Shown here piece after piece: positions 1 through 64,000 of a stretch of DNA of 64,000 bases. Within the stretch, counting starts at the first letter, position 1. Every line of letters begins with the position of its first letter. The notes under the pieces were generated by a model. The model saw only the letters and a program-made list of their open reading frames with translations. It did not search any database and was not told the DNA's origin. The stretch covers positions 6,014,001-6,078,000 of the forward strand of contig NW_025963924.1 in the NCBI RefSeq assembly GCF_023055435.1. The letters are read 5' to 3'. Position numbers and translations under genes: made by a program. The stretch comes from Haliotis rufescens. Lineage: Eukaryota.

Positions 1-85
1 TTAGCGGTTACCATAACAACGATGCAGCGGTAGTGCTACAAATACTTCGTTTATGTAATGCAGTGTTTGTTTGTTTGTAGGTTTG

Positions 86-305
86 TTGGTCTGTTTGTTG
101 CTTAGTGCCACACAGACAAATTCCAGCAATATGACGGCGGTCTGTAAATATTAGAATCTGTACGAGTGAGTGACATCATGAGCATTGGGACATGATGACA
201 TGCATTAACCCCGTCAGAGAGCCTGACCACCCGATCCCGTTAGTCGCCTCTTATGACAAGCATTGGTTGCTGAAGACCAATTCTAACCCGGATCTGCATG
301 GGTCT
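86..305 (-). mobile_element. SINE-like family 'A' (no tRNA head), older copy lacking the internal duplication
   Basis: Reverse complement reads GACCCATGCAGATCCGGGTTAGAATTGGTCTTCAGC...GTCATAAGAGGCGACTAACGGGATCGGGTGGTCAGG. Confidence 0.8.
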
Positions 306-785
306 AATGCATGGTGAAAATTATCCTGCTACCCTCGCCTTTACTCCCGGGTCGTGTGTCAGCTGTGTACAATGTTCAGGGTTGCCAATCGATTCAATAG
401 CTGATAGCCGTTTTCACAGTGCATGGACAAACTGCTTCAGCAGCTGGGATGGGTATTACATGACGTTTGTCAACACCTTCAGATGCCAGTATGCACTTTG
501 ACATTGCGTAGGTTAACGTGTGCTTCTATTTCATGTATTCTACAGCGTGTCAGCTTGATGTGGGAGGAATAAGTGATGCATGCGTAATGGTGCTGGGATT
601 CGAACCGGCGATCATAGTTTTCTCTGCTTAGCGAATTGCATCGATTTGAAAAGTTGTTGTAGACAGAATTTATGTACAAATACACGTTTCTTTCTTGATG
701 TGAAAAATGTCTTACCTTACGTTAGCGAGATCATATCCAAACTGTGCTGGCGCTTAGCGCTCAAATAACACTTCTTCATGTTTTC

Positions 786-942
786 AGGGGAGGTCGGGTC
801 GGGTAGTGGTTAAAGCGTTTGCTCGTCACCCGGGTTCGAATCCCGACAATGTGTGAAGCCCATTCTGATATTATTCTACGCCCTGATATTGCTGGAATAT
901 TGCTAAAAGCGGCGTAAAACATACTCACTCACTCACTCACTC
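786..942 (+). mobile_element. tRNA-derived SINE (family B)
   Basis: A/B-box-like head (TAGTGGTTAAAGCG...GGTTCGAATCC), (ACTC)n tail, target duplication TCATGTTTTCA. Confidence 0.85.
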
Positions 943-1328
943 ATGTTTTCATTTTTTAAAAAACATAACTTGATTTGAACTTTTACAAATAATAAAAAAA
1001 ATTTCGCAACATGCACAACTGCTGATTGGTAACTTAGACATCTGATCTTTAATTTATCTTTAATCTTATCTTCAAGTTTCAAACATGGTAGAGGTTTTAT
1101 ATGCATGCAAATTCATTTCCTACTCCAGTTTTCATTGAACCAATTTATTTTTACACAAAATTACCTCCCACAGATTACTTTTCAGAAATTGTTGCCGGAA
1201 TGAGTTAAATACACAATAATCATATTTAACAACAGTTCTTTCAATTATCATTTACATAAAAAACAAAATCTGAATTCTTCCTTTTGTCCTTCAGTTTACA
1301 TCCCGAGATTAAACTGAATGAAACTAAC

Positions 1329-1390
1329 CTTCACAACGATATCGCTGTTACACAGGTGCTTGTGGTAGATGATGAAATACAGTACAGTGT
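1329..1390 (-). other. Putative 5' non-coding exon of a further paralogue lying left of the window
   Basis: ACAAGCACCTG...GTGAAG|GTTAG resembles the upstream exons of genes A-G (ACAAGCACCTG...GTGAAG|GTAAG). Confidence 0.45.
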
Positions 1391-1739
1391 TTAGTTGAAA
1401 AAGTTGAACAGGACCTGTCACCTTCGTGTTAATGTGAAGTTCCACGCTCCGTGAATATATCGTTCACAGTTTCTATAATTGACAGTCGTTATCAAGGTGT
1501 GTGCCAGACTGCTGTTGCGCGATTGATTTACCATTAAAGTTACGGTTTCAAATAACAACTGGTTAATATCAGTCGTTAAAAAAAAGAAGGATGTCGCGTA
1601 AACAACATCTGGATATGCGTTTGAATAACATACACTGTTTTAGTGATAAGGGATAAAACGCCATAGAAATACAGATATTGCTGTGGAGTTTTACGATCAC
1701 ATGTAAATCTGAATTGAGCTTATCAGGTTGAATGAGGTC

Positions 1740-2115
1740 TTGATGATCCGGGCTAGAATAGGTCTCCAGCAACCCATGCTTGCCGTAAACGGCGACTGTG
1801 CTTGTCGTAAGATGCGACTAACGGGATCGGGTGGTCAGGCTCGCTGACTTGGTTGATGCAGGTCATCGTATCCCAATTGCGTGGATGCTCGTGATGTCAA
1901 TCACTGGATTGCCTGGTCCAGACTCGATTATTTACAGACGGCTGTCATGTAGCTGGAATATTGCTGATTGCGGCGTTAAATAATAAACAAACAAACAAAC
2001 ATGTCAATCACTGGATTGTCTGATCCAGACACGATTATTTACAGACCGCCGTCATATAGCTGGAATATTACTTTGTGCGGCAGTAAACAACAAAAAAACA
2101 AAACAAACAAAAACA
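1740..2115 (+). mobile_element. SINE family A plus a tandem partial 3' copy
   Basis: Consensus body and (AAAC)n tail; 3' ~110 nt repeated. Confidence 0.85.
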
Positions 2116-2469
2116 ACAATACAGATGCTTGTAATTTCATTAACATCAGATCTTATTGCTCGGTACAGCTACACCAAAGACCTCAGAGCATCTCATTTCA
2201 GGTTATAGCAAAATCTTTGATCGACCAGTGAAAAGACCGACAGGAAGTAGACATTAACCAATCAGAAAGCAGCTTTCTCGAGCTTTACGCCGAGATTGCA
2301 TATCAGCTTCATCTGTTTCAGATTTAGATCTATGTATAAAGATTCAGAGTGACAAAACGCTCTCTTCAAGACTGTATATCTTCAACTTTCCAATACTCAA
2401 CTTTCCCTTTATATGGAACAATATTCCCATAGCTCCAGCCCTTAGTGTCTACATTTCACAACTTTTGCC

Positions 2470-2712
2470 GTTGGTTGGTTGGTTGGTTTGTTGGTTGGTT
2501 TTATGTTTAACGCCGCACTCAGCAATATTCCAGCTATATGACAGCGGTCTGTAAATAATCGAGTCTGGACCAGACAATCCTGGGATTAATATCATGAGCA
2601 TCGCTCCACGCAATTGGGATCGATGACATGCATCAACCAAATCAGCGAGCCTGACCACCCGATCCCGTTAGTCGCCTTTTACGACAAGCATAGTCACCTT
2701 TTACGACTTTTG
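2470..2712 (-). mobile_element. SINE family A, 5' truncated
   Basis: Reverse complement of the family A body with (TTGG)n tail. Confidence 0.85.
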
Positions 2713-2714
2713 AC

Positions 2715-3250
2715 GTACAATCGAGCAAGCACTCTCTACCAAGATCTCAAAAAGCGCCATGCGGCTCCTGCTCAGAATCGGGGCGGTCGGGTAGCCTAGT
2801 GGTTAAAGCGTTCGCTCGTCACGCCAAAGACCCGGGTTCGATTCCCGACATGGGTACATTGTGTGAAGCCCATTTCTGGTGTCCCCCGCCGTGATATTGT
2901 TGGAATATTGCTAAAAGCGGCGTAAAACCATATTCACTCACTCACTGCTCAGAATCTGTTTGATCAAGGTTACATCATTCATGACCTCAGTAAAACTTTC
3001 AAAAAATGTATGGTAGACATGTGAAGGGTTTTTCCAATTCTGACGCATCAGTGATAAGAATGATGCAATTCCCTATTTTGACTTGTACCATATGTTCCCG
3101 TGTTTATTCAGGTGAACCATTGTCTTGCCTTTGCATGTGTTTGTGACGGGTGCAACCGGTGGGTCAGGATAGGCTCATCTTTTTGCGAGCACCTGGTATC
3201 ACCACTGTTAATAGTGATTCATAAACACAATCATGCTTATGATTTGGTCT
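2715..3250 (+). mobile_element. Penelope-like element 3' fragment interrupted by a tRNA-SINE (2780-2945, TSD CTGCTCAGAATC)
   Basis: Encodes YNRASTLYQDLKKRH... then ...FDQGY..DLSKTFK..YGRH, homologous to the PLE RT C-terminus at 12700-12880. Confidence 0.65.
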
Positions 3251-3701
3251 GAATCTTACAATCGACTCTGCTTTTGGTAGAGATTTTTTATGAACTTGTA
3301 AAGAGTGTCTCGCTTTTATTCCCACGGCCATGGAAAGCCTCTTTCAAAATTCACATGTTTATCCCATTGCAGCGAGAGATATTCGATGATTTTGACGGAT
3401 TCAGTCCTACAGCTGTTAACTGTTCTGAATGCCTCGTGTTAACCTTTTCGAGGTTGCAGGAAGAGAAACACATTCGGACTTTCATTTTCGCCATCTCTAA
3501 GCGGCGCTCTGATTGGTTGGATGAAAGGCCGTGCTGGCGTGACATGTAATGGATGTCCTCAGATCTTTGTTTAGCGTTAACGAGCACGAATATCTCATTA
3601 TAATGAGCAGGAGCTTGTGTTTGTTGTTTAACGGCGTATTTGATTCGAAAGCAATCGATATGACATTGGTTGAGATTTGAGACAGCTGTGTGACATTCTT
3701 A

Positions 3702-4230
3702 CAGTCACTTTAAAAAAGTAGGGGATATTTGGTAATAACTTAAAATTTCTAAAATTTCTAGTTGTAGTTATATGATAATAATGAACGAATTGGGAACACA
3801 TTACATCCGGTTGAGAAATATGACGACAGATGTTATGACCGCTCTACGATCTTGAAGATTTGAAATTTCGAATTTCACGTTTTTTGGACCAGTAGTGCGT
3901 AATACCGCCAAGTTTTGTCTAACATTTATTCACTCGATCTGCGTATGAGCCTCCCAGTGGAGATTTGAGAGTCCGCCCCACTCCTCTTGCAGCAGCTGGT
4001 CAAGTTCAGCCAACGTGGTCGGCGGCCTGTGACGTTGACGCGGACGTCTGCCTATCATGTCCCATGGTATTCTATGGATGTTGTGATGCTGGAGATGGGT
4101 ATCAACGATTCGTGCACGGAGAGCACGGGCGTTGTCATATTGATAGACAAAAAGCCGACCCACACGCCTTGCACACGGGATAACAAAGAGTTATGTATGT
4201 TCGGATAGTTCTGTCCGGTGACCCTTCTTT
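3702..4230 (-). mobile_element. Tc1/mariner transposon 3' fragment
   Basis: TA|CAGTCAC...AAAAGTAGGGGATATTT terminus; QYDNARALRARIV...LQEEW decayed transposase. Followed by a SINE A copy at 4232-4500 (-). Confidence 0.75.
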
Positions 4231-5249
4231 GATTTGTTTGTTTATTTGTTGTTTTATGCCGCACTCAACAATATTCCAGCTATATGACGGTGGTCTGTAA
4301 ATAATCGAGTCTGGACTAGACAATCCAGTGATTGATATCACGAGCATCGATCGACACAATTGGGATCGATGACATGCATCAACCAAGTCAGCGAGCCTGA
4401 CCACCTGATCCCGTTAGTCGCCTTATACGACAAGCACAGTCGCCTTTTACGGCAGGTATAGGTTGCTGAAGACCTAATCTACCCCGGATCTTCACGGGTC
4501 AATGTCGCAAGAATTAACAAAGATCTCCATTGTGTGAATAAATTGGTTCCAAACATGAAGCTATTATGAAGTATGGGTTTGGTGACAATTGAATGATTGA
4601 CAAGGAGGAGCAGCCATGTAACAGGTTATAGTGGACATGAACCTAAATTACAGGATAAGATACAAATATATAAAACACGGAATATTTTAAGAAAAATGTG
4701 GCTGTGTCCCACTGTGGCAGTATCAGAGAACATATACCAACAAGGCCAAAAGTGAGCAGGGCTCACTAATACCCCGACATCCACTCCAACATATTTCTAA
4801 GTTCAAAACATCGAAGGACAAAATTCCCTTTAGATCAGCCATTCGGGCGTTCGTGAGGCTCACCTTTCAGTACACCCGTGGAAGATGCTACTGATGATGT
4901 AGTTGAATTAACCCAGACCAATTACGTGTAAGGAAAATAGCCCAGTGACTTACTGTCATAATGCCATTGGTAATTACTGGTGAAAGAGAATAATGCATTG
5001 ATGATACTGTTCAGTTGCCTCAGGTCAGATACTGTAATACTGTACTGTGTTTTCACGAAATATTTTGCCACAGGGTATACTTACCCTTGGGGTAACCGAT
5101 AGTGCTCCACCTCATGGCACGGGTCAGTTGCCACGGACGGGGTAGGTTTATTCTTGCAAACGCATTTACATTTGGGGTTTACATTTGCCTGGTAGGGAAA
5201 GTTTACCCCCGGGGGAAAACGGACAAATACATGCATTGTTGACAAACTC

Positions 5250-5255
5250 TTTAAT
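5250..5255 (-). promoter_or_regulatory. Putative polyadenylation signal ATTAAA of gene A (same position in B, C, D, E, G; AGTAAA in F)
   Basis: ATTAAA ~40 nt 3' of the stop codon, followed by a TG-rich tract (TGTATTTGT / TGCATTTGT). Confidence 0.55.
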
Positions 5256-5292
5256 TTCCTTTGCCCATTGTTGTTAAAATTACATATTTGTT

Positions 5293-8200
5293 TTAGGAAC
5301 ATTTGCAGGCACGCAGTTTTGCGTCAAAGATGGTACCGTTGCACACGTCAGTGTAGACCAGTCGCTGATTAACGCATACAACGTAGTGGCCAGACATTGG
5401 TCGATTTGCGTAGGGGTTAAGGCCGTCGGGGCGGTTCCTGCAGCTGGGGCTGTGGATGTAACAGGGAGGCCCACAGTCCTTTCCCCCAAGACACGCGTAC
5501 CGGGCATACTCGCCTGGAAACAGACATATTTCAGATCCGTTAATGTGTCATTTGAAACCCAACCCATAACACCAACATCGTAAACTAGGCGGCAAAAGAA
5601 AGTATAGGTCGAGTTCGAGGATCGATAGAAAAATTAACAAGAAGAGGTTTTGTTGTGAATTCTAATATACTACACACAAAAATTATTGGAACACCGAAAT
5701 ATACTGTTATAAAAAAGGAACATTTAATGACATGTGTTCGTATCATTACAATTGTGCATTAGCAGATTATCAAGCTTCAAAACAAAAACATTTACAGGTA
5801 ACTGTCATTGAAAAGCACACACGAACAATTCGAATAAGAAATTGGGGGTAAAAAATGGAAATCACAATGTCAATAGCGAGTGTGTCCTCCACGTTGATTG
5901 ATGCATTCGGTGCATCTTCGCCTCATGGATCTTGCAAGGGTGCGAAGGGTAGCCTGTGGAATCGCCTGCCATTCCATTTGGAGCCACTGAACCAGGGCCT
6001 GAAAAGCTGGTGCAACTCAAAGATTGTCCCTGACACGTCGTCCCAGAACATCCCAAAGATGCTCAATTGGAGCCAAATCCGGTGACTATGCTGGCCACTG
6101 CATCACAGTCACATTGTTCTGTTGCATGAAGTCTCTAACGACTCTAGCCCTATGTGGTCTGGCATTGTCATTTTGCAGGATTGCTCCTGGACCAATGTTG
6201 TTCAACTGTGGTAGGACAAGAGGGCGCAAAATCTCGTCACGATACCTCACTCCATTCAAATTGTTTTGAACAAGATAGAGAGGTGTTCGGTGATGCAAAC
6301 TGAAGCCTCCCCATACCATCACAGAGCCACCGCAAAACTGTTTCTTTCTCGTACAGTGGCATCCTCATAACGTTCGCCAGGACGTCTCATAACCATTACC
6401 CTTCCATCATTATGCTCAAGACAGAAACGGGACTCGTCATGTGAAGAGAACTCTGGACCATTGTTGATTATCCCATCTCAAATGTGCCCTGGCCCAGGCA
6501 AGTCTTGCAGCTCGGTGATGAGGACGAAGATGAGGAGGTACAGCTGGACGACGTGACCTTAAATGAGCAGCTCTGAGGCGGTTCCTGATGGTCGATACGC
6601 TTACGTTGGTGTGTGTTGCTTGTCGGAGTTGCAGTCTCAAAGCACTGGCTGTTGTGAACCGGTTCCGTAGGCTTGCAGCACAACGTATCGGTCATCTGCC
6701 CTAGATGTTACTCTGGGTCTACCAGAACGCGGTCTGTCCTGCACTCTCCCTGTTGTCTGGAACCGTTCCCTCAGTCTGTGAATGACAGACAGTGACACTT
6801 GAAGATGACAGGCAACATTCCTTATGGATGCATCATCTTGTAGTCACGCTATGGCCCTACTCCTGTCGTGAATGCTTAACGGTCTTCGCTGGGGCATGTT
6901 TAAGGAAATGTGTAACTTCACAGTGTCTGAAGCTTCTTAATAAAGAAAAGTTGCCACCAACTGCATGGGAATTCTGACTTTCACGTGCACTAGGTTGTTG
7001 TGTTTTGGCGTTTGAATCTGACATGGCGAGGGAGTCCTTCTGCACCCAAGCTTTTTCCTGTTTTAACATTTAATCAATTTGACCAAATTCTTTAAAAAAT
7101 TAAGCACTTGCAAAAATGCATGACTCAACACGTCATTTAAAGTGCCCTCAGTGCACACAAAAAGTTGCATTTACTGAAGTTCATAAATGATCAAGCCACG
7201 TTAAGTTTTATACATGGCTATGAAATTTAGGGGTGTTCCCATTTTTTTTGTGTGTAGTATATAATCTAGGGAGGGTTACAAATGATTGATCAACTATACA
7301 GTTTGAATGAAATTGTGCAATCACAGGTAATGTAAGCTCAAGGTAAACAATTGTGGGGTAAGAAATTTCATTTTCAAAAGTTGTCTGAAATGTCACCCAA
7401 AAATTGGCAGACACACTAAAAGTTCATTGTCGACACAGTTGCCTTCAATAGCGTGTATGACGTCCAGCCGCCTCAATGCATGCTGTAATACGCCGCCTCA
7501 TCGATGACGTCAGTCTTCTGATGACGTGGACTGGAATCCGTTGCCACTCGTCTCTCAGGGCCTGCTGCAATTCTTGTCTGTTGACGGGAGGCTGATGGCG
7601 CGCTCTAATCTGTCTGTCAAGATGGTCCCACAGATGTTCAATAGGATTCATATCGGGTGAGGGGGCAGGCCAGGGCAAAACGTCAACGTTCTGCTGGTTT
7701 ACTGCCCAGGTCAAAACGTCAACGTTCTGCTGGTTTAGAAAGTTCGGAGTCAGTCGTGCAGTATGGGGCCTGGCATTGTCATGTTGAAACAATGTCCCCT
7801 GCTGTTGGTTTTGTAACAATGGAAGCACAACTGGCTGCGACACTTGGTCTCTGTAATGCACAGCGTTCGGGTTTCCCTGCATAATCACCAAAACAGTCTT
7901 CCGATCTCCACAATACCGCCCCACACCGAATGGATGGACCTCTCGAAAACACGCCGGAGCCAAACGTTCCCCTCTGCGTCGATAAACTCGTTGTCTGGCG
8001 ACATTTCGAAACACGTTAAACCGACTTTTATCAGTAAACAGCACTCGACGCCAATTTCTCGCTTGCCAGCGTCAAACCTGCCTCGCCCATCGCAGTCTCA
8101 GGCGTCGATGTTGAGCAGTCAGTACCACTCCTCGGAAAGGACGATACGCTCGGATTCCAGCAGCACGAAGTCGTCGTAGTACTGTATTTTGGCTTATCGG

Positions 8201-11200
8201 ATGCCCCAACACTGTTGCTGCCGTCGCCGTTACGAATCTGTTTCGCAGGTGAATCAGCCGTATCTGACCGTCTTCCAGTGGGGGGCGGTCGGGTAGCCTA
8301 GTGGTTAAAGCGTTCGCTCGTCACGCTGAAGACCCGGGTTCGATTCCCGACATGGGTACAATGTGTGAAGCCCATTTCTGGTGTCCCCCGCCGTGATATT
8401 GCTGGAATATTGCTAAAAGCGGCTCAAAACCATACTCACTCATTCACTCTTCCAGTGGTGTTGTCACTCGGGTCGTCCGGTTCTAGGCCTGTCCTGTGTC
8501 CTCCCTGTCTGCCTGTACCGTTGACTCAGCCTGGCTACTGTCAATGGTGTACAACCAAACCTTCTAGCAATTTGGACCTATGTTGCCCCCATTTCGGCCA
8601 TACCGATGGCTCTCTCTCTCTGCTCCTGTGACAGTCGTGGCATTTCCTTTTTGTGCTTTCATCACGTGTGGTTATACCCTGCAGACGAACGCATATACAG
8701 CTAACATGCACGTGCAGTTTATGCCACAGGCGGGAAACCTTTTTAACCATTTTTTTGTCACCGCACGAGCGCTGTCAAAGGTGCCTCGTTCGGGTGAGGC
8801 CTTTTTTTGGTACCTGTTCCTAGGCAGTCATATTCCCAATACCCACTTTCCACTAGTAATCGCTGTTTTTAGGAAAATTACAAATTGCCAACCTTTACTT
8901 TCTTTTGCCGCTTAGTTTATATATGACCCTCTGAATATTCAAAACAGCGTTCCGATCGGTTTAAAATCGCAAACTTAGCGAATCAATCGTATATATAACA
9001 GTCACCTAATTTGATTTGATTTGATTATATCAACCATATATTAGCATGGCAGACATGTCCTTAATAATGATACTGAAATGTACACAAAAAAGTGTTTAAA
9101 TACTATTTGTTCACAGTGTCCATGAAAAAAAAAGATTCTGTTGTAAAAAGCCCATTTAGGCAAGGAAAAGACAAAACGACAGATGCGATTCTTAACGGGT
9201 GGACATTGATCATGACCTGTGGCTTGCTTCGTTGGTTGATATAGCGATCAGTGTATTTGATAGAAACTTGGCAAATCTGTCAGTCACATATTGAAGGGGT
9301 GCCTTTTGATATTTGGGGATTTTTCGAATTTTTATTTTTTTTAAATCTTTATGAAAAGAAGTTGGACAAAGACTCCATTGGGGATGGGGTTCGTTTCCGG
9401 GCAGAATTATTCGAAAACCATTCAGTATATTTGATCGAAACTTGAAAGATATATCAGATATATATGCTGAAGTGGTGCCTTTTGCTATTTTGTAATTTTA
9501 AAAATTTGTATTTTTGCCAAATTTAGGAATGTTTCAAAATTTAATTTTTCCGTGTATCCATGGACACAAGTAAGACTTTGCTGAAATGGAGGTTTCCATG
9601 GCAAGAAGTTTGACTTTGACTACATCTTTAAAAACTAATGGTATTCTTCCTTGAAACTATGCACACATATGACCAGTTTGTCATCAAGTGCCTTTTGCTA
9701 TTTGTTGGAATATAATTTTTTTTCATTTCCCTGGCAACAACTTTGACAAGCATAGTCGCCGTTCACGGCAGTATTTTCAAAATTCCTAAATAGCAAAAGG
9801 CACCAGTTTAGTATATGCCTGGTAGACATACCAAGTTTTGTAAGAGGTATTTAACAGTTTTTGAGTTACGCTCCAGAAATTAACACCACCCTTATAGAAC
9901 TTGTTGCCATGGAAACGTAAAAAATAAAAAAATCTAAACTTCCTAAATAGCAATACTCACCAGTTCAGCATGAGTCTGATTGATATGCAAAGTTTCGTAG
10001 CGAAATATTTAACGGTTTCTGAGTTATGAACCGGAAACTAGTTAGGGACGCACGCACACACGCACGGACGAGACCTAGTGGCGTGTACCATGCTTAATGT
10101 TATTCCCTCGCTTCCATGATCTAAGGGGCATAACTCTCATGCCTCATTACACCAAGCATACCGCTAGAATACACATCGCATTGCGTTATACTCATGTGCT
10201 CACATGTGAACACTACACCTGGGTACTTACACTTCCCCAGGGGCTCTGTTCTACTGCCACACGTGACCATGCTGTAGTGCTCACATCTCTGTGTATCAGG
10301 GTTGTACAGCTCCGGGAAGGGACATTCCTGGCGGTTCTTCTCCCAGGGTCTGCCATGTATAGTCATGGCAGGTGCGCTACAGTTGTAGTACTGGGCACAC
10401 TCAGTGAGGTGGGGAATCAGCGTCTCCGTCGTTGTCTTGCAAATGGGGTTGACGTCGACGTCGCTTTTGGGTGCAATCAAAGCTGACGCTGGAATCAGTG
10501 TGAAGTTACAGGTTTATTACTTGTTTGCGAGTGAGGACTCTTCATCCCTTGTTACTAGTGACGCCAAACACTCTTCACCCACCTCTATCCCCCTCTCTCT
10601 CTCCCTCACCGACCCTTTCTCCACCCTAACCTTTTACCCCTTGGGAACAACGTTCTGAATCTACCCGATCCCCACACTAACCTCTCTTACACTGCACATC
10701 ACATCCACCTATTCTCTCACATCCACCGACCCGTGAAGATTCCGGGGTAGAATAGGTCTTCAGCAACCCATGCTTGCCACAAAGGTGGCTATGCTTGTCG
10801 TAAAAGGCGACTAACAGGATCGGGTGGTCAGGCTCGCTGACTTGGTTGATGCATGTCATTGATCCCAATTGCGTGGATCGATGCTCATGATATTAATCAC
10901 TGGATTGTCTTGTCCAGACTCGATTATTTACAGACCGCCGTCATATAGCTGGAATATTGCTGAGTGCGGCGTTAAACAACAAACCAACCAATCAGTCAAT
11001 CTCACCTCCACCGACCAACTCTCCTCACCAAATCCATCTCTCAACCTACCCTTTCGTATTTCCGCCGGGAAGGGGTAGCCCGGTGATTAAAGCATTCGCT
11101 CTTCACACTGAAGGCCCGGGTTCTAGTCCCCCGCCCTGATATTACTGGAATATTACTGAAGGCGATGTGTAATCACACTCAGTCAGTCACTCACTCACTC

Positions 11201-11358
11201 ACTCACTTACCTACCTCCGCAGACTAACGATCCTCAATATGTCCTTTACCTCCACCCAAGTACAACACAGCATCATTAAAAAGACAAGCCTGCTCACATG
11301 ATTCCAGGGCGATCAGCAACACCATCAGCAAGCACAACACGCGACACTCACACATCAT
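5293..11358 (-). CDS. Gene A: secreted tandem chitin-binding-domain (CBM14/peritrophin-A, Pif/BMSP-like module) protein, 179 aa; join(11358-11298, 10488-10231, 5513-5293)
   Basis: Exon 1 MMCECRVLCLLMVLLIALES (hydrophobic signal-like) ends at T|GTGAGC. Exon 2 starts after TTCCAG and encodes C-x13-C-x5-C-x18-C-x12-C-x7-C, ending T|GTAAGT. Exon 3 starts after TTTCCAG: (C)EYARYACLGGKDCGPPCYIHSPSCRNRPDGLNPYANRPMSGHYVVCVNQRLVYTDVCNGTIFDAKLRACKCS*. 61+258+221 nt is in frame. ATTAAA at 5255-5250. Intron 2 is expanded by nested Tc1 elements. Confidence 0.85.
5668..7259 (-). mobile_element. Second Tc1-like transposon nested inside the first
   Basis: TIRs TACTACACACAAAAA..GGAACACC at both ends with TA duplication. 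Fragmented transposase (VWGGF, LQNDNARPH, WPA) ~5870-6900. Confidence 0.9.
8281..8447 (+). mobile_element. tRNA-derived SINE (family B) inside the Tc1 transposase gene
   Basis: Full-length, TSD TCTTCCAGTGG. Other copies at 17695-17870, 18106-18270, 30524-30700; degenerate at 11070-11205, 23980-24112, 51668-51800. Confidence 0.9.
9140..10075. mobile_element. Non-autonomous Helitron/Helentron-like (HINE-type) element with internal sub-repeats in both orientations
   Basis: Repeated ~170-nt units containing CCATGGCAAC / AAAAGGCACC and a GGAC-type microsatellite; homologous to 22280-22950. Confidence 0.45.
10728..10998 (+). mobile_element. SINE family A, full length, intron 1 of gene A (duplicate 23637-23908)
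   Basis: TSD CTCAC(A/C)TCCACCGAC; empty site in gene F at ~51612. Confidence 0.9.
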
Positions 11359-12117
11359 GGGGCTGTTGATGAGATCCGAACCGTCTACAAGAAAGCTAAT
11401 GCATAAACATGTTGGAGCTGATCAGTAAACGAAATTTCGGGTGTTGTATGTTAAACAGGTTGGTGTAACTTAAAGAGCGATCCGGATATTTTGATATAAG
11501 AAATATTGATATTTTGAATGACATGATAATGACTGTTTGGAAAGTGTTTTAAAAGTACAAGTTTGGATATGACTCCAATCACTTCCTGTTTCCATAATGT
11601 CCAAATGTCCCAGTATGTGAGTCAGCTACTTCAAATTCGGCAGCACCTGTCTATGGTCTTGCTTGTGTAGAGTCCTACAGATAAAGGTCAGCCATATAGA
11701 ATGTGTATTCCTTGTAGACCTGAAGTTAAAACGGTGAAAGCAAACGTATTTATTAAATATAATTATACTGGTATGTTTTATCTAACTAATATTCCACTAA
11801 TAGTTAGATTAAAATAGGTATCTCACGATAACTCCAAACTACAAAAGTACAGCTTTAATACGGCTAAAAGTGACGGAAATGTTTCTTCGGTATTGGCTCG
11901 TCACCTCAAGTTGGCTTTGTTGACTATAAATAGAACACAAACGAGTTTCGTATATATTTAAGGATCCGGATTCAGTGTGTGCCCAGTTATGTTTGTTGGT
12001 ATTATGGGCAGGAAAATAATCAACAGTGTCCCTCTCACTTTTGTGTTCAGTAAAAATAATGAAGAAATAATTTATTATCTTTATGCAGCATTATACTTAA
12101 AATGAATGTAAGCTTAC

Positions 12118-12198
12118 CTTCACAGCGCTAGAACTGTTCACGGGCAGGTGCTTGTTGTAGTTACGCTTCAGGCGTCTTAAGTGCAGCACACGCTGTCC
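12118..12198 (-). other. Putative 5' UTR exon/promoter-proximal block of gene A (homologues: C 25023-25103, E 43277-43364, F 52913-52993; shortened in B ~16899-16940, D ~30008-30050, G ~59551-59592)
   Basis: A strong donor AAG|GTAAG lies upstream of exon 1 in all seven copies. Exon 1 has its own acceptor 5' of the ATG (TTCTTGTAG in A/C/F/G), implying an upstream exon. Confidence 0.55.
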
Positions 12199-12559
12199 CT
12201 GTAACAGACAGGCGTTATCAGTGTGGAATATGGAATGACCGTTGCGCATTAAAGTCGCTATTCTTCAGTTGACGTGAAGCGTCATTTGCCTACCTCTTCA
12301 CTATAGGATTTAAATGTCCATGTATATTTAGATATGGGAAATGCACAAGTGGTTATCTGAGCAGATATGCTTTTTTATTCATTAACTGTTCGCGTTTTGT
12401 GAAGCGCCTTTTTGTACAGACACGCAAGGATACACACAGGCACGAACGCACGAAAGCTTCTTAAGTCGAGAGTCGTATATGTGGATGGAACGCGTTAAGG
12501 TGTTGATCCAGGTCTCATGAAGTGTGCATACGTTGTTGTTGTCAAGGTATCACTGACAT

Positions 12560-13950
12560 AAATGTCGAATGCAATTCCCTGTTTTGACTTGTTCCAAATG
12601 TTCCTGTGTTTTTTCAGGTGAACAATTTACCTTTACCTGTATTTGTCGTGGGTGCCACTGGTAGGGCGGGATAACACTCACCTGGCATCATCACTATTTT
12701 TGTCACTGATGGGTCAAATTTGGAAATGTCCTCCACATGTCTACCATACAACTTTGCTTTGAAAGCTTTGCTGAGGTCTTGTATGTTGTAACATTGATTA
12801 AACCACTCATGAGAAAGAATGGCATGACGCTCCTTGAAATATTCACAGAAAGAACATGCTCGAATGTACCTCAAAAGTACTGAAATGTAAACAGTGAAGG
12901 CTGACTATTGGAAAGTTCAAGCCATCCCTCTTGTCATACAGTCTTGTGGCGAGTTTTTTTGTCACCCTGATCTATATGTAGTATAAAACACGTCGGAGTG
13001 TTTGGGGAGTTTCAAAACCGGAATCCTAGGGATAAAACCGAGCGGCGTCGGCCCCGAGGTTTTATCCCAAGGTTGAGGGTTTTAAATCTCATAAAAACCC
13101 GATGGTAAGTGTTTTATCCATCTTGTCATCCCTCTTGTCATAAAGTATTGTGGATGGTGTTTTGTCAAACTGAATCTCTATGCGTTGATCTAAAGATGAA
13201 AAAGATTAGGCAGTATCACTTGTCTCCTTTTATTTCTAGCTCAGGTGGGTACATCTGTGGAAGGGAAATGACTATTTCACCATTATTGAACGATTTTAGA
13301 CCACCAATATACCTGATGCTTAAGTTAAACTTCTTGGCCAAATTCCCTTTTCCCAATCTGAGCAGACCTTCCTCTTCATGTGCATAAAGAAACAGATGAG
13401 CAAGATGGGGAGCACAATTGGTGCCCATGGGGATGCCTACCAAATTTTACATTGTGTGATATAGATGTTATCAATGACTTCATATGTTGTTTTCTCAGTT
13501 TACGTCAGATAACATTTTCTTTTATATTTCACAAATTCTCCCGAACCTCTAACGATAGAGATATAACTATATCAATAGCCACCGCGTATAGTAACAAATG
13601 CCCTTTGAATCAAAGAATAAAGGTTTTCCCTTAGTTTGTCGTGTGAATTACAAGGACAGCTGTTGACAATGGATCGGGCGATCCTGAGGCTTTGACGATT
13701 CAGTATACCCGTGGAAGATGCCACTGACGTTGTTAATTTAACCCAGACCATGTACATGTTAGGGAAATAGTCCAATGATTTACTAATTTCATCTCTGATT
13801 TTTTTGGAACAAGCAAAATGATGCGGAAGAGGCAGGAGTACTGCTGTGCGGCTTCAGACAACAGACACTTATTATTGATGCGGATGCTACCTGTGGAGCA
13901 GAATATGATTCCCCTTCTCGCGAACACCCGGTGTCATCACTTATTTTCTG
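12560..13950 (-). mobile_element. Decayed Penelope-like retroelement RT (duplicates ~25465-26846, ~53365-54765)
   Basis: GIPMGTNCAPHLADLFLY and RYIRACS...FKERH...YGRH motifs. The 3' segment (12560-12700) is inverted relative to the RT body. Confidence 0.8.
12975..13120. mobile_element. Palindromic MITE-like insert within the PLE (duplicates ~25878-26022, ~53785-53928)
   Basis: Nested inverted repeats ATAAAACAC/GTGTTTTAT and GGGATAAAACC/GGTTTTATCCC. Confidence 0.55.
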
Positions 13951-14205
13951 GCCCGTGAAGATCCGGGGAAGAATAGGTCTTCAGCAACCTATGCTGGCTG
14001 CAAAAGGCGACTATGCTTGTCGTAAGAGGCGACTAACGGGATCGGGCTCGCTGACTTGGTTGATGCATGTCGTCGATCCCAATTGCGTGGATCGATGCTC
14101 ATGATGTCAATCACTGGATTGTCTGGTCGAGACTCGATTATTTACAGACCGCCGTCATATAGCTGGAATATTGCTGAGTGCAGCGTCAAACAACAAACAA
14201 ACAAA
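13950..14205 (+). mobile_element. SINE family A (duplicates 26847-27102, 54764-55015)
   Basis: Consensus match with (AAAC)n tail. Confidence 0.85.
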
Positions 14206-15084
14206 CACTTATTTTCTGTGATTCATTCATATCATCGTCACCGCTATTTTGTCTTTCACACCCAATGGAATCTGTTTCGTCACATAATCGAGACTGATTA
14301 CTCTCTGGCCATGAAGTTATTTGTATATATATATATGTGTATAATTATGTATAAAATGTCATGTAGATTGCTCCACCTTACGACCAATTGGTAGGTTTAG
14401 TCTTGTAAACGCAGTTACCCCTGATGATATATTTGCCCTATGGGGATATATAGGTGCGGACAAATGCATACATTGTTGATATACTCTTTAATTTCAGTTG
14501 ACATTGTGATTTTAAAAATAACATATATTTTATGAACACCTGCAGGCACGCAAGTTAACGTCAAAGACAGGTGTCCCCGTTCCGTTATCGTGGCACTCGC
14601 CAGTGTAGACCAGTCGCTGATTAACACATACAACGTAGAAAGAAGAGCCGGGGCGATTTTCGTAGGCGTTGAGGCCGTCAGGAAGGAACCTGCAGGTTGG
14701 GTTGTTGACGAAACACGGTGGTCCACAGTTGACTGACCCAAGACACGCGTACCGGGCATACTCGCCTGGAAACAGACATACCACAGATCCACCTAAAGTT
14801 GTCATTTGAAACCGAACACTGACGAACAACAAGTGCATGTCCGTTTGATTTCAAAGGGAAAAAATAGCGGGATCAAGTTTATAAAACAGTCCTCTAATTT
14901 GATTTGACTCAAATGTGTTCACTTTTTCCAATAGAAATGAATCAACGCATCTTCGTGTGTATGGATAAAATATGGCAACTACTGTGAAGCGCGTTCAGCC
15001 ATTGGCCAGTAATTAAGGATTGCTGTAGTTAATAACTGTTAAAAGTTATATATATATTCATGCTCTTGGTTTCCATCGAAACGA

Positions 15085-15362
15085 GACCCGTGAAGATTCC
15101 GGGGTAGAATAGGTCTTCAGCAACCAGTGCTTGCCCTAAAAGGCGACTATGCTTTTCGTAAGATGCGACTAACGGGATCGGGTGGTCAGGCTCGCTGACT
15201 TGGTTGAAGCATGTCATCGATCCCAATTGCGTGGATCGATGTTTATGGTATTAATCACTGGATTGTCTGGTCCAGACTCGATTACGTACAGGCCGCCGTT
15301 ATATAGCTGGAATATTGCTGAGTGCGGCGTTAAACAACAAACAAACAAACAAACAAACAAAC
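15085..15362 (+). mobile_element. SINE family A, full length, intron 2 of gene B (duplicate 27980-28248)
   Basis: TSD C(C/T)ATCGAAACGA; empty site in gene G at ~57403. Confidence 0.9.
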
Positions 15363-15689
15363 TATCGAAACGAAGAGGAAGCCTGGGCACTCACATTTTC
15401 CCAGGGGCTCCATTCTGTTACCGCACTGGACCATGCTGTAGTGCTCACATCTCTGTGTTCCAGGGTTGTACAACTGCGGGTAGGGACATTCCTGTAAGTT
15501 CTTCCCCAAGATGATGCGGTTAAATTTCATGGCTGGGGCGCTACAATTGTAGTACTGGGCACACTTTGTGGGGTGGGGTATTAGCGTCTCCGTCGTCGTG
15601 TTGCAAATGGGGTTCACGTCGCTTGTCGGTGCAATCAAGCTGATACTGGAATCAGTGTGAAGTGGCAGGTTGAAACTAGTTACCACAAA

Positions 15690-15895
15690 AACGTAGCACA
15701 ACACGCGCACAGACATACAAGAACACAACACACATATACTATACACACACACGGAGGCAACACACAACATACCCACACAACACATACATCACGCACAGAC
15801 ATACAAGAACACAACACACATATACTATACACACTCACGGGGGCAACACACAACATACCCACACAGCACATACATCACGCACAACACAACACAAC
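15690..15895 (+). repeat. CA-rich ~90-nt tandem repeat in intron 1 (expanded 28570-29030; related tracts 41400-41590, 51870-52070, 58300-58640)
   Basis: Repeating ACAGACATACAAGAACACAACACACATATACTATACACACACACGG... units. Confidence 0.8.
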
Positions 15896-16284
15896 GTCTT
15901 TAAAACAGAGAATCTTGCTCACATGATTCCAGGGCGACCAGCAGCACAATCAGGAAGTACAACATTCGACACTCACACATCATGGGGCTGCAGAAGAGAT
16001 CCAATCAGATGCCCCCCTGGATTTTTTTTTTATAGAAAACAGTTTTATTTGAATCAACTTGGGGACAAGTGATACTTGTGCAAATATTTGCCCTCCCTGT
16101 AAAAAAATGTTAACTGCGGCCTAATATGCGATCATCTGGTTTGGATAAAGCGAAATTTCACTTGTATGTCCAACAGATTGGTGTTATTCAGAGCTCGATC
16201 TGTATATTTTAATATGATAACAAATTCGTATTGTGTAGAACATGTAAATGGCCGTTTGGAATGTGTTTTAAAAGTACAGGTTTG

Positions 16285-16555
16285 ATTTGGTTGGTTGGTT
16301 TGTTGTTTAACGCCGCACTCAGCAATATTCCAGCTATATGACGGCGGTCTGTAAATAATCGAGTCTGGACCAGACAATCCAGTGATTAATATCATGAGCA
16401 TCGATCCACGCAATTGGGATCGATGACATGCTTCAACCAAGTCAGCGAGCCTGACCACCCGATCCCGTTTGTCGCCTTTTACGACAAACATAGTCGCCTT
16501 TTACGGCAAGTATTGGTTGCTGAAGACCTATTCTATCCCGGAATCTTCACGGGTC
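16285..16555 (-). mobile_element. SINE family A, full length (duplicates 29420-29664, 58940-59210)
   Basis: TSD TACA(G/A)GTTTGA; empty site upstream of gene A at ~11556. Confidence 0.9.
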
Positions 16556-17604
16556 TACAAGTTTGAATATGACTCCAATCACTTCCTGTATCCATAGTGA
16601 TCATAATGTCCTTATGTCTCAGTGTGTCAGTCAGAAACTTCAAATTCGGCCACACTCGGTTATCTTAGGTTAAGAAGAAAACAGCTGTCTCCCGTCTTGT
16701 CTGTATAGCTCTTCAGACAATGGTCAGCGTAAGTTAAATTCCACTTCCATTTATTATTTTGTGAATACGTGTAGAACTGAAGCTAAAACTGTAAATATTT
16801 ATTGAATATACTTGTACTGGCATGCTTTATCTAACTTAAATTCCACTTCCATTTGTTATTTTTATGCAGCCTGATATATAACATAAATCACAGCTTACCT
16901 TATCAACGCTATAACCGATATAGTGCAGGTGCTTGTGGTGTCTTGACTATAGGATTAAATGTCATTGTATATTAGATAAGAAAAATGCGCATATTCTTAT
17001 CTGAACAACAGATGGGTTTTTTATGTGCAAGGATATATTAGGTCTCCCTGTGCTGTAAAGTCTGTTGTACATACATGGACAGACAAAGATACGTACAGAC
17101 GCACGCACGGACTCGGTTTTGCCGGCACAAGGCACACAGTCATCACAGATCATGAGTTTCATTTGTTCTAAGTAATTCACGATCTTCTCAATGAAACACT
17201 GTAACCTATATTTGGGAATGAAGTTATTTTTCTCTTTGTTGTTTATTGATGCAATCAGCCAATAATCAGCTACATGGCAAGGAGCATGTAAATGACTGAG
17301 TTTGAACCACACAATCCAGTGATATATATTTTGGGTAGGGGGACATGCAATCAACCGAGTCAAAGAGCCTGACCACCAGATCAAGTTAGTAACTTCTCAC
17401 TACCAGCATAGACTAGTTTGTGTAAAAAATGCATATATGATGGCGGTCTGTAAGTTATCGAGTCTGGACCAGACAATCCAGTGATTGACATCATGAGCGA
17501 GCCTGACCACCCGATCCCGTTAGTCGCCTCTTACGACAAGCAAAGTCGCCTTTTACGGCAAGTATGGGTTGCTGAAGACCTGGTGTACACCGGATCTTCA
17601 CGGG

Positions 17605-18095
17605 AATGTTATCAATGAAGACGACCAGCGTTTCACATATTGTTTTCCCACGGAACCTCAGATGTCATTTGCTTTCATTTTTCAGAAATTGTCAGGGGCG
17701 GTCGGGTAGCCTAGTGGTTAAAGCGTTCGCACGTCACGCCGAGGACCCGGGTTCGATTCCCGACATGGGTACAATGTGTGAAGCCCATTTCTGGTGTCCC
17801 CCGCCGTGATATTGCTGGAATATTGCTAAAAGCGGCGTAAAACTATACTCACTCACTCACTCACTCACTCAGAAAGTGTCCTGAACCTCTGAAGATAGAT
17901 ATGTAACTATATCTTTAGTCTCCACATTTAGTAACAAATACCCCACGGATCAAGAAGAGAAGTCTTTCCTTAAATTTGTAATGTCGGACAGTAGTGTACA
18001 AAGTTGATAAATCAAATGTTTTGACAGAACTGAACCTTGTACTTCACTGAGTTTTCAGTGTTTAAAAAACCCACATGGTATTGATTCCACTTGTC
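17605..18095 (-). mobile_element. Penelope-like RT fragment with SINE insertion (related pieces 31230-31910 and 39540-40545)
   Basis: ICETL.F.IDNI-type RT segment, homologous to the + strand copy at 39540-39750 (KTICEMLDFLIDIIYVKF). Confidence 0.55.
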
Positions 18096-18443
18096 TAATA
18101 CTTCCTGGGGCGGTCAGGTAGCCTAGTGGTTAAAGCGTTTGCTCGTCACACCGAAGACCCGGGTTCGATTCCCGACATGGGCACACTGTGTGAAGTCCAT
18201 ATCTGGTGTCCCCCGCCTTGATATTGCTGGAATATTGCTAAAAGCGGCGTAAAACCATACTCACTCACTAATACTTTCTGTGAATATGAAGAATCTCCGC
18301 CCTTGATTGTATTAATGGTTGCGGTTAATCACTAAGGCAGGGATTTGGTTGTACATTTGCTGGACCCAGCAATATATCTCTCTGTTTACGCATTTCTATT
18401 TGAGCTGTTGAATCCATTACTCAAGAGGAATGGATATGTCTTC

Positions 18444-19375
18444 TTATCTCTGGAACGCCGTGAAGATCCGAGGTGATATAATATTTAAATCTATTTTAGC
18501 TGCAGTGATGTGTGGTTGAATTCTGATTCCAAATGGTGGGACCAGGTTTGATAGATTTTGAAACAGGTTTTCATATTGAGGGTGGAAAACACAGTTGTAT
18601 GCTGGATTACATTTATTTGAGTGCAGTTTAGTGATATATTGCAGTGAAAGTTTAATGCGGCGCAGTTCGAGTGAAGGTTCATCTGCCTCCACATACAAAC
18701 TGTCCACGGGAGAGGTCCTAAAAGCACCAAGACAGAGTCTTAGGCCTTGATGGTGTATAGTGTCCAATTTTTCTAACTTGCTTTTGCAGGCTCCACCATA
18801 GACAATGGAACCATAGTCTAGTTTGGAGCGTATTAACGATCTGTACAAGTGAAAGAGGGTGGTCTGATCGCCTCCCCACTCGGAATTTAAAACGACTTTG
18901 CCTTTAGATATTTAATGATACCTTGATAGGAGTACCATCTAAAAATACATCTGAATCCTTGTGAGGTTTGTATTTACGACAAAAGTGAATACAGTTTGTT
19001 TTGGATTTAGAAAATTTGAAGCCGTTTTCGTTTGCCCATTTTTTAATTTTGTTAAGACAGAGCTGTAGCTGTCTTTCTATTGTATTCATATTCTTACCAC
19101 GACAAGAAATGTTGAAATCGTCCACAAAAAGTGAACCATCAACGCTATTGTTTAATACTTTAGTGAGACTACTAATTTTGATGCTGAAAAGGGTGACTGA
19201 TAGTATGCTGCCTTGAGGGACGCTCTGATCTTGATCGAAATGATCAGACAAGGTAGATCCCAGTCGTACTTGAAATTGTCTGTTGTTTAAAAATTGCGAT
19301 ATGAACTGAGATAATCTGCCCCTCAATCCAAATTCATGCAAATCTTTTAAAATACCATGTTTCCACGTTGTATCA
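18444..19375 (-). mobile_element. I/Nimb-clade LINE RT fragment (duplicate ~46420-47297)
   Basis: VPQGSILSVTLF, LFVDDF, GFKFSKSKT, YRSLIRSKLDYG, GAFRTSPV motifs; internally deleted and frameshifted. Confidence 0.85.
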
Positions 19376-20267
19376 GAAAAATCCCTATGAAATATAAATT
19401 CGCATTAGTAGGACCATTTAGCATTAGGGGAGGGAGGGGATACAATAGTTTCTGCTTAAAGTTATAAAGTTTTGTCTGAAAGAATGAGCTTAGCAATTTT
19501 AATGCACGCCAAAGTCACCCTCAAATATCTGGAATATTGCTGACTGTGACATTTAACATACATATGTATATAAACATGTATATACTGTTCATTCCAAACT
19601 ATAGACTCCTGTATTTTATTGAGAAAATCGTTAATTGCTTGGAACAAATGAAACTCATGAAAGAATGACTTTGGTCGTGCATACGTCCATGTTAGTGTGT
19701 GTCATAACGTAGACCCAGATTCACTCATTCACTCGCTCGCTCGCTCGCTCACTCACTCGTCCAAATGGAATAACGAATTAACGATAATCTGGACTAACGA
19801 AGCATTCATCAATTATTTATAAAAGGACCATGTTTGGGTGGAGACATAACGACTGCCCCTTACTAGTGTGTTGCACAGTTTCTGAAGTATTTCCCTATAC
19901 TTTTTAGCAGCAGGATTTCTGCACATGTACGCAACAAACGTAATTCCAACATAATCCATAAACACGCTATGTATTGGATTGTCTGGTCAAAGTTTTGACA
20001 TAATTATTATCTGAACTCCAAACACAAATTCCAGGCCCCAATGGTCCCAAATGGAGAGGGGGGTGGGGGGTTGGTATTATTTGCTCCATCTCATGGCATT
20101 GGCAAGTTGCCATCGAGTGGGTAGGTTGAGTCTTGTGAACGCAATTACCCCTGGGGTACATTTGTGTTAGGATACCCCGTTGTTAAATACTTGCAGACAA
20201 ATACATGTATTGTTTTAGGAACTCTTTAATTTACATTGCAGTTGTGATTTGTAAAGCAACGGATTTT

Positions 20268-23200
20268 TTACGAACACCTGCAGGCGCGCAATTTGGCGTC
20301 AAAAATAGGTGCTCCCGTTCCGTAATCGTGGCACACGCCAGTGTAGACCAGTCGCTGATTAACGCACACCACGTAGTTGGGAGTGTTGAGGCGCCATTCG
20401 TAGACGTTGAGGCCGTCGGAGAGGTTCCTGCAGGTGGGATTGTGAACGTGGCATGGTATCCCACAGTACTTTCCCCCAGGACATGCGTGCTGTTCATATT
20501 CGCCTGGAAACAAACATATTTCAGATCCCGGTAAATTTGTAATTTGAATCCGAAAGCACACCAACAACATCGTATGACCCTCTTAATATTCAAATGACAA
20601 ATTTTGCAGGATCAATTTTATTTAACAGTCCTCTAATTTGAAAACAGTAGTTTGGATGATTGAACTGTGTAACATTGTTTCTGTTGAGATTGGGTAGGGG
20701 ATCAACGCATTGTATTTGGACAGTGATTAGTTGTCAGGAATGTTGTACTATTTAATGTAAACAGTTGTGAGGAAGTTACTATATTCAGATGCTGGTGTGC
20801 TGTGTAAACTGTAGTGAACTGTGATGGAGTGTTACAGAAACATGACTGCATTGTAGAATATTCTATGTTGTGATGACACTGGAAATTTCCAGTAGCTGGT
20901 TAGACCGTACATAAGGGGGCAAGAGCGTGCCTAATTAATGGCCTTGATGTCCACGGTTCTGAAAGAAAATGAATAATGTACAATTGGAACTAAAGACTCA
21001 TGAAAGAACTTGGTATAAGTGACATACGACATTATACCACGTACTAGAATAAGGCCAGTATGTTAAAACCTAAAGACATTTCCATTCCTCTTTTGTATTC
21101 CAAAGCTACATAAACATCCCTACAAAGAGAGATCAAGTGGATGGACACAGGGAACAAATCTGGAACACAACGCAATGCCCCCACACGCATTGTCCATCAC
21201 TACCTAAACAAAAAAGGTGTAAATTTGCCTCGTTGCCTGAACACCTGTAAATGATTAAAGGTTAAAGCTCAATCACCGAAACAACAACAACAACAACAGT
21301 TCCATGGCCAGTACAGGACTTTTCGTTTGTTTGTTTGTTTGTTTGTTGAGCCCAGGAATTCCAGCCTAGTTCGGTAAGGGTGGAAACTGGACTTTTAAAG
21401 TCAGTTAACCCTCTTGCCTCGGGAAGATGTTTACAGCAAGCATTGGTTATTGTTCTTTTGGCCACATATACAAATACACTGTCTGTCTGTCTCTCCATGG
21501 CCAGCATGATCACCGGATCCGAAACAGGTACGTGTCAACAGAATTTAGCAACATGCTTTTGTAAAGGAATTACGCCATAAGGCGGTTGACAACATAAGAA
21601 AGGTGACGTGGTAGAGTGCATTGATGGAGATGCGGAAACACGCATTTATCACCCAGAAACAACATTAGCAGGAACAGCTTCAGTTTTACAACAAGCGTCT
21701 ATTTCCATGATAGGATGAAACCGTCTTTTGGAGCCTATGTGTCTTCAGAACACATGTCCATGTGATTCATTCTGTCGTATTGATATATTTTAATATCAGA
21801 TGGATGACGTAATTGATTAAATCCATGTTGACATCAATATTCGTCTTTGTTTACTTTTACTGACATTCAAACTCAGTGAGAACGTTTTCATCAGGTTCGT
21901 TAAATCAATGTGAAGCAAGATTTGATCCTCCATGAACCGACGTTACATGCTTTGATGTAGGTTATATTGTATACCATTCATAGTTTTACGATTGATATAT
22001 TTTGAATAATAATCTGTTATTACCTATATATGATCACATCAAACGTGTACTCTTTCATTCAGTTGAAATGTACGCTAGCCTGGTGTATGTGGGATAAAAA
22101 CCTATTGCATTCCTGTGAAATAAATGCTTTCAGACATTTGCGGCAAATTTGCCAGTTACTGTAGTTTATTAATGTTAAAGGTATATATGTCCATGCTCTT
22201 TGTTTCTATTGAGAAGAGGGAAGCCAGGTGTAATATTAATGTTTTAAGCAGCTGATGGCCTGTGTCACACTGGATGATGAAACGTGTATAGTCGACGAAG
22301 TCATCTATATCCCCCGCCAATTTAACGCGTTATGGTCCCAAACCAGAGGTAACTGACCCAACATTTCTTAGCCTGTGTCAAAATATCTGCAATGGAAATC
22401 GTAAAATAAACACTTCTAAAACTCCTTAATATCAAATGGCACCAGTTCGGTATGTGCTTTACATATAGACATGCAATGTTTGGCAAGGAAATATTTAACA
22501 ATTTATTTGTTATACTCCATAAGTGAACCCACCCTATATTAAAACTTAAATCCAACTTGTTGCCATGGAAACGTAAAAAAAATAAAAAATTCTAAAAGTG
22601 CTAAATATCAAAAGGAACCAGTTCAGTTTGTGCCTTGCAGACAGGCAAAGTTTTGTAAGAAAGTATTTAACAGATTATGAGTTACGCTCCGGAAACGAAC
22701 ACCACCCTATAGAACCTAAGTCCAACTTGTTGCCATGGAAACGTAAAAAATAAACATTTCTAAAATTCCTAAAGAGCAAAAGGCACCAGTTCAGCATGAG
22801 TCTGATAGATATGCAAAGTTTCGTAGAGAAATCTTTAATGGTTTCTCAGTTATGCTCCGGAAACTATTTCGGGACGCACGCACACACGCACGGACGGACG
22901 GACGGAACCCATTTCTATATCCCCCACCAACTTCGTTGGGCGGGGGATAATAAACGATTGAAGACCTAGTAGCGTGTACCTTGCTTAATGTTATTCACTC
23001 GCTTCCATGACCTAAGGGGCATAACTCTCATGCCTCATTACACCATGCATACCGCTAAAATACATATCGCACTGTGTTATACTCATGTGCTAACATGTGA
23101 ACACTACACCTGGGTACTTACACTTCCCCAGGGGCTCTGTTCTGTTCCCACACGTGACTTTACAGTAGTGCTCACATCTCTGTGTTTCAGGGTTGTACAG

Positions 23201-24263
23201 CTCCGGGAAGGGACATTCCTGTAGGTTTTGTCCTAAAAAGCCGTAACGATGTATTATCATGCCCGGTGCGCTACAGTTGTAGTACTGGGCACACTTAGTA
23301 GGGTGGGGGATCAGTGTCTCCATCGTTGTCTTGCAAATGGGGTTCACGTCGACGTCGCTTGTGGGTGCAATCAAAGCTGATGCTGGAATCAGTGTGAAGT
23401 GACAGGTTTAATACTTGTTTGCGAGTGAGGACTCTTAGGTCCACTTTATCCCTTGTTACTAGTGACGCCAAACACTCTTCACCCACCTCTACCCCTATCT
23501 CCCTCTCTCTCTCCCTCACCGACCCTATCTCAACCCTAACCTTTTACCTCTGGGGAACAACGTTCTCAATCTATCCGATCCCCACTCTAACCTCTCTTAC
23601 ACTGCACATCACATCCACCTATTCTCTCACCTCCAGCGACCCGTGATGATTCCGGGGTAGAATAGGTCTTCAGCAACCAATGCTTGCCGCAAAGGTGGCT
23701 ATGCTTGTCGTAAAAGGCGACTAACAGGATCGGGTGGTCAGGCTCGCTGACTTGGTTGATGCATGTCATTGATCCCAATTGCGTGGATCGATGCTCATGA
23801 TATTAATCACTGGATTGTCTTGTCTAGACTCGATTATTTACAGACCGCCGTCATATAGCTGGAATATTGCTGAGTGCGGCGTTAAACAACAAACCAACCA
23901 ATCAGTCAATCTCACCTCCACCGACCAACTCTCCTCACCAAATCCATCTCTCAACCTACCCTTTCGTATTTCCGCCGGGAAGGGGTAGCCCGGTGATTAA
24001 AGCATTCGCTCTTCACACTGAAGGCCCGGGTTCTAGTACCCGCCCTGATATTACTGGAATATTACTGAAGGCGATGTGTAATCACACTCAGTCAGTCACT
24101 CACTCACTCACTTACCTACCTCCGCAGACTAACGATCCTCAATATTTCCTTTACCTCCACCCAAGTACAACACAGCATCATTAAAAAGAGAAGCCTGCTC
24201 ACATGATTCCAGGGCGATCAGCAACACCATCAGCAAGCACAACACGCGACACTCACACATCAT
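20268..24263 (-). CDS. Gene C: secreted tandem chitin-binding-domain protein, 185 aa; join(24263-24203, 23382-23122, 20503-20268)
   Basis: Same exon architecture and GT-AG sites; 61+261+236 nt, open frame. Exon 2 ...CAQYYNCSAPGMIIHRYGFLGQNLQECPFPELYNPETQRCEHYCKVTCGNRTEPLGK. Exon 3 (C)EYEQHACPGGKYCGIPC...LRACRCS*. ATTAAA ~40 nt after the stop. Confidence 0.88.
22280..22950 (+). mobile_element. Helentron/HINE-like non-autonomous element
   Basis: Subterminal direct repeat CTATATCCCCC(G/A)CCAA, (GGAC)n tract, 3' hairpin ATCCCCC..CCAAC TTC GTTGG..GGGGGAT; collapsed form at ~50920-50992. Confidence 0.5.
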
Positions 24264-27200
24264 GGGGCTGTTGATGAGATCCGAACCGTCTACAAGAAAG
24301 CTAATGCATAAACATGTTGGAGCTGATCAGTAAACGAAATTTCGGGTGTTGTATGTTAAACAGGTTGGTGTAACTTAAAGAGCGATCCGGATATTTTGAT
24401 ATAAGAAATATTGATATTTTGAATGACATGATAATGACTGTTTGGAAAGTGTTTTAAAAGTACAAGTTTGGATATGACTCCAATCACTTCCTGTTTCCAT
24501 AATGTCCAAATGTCCCAGTTTGTGAGTCAGCTACTTCAAATTCGGCAGCACCTGTCTATGGTCTTGCTTGTGTAGACTCCTACAGATAAAGGTCAGCCAT
24601 ATAGAATGTGTATGCCTTGTAGACCTGAAGTTAAAACGGTGAATACAAACGTATTTATTAAATATAATTATACTGGTATGTTTTATCTAACTAATATTCC
24701 ACTAATAGTTAGATTAAAATAGGTATCTCACGATAACTCCAAACTACAAAAGTACAGCTTTAATACGGCTAAAAGTGACGGAAATGTTTCTTCGGTATTG
24801 GCTCGTCACCTCAAGTTGGCTTTGTTGACTATAAATAGAACACAAACGAGTTTCGTATATATTTAAGGATCCGGATTCAGTGTGTGCCCAGTTATGTTTG
24901 TTGGTATTATGGGCAGGAAAATAATCAACAGTGTCCCTCTCACTTTTGTGTTCAGTAAAAATAATGAAGAAATAATTTATTATCTTTATGCAGCATTATA
25001 CTTAAAATGAATGTAAGCTTACCTTCACAGCGCTAGAACTGTTCACGGGCAGGTGCTTGTTGTAGTTACGCTTCAGGCGTCTTAAGTGCAGCGCACGCTG
25101 TCCCTGTAACAGACAGGCGTTATCAGTGTGGAATATGGAATGACCGTTGCGCATTAAAGTCGCTATTCTTCAGCTGACGTGAAGCGTCATTTGCCTACCT
25201 CTTCACTATAGGATTTAAATGTCCATGTATATTTAGATATGGGAAATGCACAAGTGGTTATCTGAGCAGATATGCTTTTTTATTCATTAACTGTTCGCGT
25301 TTTGTGAAGCGCCTTTTGTACAGACACGCAAGGATACACACAGGCACGAACGCACGAAAGCTTCTTAAGTCGAGAGCCGTATATGTGGATGGAACGCGTT
25401 AAGGTGTTGATCCAGGTCTCATGAAGTGTGCATACGTTGTTGTTGTCAAGGTATCACTGACATAAATGTCGAATGCAATTCCCTGTTTTGACTTGTTCCA
25501 AATGTTCCTGTGTTTTTTCAGGTGAACAATTTACCTTTACCTGTATTTGTCGTGGGTGCCACTGGAAGGGCGGGATAACACTCACCTGGCATCATCACTA
25601 TTTTTGTCACTGATGGGTCAAATTTGGAAATGTCCTCCTCATGTCTACCATACAACTTTGCTTTGAAAGCTTTGCTGAGGTCTTGTATGTTGTAACATTG
25701 ATTAAACCACTCATGAGAAAGAATGGCATGACGCTCTTTGAAATATTCACAGAAAGAACATGCCCGAATGTACCTCAAAAGTACTGAAATGTAAACAGTG
25801 AAGGCTGACTATTGGAAAGTTCAAGCCATCCCTCTTGTCATACAGCCTTGTGGAGAGTTTTTTTGTCACCCTGATCTATATGTAGTATAAAACACGTCAG
25901 AGTGTTTGGGGAGTTTCAAAACCGGAATCCAAGGGATAAAAACCGAGTAGCGTCGGCCCCGAGGTTTTATCCCAAGGTTGAGGGTTTTAAATCTCATAAA
26001 AACCTGATGGTAAGTGTTTTATCCCTCTTGACATCCCTCTTGTCATAAAGTATTGTGGATGGTGTTTTGTCAAACTGAATCTCTATGCGTTGATCTAAAG
26101 ATGAAAAAGATTAGGCAGTATCACTTGTCTGCTTTTATTTCTAGCTCAGGTGGGTACATCTGTGGAAGGGAAATGACTATTTCACCATTATTGATCGATT
26201 TTAGACCACTAATATACCTGATGCTTAAGTTCAACTTCTTGGCCAAATTCCCTTTTCCCAATCTGAGCAGACCTTCCTCTTCATGTGCATAGAGAAACAG
26301 ATCAGCAAGATGGGGAGCACAATTGGTGCCCATGGGGATGCCTACCAAATTTTACATAGATGTTATCAATGACTTCATATGTTGTTTCACTCAGTGTACG
26401 TCAGATAACATTTTCTTTTATATTCCATAAATTCTCCCGAACCTCTAACGATAGAGATATAACTATATCAATAGCCACCGCGTATAGTAACAAATGCCCT
26501 TTGAATCAAAGAATAAAAGTTTTCCCTTAGTTTGTCGTGTGAATTACAAGGACAGCTGTTGACAATGGATCGGGCGATCCTGAGGCTTTGACGATTCAGT
26601 ATACCCGTGGAAGATGCCACTGACGTTGTTAATTTAACCCAGACCATGTACATGTTAGGGAAATAGTCCAATGATTTACTAATTTCATCTCTGATTTTTT
26701 TGGAACAAGCAAAATGATGCGGAAGAGGCAGGAGTACTGCTGTGCGGCTTCAGACAACAGACACTTATAATTGATGCGGATGCTACCTGTGGAGCAGAAT
26801 ATGATTCCCCTTCTCGGGAACGCCCGGTGTAATCACTTATTTTCTGGCCCGTGAAGATCCGGGGAAGAATAGGTCTTCAGCAACCTATGCTGGCTGCAAA
26901 AGGCGACTATGCTTGTCGTAAGAGGCGACTAACGGGATCGGGCTCGCTGACTTGGTTGATGCATGTCGTCGATCCCAATTGCGTGGATCGATGCTCATGA
27001 TGTCAATCACTGGATTGTCTGGTCGAGACTCGATTATTTACAGACCGCCGTCATATAGCTGGAATATTGCTGAGTGCAGCGTTAAACAACAAACAAACAA
27101 ACACTTATTTTCTGTGATTCATTCTCACATCGTCACCGCTATTTTGTCTTTCACACCCAATGGAATCTGTTTCGTCATATAATCGAGACTGATTACTCTC

Positions 27201-27424
27201 TGGCCATGAAGTTATTTGTATATATATATATGTGTATAATTATGTATAAAATGTCATGTAGATTGCTCCACCTTACGACCAATTGGTAGGTTTAGTCTTG
27301 TAAACGCAGTTACCCCTGATGATATATTTGCCCTATGGGGATATATAGGTGCGGACAAATGCATACATTGTTGATATACTCTTTAATTTCAGTTGACATT
27401 GTGATTTTAAAAATAACATATATT

Positions 27425-29119
27425 TTATGAACACCTGCAGGCACGCAAGTTAACGTCAAAGACAGGTGTCCCCGTTCCGTTATCGTGGCACTCGCCAGTG
27501 TAGACCAGTCGCTGATTAACACATACAACGTAGTAAGAAGAGCCGGGGCGATTTTCGTAGGCGTTGAGGCCGTCAGGAAGGAACCTGCAGGTTGGGTTGT
27601 TGACGAAACACGGTGGTCCACAGTTGACTGACCCAAGACACGCGTACCGGGGATACTCGCCTGGAAACAGACATACCACAGATCCACCTAAAGTTGTCAT
27701 TTGAAACCGAACACTGACGAACAACAAGTGCATGTCCGTTTGATTTCAAAGGGAAAAAATAGCGGGATCAAGTTTATAAAACAGTCCTCTAATTTGATTT
27801 GACTCAAATGTGTTCACTTTTTCCAATAGAAATGAATCAACGCATCTTTGTGTGTATGGATAAAATATGGCAACTACTGTGAAGCGCGTTCAGCCATTGG
27901 CCAGTAATTAAGGATTGCTGTAGTTAATAACTGTTAAAAGTTATATATATATTCATGCTCTTGGTTTCCATCGAAACGAGACCCGTGAAGATTCCGGGGT
28001 AGAATAGGTCTTCAGCAACCAGTGCTTGCCCTAAAAGGCGACTATGCTTTTCGTAAGATGCGACTAACGGGATCGGGTGGTCAGGCTCGCTGACTTGGTT
28101 GAAGCATGTCATCGATCCCAATTGCGTGGATCGATGTTTATGGTATTAATCACTGGATTGTCTGGTCCAGACTCGATTACGTACAGGCCGCCGTTATATA
28201 GCTGGAATATTGCTGAGTGCGCGTTAAACAACAAACATACAAACAAACTATCGAAACGAAGAGGAAGCCTGGGCACTCACATTTTCCCAGGGGCTCCATT
28301 CTGTTACCGCACTGGACCATGCTGTAGTGCTCACATCTCTGTGTTCCAGGGTTGTACAGCTGCGGGTAGGGACATTCCTGTAGGTTTTTCCCCAAGATGA
28401 TGCGTTAAATTTCATGGCTGGGGCGCTGCAATTGTAGTACTGGGCACACTTTGTGGGGTGGGGTATTAGCGTCTTCGTCGTCGTGTTGCAAATGGGGTTC
28501 ACGTCGCTTGTCGGTGCAATCAATGCTGATACTGGAATCAGTGTGAAGTGGCAGGTTGAAACTAGTTACCACAAAAAAACATAGCACAACACACGCACAG
28601 ACATACAAGAACACAACACACATATACTATACACACACACGGAGGAAACACACAACATACCCACACAACACATACATCACGCACAACACACGCACAGACA
28701 TACAAGAACACAACACACATATACTGTACACACACACGGAGGAAACACACAACATACCCACACAACACATACATCACGCACAACACACGCACAGACATAC
28801 AAGAACACAACACACATATACTATACACACACACGGAGGAAACACACAACATACCCACACAACACATACATCACGCACAACACACGCACAGACATACAAG
28901 AACACAAAACACATATACTATACACACACACGGAGGAAACACACAACATACACACACACGGAGGCAACACACATTATACCCACACAACACATACATCACG
29001 CACAACACAGCACAACACAACACAACACAACGTCTTTAAAACAGAGAATCCTGCTCACATGATTCCAGGGCGACCAGCAGCACCATCAGGAAGTACAACA
29101 CTCGACACTCACACATCAT
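27425..29119 (-). pseudogene. Gene D: B-type paralogue with 1-nt deletion in mid exon 2; exons 29119-29059, 28531-28281, 27660-27425
   Basis: Exon 2 is 251 nt; + strand GATGCGTTAAAT at ~28400 versus GATGCGGTTAAAT in B and G. The ORF track splits here into two frames. Exons 1 and 3 are open. The GG>G loss could be a read error. Confidence 0.7.
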
Positions 29120-30963
29120 GGGGCTGCAGAAGAGATCCAATCAGTTGCCCCCCTGGATTTTTTTTTATAGAAAACAGTTTTATTTGAATCAACTTGGGGA
29201 CAAGTGATACTTGTGCAAATATTTGCCCTCCCTGTAAAAAAATGTTAGCTGCGGCCTAATATGCGATCCTCTGGTTTGGATAAAGCGAAATTTCACTTGT
29301 ATGTCAAACAGATTGGTGTTATTTAGAGCTCGATCTGTATATTTTAATATGATAACGAATTCGTATTGTGTAGAACATGTAAATGGCCGTTTGGAATGTG
29401 TTTTAAAAGTACAGGTTTGATTTGGTTGGTTGGTTTGTTGTTTAACGCCGCACTCAGCAATATTCCAGCTATATGACGACGGTCTGTAAATAATCGAGTC
29501 TGGACCAGACATTCCAGTAATTAATATCATGAGCATCGACCCCAACCAAGTCAGCGAGCCTGACCACCCGATCCCGTTTGTCGCCTTTTACGACAAGCAT
29601 AGTCGCCTTTTACGGCAAGCATGGGTTGCTGAAGACTTATTTTATCCCTGAATCTTCACGGGTCTACAAGTTTGAATATGACTCCAATCACTTCCTGTAT
29701 CCATAATGATCATAATGTCCTTATGTCTCAGTGTGTAAGTCAGATACTTCAAATTCGGCCACACTTGGTTATCTTGGGTTAAGAAGAAAACAGCTGTCTC
29801 CCGTCTTGTCTGTATAGCTCTTCAGACAATGGTCAGCGTAAGTTAAATTCCACTTCCATTTATTATTTTGTGAATACGTGTAGAACTGAAGCTAAAACTG
29901 TAAATATTTATTGAATATACTTGTACTGGCATGCTTTATCTAACTTAAATTCCACTTCCATTTATTATTTTTATGCAGCCTGATATATAACATAAATCAC
30001 AGCTTACCTTATCAACGCTATAACCGATATAGTGCAGGTGCTTGTGGTGTCTTGACGATAGGATTAAATGTCATTGTATATTAGATAAGAAAAATGCGCA
30101 TATTCTTATCTGAACAACAGATGGGTTTTTTATGTGCAAGGATATATTAGGTCTCCCTGTGCTGTAAAGTCTATTGTACATTCATGGACAGACACAGATA
30201 CGCACAGACGCACTCACGGACTCGGTTTTGCCTGCACAAGGCACACAGTCATCACAGATCATGAGTTTCATTTGTTCTAAGTGATTCACGATCATTTCAA
30301 TGAAACACTGTAACCTATATATTTGGGAATGAAGTTATTTTTTTTATTTGTTGTTTATTGATACAATCAGCCAATAATCCAGCCACATGGCAAGGAGCAT
30401 GTAAATGACTGAGTGATTTATATTTTGAGCAACGTTTTACTCTGTCTGGGTAGGGTGACACGCAATCAACGGAGTCAAAGTGCCTGACCACCAGATCAAG
30501 TTAGGAGCTTCTTACTACCAGCAGGGGCGGTCGGGTAGCCTGGTGATTAAAGCGTTCGTTCATCACGCCGAAGACCCGGGTTCGATTCCCGACATGGGTA
30601 CATTGTGTGAAGCCCATTTCTGGTGTCCCCCGCCGTATTATTGCTGGAATATTGCTAAAAGCGGCGTAAAACCATACTCACTCACTCACTCACTCACTTA
30701 CTAACAGCATAGAGTAGTTTATGTAATAGTTTGTTTTTTATTGAAATTGAACAGGGCCTGTATCATTTATTTTTTATATCATTATCATGCTTAGTGGCAC
30801 TATCAGTATCGTTAACAGCTGCTATAATTGACAGCCGTTGTCTACGTCTGGTTCACGTAAAGGTGTTGATGCAGATGCCGTCAAGTGCGTCTACGTTGTG
30901 CTTATCAACATCTTTATGAAGACGAGTAAAATGTCTGAGTATCTGCCCAGTCAATAGATAAAA

Positions 30964-32480
30964 GGACCCGTGAAGATCCGGGGTAGCATAGGTCTTCAGC
31001 AACCCATGCTTGCCGTGAAAGGCGACTATGCTTGTCGTAAGGCCACTGACGGGGTCGGGTGGTCAGGCTCGCTGACTTTGTTGATGCATGTCATTGATCC
31101 CAATTGCTTGGATCGATGCTCATGATATTAATCACTGAATTGTCTGGTACAGACTCGATTATTTACAGACCGCCGTTATGTAGCTGGAGTGCGACGTTAA
31201 ACAACAAACCAATAAAGAAAAAAACCCTTTCCATATTCATAAGAAATGTCTTCTAACATCTGACTATATCATGAGCATGTGTTTATGAGTCACTATCAAA
31301 TAGTGACGATACACGTGTTTGCGAAAAGGTGAGCATATCCTGCCCCACCGGTGACATCCGTCACAACCACACAGATAGTTAATTGTTCACTTGAAAAAAC
31401 ACAGCAACTTTTGGTACAAGTTAAAAAAGGGAATTGCCTCGGACATAATTTTTATCAAATTTGCACACAAAAAATGTGCTCAGAACTTCAATGTTGTAGC
31501 CGTGATCAAACAACTCAAATCAGATCAAATCAGTGGACGGGAATTGGCTATTTGACTGTTCTTGAAAGATATCAGATCATACATATACCTAAAGCTTAAG
31601 TTAAACTTCTTGGCCAAATTCCCTTGTTTTTGTTTTGCCAATCGGAGTAGAAATTCTTATTCATAATGTCTAACGAATCAGTTCAGCACGACGGAAAACA
31701 CAATTGGTGCCTATGGGGATGCCTACATCTTGCTTAAATGTCTTATCCCAAAATTTCACATAGATGTTATCAATGAAGACGTCCAGCGTTTCACATATTG
31801 CTTTCTCACTGAACTTCAGATGCCATTTGCTTTCATTTTTCAGAAATTGTCCTGAACCTCTGAAGATAGATGTGTAAATATGTCTTTAGTCTCCACATTT
31901 AGTAACAAATATCCGGGGTAGAATAGGCCTTCATCAACCCATGCTTGCCGTAAAAGGCGACTACGCTTGTCGTAAGAGGCGACTAACGGGATCGGGTGGT
32001 CAGGCTCGCTGACTTGGTTGATGCATGTTATCGTTCCCAATTGCGTGGATCGATGCTCATGATATTAATCACTGGGTTGTCTGGTCTAGACTCGATTATT
32101 TACAGACCGCCGTCATATATAGCTGGAATATTGCTGAGTGCAGAGTTAAACAACCAACCAACCAACCAACCAATTGCATGGATCGATGCTCATGATATTA
32201 ATCACTGGATTGTCTGGTCCAGACTCGATTATTTACAGACCGCCGTCATATAGCTGGAATATTGCTGAGTGCGGAGTTAAAAACCAACCAACCAACAAAT
32301 CTTATCTTGGAGTGCTAGTAGGAAACATACTGGCTTGTCGCATTAGAAGTAGAAGGCGACTAACGGGATCGGGTGCTCAGGCTCGCTGACTTGGTTGATG
32401 CATGTCATCGATTATTTACAGACCGCCGTCATATAGCTGGAATATTGCTGAGTGCGGCGTAAAACAACAAACCAACCAAC
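30964..32480 (+). mobile_element. Cluster of SINE A copies (30964-31215; 31910-32480 with tandem partial repeats) around a PLE fragment
   Basis: Consensus matches with repeated 3' halves. Confidence 0.8.
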
Positions 32481-33419
32481 TATTACAATTCTACTAAGTC
32501 TACTAATTATACAATTATCTACTAATGATAACATCAAGCACTGGCTTAAAACACCATAGTTATTAGTTGTTGCAAGCAATAATCGACCTCCTCAACGAAA
32601 CACTAGAGTCTATATTTCGGAATAAGCGGTAAAATACGGTTATTCTGTTTAGAACCACATTTTGTCATAATACCTATCATAAAGACATTTTCTTAATATA
32701 CTTTAATTTATCTTGTAGAATGGATGACAACACAAACGCAAATCTATTGTGCCTTGGGTCAGTGTGTAGTGTGTTCGCGTGCCGTTTGAATTTGTAATTT
32801 ATATATTAAGGATAGGGTGTGTTATAAAGTATTAATTTATCGTACTCGTATGTGATTAACAGTAAAGGTGCATATGGTAAGGTCTGATATTATAGTTCAG
32901 GCATGTGAAGGAAAACTGTGGACACAATCACAGTGTTTGTTATAAACATCTTCTTTTCTTTTAAAGGGGGAGTGTTTGTGTCCCTCAGTTTCTGGACCAG
33001 CCAACCCAGAAAAAAAAGACATAAAAATAATGTCTTCCCCTGGCTTCATCCACTGTCATCATTGTTTGTTGTCTCTGTTGTGTTTGTCAAGGCAAAGGTG
33101 TATTTAACCTCAACTAAACAACTACACAGCCGGGCGAAGGATAGTGCACACCCATGTTTGATGGTTTTTAGAAAAAATTATTCGATGGTGATGTATAACA
33201 CGGTTATTATAGTGCCCATTTACCTTTGTAGTATTTCGGCGACTGTTTTAACCTTGAACCGTTTTCATAATGTTTGTTATTTTGGGTCAAATCTAATTGT
33301 CACGTGTAAACGTTCATTGGCCTGGCAGTTTATGTCCTAGTGTTTTATCACAAGCTTTATAAAGTTACCGGTATCTGTAGCGAAACGTCGCACTGAAAGA
33401 ATAGAAAAGTTGAGCTCAT

Positions 33420-36400
33420 GTCTTGGTCTAGACAGTTGCAGTCTTGTTCTAGACAGTTGCAGTCTTGTTCTAGTCAGTTACAGTCTTGTTCTAGACAGTT
33501 GCAGTCTTGTTCTAGTCAGTTACAGTCTTGTTTTAGACAGTTGCAGTCTTGTTCCAGACAGTTGCAATCTTGTTCCAGACAGTTGCAGTCTTGTTCCAGA
33601 CAGTTATAGTCTTGTTCTAGACAGTTGTAGTCAGTTACAGTCTTGTTCTAGACAGTTGCAGTCTTGTTCTAGACAGTTATAGTCAGTTACAGTCCTGTTC
33701 TAGTCAGTTACAGTCTTGTTCTAGACAGTGGCAGTCTTGTTCCAGACAGTTATAGTCAGTTACAGTCCTGTTCTAGTCAGTTACAGTCTTGTTCTAGACA
33801 GTTATAGTCAGTTACAGTCCTGTTCTAGTCAGTTACAGTCTTGTTCTAGACAGTGGCAGTCTTGTTCCAGACAGTTATAGTCAGTTACAGTCTTGTTCTA
33901 GACAGTTGCAGTCTTGTTCTAGACAGTTATAGTCAGTTACAGTCTTGTTCTAGACAGTTATAGTCAGTTACAGTCCTGTTCTAGTCAGTTACAGTCTTGT
34001 TCTAGACAGTGGCAGTCTTGTTCCAGACAGTTATAGTCAGTTACAGTCTTGTTCTAGACAGTTGCAGTCTTGTTCTAGACAGTTGTAGTCAGTACAGACT
34101 TGTTCTAGACAGTTACAGTCTTGTTCTAGACAGTTATAGTCAGTTACAGTCCTGTTCTAGTCAGTTACAGTCTTGTTCTAGACAGTGGCAGTCTTGTTCC
34201 AGACAGTTATAGTCAGTTACAGTCTTGTTCTAGACAGTTGCAGTCTTGTTCTAGACAGTTGTAGTCAGTACAGACTTGTTCTAGACAGTTGCAGTCTTGT
34301 TCTAGACAGTTACAGTCTTGTTCTAGACAGTTGCAGTCTTGTTCTAGACAGTTGTAGTCAGTACAGACTTGTTCTAGACAGTAACTGTCTTGTTCTAGAC
34401 AGTAACAGTCTTGTTCTAGACAGTTACAGTCTTGTTCTAGACAGTTACAGTCTCGTTCTAGACAGTTGCAGTCTTGTTCTAGACAGTTGCAGTCTTGTTC
34501 TAGACAGTTGCAGTCTTCTTCCAGACAGTTGCAGTCTTCTTCCAGACAGTTGCAGTCCTGTTCCAGACAGTTATAGCCTTGTTCTAGACAGTTGTAGTCA
34601 GTTACAGTCTTGTTCTAGACAGTTGCAGTCTTGTTCTAGACAGTGGCAGTCTTGTTCCAGACAGTTATAGTCAGTTACAGTCCTGTTCTAGTCAGTTACA
34701 GTCTTGTTCTAGACAGTTATAGTCAGTTACAGTCCTGTTCTAGTCAGTTACAGTCTTGTTCTAGACAGTGGCAGTCTTGTTCCAGACAGTTATAGTCAGT
34801 TACAGTCTTGTTCTAGACAGTTGCAGTCTTGTTCTAGACAGTTATAGTCAGTTACAGTCTTGTTCTAGACAGTTATAGTCAGTTACAGTCCTGTTCTAGT
34901 CAGTTACAGTCTTGTTCTAGACAGTGGCAGTCTTGTTCCAGACAGTTATAGTCAGTTACAGTCTTGTTCTAGACAGTTGCAGTCTTGTTCTAGACAGTTG
35001 CAGTCTTGTTCTAGACAGTTGCAGTCTTGTTCTAGACAGTTATAGTCTTGTTCTAGACAGTTACAGTCTTGTTCTAGACAGTAACAGTCTTGTTCTAGAC
35101 AGTTACAGTCTTGTTCTAGACAGTAACAGTTTTGTTCTAGACAGTTGCAGTCTTGTTCTAGACAGTTGCAGTCTTGTTCTAGACAGTTGCAGTCTTGTTC
35201 TAGACAGTAACAGTTTTGTTCTAGACAGTTGCAATCTTGTTCTAGACAGTTATAGTCTTGTTCTAGACAGTTACAGTCTTGTTCTAGACAGTAACAGTCT
35301 TGTTCTAGACAGTTACAGTCTTGTTCTAGACAGTAACAGTTTTGTTCTAGACAGTTGCAGTCTTGTTCTAGACAGTTGCAGTCTTGTTCTAGACAGTTGC
35401 AGTCTTGTTCTAGACAGTTGCAGTCTTGTTCTAGACAGTTGCAGTCTTGTTCTAGACAGTTGCAGTCTTGTTCTAGACAGTTACAGTCTTGTTCTAGACA
35501 GTTACAGTCTTGTTCTAGACAGTTGTAGTCTTGGTCTAGACAGTTGCAGTCTTGTTCCAGACAGTTGCAGTCTTGTTCTAGACAGTTGCAGTCTTGTTCT
35601 AGACAGCTGCAGTCTTGTTCTAGACAGTTGCAGTCTTGTCTAGACAGTTAATCTTGTTGTAGACAGTTGTAGTCAGTTATAGTCTTGTTCTAGACAGTTA
35701 TAGTCTTGTTCTAAACAGTTGCAGTCTTGTTCCAGACAGTTGCAGTCTTGTTCTAGACAGTTAGTCTTGTTCTAGACAGTTGTAGTCAGTTATAGTCTTG
35801 TTCTAGACAGTTATAGTCTTGTTCTAGACAGTTGCAGTCTTGTTCCAGACAGTTGCAGTCTTGTTCTAGACAGTTAGTCTTGTTCTAGACAGTTGTAGTC
35901 AGTTATAGTCTTGTTCTAGACAGTTATAGTCTTGTTCTAGACAGTTGCAGTCTTGTTCCAGACAGTTGCAGTCTTGTTCTAGACAGTTACAGTCTTGTTC
36001 TAGACAGTAACAGTCTTGTTCTAGACAGTTACAGTCTTGTTCTAGACAGTAACAGTTTTGTTCTAGACAGTTGCAGTCTTGTTCTAGACAGTTGCAGTCT
36101 TGTTCTAGACAGTTGCAGTCTTGTTCTAGACAGTTGCAGTCTTGTTCCAGACAGTTGCAGTCTTGTTCTAGACAGTTAATCTTGTTGTAGACAGTTGTAG
36201 TCAGTTATAGTCTTGTTCTAGACAGTTATAGTCTTGTTCTAAACAGTTGCAGTCTTGTTCCAGACAGTTGCAGTCTTGTTCTAGACAGTTAGTCTTGTTC
36301 TAGACAGTTGTAGTCAGTTATAGTCTTGTTCTAGACAGTTATAGTCTTGTTCTAGACAGTTGCAGTCTTGTTCCAGACAGTTGCAGTCTTGTTCTAGACA

Positions 36401-37925
36401 GTTAGTCTTGTTCTAGACAGTTGTAGTCAGTTATAGTCTTGTTCTAGACAGTTATAGTCTTGTTCTAGACAGTTGCAGTCTTGTTCTAGACAGTTACAGT
36501 CTTGTTCTAGACAGTAACAGTCTTGTTCTAGACAGTTACAGTCTTGTTCTAGACAGTAACAGTTTTGTTCTAGACAGTTGCAGTCTTGTTCTAGACAGTT
36601 GCAGTCTTGTTCTAGACAGTTGCAGTCTTGTTCTAGACAGTTGCAGTCTTGTTCTAGACAGTTGCAGTCTTGTTCTAGACAGTTGCAGTCTTGTTCTAGA
36701 CAGTTACAGTCTTGTTCTAGACAGTTACAGTCTTGTTCTAGACAGTTGTAGTCTTGGTCTAGACAGTTGCAGTCTTGTTCCAGACAGTTGCAGTCTTGTT
36801 CTAGACAGTTACAGTCTTGTTCTAGACAGTTAGTCTTGTTCTAGACAGTTACAGTCTTGTTCTAGACAGTTACAGTCTTGTTCTAGACAGTTGTAGTCTT
36901 GTTCTAGACAGTTGTAGTCTTGTTCTAGACAGTTACAGTCTTGTTCCAGACAGTTGCAGTCTTGTTCTAGACAGTTGCAGTCTTGTTCTAGACAGTTGCA
37001 GTCTTGTTCCAGACAGTTGCAGTCTTGTTCTAGACAGTTGCAGTCTTGTTCTAGACAGCTGCAGTCTTGTTCTAGACAGTTGCAGTCTTGTCTAGACAGT
37101 TAATCTTGTTCTAGACAGTTGTAGTCAGTTATAGTCTTGTTCTAGACAGTTATAGTCTTGTTCTAAACAGTTGCAGTCTTGTTCCAGACAGTTGCAGTCT
37201 TGTTCTAGACAGTTGCAGTCTTATTCTAGACAGTTACAGTCTTGTTCCAGACAGTTGCAGTCTTGTTCTAGACAGTTAGTCTTGTTCTAGACAGTTGTAG
37301 TCAGTTATAGTCTTGTTCTAGACAGTTATAGTCTTGTTCTAGACAGTTGCAGTCTTGTTCCAGACAGTTGCAGTCTTGTTCTAGACAGTTAGTCTTGTTC
37401 TAGACAGTTGTAGTCAGTTATAGTCTTGTTCTAGACAGTTATAGTCTTGTTCTAGACAGTTGCAGTCTTGTTCCAGACAGTTGCAGTCTTGTTCTAGACA
37501 GTTGCAGTCTTGTTCTAGACAGTTATAGTCAGTTACAGTCCTGTTCTAGTCAGTTACAGTCTTGTTCTAGACAGTGGCAGTCTTGTTCCAGACAGTCATA
37601 GTCAGTTACAGTCTTGTTCTAGACAGTTGCAGTCTTGTTCTAGACAGTTATAGTCAGTTACAGTCTTGTTCTAGACAGTTATAGTCAGTTACAGTCCTGT
37701 TCTAGTCAGTTACAGTCTTGTTCTAGACAGTTATAGTCAGTTACAGTCCTGTTCTAGTCAGTTACAGTCTTGTTCTAGACAGTGGTAGTCTTGTTCCAGA
37801 CAGTTATATTCAGTTACAGTCTTGTTCTAGACAGTTATAGTCAGTTACAGTCTTGTTCTAGACAGTTGCAGTCTTGTTCTAGACAGTTGCAGTCTTGTTC
37901 TAGACAGTTGCAATCTTGTTCCAGA
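33420..37925 (+). repeat. 21-bp minisatellite (CAGTTGCAGTCTTGTTCTAGA)n, ~4.5 kb, with 10-nt inserts and higher-order blocks
   Basis: Direct reading of the tandem units. Confidence 0.97.
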
Positions 37926-38059
37926 CACTTGTTTGATAAAGTTACCAGGATCTGTAGCGAAACGTCGCACTGAAAGAATAGATAAGTAACAGTCTTGTTG
38001 CAGCTGTGATGACAGCTACAGGCTCACAGATGTGTCTACAGGCACACCTTGTACAAAGT

Positions 38060-38305
38060 AATGTCACTTGGTCCCAGCTGTTCCTTACAGTCATCATCAC
38101 TTGGTCACAGATGTTACTTACAGTCATCATCACTTGGTCACAGATGTTACTTACAGTCATCATCACTTGGTCACAGATGTTACTTACAGTCATCATCACT
38201 TGGTCACAGATGTTCCTTACAGTCATCATCACTTGGTCACAGATGTTACTTACAGTCATCATCACTTGGTCACAGATGTTCCTTACAGTCATCATCACTT
38301 GGTTA
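38060..38305 (+). repeat. 33-bp minisatellite (CTTACAGTCATCATCACTTGGTCACAGATGTT[C/A])n
   Basis: About 7 tandem units. Confidence 0.95.
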
Positions 38306-38767
38306 AACATACATATGTATATAAACATGTATATACTGTTCATTCCAAACTATAGACACCTGTATTTTATTGAGAAAATCGTTAATTGCTTGGAACAAAT
38401 GAAACTCATGAAAGAATGACTGTGGTCGTGCATACGTCCATGTTAGTGTGTGTGCTAACTCAGACCCAGACCCTCTCACTCGCTCGATCACTCACTCACT
38501 CGTCCCAAATGGAATCTGTTTCGGCAGATAATCTGGACTAACGAAGCATTCATCAATAAATTATAAAAGGACCATGTTTGGGTCGAGATATTACGATTGT
38601 CCCTTACTACAGTGTTGCACAGTTTCTGAAGTATTTCCCTATATTTGTCAGCAGCAGGATTTCTGCACATGTACGCAGCAGACGTTATTCCAACAAAATC
38701 CGTAAACACGTTGTTGAGAAAATCTTTAATTTACATTGCAATTGTGATTTGTAAAACAACGGATTTT

Positions 38768-41676
38768 TTACGAACACCTGCAGGCGCGCAATTCGGCGTC
38801 AAAAATAGGTGCTCCCGTTCCGTAATCGTGGCACACGCCAGTGTAGACCAGTCGCTGATTAACGCACACAACGTAGTAGGGAGAGTTGAGGCGCCATTCG
38901 TAGACGTTGAGGCCGTCGGCGAGGTTCCTGCAGGTAGGGTTGTTAACGTGGCACGGTTGCCCACAGTCCGGTCCCCCAAGACATGCATGCTGGTCATATT
39001 CGCCTGGTAATGAACATATTTCAGATCCCGCTATATTTGTAATTTGAATCCGAAAGCTTTCCTCCTACATTAAGTTGACATAATATAACTGGAATATTGT
39101 TAAAAGCGGCGTTAAACCCAACTCACTCACTCACTCTGAAAGAAAATGAATAATGTCGAATTGGAACTAAAGACTCATGAAAGAACTTGGTATAAGGGAC
39201 ATACGGCATTATACCACGTACTAGTATAAGGCCAGTATGTCAAAACCTAAAGACATTTCCATTCCTCTTTTGTACTGGATTCCAAAGCTACATAAACATC
39301 CCTACAAAGAGAGATATATTGCTGAGTCCAGGATGTACCACCAAATTCTCCATCTCACAGATTAACCACAATCCGAAGTACAACCAAGGAAGGACTTCTT
39401 TCATTACATTCGCAGAACGTATTTGAGACAAGACTTATTTGACTTAATATCATGTGGATTATCAAAACTCCAAGGGATTTGTTTGAATTTTTACAATTTC
39501 AGAAAAGAACCAAGTTCACTTATTTCAAAATATTTCATTTTTCATCTTTGTACAATTAGGGAAAAACTTCATTCCTTGATCCATGGGGCATTTGTTACTA
39601 AACATGGTGACCATATTTACATCTGTCTTCAGAGGTTCAGGACAAATTCAACGAATGAAAGCAAATGTCAACTGAAGTTTAATGTGAAAACAATTTGTGA
39701 AATGCTGGACTTCCTAATTGATATTATATATGTGAAATTTAGGGGTTAGGGGTAAGGCATTTAGGCAAGAAGTAGGCATCCCCTTCTGGCCCCCTTCTAG
39801 CTGAACTGTTTCTTTAAGCATGAATCTGAATTTCTGCTCGAATTGGCAAAATCAAAACAAGGGCGTATAAGCCAAGAAGTTTGACTTGTGGTGTATCATT
39901 GATAATGGTCAAATAGCCACTTTTACCTACTCGAGCTAGAAATAATAGAGACCAATGAAACTGACTCATCTGTTTCAGAATTAGATCTATGCATTAACAT
40001 TCGGAGTGACAAAGAGCTATCCACATGACAGTGTGACAAGAGGGATGATGATTTAACTTTCCAATAGTCAACTCTCCCTTTATGTCGAGTAATGTTCCAA
40101 CAGCTGCTGCCTGTCGTGTCTACATTACACAACTTTTGAGGTAAAATCGATCTTGCTCTTTATACAAAGATCTTAAAGAGCATCATACTTGCTCAAAAGT
40201 TGTTCGATCAAGGATAGTAAAAGCGACAAAATCCTTCCCATATCCATAAGAAATCTCTGTCAAAAGTTTATTTACGATTCGGACTATATCATGAGCATGT
40301 GTTCATGAATCACTATCAAATAGTGATGATACCAGGTGTTACCGAAAAGTCGAACGTATCCTTGCCAACCAGTGGCACACGTCACAAACACATGCAGAGG
40401 CAAGACAAGTGTTCAAATGACAAAACACAGGAACAATATGGTAAAAGTCAAAATAGGGAATTGTATCCGAAATCATTGTTGTCACTGATGCTTCAAACTT
40501 GGAGATGTCCTGCTTATGTCTACCACAAAACTCCACCTCGGTTATAAAAGGTTAGGGTTTGTTTAGATTTAATTATGTCATAAATTCTGCAACAGGGGCG
40601 GGGGATATAGCCATGTTAGTGGCTAACTCTTGTTACTGTTAAAGGTACGTCTATGCTCCTATTTTCTTTGGAGAATAAGGAAGCCTGGGTACTTACATTT
40701 CCCCAGGGGCTCTGTCCTGCTGCCACACGTGACCATGCTGTAGTGCTCACATCTCTGTGTTCCAGGGTTGTACAACTGCGGGTAGGGACATTCCTGTAGG
40801 TTCTGCTCCCAGGAGTCTTCCATGGCAGGCGTGCTGCAGTCATAGTACTGGGCGCACTTAGTGGGGTGGGCGATCAGTGTTTCCGTTGTCGTCATGCAAA
40901 TGGGGTTCACGTCGCTTGTGGGTGCATTCACAGCTGATGCTGGAATCAGCGTGAAGTGACAGGTTAAACACTAGCTTGTGAGTGAGGACTCTGAGGTCCA
41001 CTCCACCCCTTGTTAACAATGCCACCAGAAACTCCGCACTCCCCCTACCTATACCTACCCCCTCTCAACAATAACCTCTCTTACACCCCACATCGCATCC
41101 CTCTCTCCACCTATCTTTCTTACCCTGCCGATTAACACTCCCACCCGGCCCCCCTTTCTCAACCAACTTTTACCACAGCCAACCAAAGATCCTCAACACA
41201 ACCCTCTCTCCACCTACCTTCTGAAACTACAGCCGTCCAACGTTCCTCACCACACCCCTAACTCCATCTACCCTCTCTTACCTTAGCCAACCAACGTTCT
41301 CCATCGAACACCTCTCTCTATGGCCATCTACCCTCTCTTACCTTAGCCAACCAACGTTCCCCATCGCACCCCTCTCTCCATCTACCCTCCCTTACCTCCA
41401 CCCAGCACAATATAGACACTACAACATACACACACAAGAACACAACACACACATAGACACACACTCACAACAAACACACATCACATAGCACAACAAACAT
41501 AGCACAACACACACATACAACAACAACAAAAACCACAACACACACATACTATACACACACAGACACAACACACACAACGTATCACAACATCACTAAGAAA
41601 GGGAATCTTGCTCACATGATTCCAAGGCGGAAATCAGCAGCATCAAGAAGCACAACGCCCTAAACTCACACATCAT
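38768..41676 (-). CDS. Gene E: secreted tandem chitin-binding-domain protein, 179 aa; join(41676-41616, 40939-40697, 39003-38768)
   Basis: Exon 1 MMCEFRALCFLMLLISALES. Exon 2 is 243 nt with six Cys. Exon 3 (C)EYDQHACLGGPDCGQPCHVNNPTCRNLADGLNVYEWRLNSPYYVVCVNQRLVYTGVCHDYGTGAPIFDAELRACRCS*. Canonical splice sites, open frame. Confidence 0.88.
39540..40545. mobile_element. Penelope-like element fragment in intron 2 of gene E: + strand RT body (~39540-40230) and inverted 3' end (~40260-40545)
   Basis: Degenerate GIP / LAELF and DKRDD..FPIVN motifs; 3' end homologous to 3000-3240 on the opposite strand. Confidence 0.65.
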
Positions 41677-42149
41677 GGAGTTATAGATGAGATCCAAACT
41701 GTCAACAAGAAAAGTAACGCATTTAAATGTTGGAGTCGATGTAGAGTAAACGAAATTTCAGTTGTTGAATCTTAAGCAGATTGGTGTTACTCAAAGCTCG
41801 ATCCGGATATTTTAATACAATAACAAATTAGATTAGAAAAAAATCATCAAAGCAGTTCACATTGGTAATATCAAGTATTGTTTTTCGAATATTTCATTTC
41901 TTTTGTGCATGTTAAGAATACATAACATAAAAATATGTTTGACTATGTCATGGGCCACAGTTCGGCATTGACATTCTCGCGATTCTATTATAGAACATCC
42001 CATTTTGATCATATAAGACAGAACATAAAACACAAAACATTGAAGGAATGGGTAAGCAAAGTTGGCAAATCCTGTGTCGTCCTTCTGACCTGAGATACTA
42101 ATGTATCTTACTTATCGTGTTGGTCGTACATTTGTCTCGCAAGCATTAT

Positions 42150-42574
42150 TACGGTGGCCCATAAGGGACATGGAGTCTGTTTTTCAATATTTTGATGTTT
42201 AACTTACTTTTATCTTAACCTTTTGCAAATTAACACAATCTGCCATACAAATATGTGATAAATCATGTATAAAAACATCCGAAAACATAGAAAATGTACT
42301 TTTAAGTAGCTTTTGAGTCGCTGAAATGTGAAGTGAAAATGTCAAAGACTAAAATTCATTTCAGTTTTTGACATTTTCATTTTGTGTTTTTGACATTTTC
42401 ATTTTAGTTTTTGACATTTTCGTTTCGTTTTTCAGCGATTCAATATCTTCTTTACACATGATTTATCACATATTTGTAAGACAAATCATGTTAATTTGCA
42501 AAAGGTTACGATAAATGTAAGTGAAATATCAAAATATTGAAAAACAGACTCCGTGTCCCTCATGGGCCACCGTA
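42150..42574. mobile_element. MITE with long TIRs and 6-bp TSD (IS3EU-like termini)
   Basis: TACGGTGGCCCAT.AGGGAC...GTCCCTCATGGGCCACCGTA, flanked on both sides by CATTAT. Confidence 0.85.
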
Positions 42575-42988
42575 CATTATAGATTCCACATTCTTATCTT
42601 TTCATTCACAAGACGAGTCCATTTACATTTACTGTGAACATTACAATTAGCAATGTAAATAATTATGACATGGGAAAGATCACATTTATGGGCAAGGCGC
42701 AGCATGTTGAAACAGGGATATTTCTAACACCTTTTGTCAAAATATGGTTCACATTTGTTTTGTCTAAGTCTGCCATTAAATAATTGCTGAAGATATAAAT
42801 CACAGCTATATCAATTTGTGGCCAGTAGTCTTGGTAGGAACATAATAATATAGTGTTCCTCCCACTTTTGTTTTCCATATAAATACATAAAATTTATTAT
42901 TTTTATTCAGCCTGATATATAGAGAATCTCACACGAGTGGCTTTTGATATCAAATAGTTGATATATTTTCAAAAGACACGAGGGTGAG

Positions 42989-43262
42989 ATTTTATTTATC
43001 ATCCAACATCATTCTTTCAACTTTTTCAATTTATAGACAGTAATTAGCAGCGTCTTCAGTGTAAAAAGTATTGCTAACAGCTTCAGTAGCAGAGCCATTA
43101 GTGATGTCATTTCATTGTGACGTCTTGGTAACAGTGACGTCAGAATGGTCTGCAAAGCATTGTGATGTAATTTCATTGCAGCGATATCTACAGTGTAGAT
43201 ATCGCTTGATCTCATCCAAGCAATATCTCCTGTGGGAGCCAGTTTTGGATGATAAATAAAAT
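42989..43262. mobile_element. Small element bounded by perfect 18-bp inverted repeats
   Basis: ATTTTATTTATCATCCAA / TTGGATGATAAATAAAAT. Confidence 0.5.
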
Positions 43263-43792
43263 GAGTATGAACTTACCTTGACAGGGCTGCGTCTGATACA
43301 GGACCACTGCTGGTGGTAGTGATGAGATACGCGTCACGCTTCTTAAACGTAGCACAGGCAGTTTCTGGAAATGTCAGCCGTTATCAGAGCAGGCAGAATA
43401 TAAAATGACTTTTGCGCATTAAAGTAACTATTCTTAAGCTGTCATAAAGTGCTGTTTGTCAAAATCTTCAAATAGAAGAGGATATAAATGTCATAAATGA
43501 ATGTTGAGATCTGATTGGTTCACGTGATCTTGATAATTATACCACGTATTCCGCCTGGGGTGAAAATAACTTCCTGAGTGGGATAATAAATGCCATATAC
43601 CCCGTCAAGGAGAAAAAAGTTTGCACGTGAATTTCTGAATGTGACAATTAATCTCTTGAAGCCTCCTACGACGTTTAAACGAGTCTGTGACAAATCACGT
43701 GACACAGCTCAAGGTAACATCAATCTAACAGCAGGGTTTGTTTTCAGTTTGTTTTAACTTTTTTTTACAATATCGGATTGAAACATGTCGGT

Positions 43793-44385
43793 ACTCGTGA
43801 TGGTCCGGGGTAGAATAGATATTCAGCAACCCATGCTTGCCGTTAAAGGTGACTATGCTTGTCGTTTTAGGCGACCAACGGGATCGGGTGGTCAGGCTCG
43901 CTGACTTGGTTGATGCATGTCATCATATCCCAATTGCGTGGATCGATGCTCATGGTTTTAATCACTGGATTGTCTGGTCCAGTTTCGATTATTTACAGAC
44001 CGCCGTCATATATCATATATATTGCTGAGTGCGGCGTTAAACAACAAATACACAAACAAACAAACACCCCCACCCGTGCTCGTGGGTTTCACCGAAGTGG
44101 TAAACGTCTGAGACCTGCATCACTTCGGGCTTTCCTCCAACATTAAGCTGACGCGCCGTGATATGACTGGAATACTGTTAAAAGTGGCGTTAAACCCAAC
44201 TCACTCACTCACTGTTCCAGTTTCAGTGACTACTGTATATTTACATTGAATAAACACATCAGTCTTCTCGTGAGATGAATCCGACAGTGATATGTGCTGT
44301 TGACTAGATTCGATCACTTACAGACCGCCGTCACATAGCTGGAATATTGCTGAGAGCGGCGATAAACAACAAACAAACAAATAAA
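43793..44385 (+). mobile_element. SINE cluster: family A (43793-44065), 3' half of family C (44070-44213), family A tail (44305-44385)
   Basis: Consensus matches. Confidence 0.8.
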
Positions 44386-44424
44386 CGTGTTGCAAATATG
44401 AAACACAGCCTCTGTATTATAATA

Positions 44425-45966
44425 TAAACTGACGTCCAAAAGAAACTTTACCAGAGTTTGAAATCACTCAAATTGCTCAAAAACAACACAACATACATGC
44501 ATGAAGTAAAGTGTATCAATATATCAACATAATCAACACTGAAAATGACAATCATACCGCGACCGAGAATGACGTCAGAGCCCCCCAAAGTTGGGTGTGG
44601 TACAAAACTCGAGCTTTCAGAATCATGGACAATAGGCAGAGTACATAAACAATCGCTCACGTTCAATAACAAGTCATTAGTAGCGTGTGTGACCACCAAA
44701 TGCCTCAATATACGCAAAAACTCTTCGACACACAGAAAAAGTCAGTCGTCTGATGAGGTCTCGTGGGATTTGACGCCATTCTTCTTGGAGAGCCAAGATC
44801 AGTTCTTGCCGGTTGGCTGGAGAGTAAGGGTCGTTGTCGAACACGACGATCCATCAAGTCCCAGACGTGTTCTATGGGGGACATGTCGGGTGAGCGTGCA
44901 GGCCACGGCAGGAGGTTGACGTTGTTGGCTGCGAGGAAGTTAGTGACAATTCTGGCTGTATGGGCTCTAGCGTTGTCATGCTGAAAAATGACACCACGTG
45001 GCTGCTGTTGGAGAAATGGTAGGACAACTGGACGAAGAATGTTATCCATGTAACGCTGAGCTGTTAAGTTTCAGTCAACGATGACCAGCGGTGTCCTCTC
45101 CTGCCCACAGATCCCTCCCCACACCATGACACTCCCTCCATCATATGGTACGACCTCCTGCACGCAACACGCCGCCGTTCGTTCACCCCTCGGCGGTAAA
45201 CACGTTGTCTTCCATCAGCCCTAAACATACAGAATCGACTTTCGTCAGTGAAGACAACCCTCTGCCAGTCACGTCGTTGCCAACGTCGTACAGTCCGGGT
45301 CCATCTCAATCGCAGACGACGATGTTGCGCTGTCAATAGCTGTCCTCTGTTTGGTCTAAAAGCCCTGATTCCATGAGCCCAGAGTCTGCTGGCCACTGTC
45401 TGTCGACTAACCCTGTGACCTAAGGCATTTGTCGCCGATGACGTTACTGTCAGGAAGCGATTTCGGAGGTGCAAGGTACGCAAGTACCGGTCATCATGGG
45501 GCGTGGTCACCCTGGGTCTGCCTGTTCTTGGCCTGTCAGCGGTCCGCCCTGTCTGTCTGTAACGTTGCATCAAGTTGGTAACGGCAACACGGGAGCAACC
45601 GAAGGTTCGTGCAATATGGGCGTGGGTGGCTCCCATCTGTAACCATACCCAAGGCTCGTTCACGTTGTTCGACTGTGAGTCGTGGCATTTCTTTTGTGTT
45701 TTTTATCACTGTGGATGTCTGACTTGCCTTTGCAATCGTTTTATATACCCTTACCCGCACATGCATTTGCAGTTGTCCGTGGTGCACGTGTTTTTCACTT
45801 TTTCGCGTGTTATCTCGCAAACATGTAACAGACTATTAACATTTTCTGCATACACTATTGCTGTATTTAGGTTATGTGTTTTAGATAGACTACATCGAAA
45901 ACAAAATTATACTTTGTCTGAAATTTATATTTTCAGTTGCTAAAGTTTCTTTTTGACGTCAGTTTA
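44425..45966 (-). mobile_element. Full-length Tc1-like transposon with frameshifted transposase (~45688-44680)
   Basis: TIRs TAAACTGACGTC.AAAAGAAACTTTA at both ends. MPRLTVEQRER N-terminus, VVFTDES, FQHDNARAH, WPARSPDMSPIEHVW motifs. Confidence 0.92.
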
Positions 45967-48184
45967 TTTGTGTAACTTTGTTACATTATAAATATTCTAT
46001 TGTGTATATTACTACCTACTTTACCAATTGAAACATGATTCCATTAGTTTAAATATGAACAATTATGATGAAAATCGTCAATAGGATATATTACAATTGA
46101 GTACAAAACACACAGAGTATTTCTCAAATATATAAGAAAACTAAGTACATTCTAGTAATTAATCCTCTTCTGGACAACCATAGAAATGAAATTCCAATGC
46201 GTTTATATATACATATAATTATACAACAATGTACGATAACGACCTCAATCCTCCCCCACACCCATACTTTAATAACGATTGTACGATAAACCCTGTACCA
46301 ACCCTGACAAGGATAGGTTTTAGTCATTTAACGCCCTTGACACTAAACTTATAAGATTATTACAATTTACGTAAAAAGTTATTACATTTAACTGCAAGTT
46401 GAGATTATTACAATTTACATCATGCAGTGATGTGTGGTTGAATTCTGATCCCAAATGGTGGGACCAGGTTTAATAGATTTTGAAACAGGTTTTCATATTC
46501 AGGGTGGAAAACAGTTGTATGCTGGATTACATTTATTTGAGTACAGTTTAGTGATATATTGCAGTGAAAGTTTAATGCGGCGCAGTTCGAGTGAAGGTTC
46601 ATCTGCCTCCACATACAAACTGTCCACGGGAGAGGTCCTAAAAGCTCCAAGACAGAATCTTAGGCCTTGATGGTGTAGAGTGTCCAATTTTTCTAAATTG
46701 CTTTTGCAGGCTCCACCATAGACAATGGAACCATAGTCTAGTTTGGAGCGTATTAACGATCTGTACAAGTGAAGGAGGGTGGTCTGATCGCCGCCCCACT
46801 CGGAATTTAAAACGACTTTGCCTTTAGATATTTAATGATACCTTGATAGGAGTACCATCTAAAAATACATCTGAATCCTTGTGAGGTTTGTATTTACGAC
46901 AAAAGTGAATACAGTTTGTTTTGGATTTAGAAAATTTGAAGCCGTTTTCGTTTGCCCATTTTTGAATTTTGTTAAGACAGAGCTGTAGTTGTCTTTCTAT
47001 TGTATTCATATTCTTACCACGACAAGAAATGTTGAAATCGTCCACAAAAAGTGAACCATCAAGGCTATTGTTTAATACTTTAGTGAGACTACTAATTTTG
47101 ATGCTGAAAAGGGTGACTGATAGTATGCTGCCTTGAGGGACGCTCTGATCTTGATCGAAATGATCAGACAGGGTAGATCCAAAGTAGTACTTGAAATTGT
47201 CTGTTGTTTAAAAATTGCAATATGAATTGAGATAATCTGCCCCTCAATCCAAATTCATGCAAATCTTTTAAAATACCATGTTTCCACGTTGTATCAGAAA
47301 AATCCCTATGAAATATAAATTCGCATTAGTAGGACCATTTAGCATTAGGGGAGGGAGGGGACACAAACGTTTCTGCTTAAAGTCATAAAGTTTCGTCTGA
47401 AAGAATGAGCTGAGCAATTTTAATGCACGCCAAAGTCACCCTCAAATATCTGGAATATTGCTGACTGTGGTATTAAACATACATATGTATATAAACATGT
47501 ATATACTGTTCATTCCAAACTATAGACTCCTGTATTTTATTGAGAAAATCGTTAATTGCTTGGAACAAATGAAACTCATGAAAAAATGACTGTGGTCGTG
47601 CATACGTCCATGTTAGTGTGTGTCATAACGTAGACCCAGATTCACTCATTCACTCGCTCGCTCGCTCACTCACTCGTTCAAATGGAATCTGTTTCGGCAG
47701 ATAATCTTGACTAACGAAGCATTCATCAATTATTTTTAAAAGGACCATGTTTGGGTGGAGACATTACGACTGCCCCTTACTAGTGTGTTGCACAGTTTCT
47801 GAAGTATTTCCCTATATTTGTCAGCAGCAGGATTTCTGCACATGTACGCAACAGACGTAATTCCAAAATAATCCATAAACATGCTATGTATTGGATTGTC
47901 TGGTCAAAGTTTCGACATAATTATTATCTGAACTCCAAACACAAATTCCAGGCCCCAATGGTCCCAAATGGAGAGGGGGGTGGGGGGTTGGTATTATTTG
48001 CCCCATCTCATGGCATTGGCAAGTTGCCATCGAGTGGGTAGGTTGAGTCTTGTGAACGCAATTTCCTCTGGGGGTACATTTGTGTAAGGATACCCCGGGG
48101 TTAAAAACATGCAGACAGATACATGTATTGTTGAGAAATTCTTTACTTCACATTGCAATTGTGATTTGTAAAGCAACGGATTTT

Positions 48185-51100
48185 TTACGAACACCTGCAG
48201 GCGCGCAATTTGGGGTCAAACATAGGCATCCCCATTCCGAAATAGTGGCACTGGCCAATGTAGACCAGTCGTTGATTAACGCACACCACGTAGTAGGTAG
48301 AGTTGAGGCGATCTTCGTAGACGTTGGGGCCGTCGGAGAGGTTCCTGCAGGTGGGGTAGTTAACGGAGCATGGTATCCAACAGCGCATTCCCTCATGGCA
48401 TTTGCCCTTCTCATATTCGCCTGGAAACAAACATATTTCAGATGCCGCTACATTTGTAATTTGAATCCGAAAGCACACCAACAACATTGTATGACCCTCT
48501 TAATATTCAAAGCAACGTTAGTATTCAAATGACAAATTTTGCAGGATTAATTTCATTTAACAGTCCTCTACTTTGGAAAACAGTAGTTTGGATGATGGAA
48601 CTGTATTACATTGTTTCTATTGAGATTGGGTAGGGGATCAATGCATTGTATTTGGACAGTGATAAGTTGTCAGGAATGTTGTACTTTTTAATGCAAGCAG
48701 TTGTGAGGAAGTTACTATATTTATATGCTGGTGTGCTGTGTAAACTGTAGGGAACTGTGATAGAGTGTTACAGAAACATGTAGAATATTCTATGTTGTGA
48801 TGACACTGTGGGAATTTCCAGTAGCTGGTTTGACCATACATAAGGGGACAAGAGCGTGCCTAATTATTTGCCTCGATGTCCACGGTTCTGAAAGAAAATG
48901 AAAAATGTCCAATTGGAACTAAAGACGCATAAAAGAACTTGGTATAAGTGACATACAACATTATACCACGTACTAGTTTAAGGCCAGTATGTTAAAACCT
49001 AAAGACATTTCCATTCCTCTGGATTCCAAAGCTACATAAACATCCCTACAAAGAGAGATCAAGTGGACGGTCCCAGGGAACAAATCTGGAACAGAACGCA
49101 ATGCCCCCACACAACACGCATTCTCTATCACTACCTCGCCTCGTTTTAAATTCGCCTCGTTGCCTGAACACCTGTAAATTTGTTAAAGATTAAAGATCAA
49201 TCACCGAAACAACAACAACAGTTCCATGGCCAGTACAGAACTTTTTGTTTCTTTGGTTGGTTGTTTTTTAACGCCGCATCCAGCAATATTCCAGCTATAT
49301 GACGGTGGTCTGTAAAGAAATCGATTCTTGACCAGATAATCCACTGATTGACATCATTAGCATCGATCCACGCAATTGAGATCGATGACATGCATCAAAC
49401 AAGTCAGTGAGCCTGTCGCCTCTTACGACAAGTCGCCTTTTACAGCAAGCATGGGTTATTGTTCTTTTGGCCACATATATGAATACACTGTCTGTCTGTC
49501 TGCCCATGGCCAGCATGATCATCGGATCCGAAACAGGTACGTGTCAACAGAATTCAGCAACATGCTTTTGTAAAGGAATTACGGAGAATCCTGTATGGCG
49601 TCATAAGGCCATTCACGATGTTTTGTTGAACGGAATCCTGAACAAGTCGAGCAATATGAGGCTAGGCGCTGTCATGTTGAAAGGTAATGCCTGGGACATG
49701 ACGACGCAAAAACGGTAGAACAACAGGGCCGATGATCTCGTCACGGTGGCGCTGTCCATTGAGATTTCCCTTTACCACTATCAAACTGGTCCTCTGTCTT
49801 GCTGTAATCCCATCCCATACCAAAACGCTGCCGCCCGAACCGATCTTCTTCCATGACACAATGATTCACCTTCACGTTCACCTCGACGTCGGTACACTCG
49901 AATCCGTCCATCGCTGTGGCTGAGGTGAAAACAAGACTCGTCAGTGAATATAACTTGTCCCCACTGCATGGCCGTCCAGCGTAGACGCTGTCTGCACCAC
50001 TGTAGACGTGCTTGACGGTGGTTTCCTGTCAAATTGGGACGTCTGGCGGGTCTTCTGGCGACAATCCCTGCACATCTGAGGCGGCGACGTATGGTTTGTG
50101 AAGATATTCGTCGAAGGCCAGGGATGCTTCTTGAAGTCACTGTTGCTGGCTGGAATTTTGTAGGTGTGCTGTTCGAATCCAGTTGTCTTGTCCATTATTG
50201 GTTACACGTGGCCTGCCACTTCTAGGATGGTCTCTGACTGCATTCGTATGTTGCCAACGTTGCCATAAACACCAAATGGTTTTTCTGTGGACGTTAAATT
50301 GTCTTGCAACATTACGTTGACTCGATCCTGCTTCAAGCATACCAATGGCTCGCAGACGCTCATTGTCGGACAGGCGTGGCATTTCGTAATGTTGAATAAT
50401 TGCATAATTTTGTTGTTTTTCTGAGTGGTTGTTGTCAGCACGATCCTAAACAATGCACATGGAAATCCCGTTAACGCACATGTTTTTATACCCATTCTTG
50501 AGTAGTGAAATACATGGGGCTTGCATAAAAGACATCTTTTGCATGGAATGCGTGCTTTAATGTAGCAGTTGCGTTTTAGTGGCTTGATTCCATACACGTC
50601 CTACAATATTGAAAACCAAGCTTCACTTGTTTGAAAAATACACTAAAATATTGGTGTCACAGGAACTTTTGTTGTTGAGTATATGATATGATCAAACGTG
50701 TGCACTTTCATTTCGTTTAAATGTACGCTAGCCTGGTGTATGTGAGGAAAAACCTATTGCATTCCTGTGATATAAATACTTTCAGCCATTTGCGGCAAAT
50801 TGGCCAGTTACTGTAGTTGAATGTTGAAGGTATATATGTCCATGCTCTTTGTTTCTATCGAGAAGAGGGAACCCAGATGTAATGTTTCAAGCAGCCGATG
50901 GGCTGTGTCACACTGGATGACAAGTGTTTAGTCGACAAAGTCATCTATATCCCCCGCTACTATATCTACTTCGTTGGGCGGGGTATAATAAACGATTGAC
51001 GACCTAGTGGCGTGCGCCATGCTTAATGTTATTCCCTCGCTTCCCTGACCCAAGGGGCATAACTCTCGTGCCTCATTACACCAAGCATACCGCTAAAATA

Positions 51101-52157
51101 CATATCGCACTGTATTATTCTCATGTGCTAACATGTGAACACGACACCTGGGTACTGGCCAAGAATACTTACACCTCCCCAGAGGCTCTCTTCTGCTGCC
51201 ACACGTGACCATGCTGTAGTGCTCACATCTCTGTGTATCAGGGTTGTACAGCTCCGGGAAGGGACATTCCTGTTGGTTCTGTCCTAAGGTGTAACCCTGC
51301 ATTTTCAGGCCCGGTGCGCTACAGTTGTAGTACTGGGCACACTCAGTTGGGTGGGGGATCAGTGTCTCCGTCGTTGTCTTACAAATGGGGTTCACGTCGA
51401 CGTTGCTTGTGGGTGAAATCAAAGCTGATGCTGGAATCAGTGTGAAGTGACAGGTTAAATACTTGTTTGCGAGTGAAGACTCTTAGGTCCACTTTATCCC
51501 TTGTTACTAGTGACGCCAAACACTCTGCACCCACCTCTGGGGAACAACGTTCTTAATCTACCCCATCAACACTCTAACCTCTCTTACACTGCACATCACA
51601 TCCACCTATTCTCTCACCTCCACCGACCACCTCTCCTCACCAAATCCATCTCTCAACCTACCCTTTTGCAGGGGTAGCCCAGTAGTTAAAGCATTCGCTC
51701 TTCACACTGAAGGCCCGGGCTCGAGTCCCCCGCCCTGATATTACTGGAATATTACTGAAGGCGATGTGAAATCACAGTCAGTCATGATCAGTCACTCACT
51801 TACCTCCGCAGACTAGCGATCCTCAATATCTCCCTTACCTCCACCCAGCACAACACTGACGGTATACAAAACGAACAGTACAACATACACGCATGAAAAC
51901 AAAGCATACTACACACAACAAACACACAATGTAACACTCACATAAAACCAACATCACACAACAGAGAACACATAAAAACGGATCACAACACACCAGAACA
52001 CAACACACACACTATACACAAACATAACGAAAGACACACAGACATACATCACACACATAATATAACGCAACAAATTAAAAAGAGAAGCCTGCTCACATGA
52101 TTCCAGGGCGGCCAGCAGCACCATCAGCAAGCACAACACTCGACACTCACACATCAT
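48185..52157 (-). CDS. Gene F: secreted tandem chitin-binding-domain protein, 184 aa; join(52157-52097, 51430-51173, 48420-48185)
   Basis: Exon 1 MMCECRVLCLLMVLLAALES. Exon 2 is 258 nt. Exon 3 (C)EYEKGKCHEGMRCWIPCSVNYPTC...LRACRCS*. Canonical splice sites, open frame; poly(A) hexamer changed to AGTAAA. Confidence 0.88.
49585..50682 (-). mobile_element. 3'-truncated Tc1-like transposon in intron 2 of gene F
   Basis: MPRLSDNERLRAIGML, GRPRVT, VIFTDES, FQHDSA motifs; absent from the matching intron of gene C. Confidence 0.85.
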
Positions 52158-55100
52158 GGGGCTGTTGATGAGATCCAAACCGTCTACAAGAAAGCTGATG
52201 CATTAACATGTTGGAGCTGATCAGTAAACGAAATTTCGGGTGTTGTGTGTTAAACAGGTTGGTGTGACTTAAAGAGCGATTCAGATATTTTAATATGAGA
52301 AATATTGATATTTTGAATGACATGTAAATGACTGTTTGGAATGTGTTTTAAAAGTACAAGTTTGGATATGACTCCAATCACTTCTTGTATCCATAATATC
52401 TTTATGTCCTAGTTTGTAAGTCAGCTACTTCAAATTCGGCAGCACCTGTCTATGGTCTTGCCTGTATAGTCCTACAGATAAAGGTCAGCCATATGGAATT
52501 TGTATGGCTTGTAGAACTGAAGTTAAAACGGTGAATACAACATATTTATTAAATATAATTATACTGGTATGTTTTATCTAACTAATATTCCACTAATAGT
52601 TAGATTAAAAGAGGTATCTCACGATTACTCCAAACTACAAAAGTACAGCTTTAATACGGCTAAAAGTGACGGAAATGTTTCTTCGGTATTGGCTCGTCAC
52701 CTCAAGTTGGCTCTGTTGACTATAAATAGAACACAAACGAGTTTCGTATATTTTAAGGATCCAGATTCAGTGTGTGCCCAGTTATGTTTGTTGGTATTCT
52801 GGGAAGGAAAATAATCAACAGCGTCCCTCTCACTTTTGTGTTCAGTAAAAAGAATGAAGAAATAATTTATTATCTTTATGCAGCATTATAATTAAAATGA
52901 ATGTAAGCTTACCTTCACAGAGCTGGACCTGTTCACGGGCAGGTGCTTGTTGTAGTTACGCTTCAGGCGTCTTGAGTGCAGCATACGCTGTCCCTGTAAC
53001 AAACAGGCGTTATCAGTGTGGAATATGGAATGAATGTTGCGCATTAAAAGTCGCTATTCTTCAGTTGACGTGAAGCGTCATTTGTCTACCACTTCACTAT
53101 AGGATTTAAATGTCTGTGTATATTTAGATATGGGAAATGCACAAGTGGTTATCTGAACAGATATGTTTTTTCAAGTGCAAGGATTCATTAACTGTTCGCG
53201 TTTTGTGAAGCGCCTGTTGTACATACACTCAAGGACACACCCAGGCACGAACGCACGCAAGCTTCTTAAGTCGAGAGCCGTAAATGTGGATGGAACGCGT
53301 TAAGGTGTTGATCCAGGTCTCATGAAGTGTGCATACGTGGTGGTTGTCAAGGTATCACTGACATAAATGTCGAATGCAATTCCCTGTTTTGACTTGTTCC
53401 AAATGTTCCTGTGTTTTTTCAGGTGAACAATTTACCTTTACCTGTATTTGTCATGGGTGCCACTGGTAGGGCGGGATAACACTCACCTGGCATCATCACT
53501 ATTTTTGTCACTGATGGGTCAAATTTGGAAATGTCCTCCACATGTCTACCATACAACTTTGCTTTGAAAGCTTTGCTGAGGTCTTGTATGTTGTAACATT
53601 GATTAAACCACTTATGAGAAAGAATGGCATGACGCTCTTTGAAATATTCACAGAAAGAACATGCTCGAATGTACCTCAAAAGTACTGAAATGTAAACAGT
53701 GAAGGCTGACTATTGGAAAGTTCAAGCCATCCCTCTTGTCATTCAGTCTTGTGGAGGAGTTTTTTGTCACCCTGAATCTTTAAATGTAGTATAAAACACG
53801 TCGGAGTGTTTGGGGAGTTTCAAAACCGGAATCCAAGGGATAAAAACCAAATGGCGTCGGCCCCGAGGTTTTATCCTAAGGTTGAGGGTTTTAAATCTCA
53901 TAGAAACCTGATGGTAAGTGTTTTATCCCTCTTGACATCCCTCTTGACATCCCTCTTATCATAAAGTATTGTGGATGGTGTTTTGTCAAACTGAATCTCT
54001 ATGCGTTGATCTAAAGATGAAAAAGATTAGGCAGTATCACTCGTCTGCTTTTATTTCTAGCTCAGGTGGGTACATCTGTGGAAGGGAAATGGCTATTTCA
54101 CCATTATTGAACGATTTTAGACCACTAATATACCTGATGCTTAAGTTCAACTTCTTGGCCAAATTCCCTTTTCACAATCTGAGCAGACCTTCCTCTTCAT
54201 GTGTATAAAGAAACAGATGAGCAAGATGGGGAGCACAATTGGTGCCCATGGGGATGCCTACCAAATTTTACATAGATGTTATCAAAGACATCATATGTTG
54301 TTTTCTCAATGTACGTCAGATAACATTTTCTTTTATATTCCACAAATTCTCCCGAACCTCTAACGATAGAGATATAACTATATCAATAGCCACCGCGTTT
54401 AGTAACAAATGCCCTATGAATCAAAGAATTATGTTTTCGTGTGGATGACAAGCACAGCTATTGACAATGGATCGGGCGATCCTGAGGCTCTGACGATTCA
54501 GTATACACGTGGAAGATGCCCACTTACGTTAATTTAACCCAGACCATGTACATGTTAGGGAAATAGTCCAATGATTTACTAATTTCATCTCTGATTTTTT
54601 TAGGGGGGAACAAGAAAAATGATGCGGAAGAGGCAGGAGTACTGTTGTGCGGCTTCAGACAACAGACACCTACTTTTTATGCAAATTGTTGATGCTGGTG
54701 CTACCTGTGCAGCAGAATGTGATTTCCCTTCTCGCGAATACCTGGTGTCATCACTTATTTTCTGGCCCGTGAAGATCCGGGGCAGAATAGGTCTCAGGCA
54801 ACCCATGCTTGCCATGAAAGGCGACTATGCTTGTCGTAAGGCCACTAACTGTGGTCAGACTCACTGAATTGGTTGATGGATGTTATCGATCCCAATTGCG
54901 TGGATCGATGCTCATGATGTCAATCACTTGATTGTCTGGTCCAGACTCGATTATTTACAGACCGCCGTCATATAGCTGGAATATTGCTGAGTGCGGCGTT
55001 AAACAACAAACAAACACTTATTTTCTGTGTTTCATTCATATCATCGTCACCGCTATTTTGCCTTTCACACCGAATGGAATCTGTTTTGTCATATAATCGA

Positions 55101-55709
55101 GACTGGGTATTGTCTGCCCTTGAAGTTATTTGTATATATATATATGTGTATATGTATAAACTGCCATGTAGATTGCTCCACCTTACGGCCAAGGGGGTAG
55201 GTTTAGTCTTGTAAACGCAGTTACCCCTGATGATATATTTGCCCTATGGGGATATATAGGTGCCGACAAATGCATACATTGTTGATATACTCTTTAATTT
55301 CAGTTGACATTGTGATTTTAAAAATAACATATATTTTATGAACACCTGCAGGCACGCAAGTTAACGTCAAAGACAGGTGTCCCCGTTCCGTTATCGTGGC
55401 ATTGGCCAGTGTAGACCAGTCGCTGATTAACGCACACAACGTAGAAAGAAGAGCCAGGGCGGTTTTCGTAGGCGTTGAGGCCGTCAGGAAGGAACCTGCA
55501 GGTTGGGTTGTTGACGAAACACGGTGGTCCACAGTTGACTGACCCGAAACACGCGTACCGGGCATACTCGCCTGGAAACAGACATACCACAGATCCACCT
55601 AAAGTTGTCATTTGAAACCGAACACTGACTAACAACAAGTGCGTGTCCGTTTGGTTTCAAATGAAAGAAATAGCGGGATCAAGTTTAAAAAATCAGTTCT
55701 CTAATTTGA

Positions 55710-55966
55710 TTTGGTTGGTTTGTTGTTTAACGCCACACTCAGCAATAATCCAGCTATATGACGGCGGTCTGTAAATAATCGAATCTGGACTACACAATCC
55801 AGTGATTGATATCATGAGCATCGATCCACGCAATTGGGATCGATGACATGCATCAACCAAATCAGCGAGCCTGACCACCCGATCCCGTTAGTCGCCTCTT
55901 ACGACACGCATGGTCGCCTTTTACGGCAAGCATGGGTTGCTGAAGACCTATAATTCTACCACGGGT
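55710..55966 (-). mobile_element. SINE family A in intron 2 of gene G (others 17435-17603, 49255-49455, 60304-60547)
   Basis: Consensus match; absent from genes B and D. Confidence 0.85.
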
Positions 55967-56687
55967 CTCGTTGCTTGGATATACGGAGCCTTTTCTGTGT
56001 ATTGTATTGTGATGTTTAGTGGCGCATGCTGTTTTGGTATATATGTAGGGATTGGCGGCAAACGAGTGAACTGCTGGTATAAAAAATATCAAGTGCTGCT
56101 GTGGCCAGATTTGAACAGCAGTCAACAGCAGCGAAAGAAGCTTTACAGAATCGTTTAGTACTAGAATTAGAGTTGTCTGTCCTTATTGGGTACGTGAACA
56201 TGACAGGCTAGCTAACTGCAGCTTGGATATCTATTTGGAAACACTGAATTCCTGCCACTGTCCAACATTATTCTGGACTGAAGAACTGACAAACCCTTTA
56301 AAGACATTCAACTGAACACTCATGCATATTCTCAACATTTGTTGGTGAACTGACATTAATTCTTCGGCATGTTACTTATTGCTGTTGTCACCCTCTTTAC
56401 CTTTTGTATTGAATGCCTTCTCGTTGACTGTAACCCCCAAACCCTGTGTTTCAATATAAGTTATTAATCATGTGTGGTCACATACTGACTTCACAATTAA
56501 GTTGTGTACGTACCAATATCTGGGTTAACCTCTGGATTTTAATTTGGAAATCACCCCTTAGCAGTCAGTTAGGGTACATTGCAACATTCTATATTTCTGC
56601 GATCGTAATGCTCGTGTGTGTGTGTGTGTCTATATATATATACATATATAACATCTTTGTTCGTGTTAAAGCATGGCAACACAAGGA

Positions 56688-56976
56688 GTGAGTGAGTGAG
56701 TGAGTTGGGTTTAAAGCCGCTTTTAACAGACGTATTCCAGTTATATCACGGCGTGTCCGCTTAATGTGGGAGGAAAGCCCGAAGTGGTGCAGGTCTCAGA
56801 CGTTTACCACTTCGGTGAAACCCACGAGCATGGGTATGGTGCTGACAAACCTAGAAACATAATCGGGGCGAACCGGAATTCGAACCCACAATCATATATT
56901 TCTGGCGTGCCCAAGGGACGCAACTCTGCACAGCGAATCGCGGCGCCTTAGAACGACTGGGCCACCCGTGCACCCG
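56688..56976 (-). mobile_element. tRNA-headed SINE family C, full length
   Basis: A box TGGCCCAGTCG, B box GGTTCGAATTCC, (ACTC)n tail, TSD GGCAACACAAGGA. Confidence 0.8.
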
Positions 56977-57168
56977 GCAACACAAGGAACAATCATCTAT
57001 TATTGTTATCTGTGAATTATCAACTCAAATGTCTTCACTTTTTCCAATAGAAATGAATCAACGCATCATTGTGTGTATGGACAAAATGTTGCAACTACTG
57101 TGAAGCGCGTTCAGCCATTGGCCAGTAAGTAAGGATTGCTGTAGTTAACAACTGTTAAAAGGTATATA

Positions 57169-57378
57169 CCGTATTCGACGTAATAAGCGTCCCGCTCTAA
57201 TAAGCGCCCACGGCGATATTTGCTAATATATTGGCTAGTGAACAATCCCAATTAACACCCCTTCCGATTGATCAATGTACACAAGACTTATTTATTCGCG
57301 TATAATACGCACTCGTATTTCTAATACCCATATTTATAATTTTGATAGCGCCCTGGGCGCTTATTACGTCGAATACGG
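57169..57378. mobile_element. Tc1/pogo-type MITE
   Basis: TIR CCGTATTCGACGTAATAAGCG / CGCTTATTACGTCGAATACGG, TA duplication; empty site in gene B at ~15050. Confidence 0.85.
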
Positions 57379-57804
57379 TATGTATATTCATGTTCTTGGC
57401 TTCTATCGAAACGAAGAGGAAGCCTGGGCACTCACATTTTCCCATGGCTCCATTCTGCTGCCTCACGTGACCATGCTGTAGTGCTCACATCTCTGTGTTC
57501 CAGGGTTGTACAGCTGCGGGTGGGGACATTCCTGTAGGTTCTTCCCCAAGATGATGCGGTTAAATTTCATGGCTGGGGCGCTACAATTGTAGTACTGGGC
57601 ACACTTTGTGGGGTGGGGTATTAGCGTCTCCGTCGTCGTGTTGCAAATGGGGTTCACGTCGCTTGTCGGTGCAATCAATGCTGATACTGGAATCAGTGTG
57701 AAGTGGCAGGTTGAAACTAGTTTGCAAGTGGGAAGTCAACTCCACCCCTCGTTACCGTGCCACCAAACACACTGCATCCTTCTCTCTCCTTGCTCACCTC
57801 TTAC

Positions 57805-57985
57805 TGACCGCCTCCGTGGTCTAGTGGTAGAGCGTCCGCCCGGAGAGTGGAAGGTGGCCGCGTCATACCAAAAAGACGTTAAAAGATGGTACTGTTTCTG
57901 AGTGGGGTATTCATGTTAAACTGCGGCATGGTATCTCAGTGGGCTAGCACTATAAATCGGCATCAGTCCGGACTAGTACAAGCAG

Positions 57986-58066
<81 letters not shown>

Positions 58067-58110
58067 GCTATATAAGTGCAATAATCTTGGACGCAACGTT
58101 AAACCCCATT
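57805..58110 (+). mobile_element. Degenerate tRNA-SINE (Meta/MESC-like core) containing a (CA)n microsatellite at 57987-58063
   Basis: TGGTCTAGTGGTAGAGCG head and GTCATACCAAAAGACGTTAAAAGATGGTAC core. Confidence 0.55.
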
Positions 58111-61100
58111 TCACCACCTCACCTCACCTCACCTCACCTCACCTCACCTCACCTCACCTCTTACTTCCGCTAAACAGCACAGTGAATCTTAGCCTCTCTT
58201 ACACGATCACCTCACCTCACCTCACCTCACCTCACCTCCGCCGACAAACGATCCTCACCGCATTCTTGCCACCTACCCTCCCTAACCTTTGCCCAACATT
58301 ACACTGAAAACAAACACACAGTAAACACACAAAGACAGCACAACACAAACACACATACTATACACAGGAAACACACATTGCAACACACATACAACACACA
58401 CCAAACATACATCACATTGTACAAGAGAAAACCCCAAAAATAAGCACAGCACATACACACGACCACTACACACCGATACCATAACCACCAAACACATCAC
58501 ATAATAGACACCACAAAAAAACATAGCACAACACAGGCACAGACATACAAGAACACAACACACATATACTTTACACACACACGGAGGCAACACACAACAT
58601 GCCCACACAACACATACATCACGCACAACACAATACAACATCTTTAAAACATTGAATCATGCTCACATGATTCCAGGGCGACCAGCAACAACATCAGGAA
58701 GTACAACACTCGACACTCACACATAATGGGGCTGCAGAAGAGATACAAATCGTCTACAAGAAAACTTATGCATTAAGTCGTATGCGATCATCTGGTTGGA
58801 TAAAACGAAATTTCACTTGTATTTTAAAACGATTGGTGTTACTCAGAGCTAGATCTGTATATTTTAATATAATAACAAATTCGTATTGTGTAGAACATGT
58901 AAATGGTCGTTTGGAATGTGTTTTAAAAGTACAATTTTGATTTGGTTGGTTGGTTTGTTGTTTAACGCTGCACTCAGCAATATTCCAGCTATATGACGGC
59001 GGTCTGTAAATAATCGAGTCTGGACTAGACAATCCAGTGATAAATATCATGAGCATCGATCCACGCAATTGGGATCGATGACATGCATCAACCAAGTCAG
59101 CGAGCCTGACCACCCGATCCCGTTAGTCGCCTTTTACTACAAGCATAGTCGCCTTTTAAGGCAAGCATGGGTTGCTGAAGACCTATTCTATCCCGGAATC
59201 TTCACGGGTCTACAAGTTTGAATATGACTCCAATCACTTCCTGTATCCATAATGATCATAATGTCCTTATGTCTCAGTGTGTCAGTCAGAAACTTCAAAT
59301 TCGGCCACACTCGGTTATCTTGGGTTAAGAAGAAAACAGCTGTCTCCCGTCTTGTCTGTATAGCTCTTCAGACAATGGTCAGCGTAAGTTAAATTCCACT
59401 TCCATTTATTATTTTGTCAATACGTGTAGAACTGAAGCTAAAACTGTAAATATTTATTGAATATACTTGTACTGGCATGCTTTATCTAACTTAAATTCCA
59501 CTTCCATTTGTTATTTTTATGCAGCCTGATTAACATAAATCACAGCTTACCTTATCAACGCTATAACCGATATAGTGCAGGTGCTTGTGGTGTCTTGACT
59601 ATAGGATTAAATGTCATTGTATATTAGATAAGAAAAATGCGCATATTCTTATCTGAACAACAGATGGGTTTTTTATGTGCAAGGATATATTGGGTCTCCC
59701 TGTGCTGTAAAGTCTATTGTACATACATGGACAGACACAGATACGCACAGACGCACGCACGGACACGGTTTTGCCTGCACAAGGCACACAGTCATCACAG
59801 ATCATGAGTTTCATTTGTTCTAAGTAATTCACGATCTTCTCAATGAAACACTGTAACCTATATTTGGGAATGAAGTTATTTTTCTCTTTGTTGTTTATTG
59901 ATGCAATCAGCCAATAATCAGCTACATGGCAAGGAGCATGTAAATGACTGAGTTTGAACCACACAATCAAGTGATATATATTTTGGGGAGGGGGACACGC
60001 AATCAAACGAGTCAAAGAGCCTGACCATCAGATCAAGTTAGTAGCTTCTCACTACCAGCATAACAGTTTGTCTTTTATTGAAATTGAACAGGGCCTGTCT
60101 CATTTCATTTTTATATCATTACCATTTCTTAGTGTGACACAATCAGTATCGTTAACAGCTGATATAATTGACAGCCGTTGTGTACGTCTGGTACGCGTAA
60201 AGGTGTTCATCCACCTGCCGTTATATGCGTCTACGTTGAGCTTATCAAAATCTCTATGAAGACGAGTTAAATGTCTGCGTGTCTGCCCAGTCAATAGATG
60301 AAAGACCCGTGAAGATCCGGGGTAGAATAGGTCTTCAGCAACCCATGCATGCCGTAAAAGGCGACTGTGCTTGTCGTAAGGCCCCTAACGGGATCAGGTG
60401 GTCAGGCTCACTGACTTGGTTGATGCATGTCATCAATCTCAATTGCGCTGATCGATGCTCATGATATTAATCACTGGATTGTCTGGTCGCCGTCATATAG
60501 CTGGAATATTGATGAGTGCGGAGTTAAAAAACAAACAAACCAACCAATCTTATCTTGGAGTCAGGTCAAAAGATGTTAGTACTTAGGAAACATACTGGCT
60601 TGTCGCATTAGTTGATATGTCACTTGTCCCAATTTCTTTCATCAACAAATCATGTAGTGAGGGTAACTTTTTATAGTTATAATATTTCAGGTCTTGTCAG
60701 TGGAAATGGCTACACACTTTTCATGTAGCCAGCTGGCTGGGACAAAATGAGTTTATTACAATTCTGTTACCCCTTTTTTAGTTTTTGCATTCTACTAATG
60801 ATAACATCAAGCACTGACTTAAAACACCATAGTTATTAGTTGTTGCAAGCAATAATCGACCTCCTCAATGAAACACTAGAGTCTATATTTTGGAATAAGC
60901 GGTAACACACGGTTATTTTGTTTAGAACCACATTGTGTCATAATACCTATCATAAAGACTTTTTCTTAATACTTTAATTTTTCTTGTAGAATGGATGAAA
61001 ACACAAACAATCAGTTTGGGTCAGAGTGTAGTGCGTTCGCGTGCCGTTTAAATTTGTAATTTATATATTAAGGATAGGGTGTGTTATTCATTTATCGTAA

Positions 61101-61669
61101 TGATTAACAGTAAAGGTGCATATGGTAAGGTTTGATATATAGTTCAGGCGTGTGAAGGAAACTGTGGACACAATCACAGCGTTTGTTGTAAACATCTTCT
61201 TTTCTTTTAAAGGGGGAGTGTTTGTGTCCCTCAGTTTCTGGACCAGCCAACCCAGAAAAAAAGACGTAAAAATAATGTCTTCCCCTGGCTTCATCCACTG
61301 TCATCATTGTTTGTTGTCTCTGTTGTGTTTGTCAAGGCAAAGTTGTATTTAACCTCAACTAAACAACTACACAGCCGGGCAAAGGAAAGTACACGCACAT
61401 GTTTGATGGTTGCTAGAAATAATTATTCGATGGTGAAGTATAACACGGTTCTCATAGTGTCTATTTACCTTTGCAGTATTTCGGCGACTGTTTTAAACCT
61501 TGCAATTGAACTGTGTTCATAACGTTTGTTATTTTGGGTCAAATCTAATTGTCACGTGTAAACGTCCATTGGCCTGGCAGTTTATGTCCTGGTGGTTTAT
61601 CACTAGCTTGATAAAGTTACCGGTATCTGTAGCGAAACGTCGCACTGAAAGAATAGAAAAGTTGAGCTC

Positions 61670-62762
61670 ATGTCTTGGTCTCGACAGTTGCAGTCTTGGT
61701 CTAGACAGGTGCAGTCTTGGTCTAGACAGTTGCAGTCTTGTTCCAGACAGTTGCAGTCTTGTTCTAGACAGTTGCAGTCTTGTTCTAGACAGTTGCAGTC
61801 AGTTACAGTCTTGTTCTAGACAGTTGCAGTCTTGTTCCAGTCAGTTACAGTCTTGTTCTAGACAGTTACAGTCTTGTTCTAGACAGTTGCAGTCTTGTTC
61901 TAGACAGTTGCAGTCTTGTTCTAGACAGTTGCAGTCTTGTTCTAGACAGTTACAGTCCTGTTCTAGACAGTTACAGTCCTGTTTTAGACAGTTACAGTCT
62001 TGTTCTAGACAGTTACAGTCTTGTTCTAGACAGTTACAGTCCTGTTCTAGACAGTTGCAGTCTTGTGCTAGACAGTTACAGTCCTGTTCTAGACAGTTAC
62101 AGTCCTGTTCTAGACAGTTACAGTCTTGTTCTAGACAGTGACAGTCTTGTTCTAGACAGTTGCAGTCTTGTTCTAGACAGTTGCAGTCTTGTTCTAGACA
62201 GTTGCAGTCTTGTTCTAGACAGTTGCAGTCTTGTTCTAGACAGTTATAGTCAGTTACAGTCTGGTTCTAGACAGTTACAGTCTTGTTCTAGACAGTTGCA
62301 GTCTTGTTCTAGACAGTTGCAGTCAGTTACAGTCTTGTTCTAGACAGTTGCAGTCTTGTTCCAGTCAGTTACATTCTTGTTCTAGACAGTTACAGTCTTG
62401 TTCTAGACAGTTGCAGTCTTGTTCTAGACAGTTGCAGTCTTGTTCCAGACAGTTACAGTCCTGTTCTAGACAGTTACAGTCCTGTTCTAGACAGTTACAG
62501 TCTTGTTCTAGACAGTTGCAGTCTTGTTCTAGACAGTTAGTCTTGTTCTAGACAGTTACAGTCCTGTTCTAGACAGTTGCAGTCTTGTTCTAGACAGTTA
62601 CAGTCTTGTTCTAGACAGTTACAGTCCTGTTCCAGACAGTTACAGTCTTGTTCTAGACAGTTACAGTCCTGTTCTAGACAGTTGCAGTCTTGTTCTAGAC
62701 AGTTACAGTCTTGTTCTAGACAGTAGCAATCTTGTTCTAGACAGTTGCAATCCTGTTCCAGA
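61670..62762 (+). repeat. 21-bp minisatellite, short paralogous array (~1.1 kb)
   Basis: Same unit and flanks as 33420-37925. Confidence 0.97.
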
Positions 62763-62894
62763 CACTTGTTTGATAAAGTTACCAGCATCTGTAGCGAAAC
62801 GTCGCACTGAAAGAATAGAAAAGTAACAGTCTTGTTGAAGCTGTGATGACAGCTACAGGCTCACAGATGTGTCTACAGGCACACCTTGTACAAA

Positions 62895-63495
62895 GTAATA
62901 TCACTTGGTCCCAGCTGTTCCTTACAGTCATCATCACGTGGTCACAGATGTTCCTTACAGTCATTATCACTTGGTCACAGATGTTACTTACAGTCATCAT
63001 CACTTGGTCACAGATGTTCCTTACAGTCCTCATCACTTGGTCACAGATGTTCCTTATAGTCATCATCATTTGGTCACAAATGTTCCTAACAGTCATCATC
63101 ACTTGGTCAGAGATGTTCCTTACAGTCATCATCATTTGGTCACAAATGTTCCTAACAGTCATCATCACTTGGTCACAGATGTTACTTACAGTCATCATCA
63201 CTTGGTCACAGATGTTCCTTACAGTCATCATCATTTGGTCACAAATGTTCCTAACAGTCATCATCACTTGGTCAGAGATGTTCCTTACAGTCATCATCAC
63301 TTGGTCACAGATGTTACTTACAGTCATCATCACTTGGTCACAGATGTTCCTTACAGTCATCATCACTTGGTCACAGCTGTTCCTTGGTCATCATCACTTG
63401 GTCACAGATGTTCCTTACATTCATCATCACTTGGTCACAGATGTTCCTTACAGTCATCATCACTTGGTCACAGATGTTCCTTACAGTCATCATCG
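62895..63495 (+). repeat. 33-bp minisatellite, long paralogous array (~18 units)
   Basis: Same unit as 38060-38305. Confidence 0.95.
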
Positions 63496-64000
63496 ATGAT
63501 TAAAGGTGTCTTGAGTGATGAGGCCTTACTGTATATAGAATGGCCAGGTCGTGTACATACTGTTGAGTGATGGTATGCGTACTGTGTTGAGTGAATGAGT
63601 AAATTGGGTTTGAGGGCGCTCTGAGCATTATGTGAGAAACATCCCAATGAAATATAAATTCGCAATAGTAGGACCATTTATCTTTCAGGGAGAGAGGGGA
63701 TACGATAGTTTCTGCTTCAAGTAATAAAGTTTCGTCTGACAGAATTAGCCGAACAAGGTTAATGCACGCCAAAGTCCGCCGTCAAATATCTGGAATATTG
63801 CTGACTGTGGCATTAAACATACATATGTATATAACCATGTATATACTGTTCATTCCAAACTATAGACACCTGTATTTTATTGAAAAAATCGTTAATTGCT
63901 TGGAGCAAATGAAACTCATGAAAGAATGACTGTGGTCGTGCATACGTCCATGTTAGTGTGTGTGCTAACTCAGACCCAGACCCTCTCACTCGCTCGATCA

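Follow-up and report, generated by a model that had tools for sequence, protein, structure and literature searches.

The 64-kb stretch of Haliotis rufescens DNA analysed here (the window) harbors seven co-oriented gene units on the minus strand (5293-58724), which belong to a full array of about 250 kb and about 25 units coding for small secreted proteins with two CBM14-type domains. On balance, this array probably represents a mantle-secreted, Haliotis-expanded double-CBM14 family that would bind chitin or a similar polysaccharide and evolves by birth and death. Its members are fast-evolving but otherwise ordinary representatives of a known kind of protein.

Within the window, the array extends from the end of the gene G stop codon (5293) to the ATG of gene A (58724), and the pattern shared by its seven units is far beyond chance. 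Each unit contains three coding exons, the first for the signal peptide, the second for CBM14 and the third rich in Cys, separated by two GT..AG introns that are both in phase 1 (Table 1). Exon 1 (58-61 nt) reads M(M)CECRVL...ALES and ends at a GTGAGC donor, exon 2 (243-261 nt) lies between a ttccag acceptor and a donor that reads GTAAGT or GTGAGT, and exon 3 (221-236 nt) follows another ttccag acceptor and runs to the stop codon, the Cys of the 'CEY' motif being split T|GC by intron 2. A poly-A signal is located 37 nt past the stop codon in six of the seven units. The first-pass annotation had described seven three-exon genes; the seven units, their splice sites and their motifs were all reproduced, but only B, C, E and G proved to be intact, with open spliced frames of 179-185 aa. 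The number three refers to coding exons, and E and G have in addition a 5' leader exon about 240 nt upstream of exon 1, with an ATG at 24500 and 11595, respectively. In gene E, the leader ATGGAAACAGGAA|gtgatt is spliced to an acceptor that precedes the MMCECR ATG by 26 nt, and the splice product METGNGSDLINSP matches RefSeq isoform X1.

Table 1. Coordinates of the exons of the seven units (A to G) in the window
Feature	Position	Strand	Remarks
Gene A exon 1, signal peptide	58667..58724	-	MCECRVLYFLMLLLVALES + GTGAGC donor, phase 1
Gene A exon 2, CBM14, disrupted (pseudogene)	57436..57686	-	251 nt; TGA + 1-bp loss
Gene A exon 3, second domain	55336..55571	-	236 nt, open by itself, terminal stop
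Gene B exon 1, signal peptide	52097..52157	-	
Gene B exon 2, CBM14	51173..51430	-	Pfam CBM_14 33.0 bits, profile 1-53
Gene B exon 3, second domain (gene intact, 184-aa product)	48185..48420	-	
Gene C exon 1, signal peptide	41616..41676	-	
Gene C exon 2, CBM14	40697..40939	-	Pfam CBM_14 30.4 bits
Gene C exon 3, second domain (gene intact, 179-aa product)	38768..39003	-	
Gene D exon 1, signal peptide	29059..29119	-	
Gene D exon 2, CBM14, disrupted (pseudogene)	28281..28531	-	251 nt; 1-bp deletion
Gene D exon 3, second domain	27425..27660	-	
Gene E 5' leader exon, 3' end	24488..24500	-	upstream ATG + GT donor
Gene E exon 1 coding part, signal peptide	24203..24263	-	
Gene E exon 2, CBM14	23122..23382	-	Pfam CBM_14 30.1 bits
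Gene E exon 3, second domain (gene intact, 185-aa product)	20268..20503	-	
Gene F exon 1, signal peptide	15923..15983	-	
Gene F exon 2, CBM14, disrupted (pseudogene)	15395..15645	-	251 nt; 1-bp deletion
Gene F exon 3, second domain	14530..14765	-	
Gene G 5' leader exon, 3' end	11583..11595	-	sequence as in E
Gene G exon 1 coding part, signal peptide	11298..11358	-	
Gene G exon 2, CBM14	10231..10488	-	Pfam CBM_14 30.7 bits
Gene G exon 3, second domain (gene intact, 179-aa product)	5293..5513	-	CBM_14 22.6 bits

The B, C, E and G models were identical (100%) to H. rufescens RefSeq models named 'uncharacterized protein', and these genes are therefore annotated yet undescribed. Gene B corresponds to residues 62-245 of P0157 at 100% identity and to P0002 at 99.5%, gene C to P0155 (LOC125383480, 100%), gene E to P0004 (LOC124146566 isoform X2, 100%) and gene G to residues 14-192 of P0152 (LOC124146569, 100%), whose 13-aa N-terminal extension fits the leader exon of this gene. 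The RefSeq models, the presence in each unit of its own ATG, signal-peptide exon and stop codon, the poly-A signal in six of the seven, and a 180-aa Haliotis laevigata transcript with mass-spectrometric peptides all support the earlier proposal that the products are stand-alone secreted proteins of about 180 aa.

Genes A, D and F are non-functional as assembled. Their exon 2 is 251 nt long, which is no multiple of 3, and they carry independent frame-breaking 1-bp deletions at three different sites. Gene A shows a TGA at the sixth-Cys codon of exon 2 and has lost 1 bp close to the 3' end of this exon (GAGCCATGGG versus GAGCCCCTGGG), and its exon 3 forms the 5' part of the chimeric RefSeq model LOC124146520; in gene D the deletion falls in the middle of exon 2 (28,4xx; AACCGC to AACGC), and in gene F it lies 9 nt into exon 2 (15,63x; CAGCATTG to CAGCTTG). 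It is improbable that these lesions are assembly errors and that all seven copies are functional. Such an explanation would fit the finding that D and F differ from an open frame by one 1-bp deletion each, that of D within a CC dinucleotide, but the F deletion is outside any homopolymer, and gene A has two lesions, including the TGA substitution, which are also present in a copy outside the window (A'). Moreover, all four copies of the A/D/F subtype are hit, whereas the other modelled copies are all unhit; the subtype is absent from the RefSeq proteins retrieved, the chimeric LOC124146520 being its sole trace; and the D/F pair lacks the excess of exon over flank divergence observed with the intact genes.

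In the intact genes, the coding exons diverge about 3 times faster than introns and flanks. Between B and E, exon divergence reached 16.1% versus 4.8% in the flanks (p = 1.4e-9), and a second comparison gave 13.6% versus 5.7% (p = 7e-4), a pattern compatible with birth and death under diversifying selection. The dN/dS ratio was up to 1.53 in exon 3, a value that is not significantly above 1 by itself at these counts. The tree contains old paralogue lineages plus recent copies, and segmental copies of 12.9 kb and 26 kb as well as exon-level mosaics were observed. The suggestion that the family evolves by birth and death is thus supported by the pseudogenes, the recent segmental copies and the old paralogue lineages.

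The assignment of exon 2 to CBM14 was borne out by a Pfam profile search, in which domain 1 of B, C, E and G scored 30.1-33.0 bits over profile positions 1-53 of 53, the gathering cut-off of Pfam CBM_14 (PF01607) being 22.1 bits. The Cys spacing read directly off the sequence is C-x12-C-x5-C-x15-19-C-x11-C-x7-C; compared with the reference spacing C-x(13-20)-C-x(5-6)-C-x(9-19)-C-x(10-14)-C-x(4-14)-C, the textbook range is missed by one residue in the first gap, which is too short, and the six-Cys pattern is otherwise conserved. Judged by spacing and profile match, domain 1 is a canonical CBM14, sharing spacing, full-length Pfam match and fold with tachycitin, Avr4, the CHIT1 ChBD and squid beak chitin-binding protein 3.

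Domain 2, encoded by exon 3, shares the fold with these proteins. Of its nine Cys, four belong to an extension at the N-terminal side (C-EY-x4-C-x5-C-x3-C), the second Cys of the canonical domain is missing and the sequence ends in C-x-C, so that it departs from the canonical six-Cys pattern. The domain of gene G alone exceeds the Pfam cut-off (22.6 versus 22.1 bits), exon 3 of B, C and E gave no Pfam CBM_14 match at E <= 10, and hhalign aligned domain 2 to domain 1 with a probability of 2.9%; Pfam misses this domain in six of the seven copies of the window. Of 19 stand-alone homologues from other molluscs, 6 match CBM_14 (best E, 1.3e-7). In the AF2 model of gene E (pLDDT 86.8, pTM 0.72, with pLDDT > 90 in the domain 2 part), all eight structural matches with Z >= 2 were CBM14 folds: Der p 23 matches residues 102/128-185 with Z 5.5 (rmsd 1.9 across 48 residues), residues 102-185 also match Blo t 12 (Z 4.8) and the CHIT1 CBM14 (Z 4.5), and tachycitin was likewise found (Z 4.8). 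The predicted fold and transitive homology indicate that domain 2 is a divergent CBM14, in line with the previous assignment of a CBM14-type second domain. The model packs domain 2 against domain 1, and the protein ends 1-3 residues past domain 2.

The first-pass annotation had named these proteins 'mini-Pif-like'. That they are the chitin-binding and CB-like domains of Pif/BMSP, cut out as a pair, is a derivation that we consider very improbable. Both groups are associated with the shell matrix, and Pif/BMSP proteins carry CBM_14 followed by CBM_14-like sequences downstream of a VWA domain (PMC11291548). However, VWA or Laminin-G was found in none of 138 proteins with domain 2, 74 of which contained CBM_14; ten long relatives scanned singly showed CBM_14 alone and no VWA; and the abalone proteins of about 180 aa have no VWA. 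Pif/BMSP proteins differ further in their Laminin-G domain, proteolytic processing and acidic CaCO3-binding half, all of them lacking in the abalone proteins and in the 138 relatives. The Cys-Cys doublet between Cys3 and Cys4 that marks the CB-like motif of the Lottia Pif/BMSP relatives (PMC3374290) is, when compared by description, absent from abalone domain 2, and the homology and atlas searches led to no Pif or BMSP protein. The label is not supported.

By sequence, the true relatives of the family are mollusc-wide multi-module CBM14 proteins (Lottia, Patella, bivalves, Nucella), and the two-domain module is also present in Aplysia, which has its own separate orthologue (P0021), in filter-feeding bivalves and in the carnivore Nucella. 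Domain HMMs built from the abalone family revealed six alternating two-domain pairs in Lotgi1|231869 (P0031), a major acid-soluble shell protein of Lottia gigantea (PMC3374290). As in the abalone genes, this secreted protein has a CBM14 followed by a 'CEY' Cys-rich CBM14-like domain, but it is 1061 aa long, with six modules in two blocks and Pro-rich extensin-like linkers, whereas the abalone genes encode one module each with its own signal peptide and have multiplied as separate genes. Haliotis asinina ML5H8 is described as an abalone shell-matrix protein whose peritrophin-A domain is degenerate, with four of the six Cys retained, and differs, again by description, in its size of about 10 kDa, its pI of 10 and its single domain (PMC2989941).

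Evidence from mantle and shell comes from H. laevigata, whose mantle transcriptome contains Tri_137628 (180 aa, 19.6 kDa). Its peptides TTTETLIAHPAR and DCGAPCHINNPTCR derive from nacre and prismatic-layer preparations, with 3 peptides, 25.6% coverage and 0.054% iBAQ in the prismatic acid-insoluble fraction (protocol B) and 1 peptide and 0.004% iBAQ in the nacre acid-soluble fraction (protocol C) (PMC6003135). In the available parts of that study, Tri_137628 is missing from the accepted lists (Tables S2/S3) and from the main text (PMC6003135). Because the protein is minor (0.004-0.05% iBAQ) and outside the accepted lists, its presence in shell could reflect carry-over from mantle secretions. 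An abalone orthologue had thus already appeared in shell-proteome supplementary tables, where it was passed over without comment. With this orthologue in a supplement and the loci in RefSeq, the family is not new to the record, and the earlier term 'undescribed' holds in so far as the loci are listed only as 'uncharacterized protein'.

According to the favored model, each intact gene would encode a secreted product of about 180 aa in which a cleavable signal peptide is followed by a canonical CBM14 and, after a four-Cys extension, by a divergent CBM14-fold domain packed on the first. The mantle epithelium would secrete these proteins, the two CBM14 surfaces may bind chitin, or a polysaccharide related to it, within the organic matrix that the mantle secretes, and some copies may be occluded in the shell. 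Unequal crossing-over in the phase-1 introns would generate the segmental copies and exon mosaics, with one subtype (A, D, F) lost to pseudogenes and the surviving copies putatively under diversifying selection at exposed residues while the cysteine scaffold stays fixed. We infer chitin binding of the abalone proteins from the fold alone, and two proteins with a CBM14 fold, EHEP and Der p 23, lack chitin binding (PMC10619976).

Strong diversifying selection is commoner in recognition or conflict proteins than in structural matrix proteins, which is a point against a structural-matrix reading. It is conceivable, though unlikely, that the genes encode an immune or surface-defence repertoire of secreted, tachycitin-style chitin or glycan recognition proteins directed, at the mantle and shell surface, against fungi, shell-borers or other organisms that carry chitin or a glycan coat, their presence in shell being incidental. 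The roughly threefold faster exons, the array of about 25 copies with its pseudogenes and lineage-specific copying, the tachycitin match and the low abundance in shell would agree with such a role; against it, the multi-module protein that comes nearest, that of Lottia, is a major structural component of the shell, and EHEP, with the same fold, showed no antimicrobial activity (PMC5271319).

An improbable alternative is a dietary counter-defence in which digestive-fluid proteins would bind and precipitate brown-algal phlorotannins, rather than chitin, and protect glycosidases as EHEP of Aplysia kurodai does, diversifying selection then reflecting an arms race with algal chemistry. Abalone graze brown algae, a diet that suits this explanation, and the coding exons are accelerated. 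EHEP (PDB 8IN3/8IN6) was the top Foldseek match (E 3e-4, about 145 columns, TM 0.22-0.24) and, for domain 1, the top VIA match (Z 6.0), and it is likewise a small secreted gastropod protein made of CBM14-fold domains only and without chitin binding. However, because few multi-domain CBM14 structures exist, any tandem-CBM14 protein would be expected to match EHEP best. EHEP has three canonical peritrophin-A domains arranged in a triangle, compared with two domains in the abalone proteins, and is a digestive-fluid phlorotannin binder with no detectable sequence relation to the family, whose profile found no EHEP chain among PDB sequences at E <= 10; the likeness is one of fold only. The separate orthologue in Aplysia and the module in filter-feeding bivalves and carnivorous Nucella also argue against it, as does the fact that the sole tissue and protein evidence is from mantle and shell, and a literature search returned no paper tying abalone to an EHEP-type phlorotannin-binding protein. 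Since EHEP is nevertheless the best fold match, this function is retained as a minority alternative. That the array as a whole is a fast-diversifying secreted ligand-recognition repertoire, for surface defence or phlorotannin binding, rather than a structural chitin binder, seems rather unlikely. If true, the defence version would place the system at the mantle or shell surface, the phlorotannin version would constitute a second, independently recruited CBM14-based system in a kelp grazer, parallel to Aplysia EHEP, and in either version the evolving binding sites would be the variable Cys3-Cys4 loop and the domain 2 surface.

The practical value of these results is modest. About 25 'uncharacterized protein' loci are now named, interpreted at the domain level and placed in their genomic context, their second domain is recognised as a CBM14 variant largely missed by Pfam, a tempting 'Pif-like' label is corrected, and the abalone loci become linked to a two-domain module that is conserved across molluscs and also occurs in a major shell protein of limpets. 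The EHEP fold match points to the question of chitin versus tannin binding, and the fast exons on a fixed cysteine scaffold provide a test case for whether shell construction, defence or diet shapes the genes of the mantle secretome.

A pattern scan of the window placed the motif described in the first-pass annotation on the minus strand, and loose pattern scans combined with open-frame extension revealed seven CBM14-like exons and seven Cys-rich terminal exons in strict alternation. Upstream of each of the seven copies lies a conserved first exon, M(M)CECRVL...ALES, that ends in a phase-1 GTGAGC donor; all introns of genes A-G are GT..AG and phase 1, and intron 2 splits the Cys codon of 'CEY' as T/GC. 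A poly-A signal is located 37 nt past the stop in 6 of the 7 units. Genes E and G contain an extra 5' leader exon, ATGGAAACAGGAA followed by gt, whose donor joins an acceptor located 26 nt 5' of the MMCECR ATG. The presence of this leader explains the 13-aa extension of some RefSeq isoforms, and the three exons originally assigned to each gene are therefore three coding exons. The leader acceptor (...ttcttgtag/ACGG) is present in A, B, E and G, the corresponding site of gene C reads ...ttcttgttgacag/T, and D and F have in its place an A-run and then TCCAGGGGGGCA directly 5' of exon 1, unlike the other copies; D and F may have lost their 5' leader splice site to an insertion.

Units, public gene models and repeats of the array (window positions unless marked as contig; identities from local comparison)
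Feature	Position	Observation
Gene A	ATG at 58724	deletion GCCCCTGGG to GCCATGGG near the 3' end of exon 2; TGA at the sixth-Cys codon
Gene B		184 aa; 100% identity to LOC124146520 residues 62-245, 99.5% to LOC125383479
Gene C		179 aa; 100% identity to LOC125383480
Gene D		deletion AACCGC to AACGC in the middle of exon 2
Gene E	leader ATG at 24500	185 aa; 100% identity to LOC124146566 isoform X2
Gene F		deletion CAGCATTG to CAGCTTG, 9 nt into exon 2
Gene G	stop at 5293; leader ATG at 11595	179 aa; 100% identity to LOC124146569 residues 14-192
LOC124146520	55336-57470 joined to 52097-52190	chimeric model, 245 aa
A-run and TCCAGGGGGGCA	29120-29195 (D); 15984-16060 (F)	directly 5' of exon 1
CA/GT-rich minisatellite	28584-28958 (D); 15706-15883 (F)	97-bp or 86-bp, intron 1
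168-bp tandem repeat	22388-22864	intron 2 of gene E; 2.8 copies, 77% matches
21-bp satellite GTCTTGTTCTAGACAGTTGCA	33420-37931; 61672-62768	~215 and ~50 copies; 42- and 63-bp higher order
33-bp minisatellite	38064-38303; 62900-63494	after each 21-bp satellite block
Whole array	contig 5.984-6.233 Mb	~25 alternating domain-1/domain-2 units, minus strand
Diverged unit	contig 5978816-5980734	single domain-1/domain-2 unit, plus strand, low end of array
LOC124146557	contig 6133717-6138166	two units ~900 bp apart, annotated as one 292-aa protein

The seven co-oriented units claimed in the first-pass annotation thus exist and its outer limits were reproduced, but functional genes had been overcounted, since the spliced frames are open only in B, C, E and G. 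A single subtype comprises the remaining three, A, D and F, in which the donor is GTGAGT and the exon is followed by 'KCECPG'; their exons 2 are each 251 nt long versus 252 nt, with three 1-bp deletions at different sites. A', a fourth copy of this subtype situated beyond the window, carries the same lesions as A. Whole-array modelling, which reproduced the hand-checked boundaries of exons 2 and 3 and from which the unreliable exon-1 picks in GT-rich repeats were left out, gave no out-of-frame copy outside the A/D/F/A' subtype among the other modelled array copies. The 1-bp deletions of D and F may be assembly errors; as assembled, A, D and F are taken as pseudogenes. Joined spliced translations were used only for checking frames, aligning sequences, calculating dN/dS and building the tree, and searches were run exon by exon or with public proteins identical to the models.

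When an open frame with exon 2 of gene G was used as query and scoring was limited to the exon, 14 'uncharacterized proteins' of 170-185 aa were retrieved from four Haliotis species. The RefSeq proteins that match B, C, E and G are all from Haliotis rufescens, and their identity indicates that our splice models are the public ones and that these genes are annotated and uncharacterised. A literature search by the LOC identifiers or by LOTGIDRAFT_231869, a Lottia relative that appears as 'Lotgi1|231869', found no paper. LOC124146520 starts at an ATG that a mutation of pseudogene A itself has created (CCCCTGGG to CCATGGG) and runs through part of exon 3 of A and then the leader of gene B before entering gene B; if RNA supports this model, pseudogene A would be transcribed ahead of B as its 5' leader.

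The first-pass reading of the two domains as chitin-binding domains of CBM14 type proved right. Domain 1, encoded by exon 2, exceeded the gathering cut-off with a full-length Pfam CBM_14 match in each of the four intact genes, and domain 2, encoded by exon 3, is recognised by Pfam in gene G only (22.6 bits versus a cut-off of 22.1). A profile built from the seven exon-3 peptides collected 138 proteins at E <= 1e-3, of which 74 have a CBM_14 match, and 6 of the 19 proteins that contain domain 2 only also match Pfam CBM_14 (best E 1.3e-7). For P0004, the public protein identical to gene E, an AlphaFold model based on an alignment of 54 family sequences reached a pLDDT of 86.8 (>90 through exon 3) and a pTM of 0.72; all matches of this model with Z >= 2 among structural representatives have the CBM14 fold, and residues 102-185 alone align to Der p 23 (Z 5.5), Blo t 12 (Z 4.8) and the CBM14 of CHIT1 (Z 4.5). 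Look-alikes of domain 2 in the protein atlas, taken as a lead only, fall in CBM_14 clusters exclusively (scores 0.84-0.87). No significant match emerged when the profiles of domains 1 and 2 were compared with each other, and a single-sequence search of PDB sequences with P0004 gave only a weak one, to a chitinase CBM14 (E 2.3). Taken together, the domain-2-only homologues and the predicted structure indicate that domain 2 is a divergent CBM14, which differs from the canonical domain in having four extra N-terminal Cys, in lacking the second canonical Cys and in ending in C-x-C. The mature proteins contain an odd number of Cys, 15 (16 in E), which would leave room for an intermolecular disulfide.

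Domain 2 is carried by bivalves (Sinanodonta, Tegillarca, Pinctada, Crassostrea and Mytilus) and gastropods (Aplysia, Nucella, Lottia and Haliotis), and in the long relatives domains 1 and 2 recur in alternation as a paired unit, with 9 pairs in a Sinanodonta protein of 1337 aa and 6 in the Lottia protein. A homology search for ~1000-aa relatives of the latter yielded a Patella orthologue only. The label 'mini-Pif' given to the abalone genes in the first-pass annotation was not supported, because VWA or Laminin-G was found in none of the 138 domain-2 proteins and because the Cys-Cys doublet described for the CB-like motif of Lottia Pif/BMSP relatives (PMC3374290) is missing from domain 2, Pif/BMSP being compared here by description. 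A VWA (PF00092) search of the H. rufescens genome was uninformative, none of the strong matches listed (at least 150) being near a CBM14 match. Pif/BMSP proteins do contain a CBM_14 followed by a CBM_14-like sequence (PMC11291548), and the abalone domain pair may be distantly homologous to theirs.

Another relationship is suggested by the best Foldseek match, EHEP from Aplysia kurodai (E 3e-4); abalone graze brown algae, and phlorotannin binding would be attractive in a kelp grazer. EHEP is a secreted digestive-fluid protein with three CBM14 domains that does not bind chitin and that precipitates phlorotannins, thus protecting beta-glucosidase (PMC5271319, PMC10619976). Nevertheless, an EHEP-like role for the abalone proteins appears improbable: the family profile found no EHEP sequence, Aplysia has its own separate orthologue of the two-part module (P0021, LOC101859542), the module is also present in filter feeders and a carnivore, and such a match is expected of any tandem-CBM14 query because few multi-CBM14 structures exist. 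No relevant paper on phlorotannin-binding proteins of abalone turned up in a literature search. B, C, E and G are uncharacterised secreted multi-CBM14 mollusc proteins, a known kind.

In Lottia, Lotgi1|231869 is a major acid-soluble protein of the shell (PMC3374290), and peptides of abalone relatives have been recorded in shell preparations of H. laevigata. Haliotis_sp_Tri_137628 (180 aa, 19.6 kDa) is recorded in the supplementary MaxQuant tables of the H. laevigata shell proteome, whose 'Tri_' database is a mantle transcriptome, with the peptides TTTETLIAHPAR (residues 34-45, flanks DDVNPICK and CAQYYNCS) and DCGAPCHINNPTCR (residues 114-127, flanks RYACLGGR and NFADGLNV) (PMC6003135), one for each domain of the abalone two-domain family. 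It was represented by 3 peptides in one prismatic-layer preparation (25.6% coverage, 0.054% iBAQ) and by 1 peptide in one nacre preparation (0.004% iBAQ) (PMC6003135). Tri_137628 is absent from the main text of that paper and, as far as they were available, from its accepted lists, which suggests a minor, unremarked identification. A second H. laevigata protein with shell peptides carries, after its signal peptide, one additional CBM14 ahead of the same two-part module (PMC6003135, supplementary file 1), which points to a three-domain relative that is also shell-associated; this protein resembles P0021.

The window covers contig positions 6,014,001-6,078,000, and a six-frame genome search and HMM mapping over 264 kb of the contig extended the array well beyond it (see the table). 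Self-comparison revealed a 12.9-kb duplication of [D,E] into [F,G], with 5.8 kb at 96.9% identity, and [C,B,A] forms a 26-kb higher-order repeat, of which the satellite blocks are also part, since both lie directly 3' of a C-type gene. On the gene strand, the intron-1 minisatellite of D and F gives long spurious Cys/Val-rich frames and many ATG...GT candidates that mislead automatic exon-1 finding. LOC124146557 (P0016) comprises two modules without a signal peptide, and the six-frame search detected a TGA in the last exon of its second unit; this locus may illustrate how multi-module proteins arise by fusion of single-module genes.

Coding exons of intact genes diverge faster than their flanks. 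Exon 3 of E and B differs at 16.1% of sites and their aligned flanks (2.6 kb) at 4.8% (Fisher p = 1.4e-9), and exon 2 of G and E at 13.6% versus 5.7% in flanks (p = 7e-4); F and D, both pseudogenes, share a uniform identity of ~99%. Nei-Gojobori dN/dS ranged from 0.34 to 1.01 for whole genes and reached 1.53 (B versus E) and 1.23 (B versus C) in exon 3, with every Cys conserved. Rapid exon evolution is well supported. The dS values vary several-fold between exons of one gene pair, which points to exchange among paralogues. In a tree of 20 Haliotis proteins, the paralogue lineages predate the separation of H. rufescens from H. cracherodii, H. rubra and H. asinina also possess the G lineage, three recent C-type copies are found in H. 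rufescens, and gene B lies on a long branch. The birth-and-death family proposed in the first-pass annotation is therefore upheld by pseudogenes, old paralogue lineages and recent copies, and these data, together with the exon/flank divergence and the dN/dS values, fit birth-and-death evolution with diversifying selection.

Follow-up and report, generated by a model that had tools for sequence, protein, structure and literature searches.

The window analysed here, 64,000 nucleotides of the Haliotis rufescens genome (contig NW_025963924.1, positions 6,014,001 to 6,078,000), carries several copies of a gene encoding a CBM14 (peritrophin-A) domain, and raises a simple question. Is the stretch between the third and fourth cysteines of this domain, which differs from copy to copy, a CDR-like specificity loop on a constant disulphide scaffold, as a preliminary description of the sequence had proposed, or is it a part of the domain that is free to change?

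Gene A and its neighbors in the array

Translation of the minus strand of positions 10200-10498 reads ...CAQYYNC SAPAMTIHGRPWEKNRQE CPFPELYNPDTQRCEHYSMVTC..., and places the loop of one copy, gene A, within a Pfam CBM_14 match. The features of gene A are as follows (positions are those of the window).

11298..11358, minus strand: exon 1, with the ATG and the signal peptide MMCECRVLCLLMVLLIALES, ending one base into the following codon; donor T/GTGAGC
10231..10488, minus strand: exon 2, 258 nt, phase 1-1, containing the whole CBM_14/peritrophin-A domain (Pfam match)
10381..10379 and 10324..10322, minus strand: codons of the flanking Cys3 and Cys4, respectively
10325..10378, minus strand: loop between Cys3 and Cys4, 54 nt, 18 codons, SAPAMTIHGRPWEKNRQE
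10334..10369, minus strand: variable loop core, AMTIHGRPWEKN, alignment columns 24-36
5293..5513, minus strand: exon 3, encoding a degenerate peritrophin-A-type domain, the second of the protein (..EYARYAC...KLRACKCS, followed by the stop codon)

The preliminary description was right in placing a variable Cys3-Cys4 loop in a CBM14 domain; judging by the codon positions, the range that it gave (10325-10385) takes in the loop, Cys3 and part of the preceding codon. The truly variable part of the gene A loop amounts to about 12 codons (10369..10334), and the loop edges, three residues at either end (S-A-P at the start), are conserved to the same degree as the scaffold.

Exon 2 is bounded by the acceptor ttccag/CG and the donor T/GTAAGT, the donor end being backed by a spliced contig joint: contigs from runs X1 and X5, which bear two species labels, link exons 2 and 3 at 5512/10230 with GT..AG ends. 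The joint marks RNA in both runs; the contigs cover the intron as well. The N-terminus encoded by exon 1 recurs in annotated Haliotis proteins. Gene A was searched exon by exon, and natural annotated proteins were used for full-length comparisons. The encoded protein is small (about 180 residues), secreted, and the product of a three-exon gene.

A tblastn search with gene A exon 2 as query found seven minus-strand copies in the window. The genome has 45 matches, and about 22 of these share a single contig, where they span 5.998 to 6.210 Mb, an array of about 210 kb. The loops of the other copies in the window are listed below.

15489..15542, minus strand: copy B loop, 54 nt, SAPAMKFNRIILGKNLQE
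23216..23272, minus strand: gene C loop, 57 nt, 19 codons, SAPGMIIHRYGFLGQNLQE
28375..28427, minus strand: copy D loop, 53 nt, frame shifted by a 1-nt deletion inside the loop
40791..40835, minus strand: gene E loop, 45 nt, 15 codons, STPAMEDSWEQNLQE
51267..51320, minus strand: gene F loop, 54 nt, 18 codons, SAPGLKMQGYTLGQNQQE
57529..57582, minus strand: copy G loop, 54 nt, peptide the same as that of B

All five loop peptides of the preliminary description are exact on translation. The one that it attributed to B and G as part of the family's set comes from two damaged copies: the exon of B has a 1-nt deletion near its 5' end, which makes it probably a pseudogene, and the exon of G is a pseudogene by virtue of a TGA stop and a downstream 1-nt deletion. 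Indels among the intact genes do come in multiples of three, as had been noted (loops of 45, 54 and 57 nt), and survivorship predicts the same; the alternative outcome is visible in copy D, where loss of a single nucleotide from the loop broke the gene. Among annotated proteins, P0004 of H. rufescens is identical to gene C in the exon-2 domain and the exon-3 translation, P0003 of the same species carries the loop and exon-3 sequence of gene F, and P0015 is the read-through product of copy D. The relatives that bear names are uncharacterised Haliotis proteins in 15 cases out of 15, and six of their locus names found no match in the text of published articles; supplementary shell-proteome lists for Haliotis may include these proteins. 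Together these data document a large, uncharacterised, abalone-specific expansion of hichin-like genes.

The affinities of gene A differ from exon to exon. Over 3.9 kb, exon 2 with its flanks shares 96.6% identity with the corresponding part of gene C; for exon 3 the identity is 93% with P0001 of H. cracherodii, 78-79% with P0008/P0009 and only 64% with the gene C product. Judged by these identities, gene A is a chimera whose exons 2 and 3 are of different types. Divergence between A and C is stepped: about 1% over 10800-14000, rising outside the loop to 4-10% over 9900-10800 and reaching 18% in the loop bin. Gene A and its H. cracherodii counterpart, identical in the loop, differ in a group of clustered residues that are characteristic of other copies (CPFPELYNPD vs CPYPQLYNPE). 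If nucleotides are aligned freely, the 3' half of the gene A loop matches the E-type loop once 10 nt are inserted and 1 nt is deleted. That the gene A loop arose by a frameshift or as a chimera was rejected: the out-of-frame match extends over only about 10 bases, and the quartet-informative sites of A, C, F and E fit a single tree, with derived states shared by C and F.

Loop variability and predicted structure

Across the five distinct copies of the window, identity is 369/430 in the scaffold and 38/124 in the loop core. Extending the comparison to 14 distinct copies from the genome (91 pairs) leaves identity at 74.1% in the scaffold and 74.7% in the loop edges, against 21.4% in the core. 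A sliding window of 12 columns reaches its lowest value, 0.19, exactly at the core; windows overlapping the loop range from 0.37 to 0.64, and those clear of it from 0.63 to 0.85. Non-synonymous and synonymous differences stand at 58:11 in the core, compared to 48:44 in the scaffold (Fisher p = 2e-5). The length of the loop varies across the family from 14 to 19 residues. Its tip is composed of Tyr, Arg and Ile (13% each), Lys (10%), and Gly and Phe (8% each), compared to 10% Tyr, about 3% each of Arg, Lys and Ile, 2% Phe and 1% Gly in the scaffold. A pattern is nevertheless kept inside the loop: core position 2 is Met or Leu, and column 33 is Trp, Leu or Met.

Pfam CBM_14 (cut-off 22.1 bits) is matched by each of the five scanned exon translations, at 28.6-36 bits, and by four of four full proteins, at 29.3-39.9 bits. 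In two AlphaFold2 models (mean pLDDT 86.0 and 88.7), DSSP assigns strands 44-46, 53-56, 74-76 plus 81-84, 89-92, matching the 3+2 arrangement of the CBM14 fold. Solved CBM14 structures can be aligned to both domains with Z of 4.5-5.8; for domain 1 the values are 4.6-5.8 to tachycitin, Avr4 and EHEP, moderate for domains so small, and in the gene C product model the counterpart of the exon-3 domain aligns to Der p 23 and to CHIT1's chitin-binding domain. For residues 61-70 of the loop, pLDDT is 77 in the model of gene C's product and 85 in that of the gene A-type protein, compared to 94-98 for the scaffold, and in the latter model the loop forms a small two-stranded hairpin with its turn at His-Gly. 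Disorder, which the preliminary description had named as evidence against its own reading, is thus not what the two models predict. By topology the loop would be the A2-A3 hairpin, between strands 2 and 3, and its tip is predicted to be exposed, apart from the conserved face. The main difference between the copies sits in one ordered hairpin.

The cysteines are spaced C-x13-C-x5-C-x(14-19)-C-x12-C-x7-C. In the CBM14 consensus, C-x(11-24)-C-x5-C-x(9-14)-C-x(12-16)-C-x(6-8)-C, the third gap has an upper limit of 14; the family lies at or above this limit, which takes its six-cysteine pattern outside the consensus, and the remaining gaps fit. Disulphides in domains of this class pair C1-C3, C2-C6 and C4-C5. 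Passages of the EHEP papers give the spacing CX15CX5CX9CX12CX5-9C (PMC10619976, PMC5271319). Chitin-contacting residues are listed for the crystal structure of CfAvr4-(GlcNAc)6, and none of those listed maps to the A2-A3 tip (PMC6128652). In alignment the key stacking Trp of PfAvr4 is an Arg here, and the crucial Tyr/Trp of CHIT1 and CfAvr4 would correspond to a His. Given Arg and His at those positions, chitin binding is not to be assumed; nor do all members of the fold bind it, one passage describing EHEP and Der p 23 as not binding chitin (PMC10619976). The name "chitin-binding" is owed here to the fold alone.

Gene copies, species and selection

The gene A loop is identical to that of H. 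cracherodii protein P0001; what the loops tell apart is gene copies, not species. Comparison of gene copies gives differences at 43/62 core sites and 44/258 scaffold sites (ratio 4.1), whereas for orthologue-like pairs, which were partly chosen with the loop in view and some of which share lineages, the counts are 13/76 in the core and 39/301 in the scaffold (ratio 1.3); the core's share of the differences differs between the two sets (Fisher p = 0.007). Exon 3 gives independent support only to the pairs A-P0001 and E-P0010, and for these alone the contrast of 0/21 differences in the core with 7/86 in the scaffold is not significant (Fisher p = 0.34). The species are very close (about 3% in introns, as measured from contigs), so that only about one or two loop changes are expected under neutrality. 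Contigs over the gene A loop, which drop rare variants, show 0 and 1 differences (X1 and X5; two species labels). Neither these contigs nor the identical loop of P0001 gives a sign of the population or somatic hypervariability that forms part of a CDR reading.

The core has a dN/dS of 1.2-1.3 by the Nei-Gojobori method (six independent pairs), with no departure from neutral (p = 0.76), and of 0.71 under a maximum-likelihood codon model (p = 0.34 against 1). The same two methods give 0.19-0.25 for the scaffold and 0.13-0.23 for the loop edges. The scaffold is under purifying selection, which bears out the earlier picture of a near-constant framework with the loop as the most variable stretch of the domain; the core shows the dN/dS of about 1 that, by the same description, speaks against a specificity loop. 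The synonymous difference over the six independent pairs is 0.312 in the core and 0.289 in the scaffold; since the two are alike, no greater age than that of the scaffold can be measured for the loop; single pairs had hinted at one, but it was rejected on these pooled values.

In the youngest pair, A-C, the core has 11 non-synonymous differences in 29.3 sites, compared to 49/719 in the flanking introns (Fisher p = 4e-6). It is the sole pair to exceed the intron rate, and the synonymous sites of its core are saturated too (6.0/6.7), which points to replaced or remodelled sequence rather than selected point changes. The intron yardstick is valid for A-C alone: for C-F and A-F the wider windows enter non-homologous insertions (34-38% differences), and most remaining copy pairs have flanks that fail to align (K of about 1) at a scaffold synonymous divergence of only about 0.3. 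Non-synonymous divergence in the core exceeds synonymous divergence in the scaffold in three of six independent pairs (A/F, 0.43 vs 0.15; E/L014, 0.53 vs 0.27; B/L015, 0.51 vs 0.38). A literature search on CBM14 loops and positive selection returned, in titles and the opening lines of abstracts, nothing on loop diversification in animals. The simplest evolutionary test leaves adaptive and neutral change unseparated.

Our preferred reading, to which we give about an even chance, is that the variable stretch is the tip of the A2-A3 hairpin, near-neutral and copy-specific, on a constrained CBM14 scaffold related to hichin, and that it may tune a secondary contact but is not antibody-like. Purifying selection holds the scaffold and the residues aligned with known CBM14 ligand contacts; the 5-12 residues of the tip bear little structural load and accept point substitutions and whole-codon indels at an approximately neutral rate. 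Each gene copy has a tip of its own, and the matching gene in a close species keeps it. Exon 2 is re-paired with different types of exon 3 by crossing-over in introns, gene A being one chimera of this kind. The tip would then present a different surface patch in each copy, adjoining the shared binding face, and might tune a secondary contact, for example to a partner in the matrix, the surface of a polymer or a polyphenol; antibody-like specificity would not be defined by it. The label "CDR-like" is only partly supported: a predicted exposed and ordered, copy-specific loop on a constant scaffold agrees with it, but a core dN/dS near 1, loops that separate copies rather than species and the lack of any sign of population or somatic hypervariability do not.

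A dN/dS near 1 is compatible equally well with a loop that has no function, a possibility to be taken seriously if only tentatively. An unconstrained tip would drift neutrally, with whole-codon indels keeping the frame, and would yield the core values obtained by both methods; its pLDDT of 77-85, under the 94-98 of the scaffold, its range of lengths (14 to 19 in the family, 7-28 in same-pattern units elsewhere) and the death of copy D by a 1-nt loop deletion are all in keeping with such tolerance. Drift, however, predicts equal core-to-scaffold ratios, and those seen are 1.3 between species and 4.1 between copies (with the caveats on the choice of orthologues); the residue pattern at core position 2 and column 33, and the prediction of an ordered hairpin, also sit poorly with an idle tip. 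Diversifying (positive) selection that pushes the tip towards new ligand specificities, giving a germline repertoire comparable to CDRs, appears unlikely to us. The non-synonymous excess of the A-C core over introns would be expected on this account, as would the three pairs in which core non-synonymous divergence is the greater, a tip richer than the scaffold in Tyr, Arg, Ile, Lys, Gly and Phe, and a large, fast-changing tandem array; yet pooled dN/dS does not exceed 1, the saturation of A-C core differences extends to synonymous sites, and the loop is kept between close species and, to within one difference, invariant in contigs.

The contrast between loop and scaffold might itself overstate the rate of the loop, if conversion had homogenised scaffold and introns while old loops escaped. 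Such concerted evolution would explain the stepped divergence of A and C, the chimeric gene A, the cluster of other-copy residues beside an identical loop in its H. cracherodii counterpart, and introns that have become unalignable at a scaffold synonymous divergence of only about 0.3. We consider it improbable: core and scaffold do not differ in synonymous divergence, and the quartet-informative sites of A, C, F and E are compatible with one tree. There is, finally, a slim chance of a germline repertoire in which exon 2 tips and exon 3 patches diversified separately and were re-paired by intron crossing-over into combinatorial surfaces, possibly directed at kelp phlorotannins and not chitin; abalone eat kelps, and this target is suggested by EHEP being the best structural match of the whole model. 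If, as our preferred reading allows, the tips tune binding, the family would be an example of a chitin-binding-type scaffold diversified in a mollusc germline, and would supply natural loop variants on one fold for studies of shell-matrix, algal-polyphenol and microbe binding.

Comparison with known systems

The abalone proteins have a homologue in hichin of mussel nacre, with which P0004 shares a two-domain module (32% identity over 165/185 residues; BLASTP, E 4e-26). Size is alike (180 residues in hichin, 179-185 in abalone), as are the signal peptide, the CBM14 domain with a long Cys3-Cys4 loop and the second cysteine-rich domain. A 2019 study by Jin et al. reportedly concerns hichin, to go by its title. 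A profile of the family retrieved 721 representatives at E <= 0.001, many with the unit repeated, from across the molluscs and with hichin's cluster among them. Passages of a preprint describe hichin, from Sinohyriopsis/Hyriopsis cumingii, as a nacre matrix protein (bioRxiv 10.1101/2022.09.07.507049). Unlike this single characterised bivalve protein, the abalone genes stand in tandem, at least 22 of them, and their loops are copy-specific.

With the canonical CBM14 proteins (tachycitin, CHIT1, Avr4 and DgCBP-3 of squid beak) the family shares the Pfam match, six cysteines, the 3+2 strands and Z of 4.5-5.8. It departs from them in its Cys3-Cys4 spacing of 14-19: in units of the same cysteine pattern from the other proteins found (mostly molluscan where named) loops span 7-28 residues, and the commonest spacing is 9. 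Among solved sequences the nearest is 7BWE, a chitin-binding beak protein (E 0.0014); it differs in having a 9-residue gap at the abalone loop in the HMMER alignment.

EHEP of the sea hare is, like the abalone proteins, a small secreted gastropod protein composed of peritrophin-A domains only. In Foldseek the whole model finds its best match in EHEP (8IN6, E 2.7e-4; 8IN3, E 4.6e-4), with low whole-model TM-scores (0.25), and domain 1 aligns to the first EHEP domain with Z of 5.7-5.8. The likeness is at the level of the fold only, no match between EHEP and abalone sequences being found at E <= 1. Passages of the EHEP papers show the fold binding algal polyphenols instead of chitin (PMC10619976, PMC5271319). 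EHEP differs in its three domains, set in a triangle with an inter-domain ligand pocket rather than a ligand at an A2-A3 tip, and in a Cys3-Cys4 spacing of 9; the abalone proteins have two domains. Titles and abstract openings from the literature on digestive phlorotannin binding in abalone name no such protein.

Families with variable loops encoded in the germline include the CDRs of immunoglobulin V genes and the conotoxins, in which the variable parts have dN/dS above 1 and diversity is often populational or somatic. The abalone family resembles them in its constant cysteine framework, its tandem duplication and the concentration of variation, in length too, in a single loop, but differs in having a dN/dS of about 1 in this loop and in the stability of the loops from one close species to another.

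Gene A and its tandem family

Between positions 10200 and 10498 the minus strand carries a stop-free translation containing NPICKTTTETLIPHLTECAQYYNCSAPAMTIHGRPWEKNRQECPFPELYNPDTQRCEHYSMVTCGSRTEPLGK. It holds exon 2 of gene A, one of seven minus-strand copies of the exon in the window (A–G). Gene A exon 2 and four sister copies match the Pfam CBM_14 (peritrophin-A) domain at 28.6-36 bits (cut-off 22.1). The range 10325-10385 of the preliminary description comprises the loop between Cys3 and Cys4, together with Cys3 and part of the preceding codon.

Features of gene A, in order of transcription
11358..11298, minus strand: exon 1, upstream; codes for MMCECRVLCLLMVLLIALES; phase-1 donor
10488..10231, minus strand: exon 2, 258 nt, phase 1 at both ends; acceptor ttccag/CG, donor T/GTAAGT
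10378..10325, minus strand: Cys3-Cys4 loop, as read from the sequence
10369..10334, minus strand: variable part of the loop, ~12 codons
5513..5293, minus strand: exon 3, downstream; second cysteine-rich domain, C-terminal KLRACKCS, then stop

Contigs of two public sequencing runs (X1 and X5, species labels A and B) contain a spliced joint that skips 5513/5514..10229/10230 and has minus-strand GT..AG ends, showing that gene A is transcribed and that its splicing agrees with the model. For full-length analyses natural annotated proteins served as input and the gene A exons were kept separate.

The 1.33 Gb genome holds 45 matches, ~22 of them on the window's own contig at 5.998-6.210 Mb. Sequence searching retrieved 15 proteins, all uncharacterised, from Haliotis rufescens, H. 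cracherodii, H. rubra and H. asinina. Among those of H. rufescens, P0004 is gene C, P0003 matches both gene F and a near-identical sister copy of F, and P0015 is a read-through of the broken copy D. A profile built from 14 Haliotis proteins retrieved 721 representatives at E <=0.001, many with the two-domain unit repeated; each of the ten that were looked up is molluscan, and one of their clusters contains hichin.

A higher-order repeat occupies ~6.054-6.107 Mb of the contig (window 40000-64000 and beyond): ~26 kb further on, the exons of E, F and G reappear as copies L007, L002 and L011, and there is another occurrence of E, L008. The encoded proteins are nearly or fully identical, and the arrangement may reflect either recent segmental duplication or an artefact of assembly.

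Divergence of the loop among gene copies

The five loop peptides quoted in the preliminary description are exact, and the variability it reported on a near-constant framework is confirmed far beyond chance (see table). In a 12-column sliding window the lowest identity, 0.19, falls exactly on the core. Loops of the family are 14, 15, 18 or 19 residues long and are conserved over three residues at each end (mostly S-A-P at the start). Indels in multiples of three, also claimed there, hold among intact copies (45, 54 or 57 nt); however, the 53-nt loop of copy D is out of frame, and the rule therefore reflects survivorship.

Identity and substitution by partition of the domain. Identities are for five distinct window copies and for 14 distinct genome copies (91 pairs); pS, pN and their ratio are Nei-Gojobori counts on six phylogenetically independent pairs picked on the scaffold tree; omega is from a maximum-likelihood codon model of 14 sequences, with p for the test against 1.
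Partition; window copies; genome copies; pS; pN; ratio; omega; test
Scaffold; 369/430; 74.1%; 0.289; 0.077; ~0.25; 0.19; 1 rejected, p = 1.6e-16
Loop edges; 49/60; 74.7%; 0.497; 0.115; ~0.2; 0.13; 1 rejected, p = 2.3e-6
Loop core; 38/124; 21.4%; 0.312; 0.384; 1.2-1.3; 0.71; 1 not rejected, p = 0.34

The preliminary description had named dN/dS of about 1 as evidence against its proposal of a specificity loop, and this is what was found: the value for the core, 0.71-1.3, is not distinguishable from 1, and positive selection on the loop is not supported. Core and scaffold are clearly different (Fisher p = 2e-5, Nei-Gojobori counts), and the same counts on the six pairs gave no departure of the core from neutrality (p = 0.76). 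Synonymous divergence is alike in the two partitions, which speaks against an alternative in which the loops far predate a homogenised scaffold. In A and C, the one young pair with alignable introns, 49 of 719 intron sites differ compared to 11 of 29.3 non-synonymous core sites (p = 4e-6); but the core sites counted as synonymous are also saturated (6.0/6.7), so that remodelling or exchange of sequence seems a better account of the difference than selected point changes.

H. cracherodii P0001 has the same loop as gene A, and P0005 the same as genomic copy L005; E and P0010 differ at one edge residue, and C and P0002 at 3 of 13 core residues. Across seven orthologue-like pairs, of which only A-P0001 (93%) and E-P0010 (96%) have independent exon 3 support, 13/76 core and 39/301 scaffold sites differ (ratio 1.3), whereas six gene-copy pairs differ at 43/62 and 44/258 (ratio 4.1). 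The core's share of differences is unlike in the two sets (p = 0.007, some pairs sharing lineages), although the closest species are ~3% apart in introns (contig pieces) and few loop changes are expected anyway. Contigs across the gene A loop show no differences in X1 (10271-10366) and one in X5 (10274-10400).

The Asn-Cys3-Ser directly before the loop (10379-10387 and equivalent sites) forms an N-x-S sequon, a predicted glycosylation signal, in most copies; the E type (YYDC) lacks it. The second domain (exon 3) has variable patches of its own (P0004 residues 110-124 and 166-172), in the N-terminal cysteine linker and at HDYGTGAP; almost no variation is seen in its short A2-A3 hairpin (VCVNQRLVY).

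Exchange, decay and repeats in the array

A and C share 96.6% identity over 10071-14000 (3.9 kb), with divergence of ~1% upstream of 10800 and 4-10% closer to the exon, loop excluded. The C-like part of gene A covers the first two exons, the intron between them and ~450 bp of intron 2 (9780-14000 against 22590-26896). Exon 3 of gene A represents a different subtype, with identities of 93% to P0001, 78-79% to P0008/P0009 and 64% to the gene C product. Joined to a C-like 5' part, this exon marks gene A, as judged from sequence, as a chimera produced by exchange within intron 2. Beside the identical loop, A and P0001 are distinguished by a cluster of residues typical of other copies, which suggests gene conversion in the scaffold.

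The 3' half of the loop DNA of gene A (10334-10369) can be aligned with the E-type loop (40791-40835) by allowing an insertion of 10 nt and a deletion of 1 nt; a few residues would then be in another frame, and the match is short. It could represent a compensated frameshift or micro-exchange, or could be due to chance.

All four copies seen of the "B/G" loop subfamily (B, D, G and L011) are damaged: B by a 1-nt deletion close to the exon start, D by a 1-nt deletion within the loop, and G and its duplicate L011 by a TGA stop, G with a further 1-nt deletion. The lesions differ between copies B (15369-15641), D (28255-28541) and G (57445-57696), and those of G and L011 have at least the TGA in common. 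The loop is the same in all four except for single-base differences in B and D.

A very high-copy repeat lies at 8282-8449 and also at 787-938, 2780-2946, 17695-17862, 18107-18267 and 30524-30691. Summed contig depth at 8282-8449 exceeds that of neighbouring sequence by a factor of thousands, and the head is tRNA-like (Rfam tRNA, 27.7 bits at 8287-8358, slightly below the cut-off of 29); it is probably a tRNA-derived SINE. A second repeat, of ~265 bp, lies at 10728-10994 just upstream of gene A exon 2, adjoins exon 2 of B and D, and is found in ~20 places besides that of gene A, in both orientations and at 84-96% identity; it overlaps the probable SINE at 15085-15185.

Predicted structure and comparison with known domains

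The AlphaFold2 model of P0004 (46-sequence alignment) has mean pLDDT 86.0, with 77 for residues 61-70 and bridges at 63 and 69; that of P0001, the H. cracherodii counterpart of gene A, has 88.7 and 85. In the P0001 model the loop is a two-stranded hairpin (63-64 / 67-68) turning at His65-Gly66. Strands 44-46, 53-56 and 74-76, then 81-84 and 89-92, of the P0004 model reproduce the 3+2 layout described for CBM14, by which the loop is modelled as the A2-A3 hairpin, longer than in canonical CBM14, with a tip predicted by topology to be exposed.

The notion of a CDR-like loop is borne out in part: the hairpin is predicted to be ordered, the scaffold is constrained and the core specific to each copy, but the analysis gives no support for positive selection, for population or somatic hypervariability, or for a role in specificity. 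The likeliest reading is that a structurally free hairpin tip diverges among tandem copies at a roughly neutral rate and is thereafter retained in each gene lineage. Possibly the tip tunes a secondary contact.

The CfAvr4-(GlcNAc)6 contacts listed in PMC6128652 are Lys49, Cys50, Met51, Pro53, Tyr67, Gln69, Lys84 and Lys99-Tyr103. Carried over through a HMMER alignment to PfAvr4, they would fall on the abalone scaffold and off the hairpin tip. At two key aromatic positions the abalone domain carries Arg and His, and chitin binding is therefore not assured.

Among solved sequences the closest is squid beak protein 7BWE (E 0.0014), which shows a gap of 9 residues at the loop position in the HMMER alignment, and 9 is the commonest Cys3-Cys4 spacing in units with the same cysteine pattern from other proteins found. 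The top Foldseek match is EHEP of the sea hare (8IN6, E 2.7e-4), with Avr4, CHIT1 and tachycitin next. VIA-align gave Z scores, moderate for small domains, of 5.7-5.8 for domain 1 against the first domain of EHEP and 5.6-5.8 for domain 2 against Der p 23 and CHIT1. The fold is described as occurring without chitin binding in EHEP and Der p 23 (PMC10619976; PMC5271319). Hichin is counted among the known nacre matrix proteins and credited with a chitin-binding domain (bioRxiv 10.1101/2022.09.07.507049). Over 165 residues it is 32% identical to the gene C product (E 4e-26), which it also resembles in size and layout. Candidate ligands of the family are chitin, shell matrix and algal polyphenols.

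Follow-up and report, generated by a model that had tools for sequence, protein, structure and literature searches.

Exon 3 of gene F has diverged from its counterpart in gene C faster than the adjacent noncoding DNA, mainly by amino-acid replacements and on a conserved cysteine scaffold, as a preliminary description of this DNA had proposed. This excess is found on the F lineage alone and does not extend beyond the exon. From the sequences compared here, it probably reflects a burst of positive selection on F exon 3 after tandem duplication, which is the best reading and the likeliest cause, if an unproven one. The block carrying C and F would have been duplicated first, and the F lineage would then have undergone a burst limited to exon 3, replacing about 22 of its 77 codons. 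Within the second domain, the variable loops and N-terminal piece would have been remodelled by directional positive selection, the outcome would be functional divergence after duplication, and the new F form would have been retained afterwards. Selection rather than a different genealogy would be the cause of the excess, and the changed residues would form a putative ligand-binding surface. Adaptive change is likeliest because F is intact and expressed.

Gene F lies in the window, the whole 64,000-nucleotide stretch of Haliotis rufescens DNA that was analysed. Around the window a tandem array of at least 28 exon-3-like copies extends over ~250 kb (contig C146, Haliotis). Each array gene encodes a secreted protein of ~175 amino acids in three exons. 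The first carries a signal peptide, the next a canonical CBM14/peritrophin-A domain and the last a divergent, Cys-rich second domain predicted to fold like CBM14. The array shows birth-and-death turnover of copies, and copies D, G and E2 near F have disabling changes. A twin copy of F, termed F′, is identical to it in exon 3; the two lie in an apparent 26-kb duplication whose copies are 99.8% identical. The features referred to below are as follows.

52097..52157, minus strand: gene F exon 1, coding part, signal peptide MMCECRVLCLLMVLLAALES (tblastn; intron 1 joint 51430->52097 in X6 and X10)
51173..51430, minus strand: gene F exon 2, which encodes a canonical CBM14 (peritrophin-A) domain; its last letter is the T of a split Cys codon (Pfam PF01607, E=6.5e-8)
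48419/20->51172 and 51430->52097, minus strand: RNA joints of gene F exon 2 (RNA contigs)
48185..48420, minus strand: gene F exon 3, the last, with the GC of the split Cys codon, 77 codons and TAA (sequence and RNA contig)
Parts of gene F exon 3: residues 1–19, Cys-rich N-terminal piece; residues 20–77, predicted CBM14/peritrophin-A-like fold (AlphaFold2 model, fold matches)
20268..20503, minus strand: gene C exon 3, the comparison copy for F
23122..23382, minus strand: gene C exon 2, CBM14 domain (Pfam PF01607, E=5.4e-7)
38768..39003, minus strand: gene E exon 3, the third sequence, which polarises C/F differences
5296..5511, minus strand: gene A exon 3, coding part (paralogue)
14533..14763, minus strand: gene B exon 3, coding part (paralogue)
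27428..27658, minus strand: gene D exon 3, coding part; exon 2 of gene D is broken
55339..55569, minus strand: gene G exon 3, coding part; gene G is without its start Met and is interrupted by a stop in exon 2
18501..21347: C copy of the duplicated block, comprising exon 3, a stretch of intron 2 and the 3′ flank with its LINE fragment (BLASTN)
46423..49269: duplicated block, F copy (BLASTN, 92.4% to the C copy)
18447..19404, minus strand: dead LINE reverse-transcriptase fragment 3′ of gene C (open reading frames; Pfam RVT_1, E=7.5e-15)
46502–47207: LINE counterpart 3′ of gene F

The two copies of the duplicated block, 18501–21347 and 46423–49269, align at 92.4% identity over 2877 columns, confirming that C and F sit in one duplicated block. 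Within it, exon 3 differs at 38 of 236 nucleotides (16.1%) and at 24 of 77 residues, and the counts made earlier by hand are thus reproduced exactly. Cysteines, frame and splice sites are kept as described, with all eight Cys, the AG acceptor, the reading frame and the stop codon intact in both copies. The multi-nucleotide changes W36D (TGG/GAT), V56Q (GTG/CAG) and QHA/KGK at codons 4–6 are real codon differences, and the dead LINE fragment reported beside the exon is borne out by its RVT_1 match.

The flanks form a non-uniform neutral yardstick. Divergence between C and F is 3.4% (51/1490) in the LINE part (18501–19996), 5.6% in the 3′ flank (19997–20267) and 7.2% (59/822), plus indels, in the intron 2 part (20504–21347); in the 100 nt closest to the stop codon on its 3′ side it reaches 12.1%, with changes on both lineages. 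The earlier statement that the flanks differ by only a few percent needs this qualification. Exon 3 divergence is 2–5 times that of the flanks, exceeding both the LINE part (Fisher p=4e-12) and the intron (p=9e-5), and is not significantly different from that of the nearest 100 nt of 3′ flank. Because its two sides differ in divergence, exon 3 lies at the junction of sub-blocks of unlike apparent age. CpG decay is ruled out as the source of the exon 3 excess, the transition share being equal in the exon (18/38) and the flanks (23/51 and 24/59). An origin of the patch at codons 3–14 by frameshift and compensation was also rejected, no shifted register fitting on inspection by eye.

The lineage of the excess was resolved by three-way site patterns in C, E and F, with E as the third sequence, over 687 noncoding and 236 exon sites. 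Exon 3 of E differs from that of C at 10 of 77 residues and from that of F at 25. Noncoding sites carry 12 F-specific, 25 C-specific and 36 E-specific changes, against 30, 4 and 9, respectively, in exon 3, and within 54 nt of the exon on either side there is no F excess (2 and 1 changes). Counted codon by codon, the F lineage has replaced ~22 of 77 codons with only 2–3 synonymous changes. Seven of these 22 codons carry 2–3 adjacent nucleotide changes, and codons 3–14 differ at 14 of 36 nt. The changed zone in F (48214–48410) spans ~200 nt in at least five clusters, with conserved exon ends on either side. Decomposing the pairwise counts gives nonsynonymous/synonymous changes of ~27.5/4.4 for F, 4.5/1.5 for C and 7.5/3.5 for E; exon 3 of C and E evolves at or under the flank rate. 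In the exon 3 tree, F groups with C and E, its branch measuring 0.17 versus 0.037–0.043 for those two, and comparison with outgroups shows F holding the odd state at positions where all other sequences agree (for example, A6K, G9E, G14W, L31P, T54I and T62M). The 24 replaced positions spare all 8 Cys (p=0.042) and all 14 invariant columns (p=0.003).

Replacements also dominate when synonymous and nonsynonymous sites are compared. By the NG86 method, exon 3 of C and F differs by 5.9 synonymous and 32.1 nonsynonymous changes (dS 0.131, dN 0.201, omega 1.54); omega is 0.68 for C–E and 0.10 for B–G. A dN/dS below 1 with raised dS had been named beforehand as the outcome that would speak against selection; it was not observed, the values being 1.54 and 0.13. 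The nonsynonymous proportion between C and F (32/182) exceeds divergence in the adjacent noncoding DNA of the older sub-block (71/921; p=1.2e-4), and the synonymous proportion (dS 0.13) is not significantly higher than the 7.7% of that noncoding DNA. On the F lineage, nonsynonymous changes (28/182) far exceed noncoding ones (12/687; Fisher p=9e-12), a contrast that holds only under a single genealogy for exon and flanks.

Codon maximum-likelihood models were fitted with our own GY94 code and with neither codeml nor HyPhy. With 10 taxa, background omega was 0.57 and F-branch omega 2.84 (p=0.008 versus one ratio); with five taxa, F-branch omega was 1.9–2.6 (p=0.013–0.026). Overall, F-branch omega of 1.6–2.8 exceeds the family background of ~0.5 (p 0.008–0.03) but is never significantly above 1 (likelihood ratio test p=0.095 for 10 taxa and 0.14–0.39 in five-taxon runs). 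Binomial tests on synonymous versus nonsynonymous counts gave p=0.03–0.16. Clustered multi-nucleotide changes inflate such selection tests, and scoring multi-nucleotide codons as single events left omega at ~2.4 with weaker support. Comparison of M1a with M2a, run in our own code on a fixed and weakly supported topology, gave a likelihood ratio statistic of 15.95 with F (p=3e-4; 17% of sites at omega 3.25) and a non-significant 4.58 without it (p=0.10). Recombination among paralogues makes site models unreliable. Of the diversifying selection first proposed, the replacement-rich exon excess stands, but dN/dS is not significantly greater than 1 in any test. Nor is the pattern symmetric or family-wide; the excess is a burst confined to F, and M2a without F gives p=0.10.

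Gene F has all three exons intact. DNA runs X1–X5 from the same species also contain the locus. An RNA contig in X6 matches 48181–48419 at 100% identity and is joined to 51172; the CT..AC ends of this exon 3–exon 2 joint are GT..AG on the minus strand, and X6 contigs also join exon 2 to exon 1 at canonical sites. F is an expressed functional gene, intact, transcribed and correctly spliced, the source of the transcript being F or F′. A transcript identical in exon 3 could equally derive from the twin copy. F-type RNA contigs also occur in organisms B, D and E, with 4, 8 and 8 differences, among those listed being 48294 T>A and 48301 A>T. Continuing selection by an evolving ligand, as put forward in the preliminary description, is not supported: F-type exons show only 0–8 differences in four organisms, and the exon of F′ is identical. 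These observations resemble a duplicate that diverged and was then retained more than a demonstrated, ongoing arms race. Protein searches, which covered proteins of 57–182 amino acids, yielded five Haliotis proteins, the best having 69% identity to F; C and F are not among the annotated proteins that these searches returned. The locus names from H. rufescens and H. rubra gave no hits in the literature.

The two domains of these proteins differ in how readily they are recognized. Exon 2 encodes a bona fide CBM14/peritrophin-A member: PF01607 scores 33.0 bits in F and 30.1 bits in C, with a cut-off of 22.1, the match covers profile positions 1–53 of 53, and the six-Cys framework is fully conserved across A, C, E and F. 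Exon 3 matches no Pfam family at E<=1, and its hhalign alignment to exon 2 reaches a probability of 2.6% over 15 columns only. Its AlphaFold2 model (pLDDT 79) is suggestive of the same fold: all seven fold-search matches with Z>=2.8 are CBM14 proteins, albeit all with Z below 8. Der p 23 (Z 5.6), EHEP (Z 5.4) and CHIT1 (Z 5.1) match over 48–53 residues at ~2 Å; in Foldseek, E is only 0.26–1.2. Relative to the CBM14 proteins CHIT1 (5hbf), tachycitin (1dqc) and Der p 23 (4zce), the model would share the fold and a similar Cys framework but carries an extra Cys-rich N-terminal piece of ~19 residues. Searching solved structures by sequence with the H. cracherodii homologue gave a weak match to the exon-2 domain only (Avr4-type CBM14, E=0.011), and the protein atlas returned only generic mollusc CBM14 clusters. 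EHEP and Der p 23 have the CBM14 fold and do not bind chitin (PMC10619976). The contrast drawn earlier with simple binding to invariant chitin presumes a chitin role and is not sustained for a domain that has no Pfam match and a predicted fold that includes non-chitin binders.

A different genealogy of exon and flanks would remove the need for positive selection. If the exon were older, and conversion or unequal crossing-over had homogenized the noncoding DNA of C and F, latest on the LINE side, the already diverged exon would have been left unconverted and the contrast would be one of ages and not of rate. We consider this rather unlikely; mosaicism such as that of exon 2 between A and C nonetheless makes flanks younger than the exon a real rival. 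That exon 2 is an island of 35/258 nt differences (dS 0.33, omega 0.34) inside a 97% identical block. Flank divergence is heterogeneous (3.4% versus 7.2%) with exon 3 at the junction, both lineages have changed in the 100 nt 3′ of the stop (12%), and exons 2 and 3 each show a C–F dS of ~0.13, roughly double the ~6% across 3.1 kb of noncoding DNA. Exon 3 of C is also nearer to E than to F, though C and F share flanks. What an older exon would not predict is an excess that is nearly all nonsynonymous and on one lineage: at an omega of ~0.57, 22 replacements would come with ~13 synonymous changes, and 2–3 are seen. E, moreover, shares pieces of the same flanks, where the F noncoding branch is the shortest, and an unconverted island of amino-acid differences is itself usually ascribed to selection against conversion. 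Conversion could instead have acted on the exon, an unsampled or lost divergent paralogue having replaced the inside of F exon 3. The conserved ends around 48214–48410 could serve as homology anchors, donors could be lost from an array of at least 28 copies with birth-and-death turnover, and some F states, among them W14, Y21, Q56 and P69, are also found in distant paralogues, H. rubra or H. asinina. We judge such a replacement quite improbable. Whole-genome protein and DNA searches revealed no donor, the best DNA match other than F and F′ being C at 84%, and in a comparison with 18 paralogues every 30-nt window of F is at least as close to C or E as to any distant copy. States shared with other copies are not commoner in F (24/34) than in C (7/8) or E (11/13), and with so few synonymous differences the donor itself would need a history with omega above 1.

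The remaining accounts dispense with both selection and exchange. Were F a decaying or redundant copy under relaxed constraint, it would gather neutral changes, as the disabled neighbours D, G and E2 might suggest; an F-branch omega statistically compatible with 1 and the lack of C and F among the annotated proteins returned (57–182 amino acids) agree with this. Yet neutral decay cannot top the neutral rate, and the exon has diverged 2–5 times as far as its flanks. Its frame, splice sites, cysteines and 14 invariant positions are intact (p=0.003), F is spliced and expressed, and other organisms retain the F type, as does F′ with its identical exon, all of which makes decay very improbable. Clustered multi-nucleotide mutation or local error-prone repair, without selection, could account for the 2–3 adjacent changes in 7 of the 22 changed codons and for the density of differences in codons 3–14 (14/36 nt). 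Such a process should affect synonymous sites, Cys codons and the adjacent intron and UTR equally, and no F-specific excess is found there; the changes span ~200 nt in at least five clusters, and the transition share is similar in exon and flanks. A mutational artefact is accordingly the sort of explanation to which we give very little credence.

An exon that outruns its flanks is a known kind of pattern, for which abalone lysin is the precedent. Sperm lysin and sp18, which are tandem paralogues, have evolved under positive selection (Carlisle et al. 2022, PMC9022041, and Metz, Robles-Sikisaka and Vacquier 1998, PNAS 95:10676, cited therein). The F family resembles them in genus, in consisting of small secreted proteins in a tandem array with duplication followed by diversification, and in nonsynonymous divergence above that of introns. 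It differs in structure, lysin being helical and of an unrelated family whereas the F family is disulfide-rich and of CBM14 type. For lysin, moreover, the partner VERL and its coevolution are established and omega above 1 is solid, whereas omega in F does not exceed 1 significantly. Divergence islands between duplicated genes otherwise under gene conversion are known from human RHD and RHCE. There, too, a short coding segment is far more diverged than the surrounding homogenized paralogous sequence, but for the C and F blocks ongoing conversion is at most suggested by how unevenly the flanks have diverged. As a neutral test, an exon-versus-flank contrast is not clean where a tandem array has a mosaic history. 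If the selection reading holds, an abalone family outside fertilisation joins lysin and sp18 as a case of coding sequence outrunning linked noncoding DNA, and ~22 residues are pinpointed that were remodelled in one step-like episode in a small disulfide-rich domain.

The F case also bears on the role of CBM14-fold proteins in molluscs. In the sea hare, the CBM14-domain protein EHEP has as its ligand phlorotannin from brown algae and not chitin (PMC10619976). Like the F family in its predicted architecture, EHEP is secreted, comes from a gastropod and consists entirely of peritrophin-A/CBM14 domains, and the model of F exon 3 residues 20–77 superposes on its second domain (Z 5.4, r.m.s.d. 1.9 Å, 51 residues). 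EHEP has three domains versus two in F and no detectable sequence similarity to it, so that the likeness is at the level of fold only. Abalone also eat brown algae. By analogy, the family may not bind chitin and might instead comprise secreted binders of variable foreign molecules, such as brown-algal phlorotannins in the gut of these kelp grazers, or pathogen surfaces. In that case the F burst would have reshaped the second domain's binding face to suit a new ligand, and birth-and-death evolution would be maintaining the array as a diversifying repertoire. We offer this as an unlikely, speculative extension. CBM14-fold genes are upregulated in herpesvirus-resistant paua (PMC7558354).

Exon 3 of gene F (48185–48420) was compared with its counterpart in gene C (20268–20503). 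Each starts within a split Cys codon, supplying its last two bases, and continues for 77 codons to the stop; both lie in a shared duplicated block (18501–21347 versus 46423–49269) of 92.4% identity. The two exons differ at 38 of 236 nucleotides and 24 of 77 residues. The two copies retain every Cys, the reading frame, the splice acceptor and the stop, and the codon table confirms the multi-nucleotide codon differences previously listed. Divergence is uneven along the block.

Divergence between C and F
18501–19996, LINE reverse-transcriptase fragment and 3′ flank: 3.4%
19997–20267, 3′ flank: 5.6%
100 nt closest to the stop: 12.1%
Exon 3: 16.1%
Intron 2: 7.2%, plus indels

Exon 3 is more divergent than the LINE part (P=4×10⁻¹²) and intron 2 (P=9×10⁻⁵), and not significantly more so than the proximal 100 nt 3′ of the stop. 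The statement in the preliminary description that the exon outpaces its flanks thus holds for the first two comparisons but not the third, and flanks differing by a few percent are found on the LINE side but not elsewhere (5.6–12.1%). Exon 3 sits at a junction of sub-blocks differing in apparent age. With these qualifications the earlier observation is confirmed, and it is real and statistically solid.

Gene E carries pieces of the same flanks and could therefore serve as a third sequence with which to polarize the changes. Among 687 noncoding sites, 12 are F-specific, 25 C-specific and 36 E-specific; for the 236 exon sites these numbers are 30, 4 and 9. The F excess is absent from the 54 nt on either side of the exon. 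In an exon-3 tree F clusters with C and E (bootstrap 65) on a branch of 0.17 substitutions per site, compared with 0.037–0.043 for C and E, and F alone deviates at positions where all other close paralogues agree (for example A6K, G9E, G14W, L31P, T54I and T62M). About 22 codons were replaced in the F lineage, 7 of them through two or three nucleotide changes, alongside only 2–3 synonymous changes (codons 7, 49 and possibly 3). These data do not demonstrate continuing diversifying selection against an evolving ligand, as had been proposed.

By the NG86 method, C and F give dS 0.131, dN 0.201 and a dN/dS ratio (ω) of 1.54; ω for other pairs is 0.10–0.68. With GY94 likelihood code written for this analysis and 10 close paralogues, ω was 2.84 on the F branch and 0.57 in the background, a better fit than a single ratio (P=0.008), the F value itself not differing significantly from 1 (P=0.095). 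Smaller data sets and alternative topologies returned 1.6–2.6 for F (P=0.14–0.39 against 1), and binomial tests on synonymous and nonsynonymous counts gave P=0.03–0.16. Model M2a was preferred to M1a when F was included (P=3×10⁻⁴; 17% of sites at ω 3.25; sites 8, 11, 15, 56 and 64) and fitted no better without F (P=0.10); such site models are unreliable under recombination among paralogues. dN/dS hence points above 1 but falls short of establishing it. The linked noncoding comparison is the stronger argument: the proportion of nonsynonymous differences is higher than that of neighbouring noncoding sites in the older sub-block (P=1.2×10⁻⁴), the synonymous proportion is not, and F-specific change is in about ninefold excess at nonsynonymous relative to noncoding sites (P=9×10⁻¹²).

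F appears to be functional. All 8 Cys (P=0.042) and all 14 positions that are invariant or nearly so in 19 family members (P=0.003) escaped the 24 replacements. When public-run contigs were mapped to 47900–52300, a 290-nt contig from organism A (run X6) proved identical to F exon 3 and continued into exon 2 after a gap of 2752 nt whose ends, read on the gene strand, are GT..AG; the exon 2–exon 1 joint was also recovered. The contigs thus show transcription and correct splicing of F or of its twin F′, whose exon 3 is identical. F-type contigs from organisms B, D and E carry 4, 8 and 8 differences; a C-type exon would give about 38. Among the differences listed, 48294 T>A (Y42F; RNA contigs of B and D) and 48301 A>T (S40T; A and D, the variant carrying most of the depth in A) each replace an amino acid of the variable 40–42 loop, S40T being a return to the residue present in C.

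Replacement of F exon 3 by sequence from an older donor paralogue would be expected, at the family's usual ω, to bring about 13 synonymous differences, against the 2–3 seen. A genome-wide DNA search with F exon 3 yielded no donor, the best match beyond F and F′ being C at 84%. Every 30-nt window of F is at least as close to C or E as to any distant paralogue, and F-specific states are no commoner among the other copies than C- or E-specific ones. Flanks younger than the exon are a real alternative. Flank divergence is uneven between C and F, and C–F dS is about 0.13 in both exons, compared with about 6% in the 3.1 kb of noncoding sequence between units. Moreover, exon 2 of A and C (10231–10488 versus 23122–23382) differs at 35 of 258 nt (dS 0.33, ω 0.34) within a 5.8-kb block of 96.9% identity, about 99–100% from about 10780 onward. 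This second case of an exon more divergent than its flank has a high dS, and so reflects a block boundary or mosaic history, not selection on rate. Exons and flanks thus do not always have one history, but younger flanks would not account for an excess that is nonsynonymous and restricted to F.

The best explanation, to which we give a little better than an even chance, is that positive selection acted in a burst on the second domain of F. This would have followed tandem duplication, with the remodelled form then retained. Abalone lysin and sp18 show the same kind of signal as F (Metz et al. 1998, as cited in PMC9022041). The signal is thus of a well-known kind, abalone included; the gene family is what is new.

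Exon 3 is not recognized by Pfam, and its profile comparison with exon 2 gave a probability of 2.6%. We modelled it with AlphaFold2 from 19 paralogues (pLDDT 79), and modelled residues 20–77 match CBM14 structures only.

Structural matches to the exon 3 model
Der p 23: Z 5.6
Aplysia EHEP domain 2: Z 5.4
Human CHIT1 CBM14: Z 5.1

Further matches are Blo t 12 and tachycitin. Residues 1–19 form an additional Cys-rich piece of low model confidence, which holds 9 of the 24 replacements; the remainder lie mostly in loops 31–42 and 54–69. Chitin is not the ligand of every CBM14-fold protein: phlorotannin from brown algae is bound by EHEP, and no chitin binding is seen with Der p 23 (PMC10619976, PMC5271319). 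Simple binding to invariant chitin, the earlier premise, is hence an assumption here. Virus-resistant paua show upregulation of CBM14 genes (PMC7558354).

The window (G000:C146:6014001–6078000, in a genome of 1.33 Gb) holds seven copies, A–G, all three-exon genes on the minus strand. Exon 1 encodes a signal peptide and exon 2 a canonical CBM14/peritrophin-A domain (Pfam E about 1e-7). The nearest proteins are uncharacterized Haliotis proteins of 170–179 aa with PF01607, and two paralogues just outside the window (L007 and L008) have exon-3 peptides exactly those of H. rufescens LOC124146570 and LOC124146559, which assigns the genome to H. rufescens or a species very close to it. Genome-wide there are at least 28 exon-3-like copies, nearly all in C146:5.98–6.23 Mb. 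Six of the seven window copies form recurring pairs, (A,B), (C,D) and (F,G), and E lies between pairs. A, B, C, E and F appear intact; D and G look like pseudogenes from their sequence.

28276–28587, minus strand: D exon 2, broken by a frameshift or stop
57445–57726, minus strand: G exon 2, broken by a Cys codon turned stop
58668–58727, minus strand: G exon 1, start Met lost and reading Ile

Exon 3 of both D and G is still almost identical to that of intact B, which points to birth-and-death turnover. F′ (L002, C146:6086789–6090019) lies 26.1 kb downstream of F and differs from 46688–49918 at 7 of 3231 nt (99.8% identity over 3.2 kb). E and G recur too (E2, E3 and G2), which makes up a higher-order repeat with a period of about 26 kb, the product either of very recent duplication or of the assembly. 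In E2, Tyr replaces Cys7.

A putative poly(A) signal about 45 nt past the stop reads ATTAAA in C (~20216–20232), as in E and other paralogues, and AGTAAA at the same site in F (~48133–48149), a weaker variant if it is such a signal. Tc1/mariner-type transposase fragments (Pfam HTH_Tnp_Tc3_2) occur at 45067–45702 and 49784–50194, the latter within F intron 2 in a stretch (~49.6–50.7 kb) unalignable to C intron 2. Satellite array pairs flank the E-type genes: a large satellite of 21-nt units (33420–37931) runs to about 215 copies, has higher-order periods of 42 and 63 nt, and precedes a 33-nt repeat (38064–38303), and a second pair of these arrays lies near the window end (61600–62860). A dispersed repeat of ~270 bp has more than 15 copies in the window (for example 49223–49516, 10728–10994, 23638–23904 and 43793–44065); it is a very abundant SINE-like element, with contig depth reaching about 10⁴–10⁵ in all four runs, far above that of the genes.
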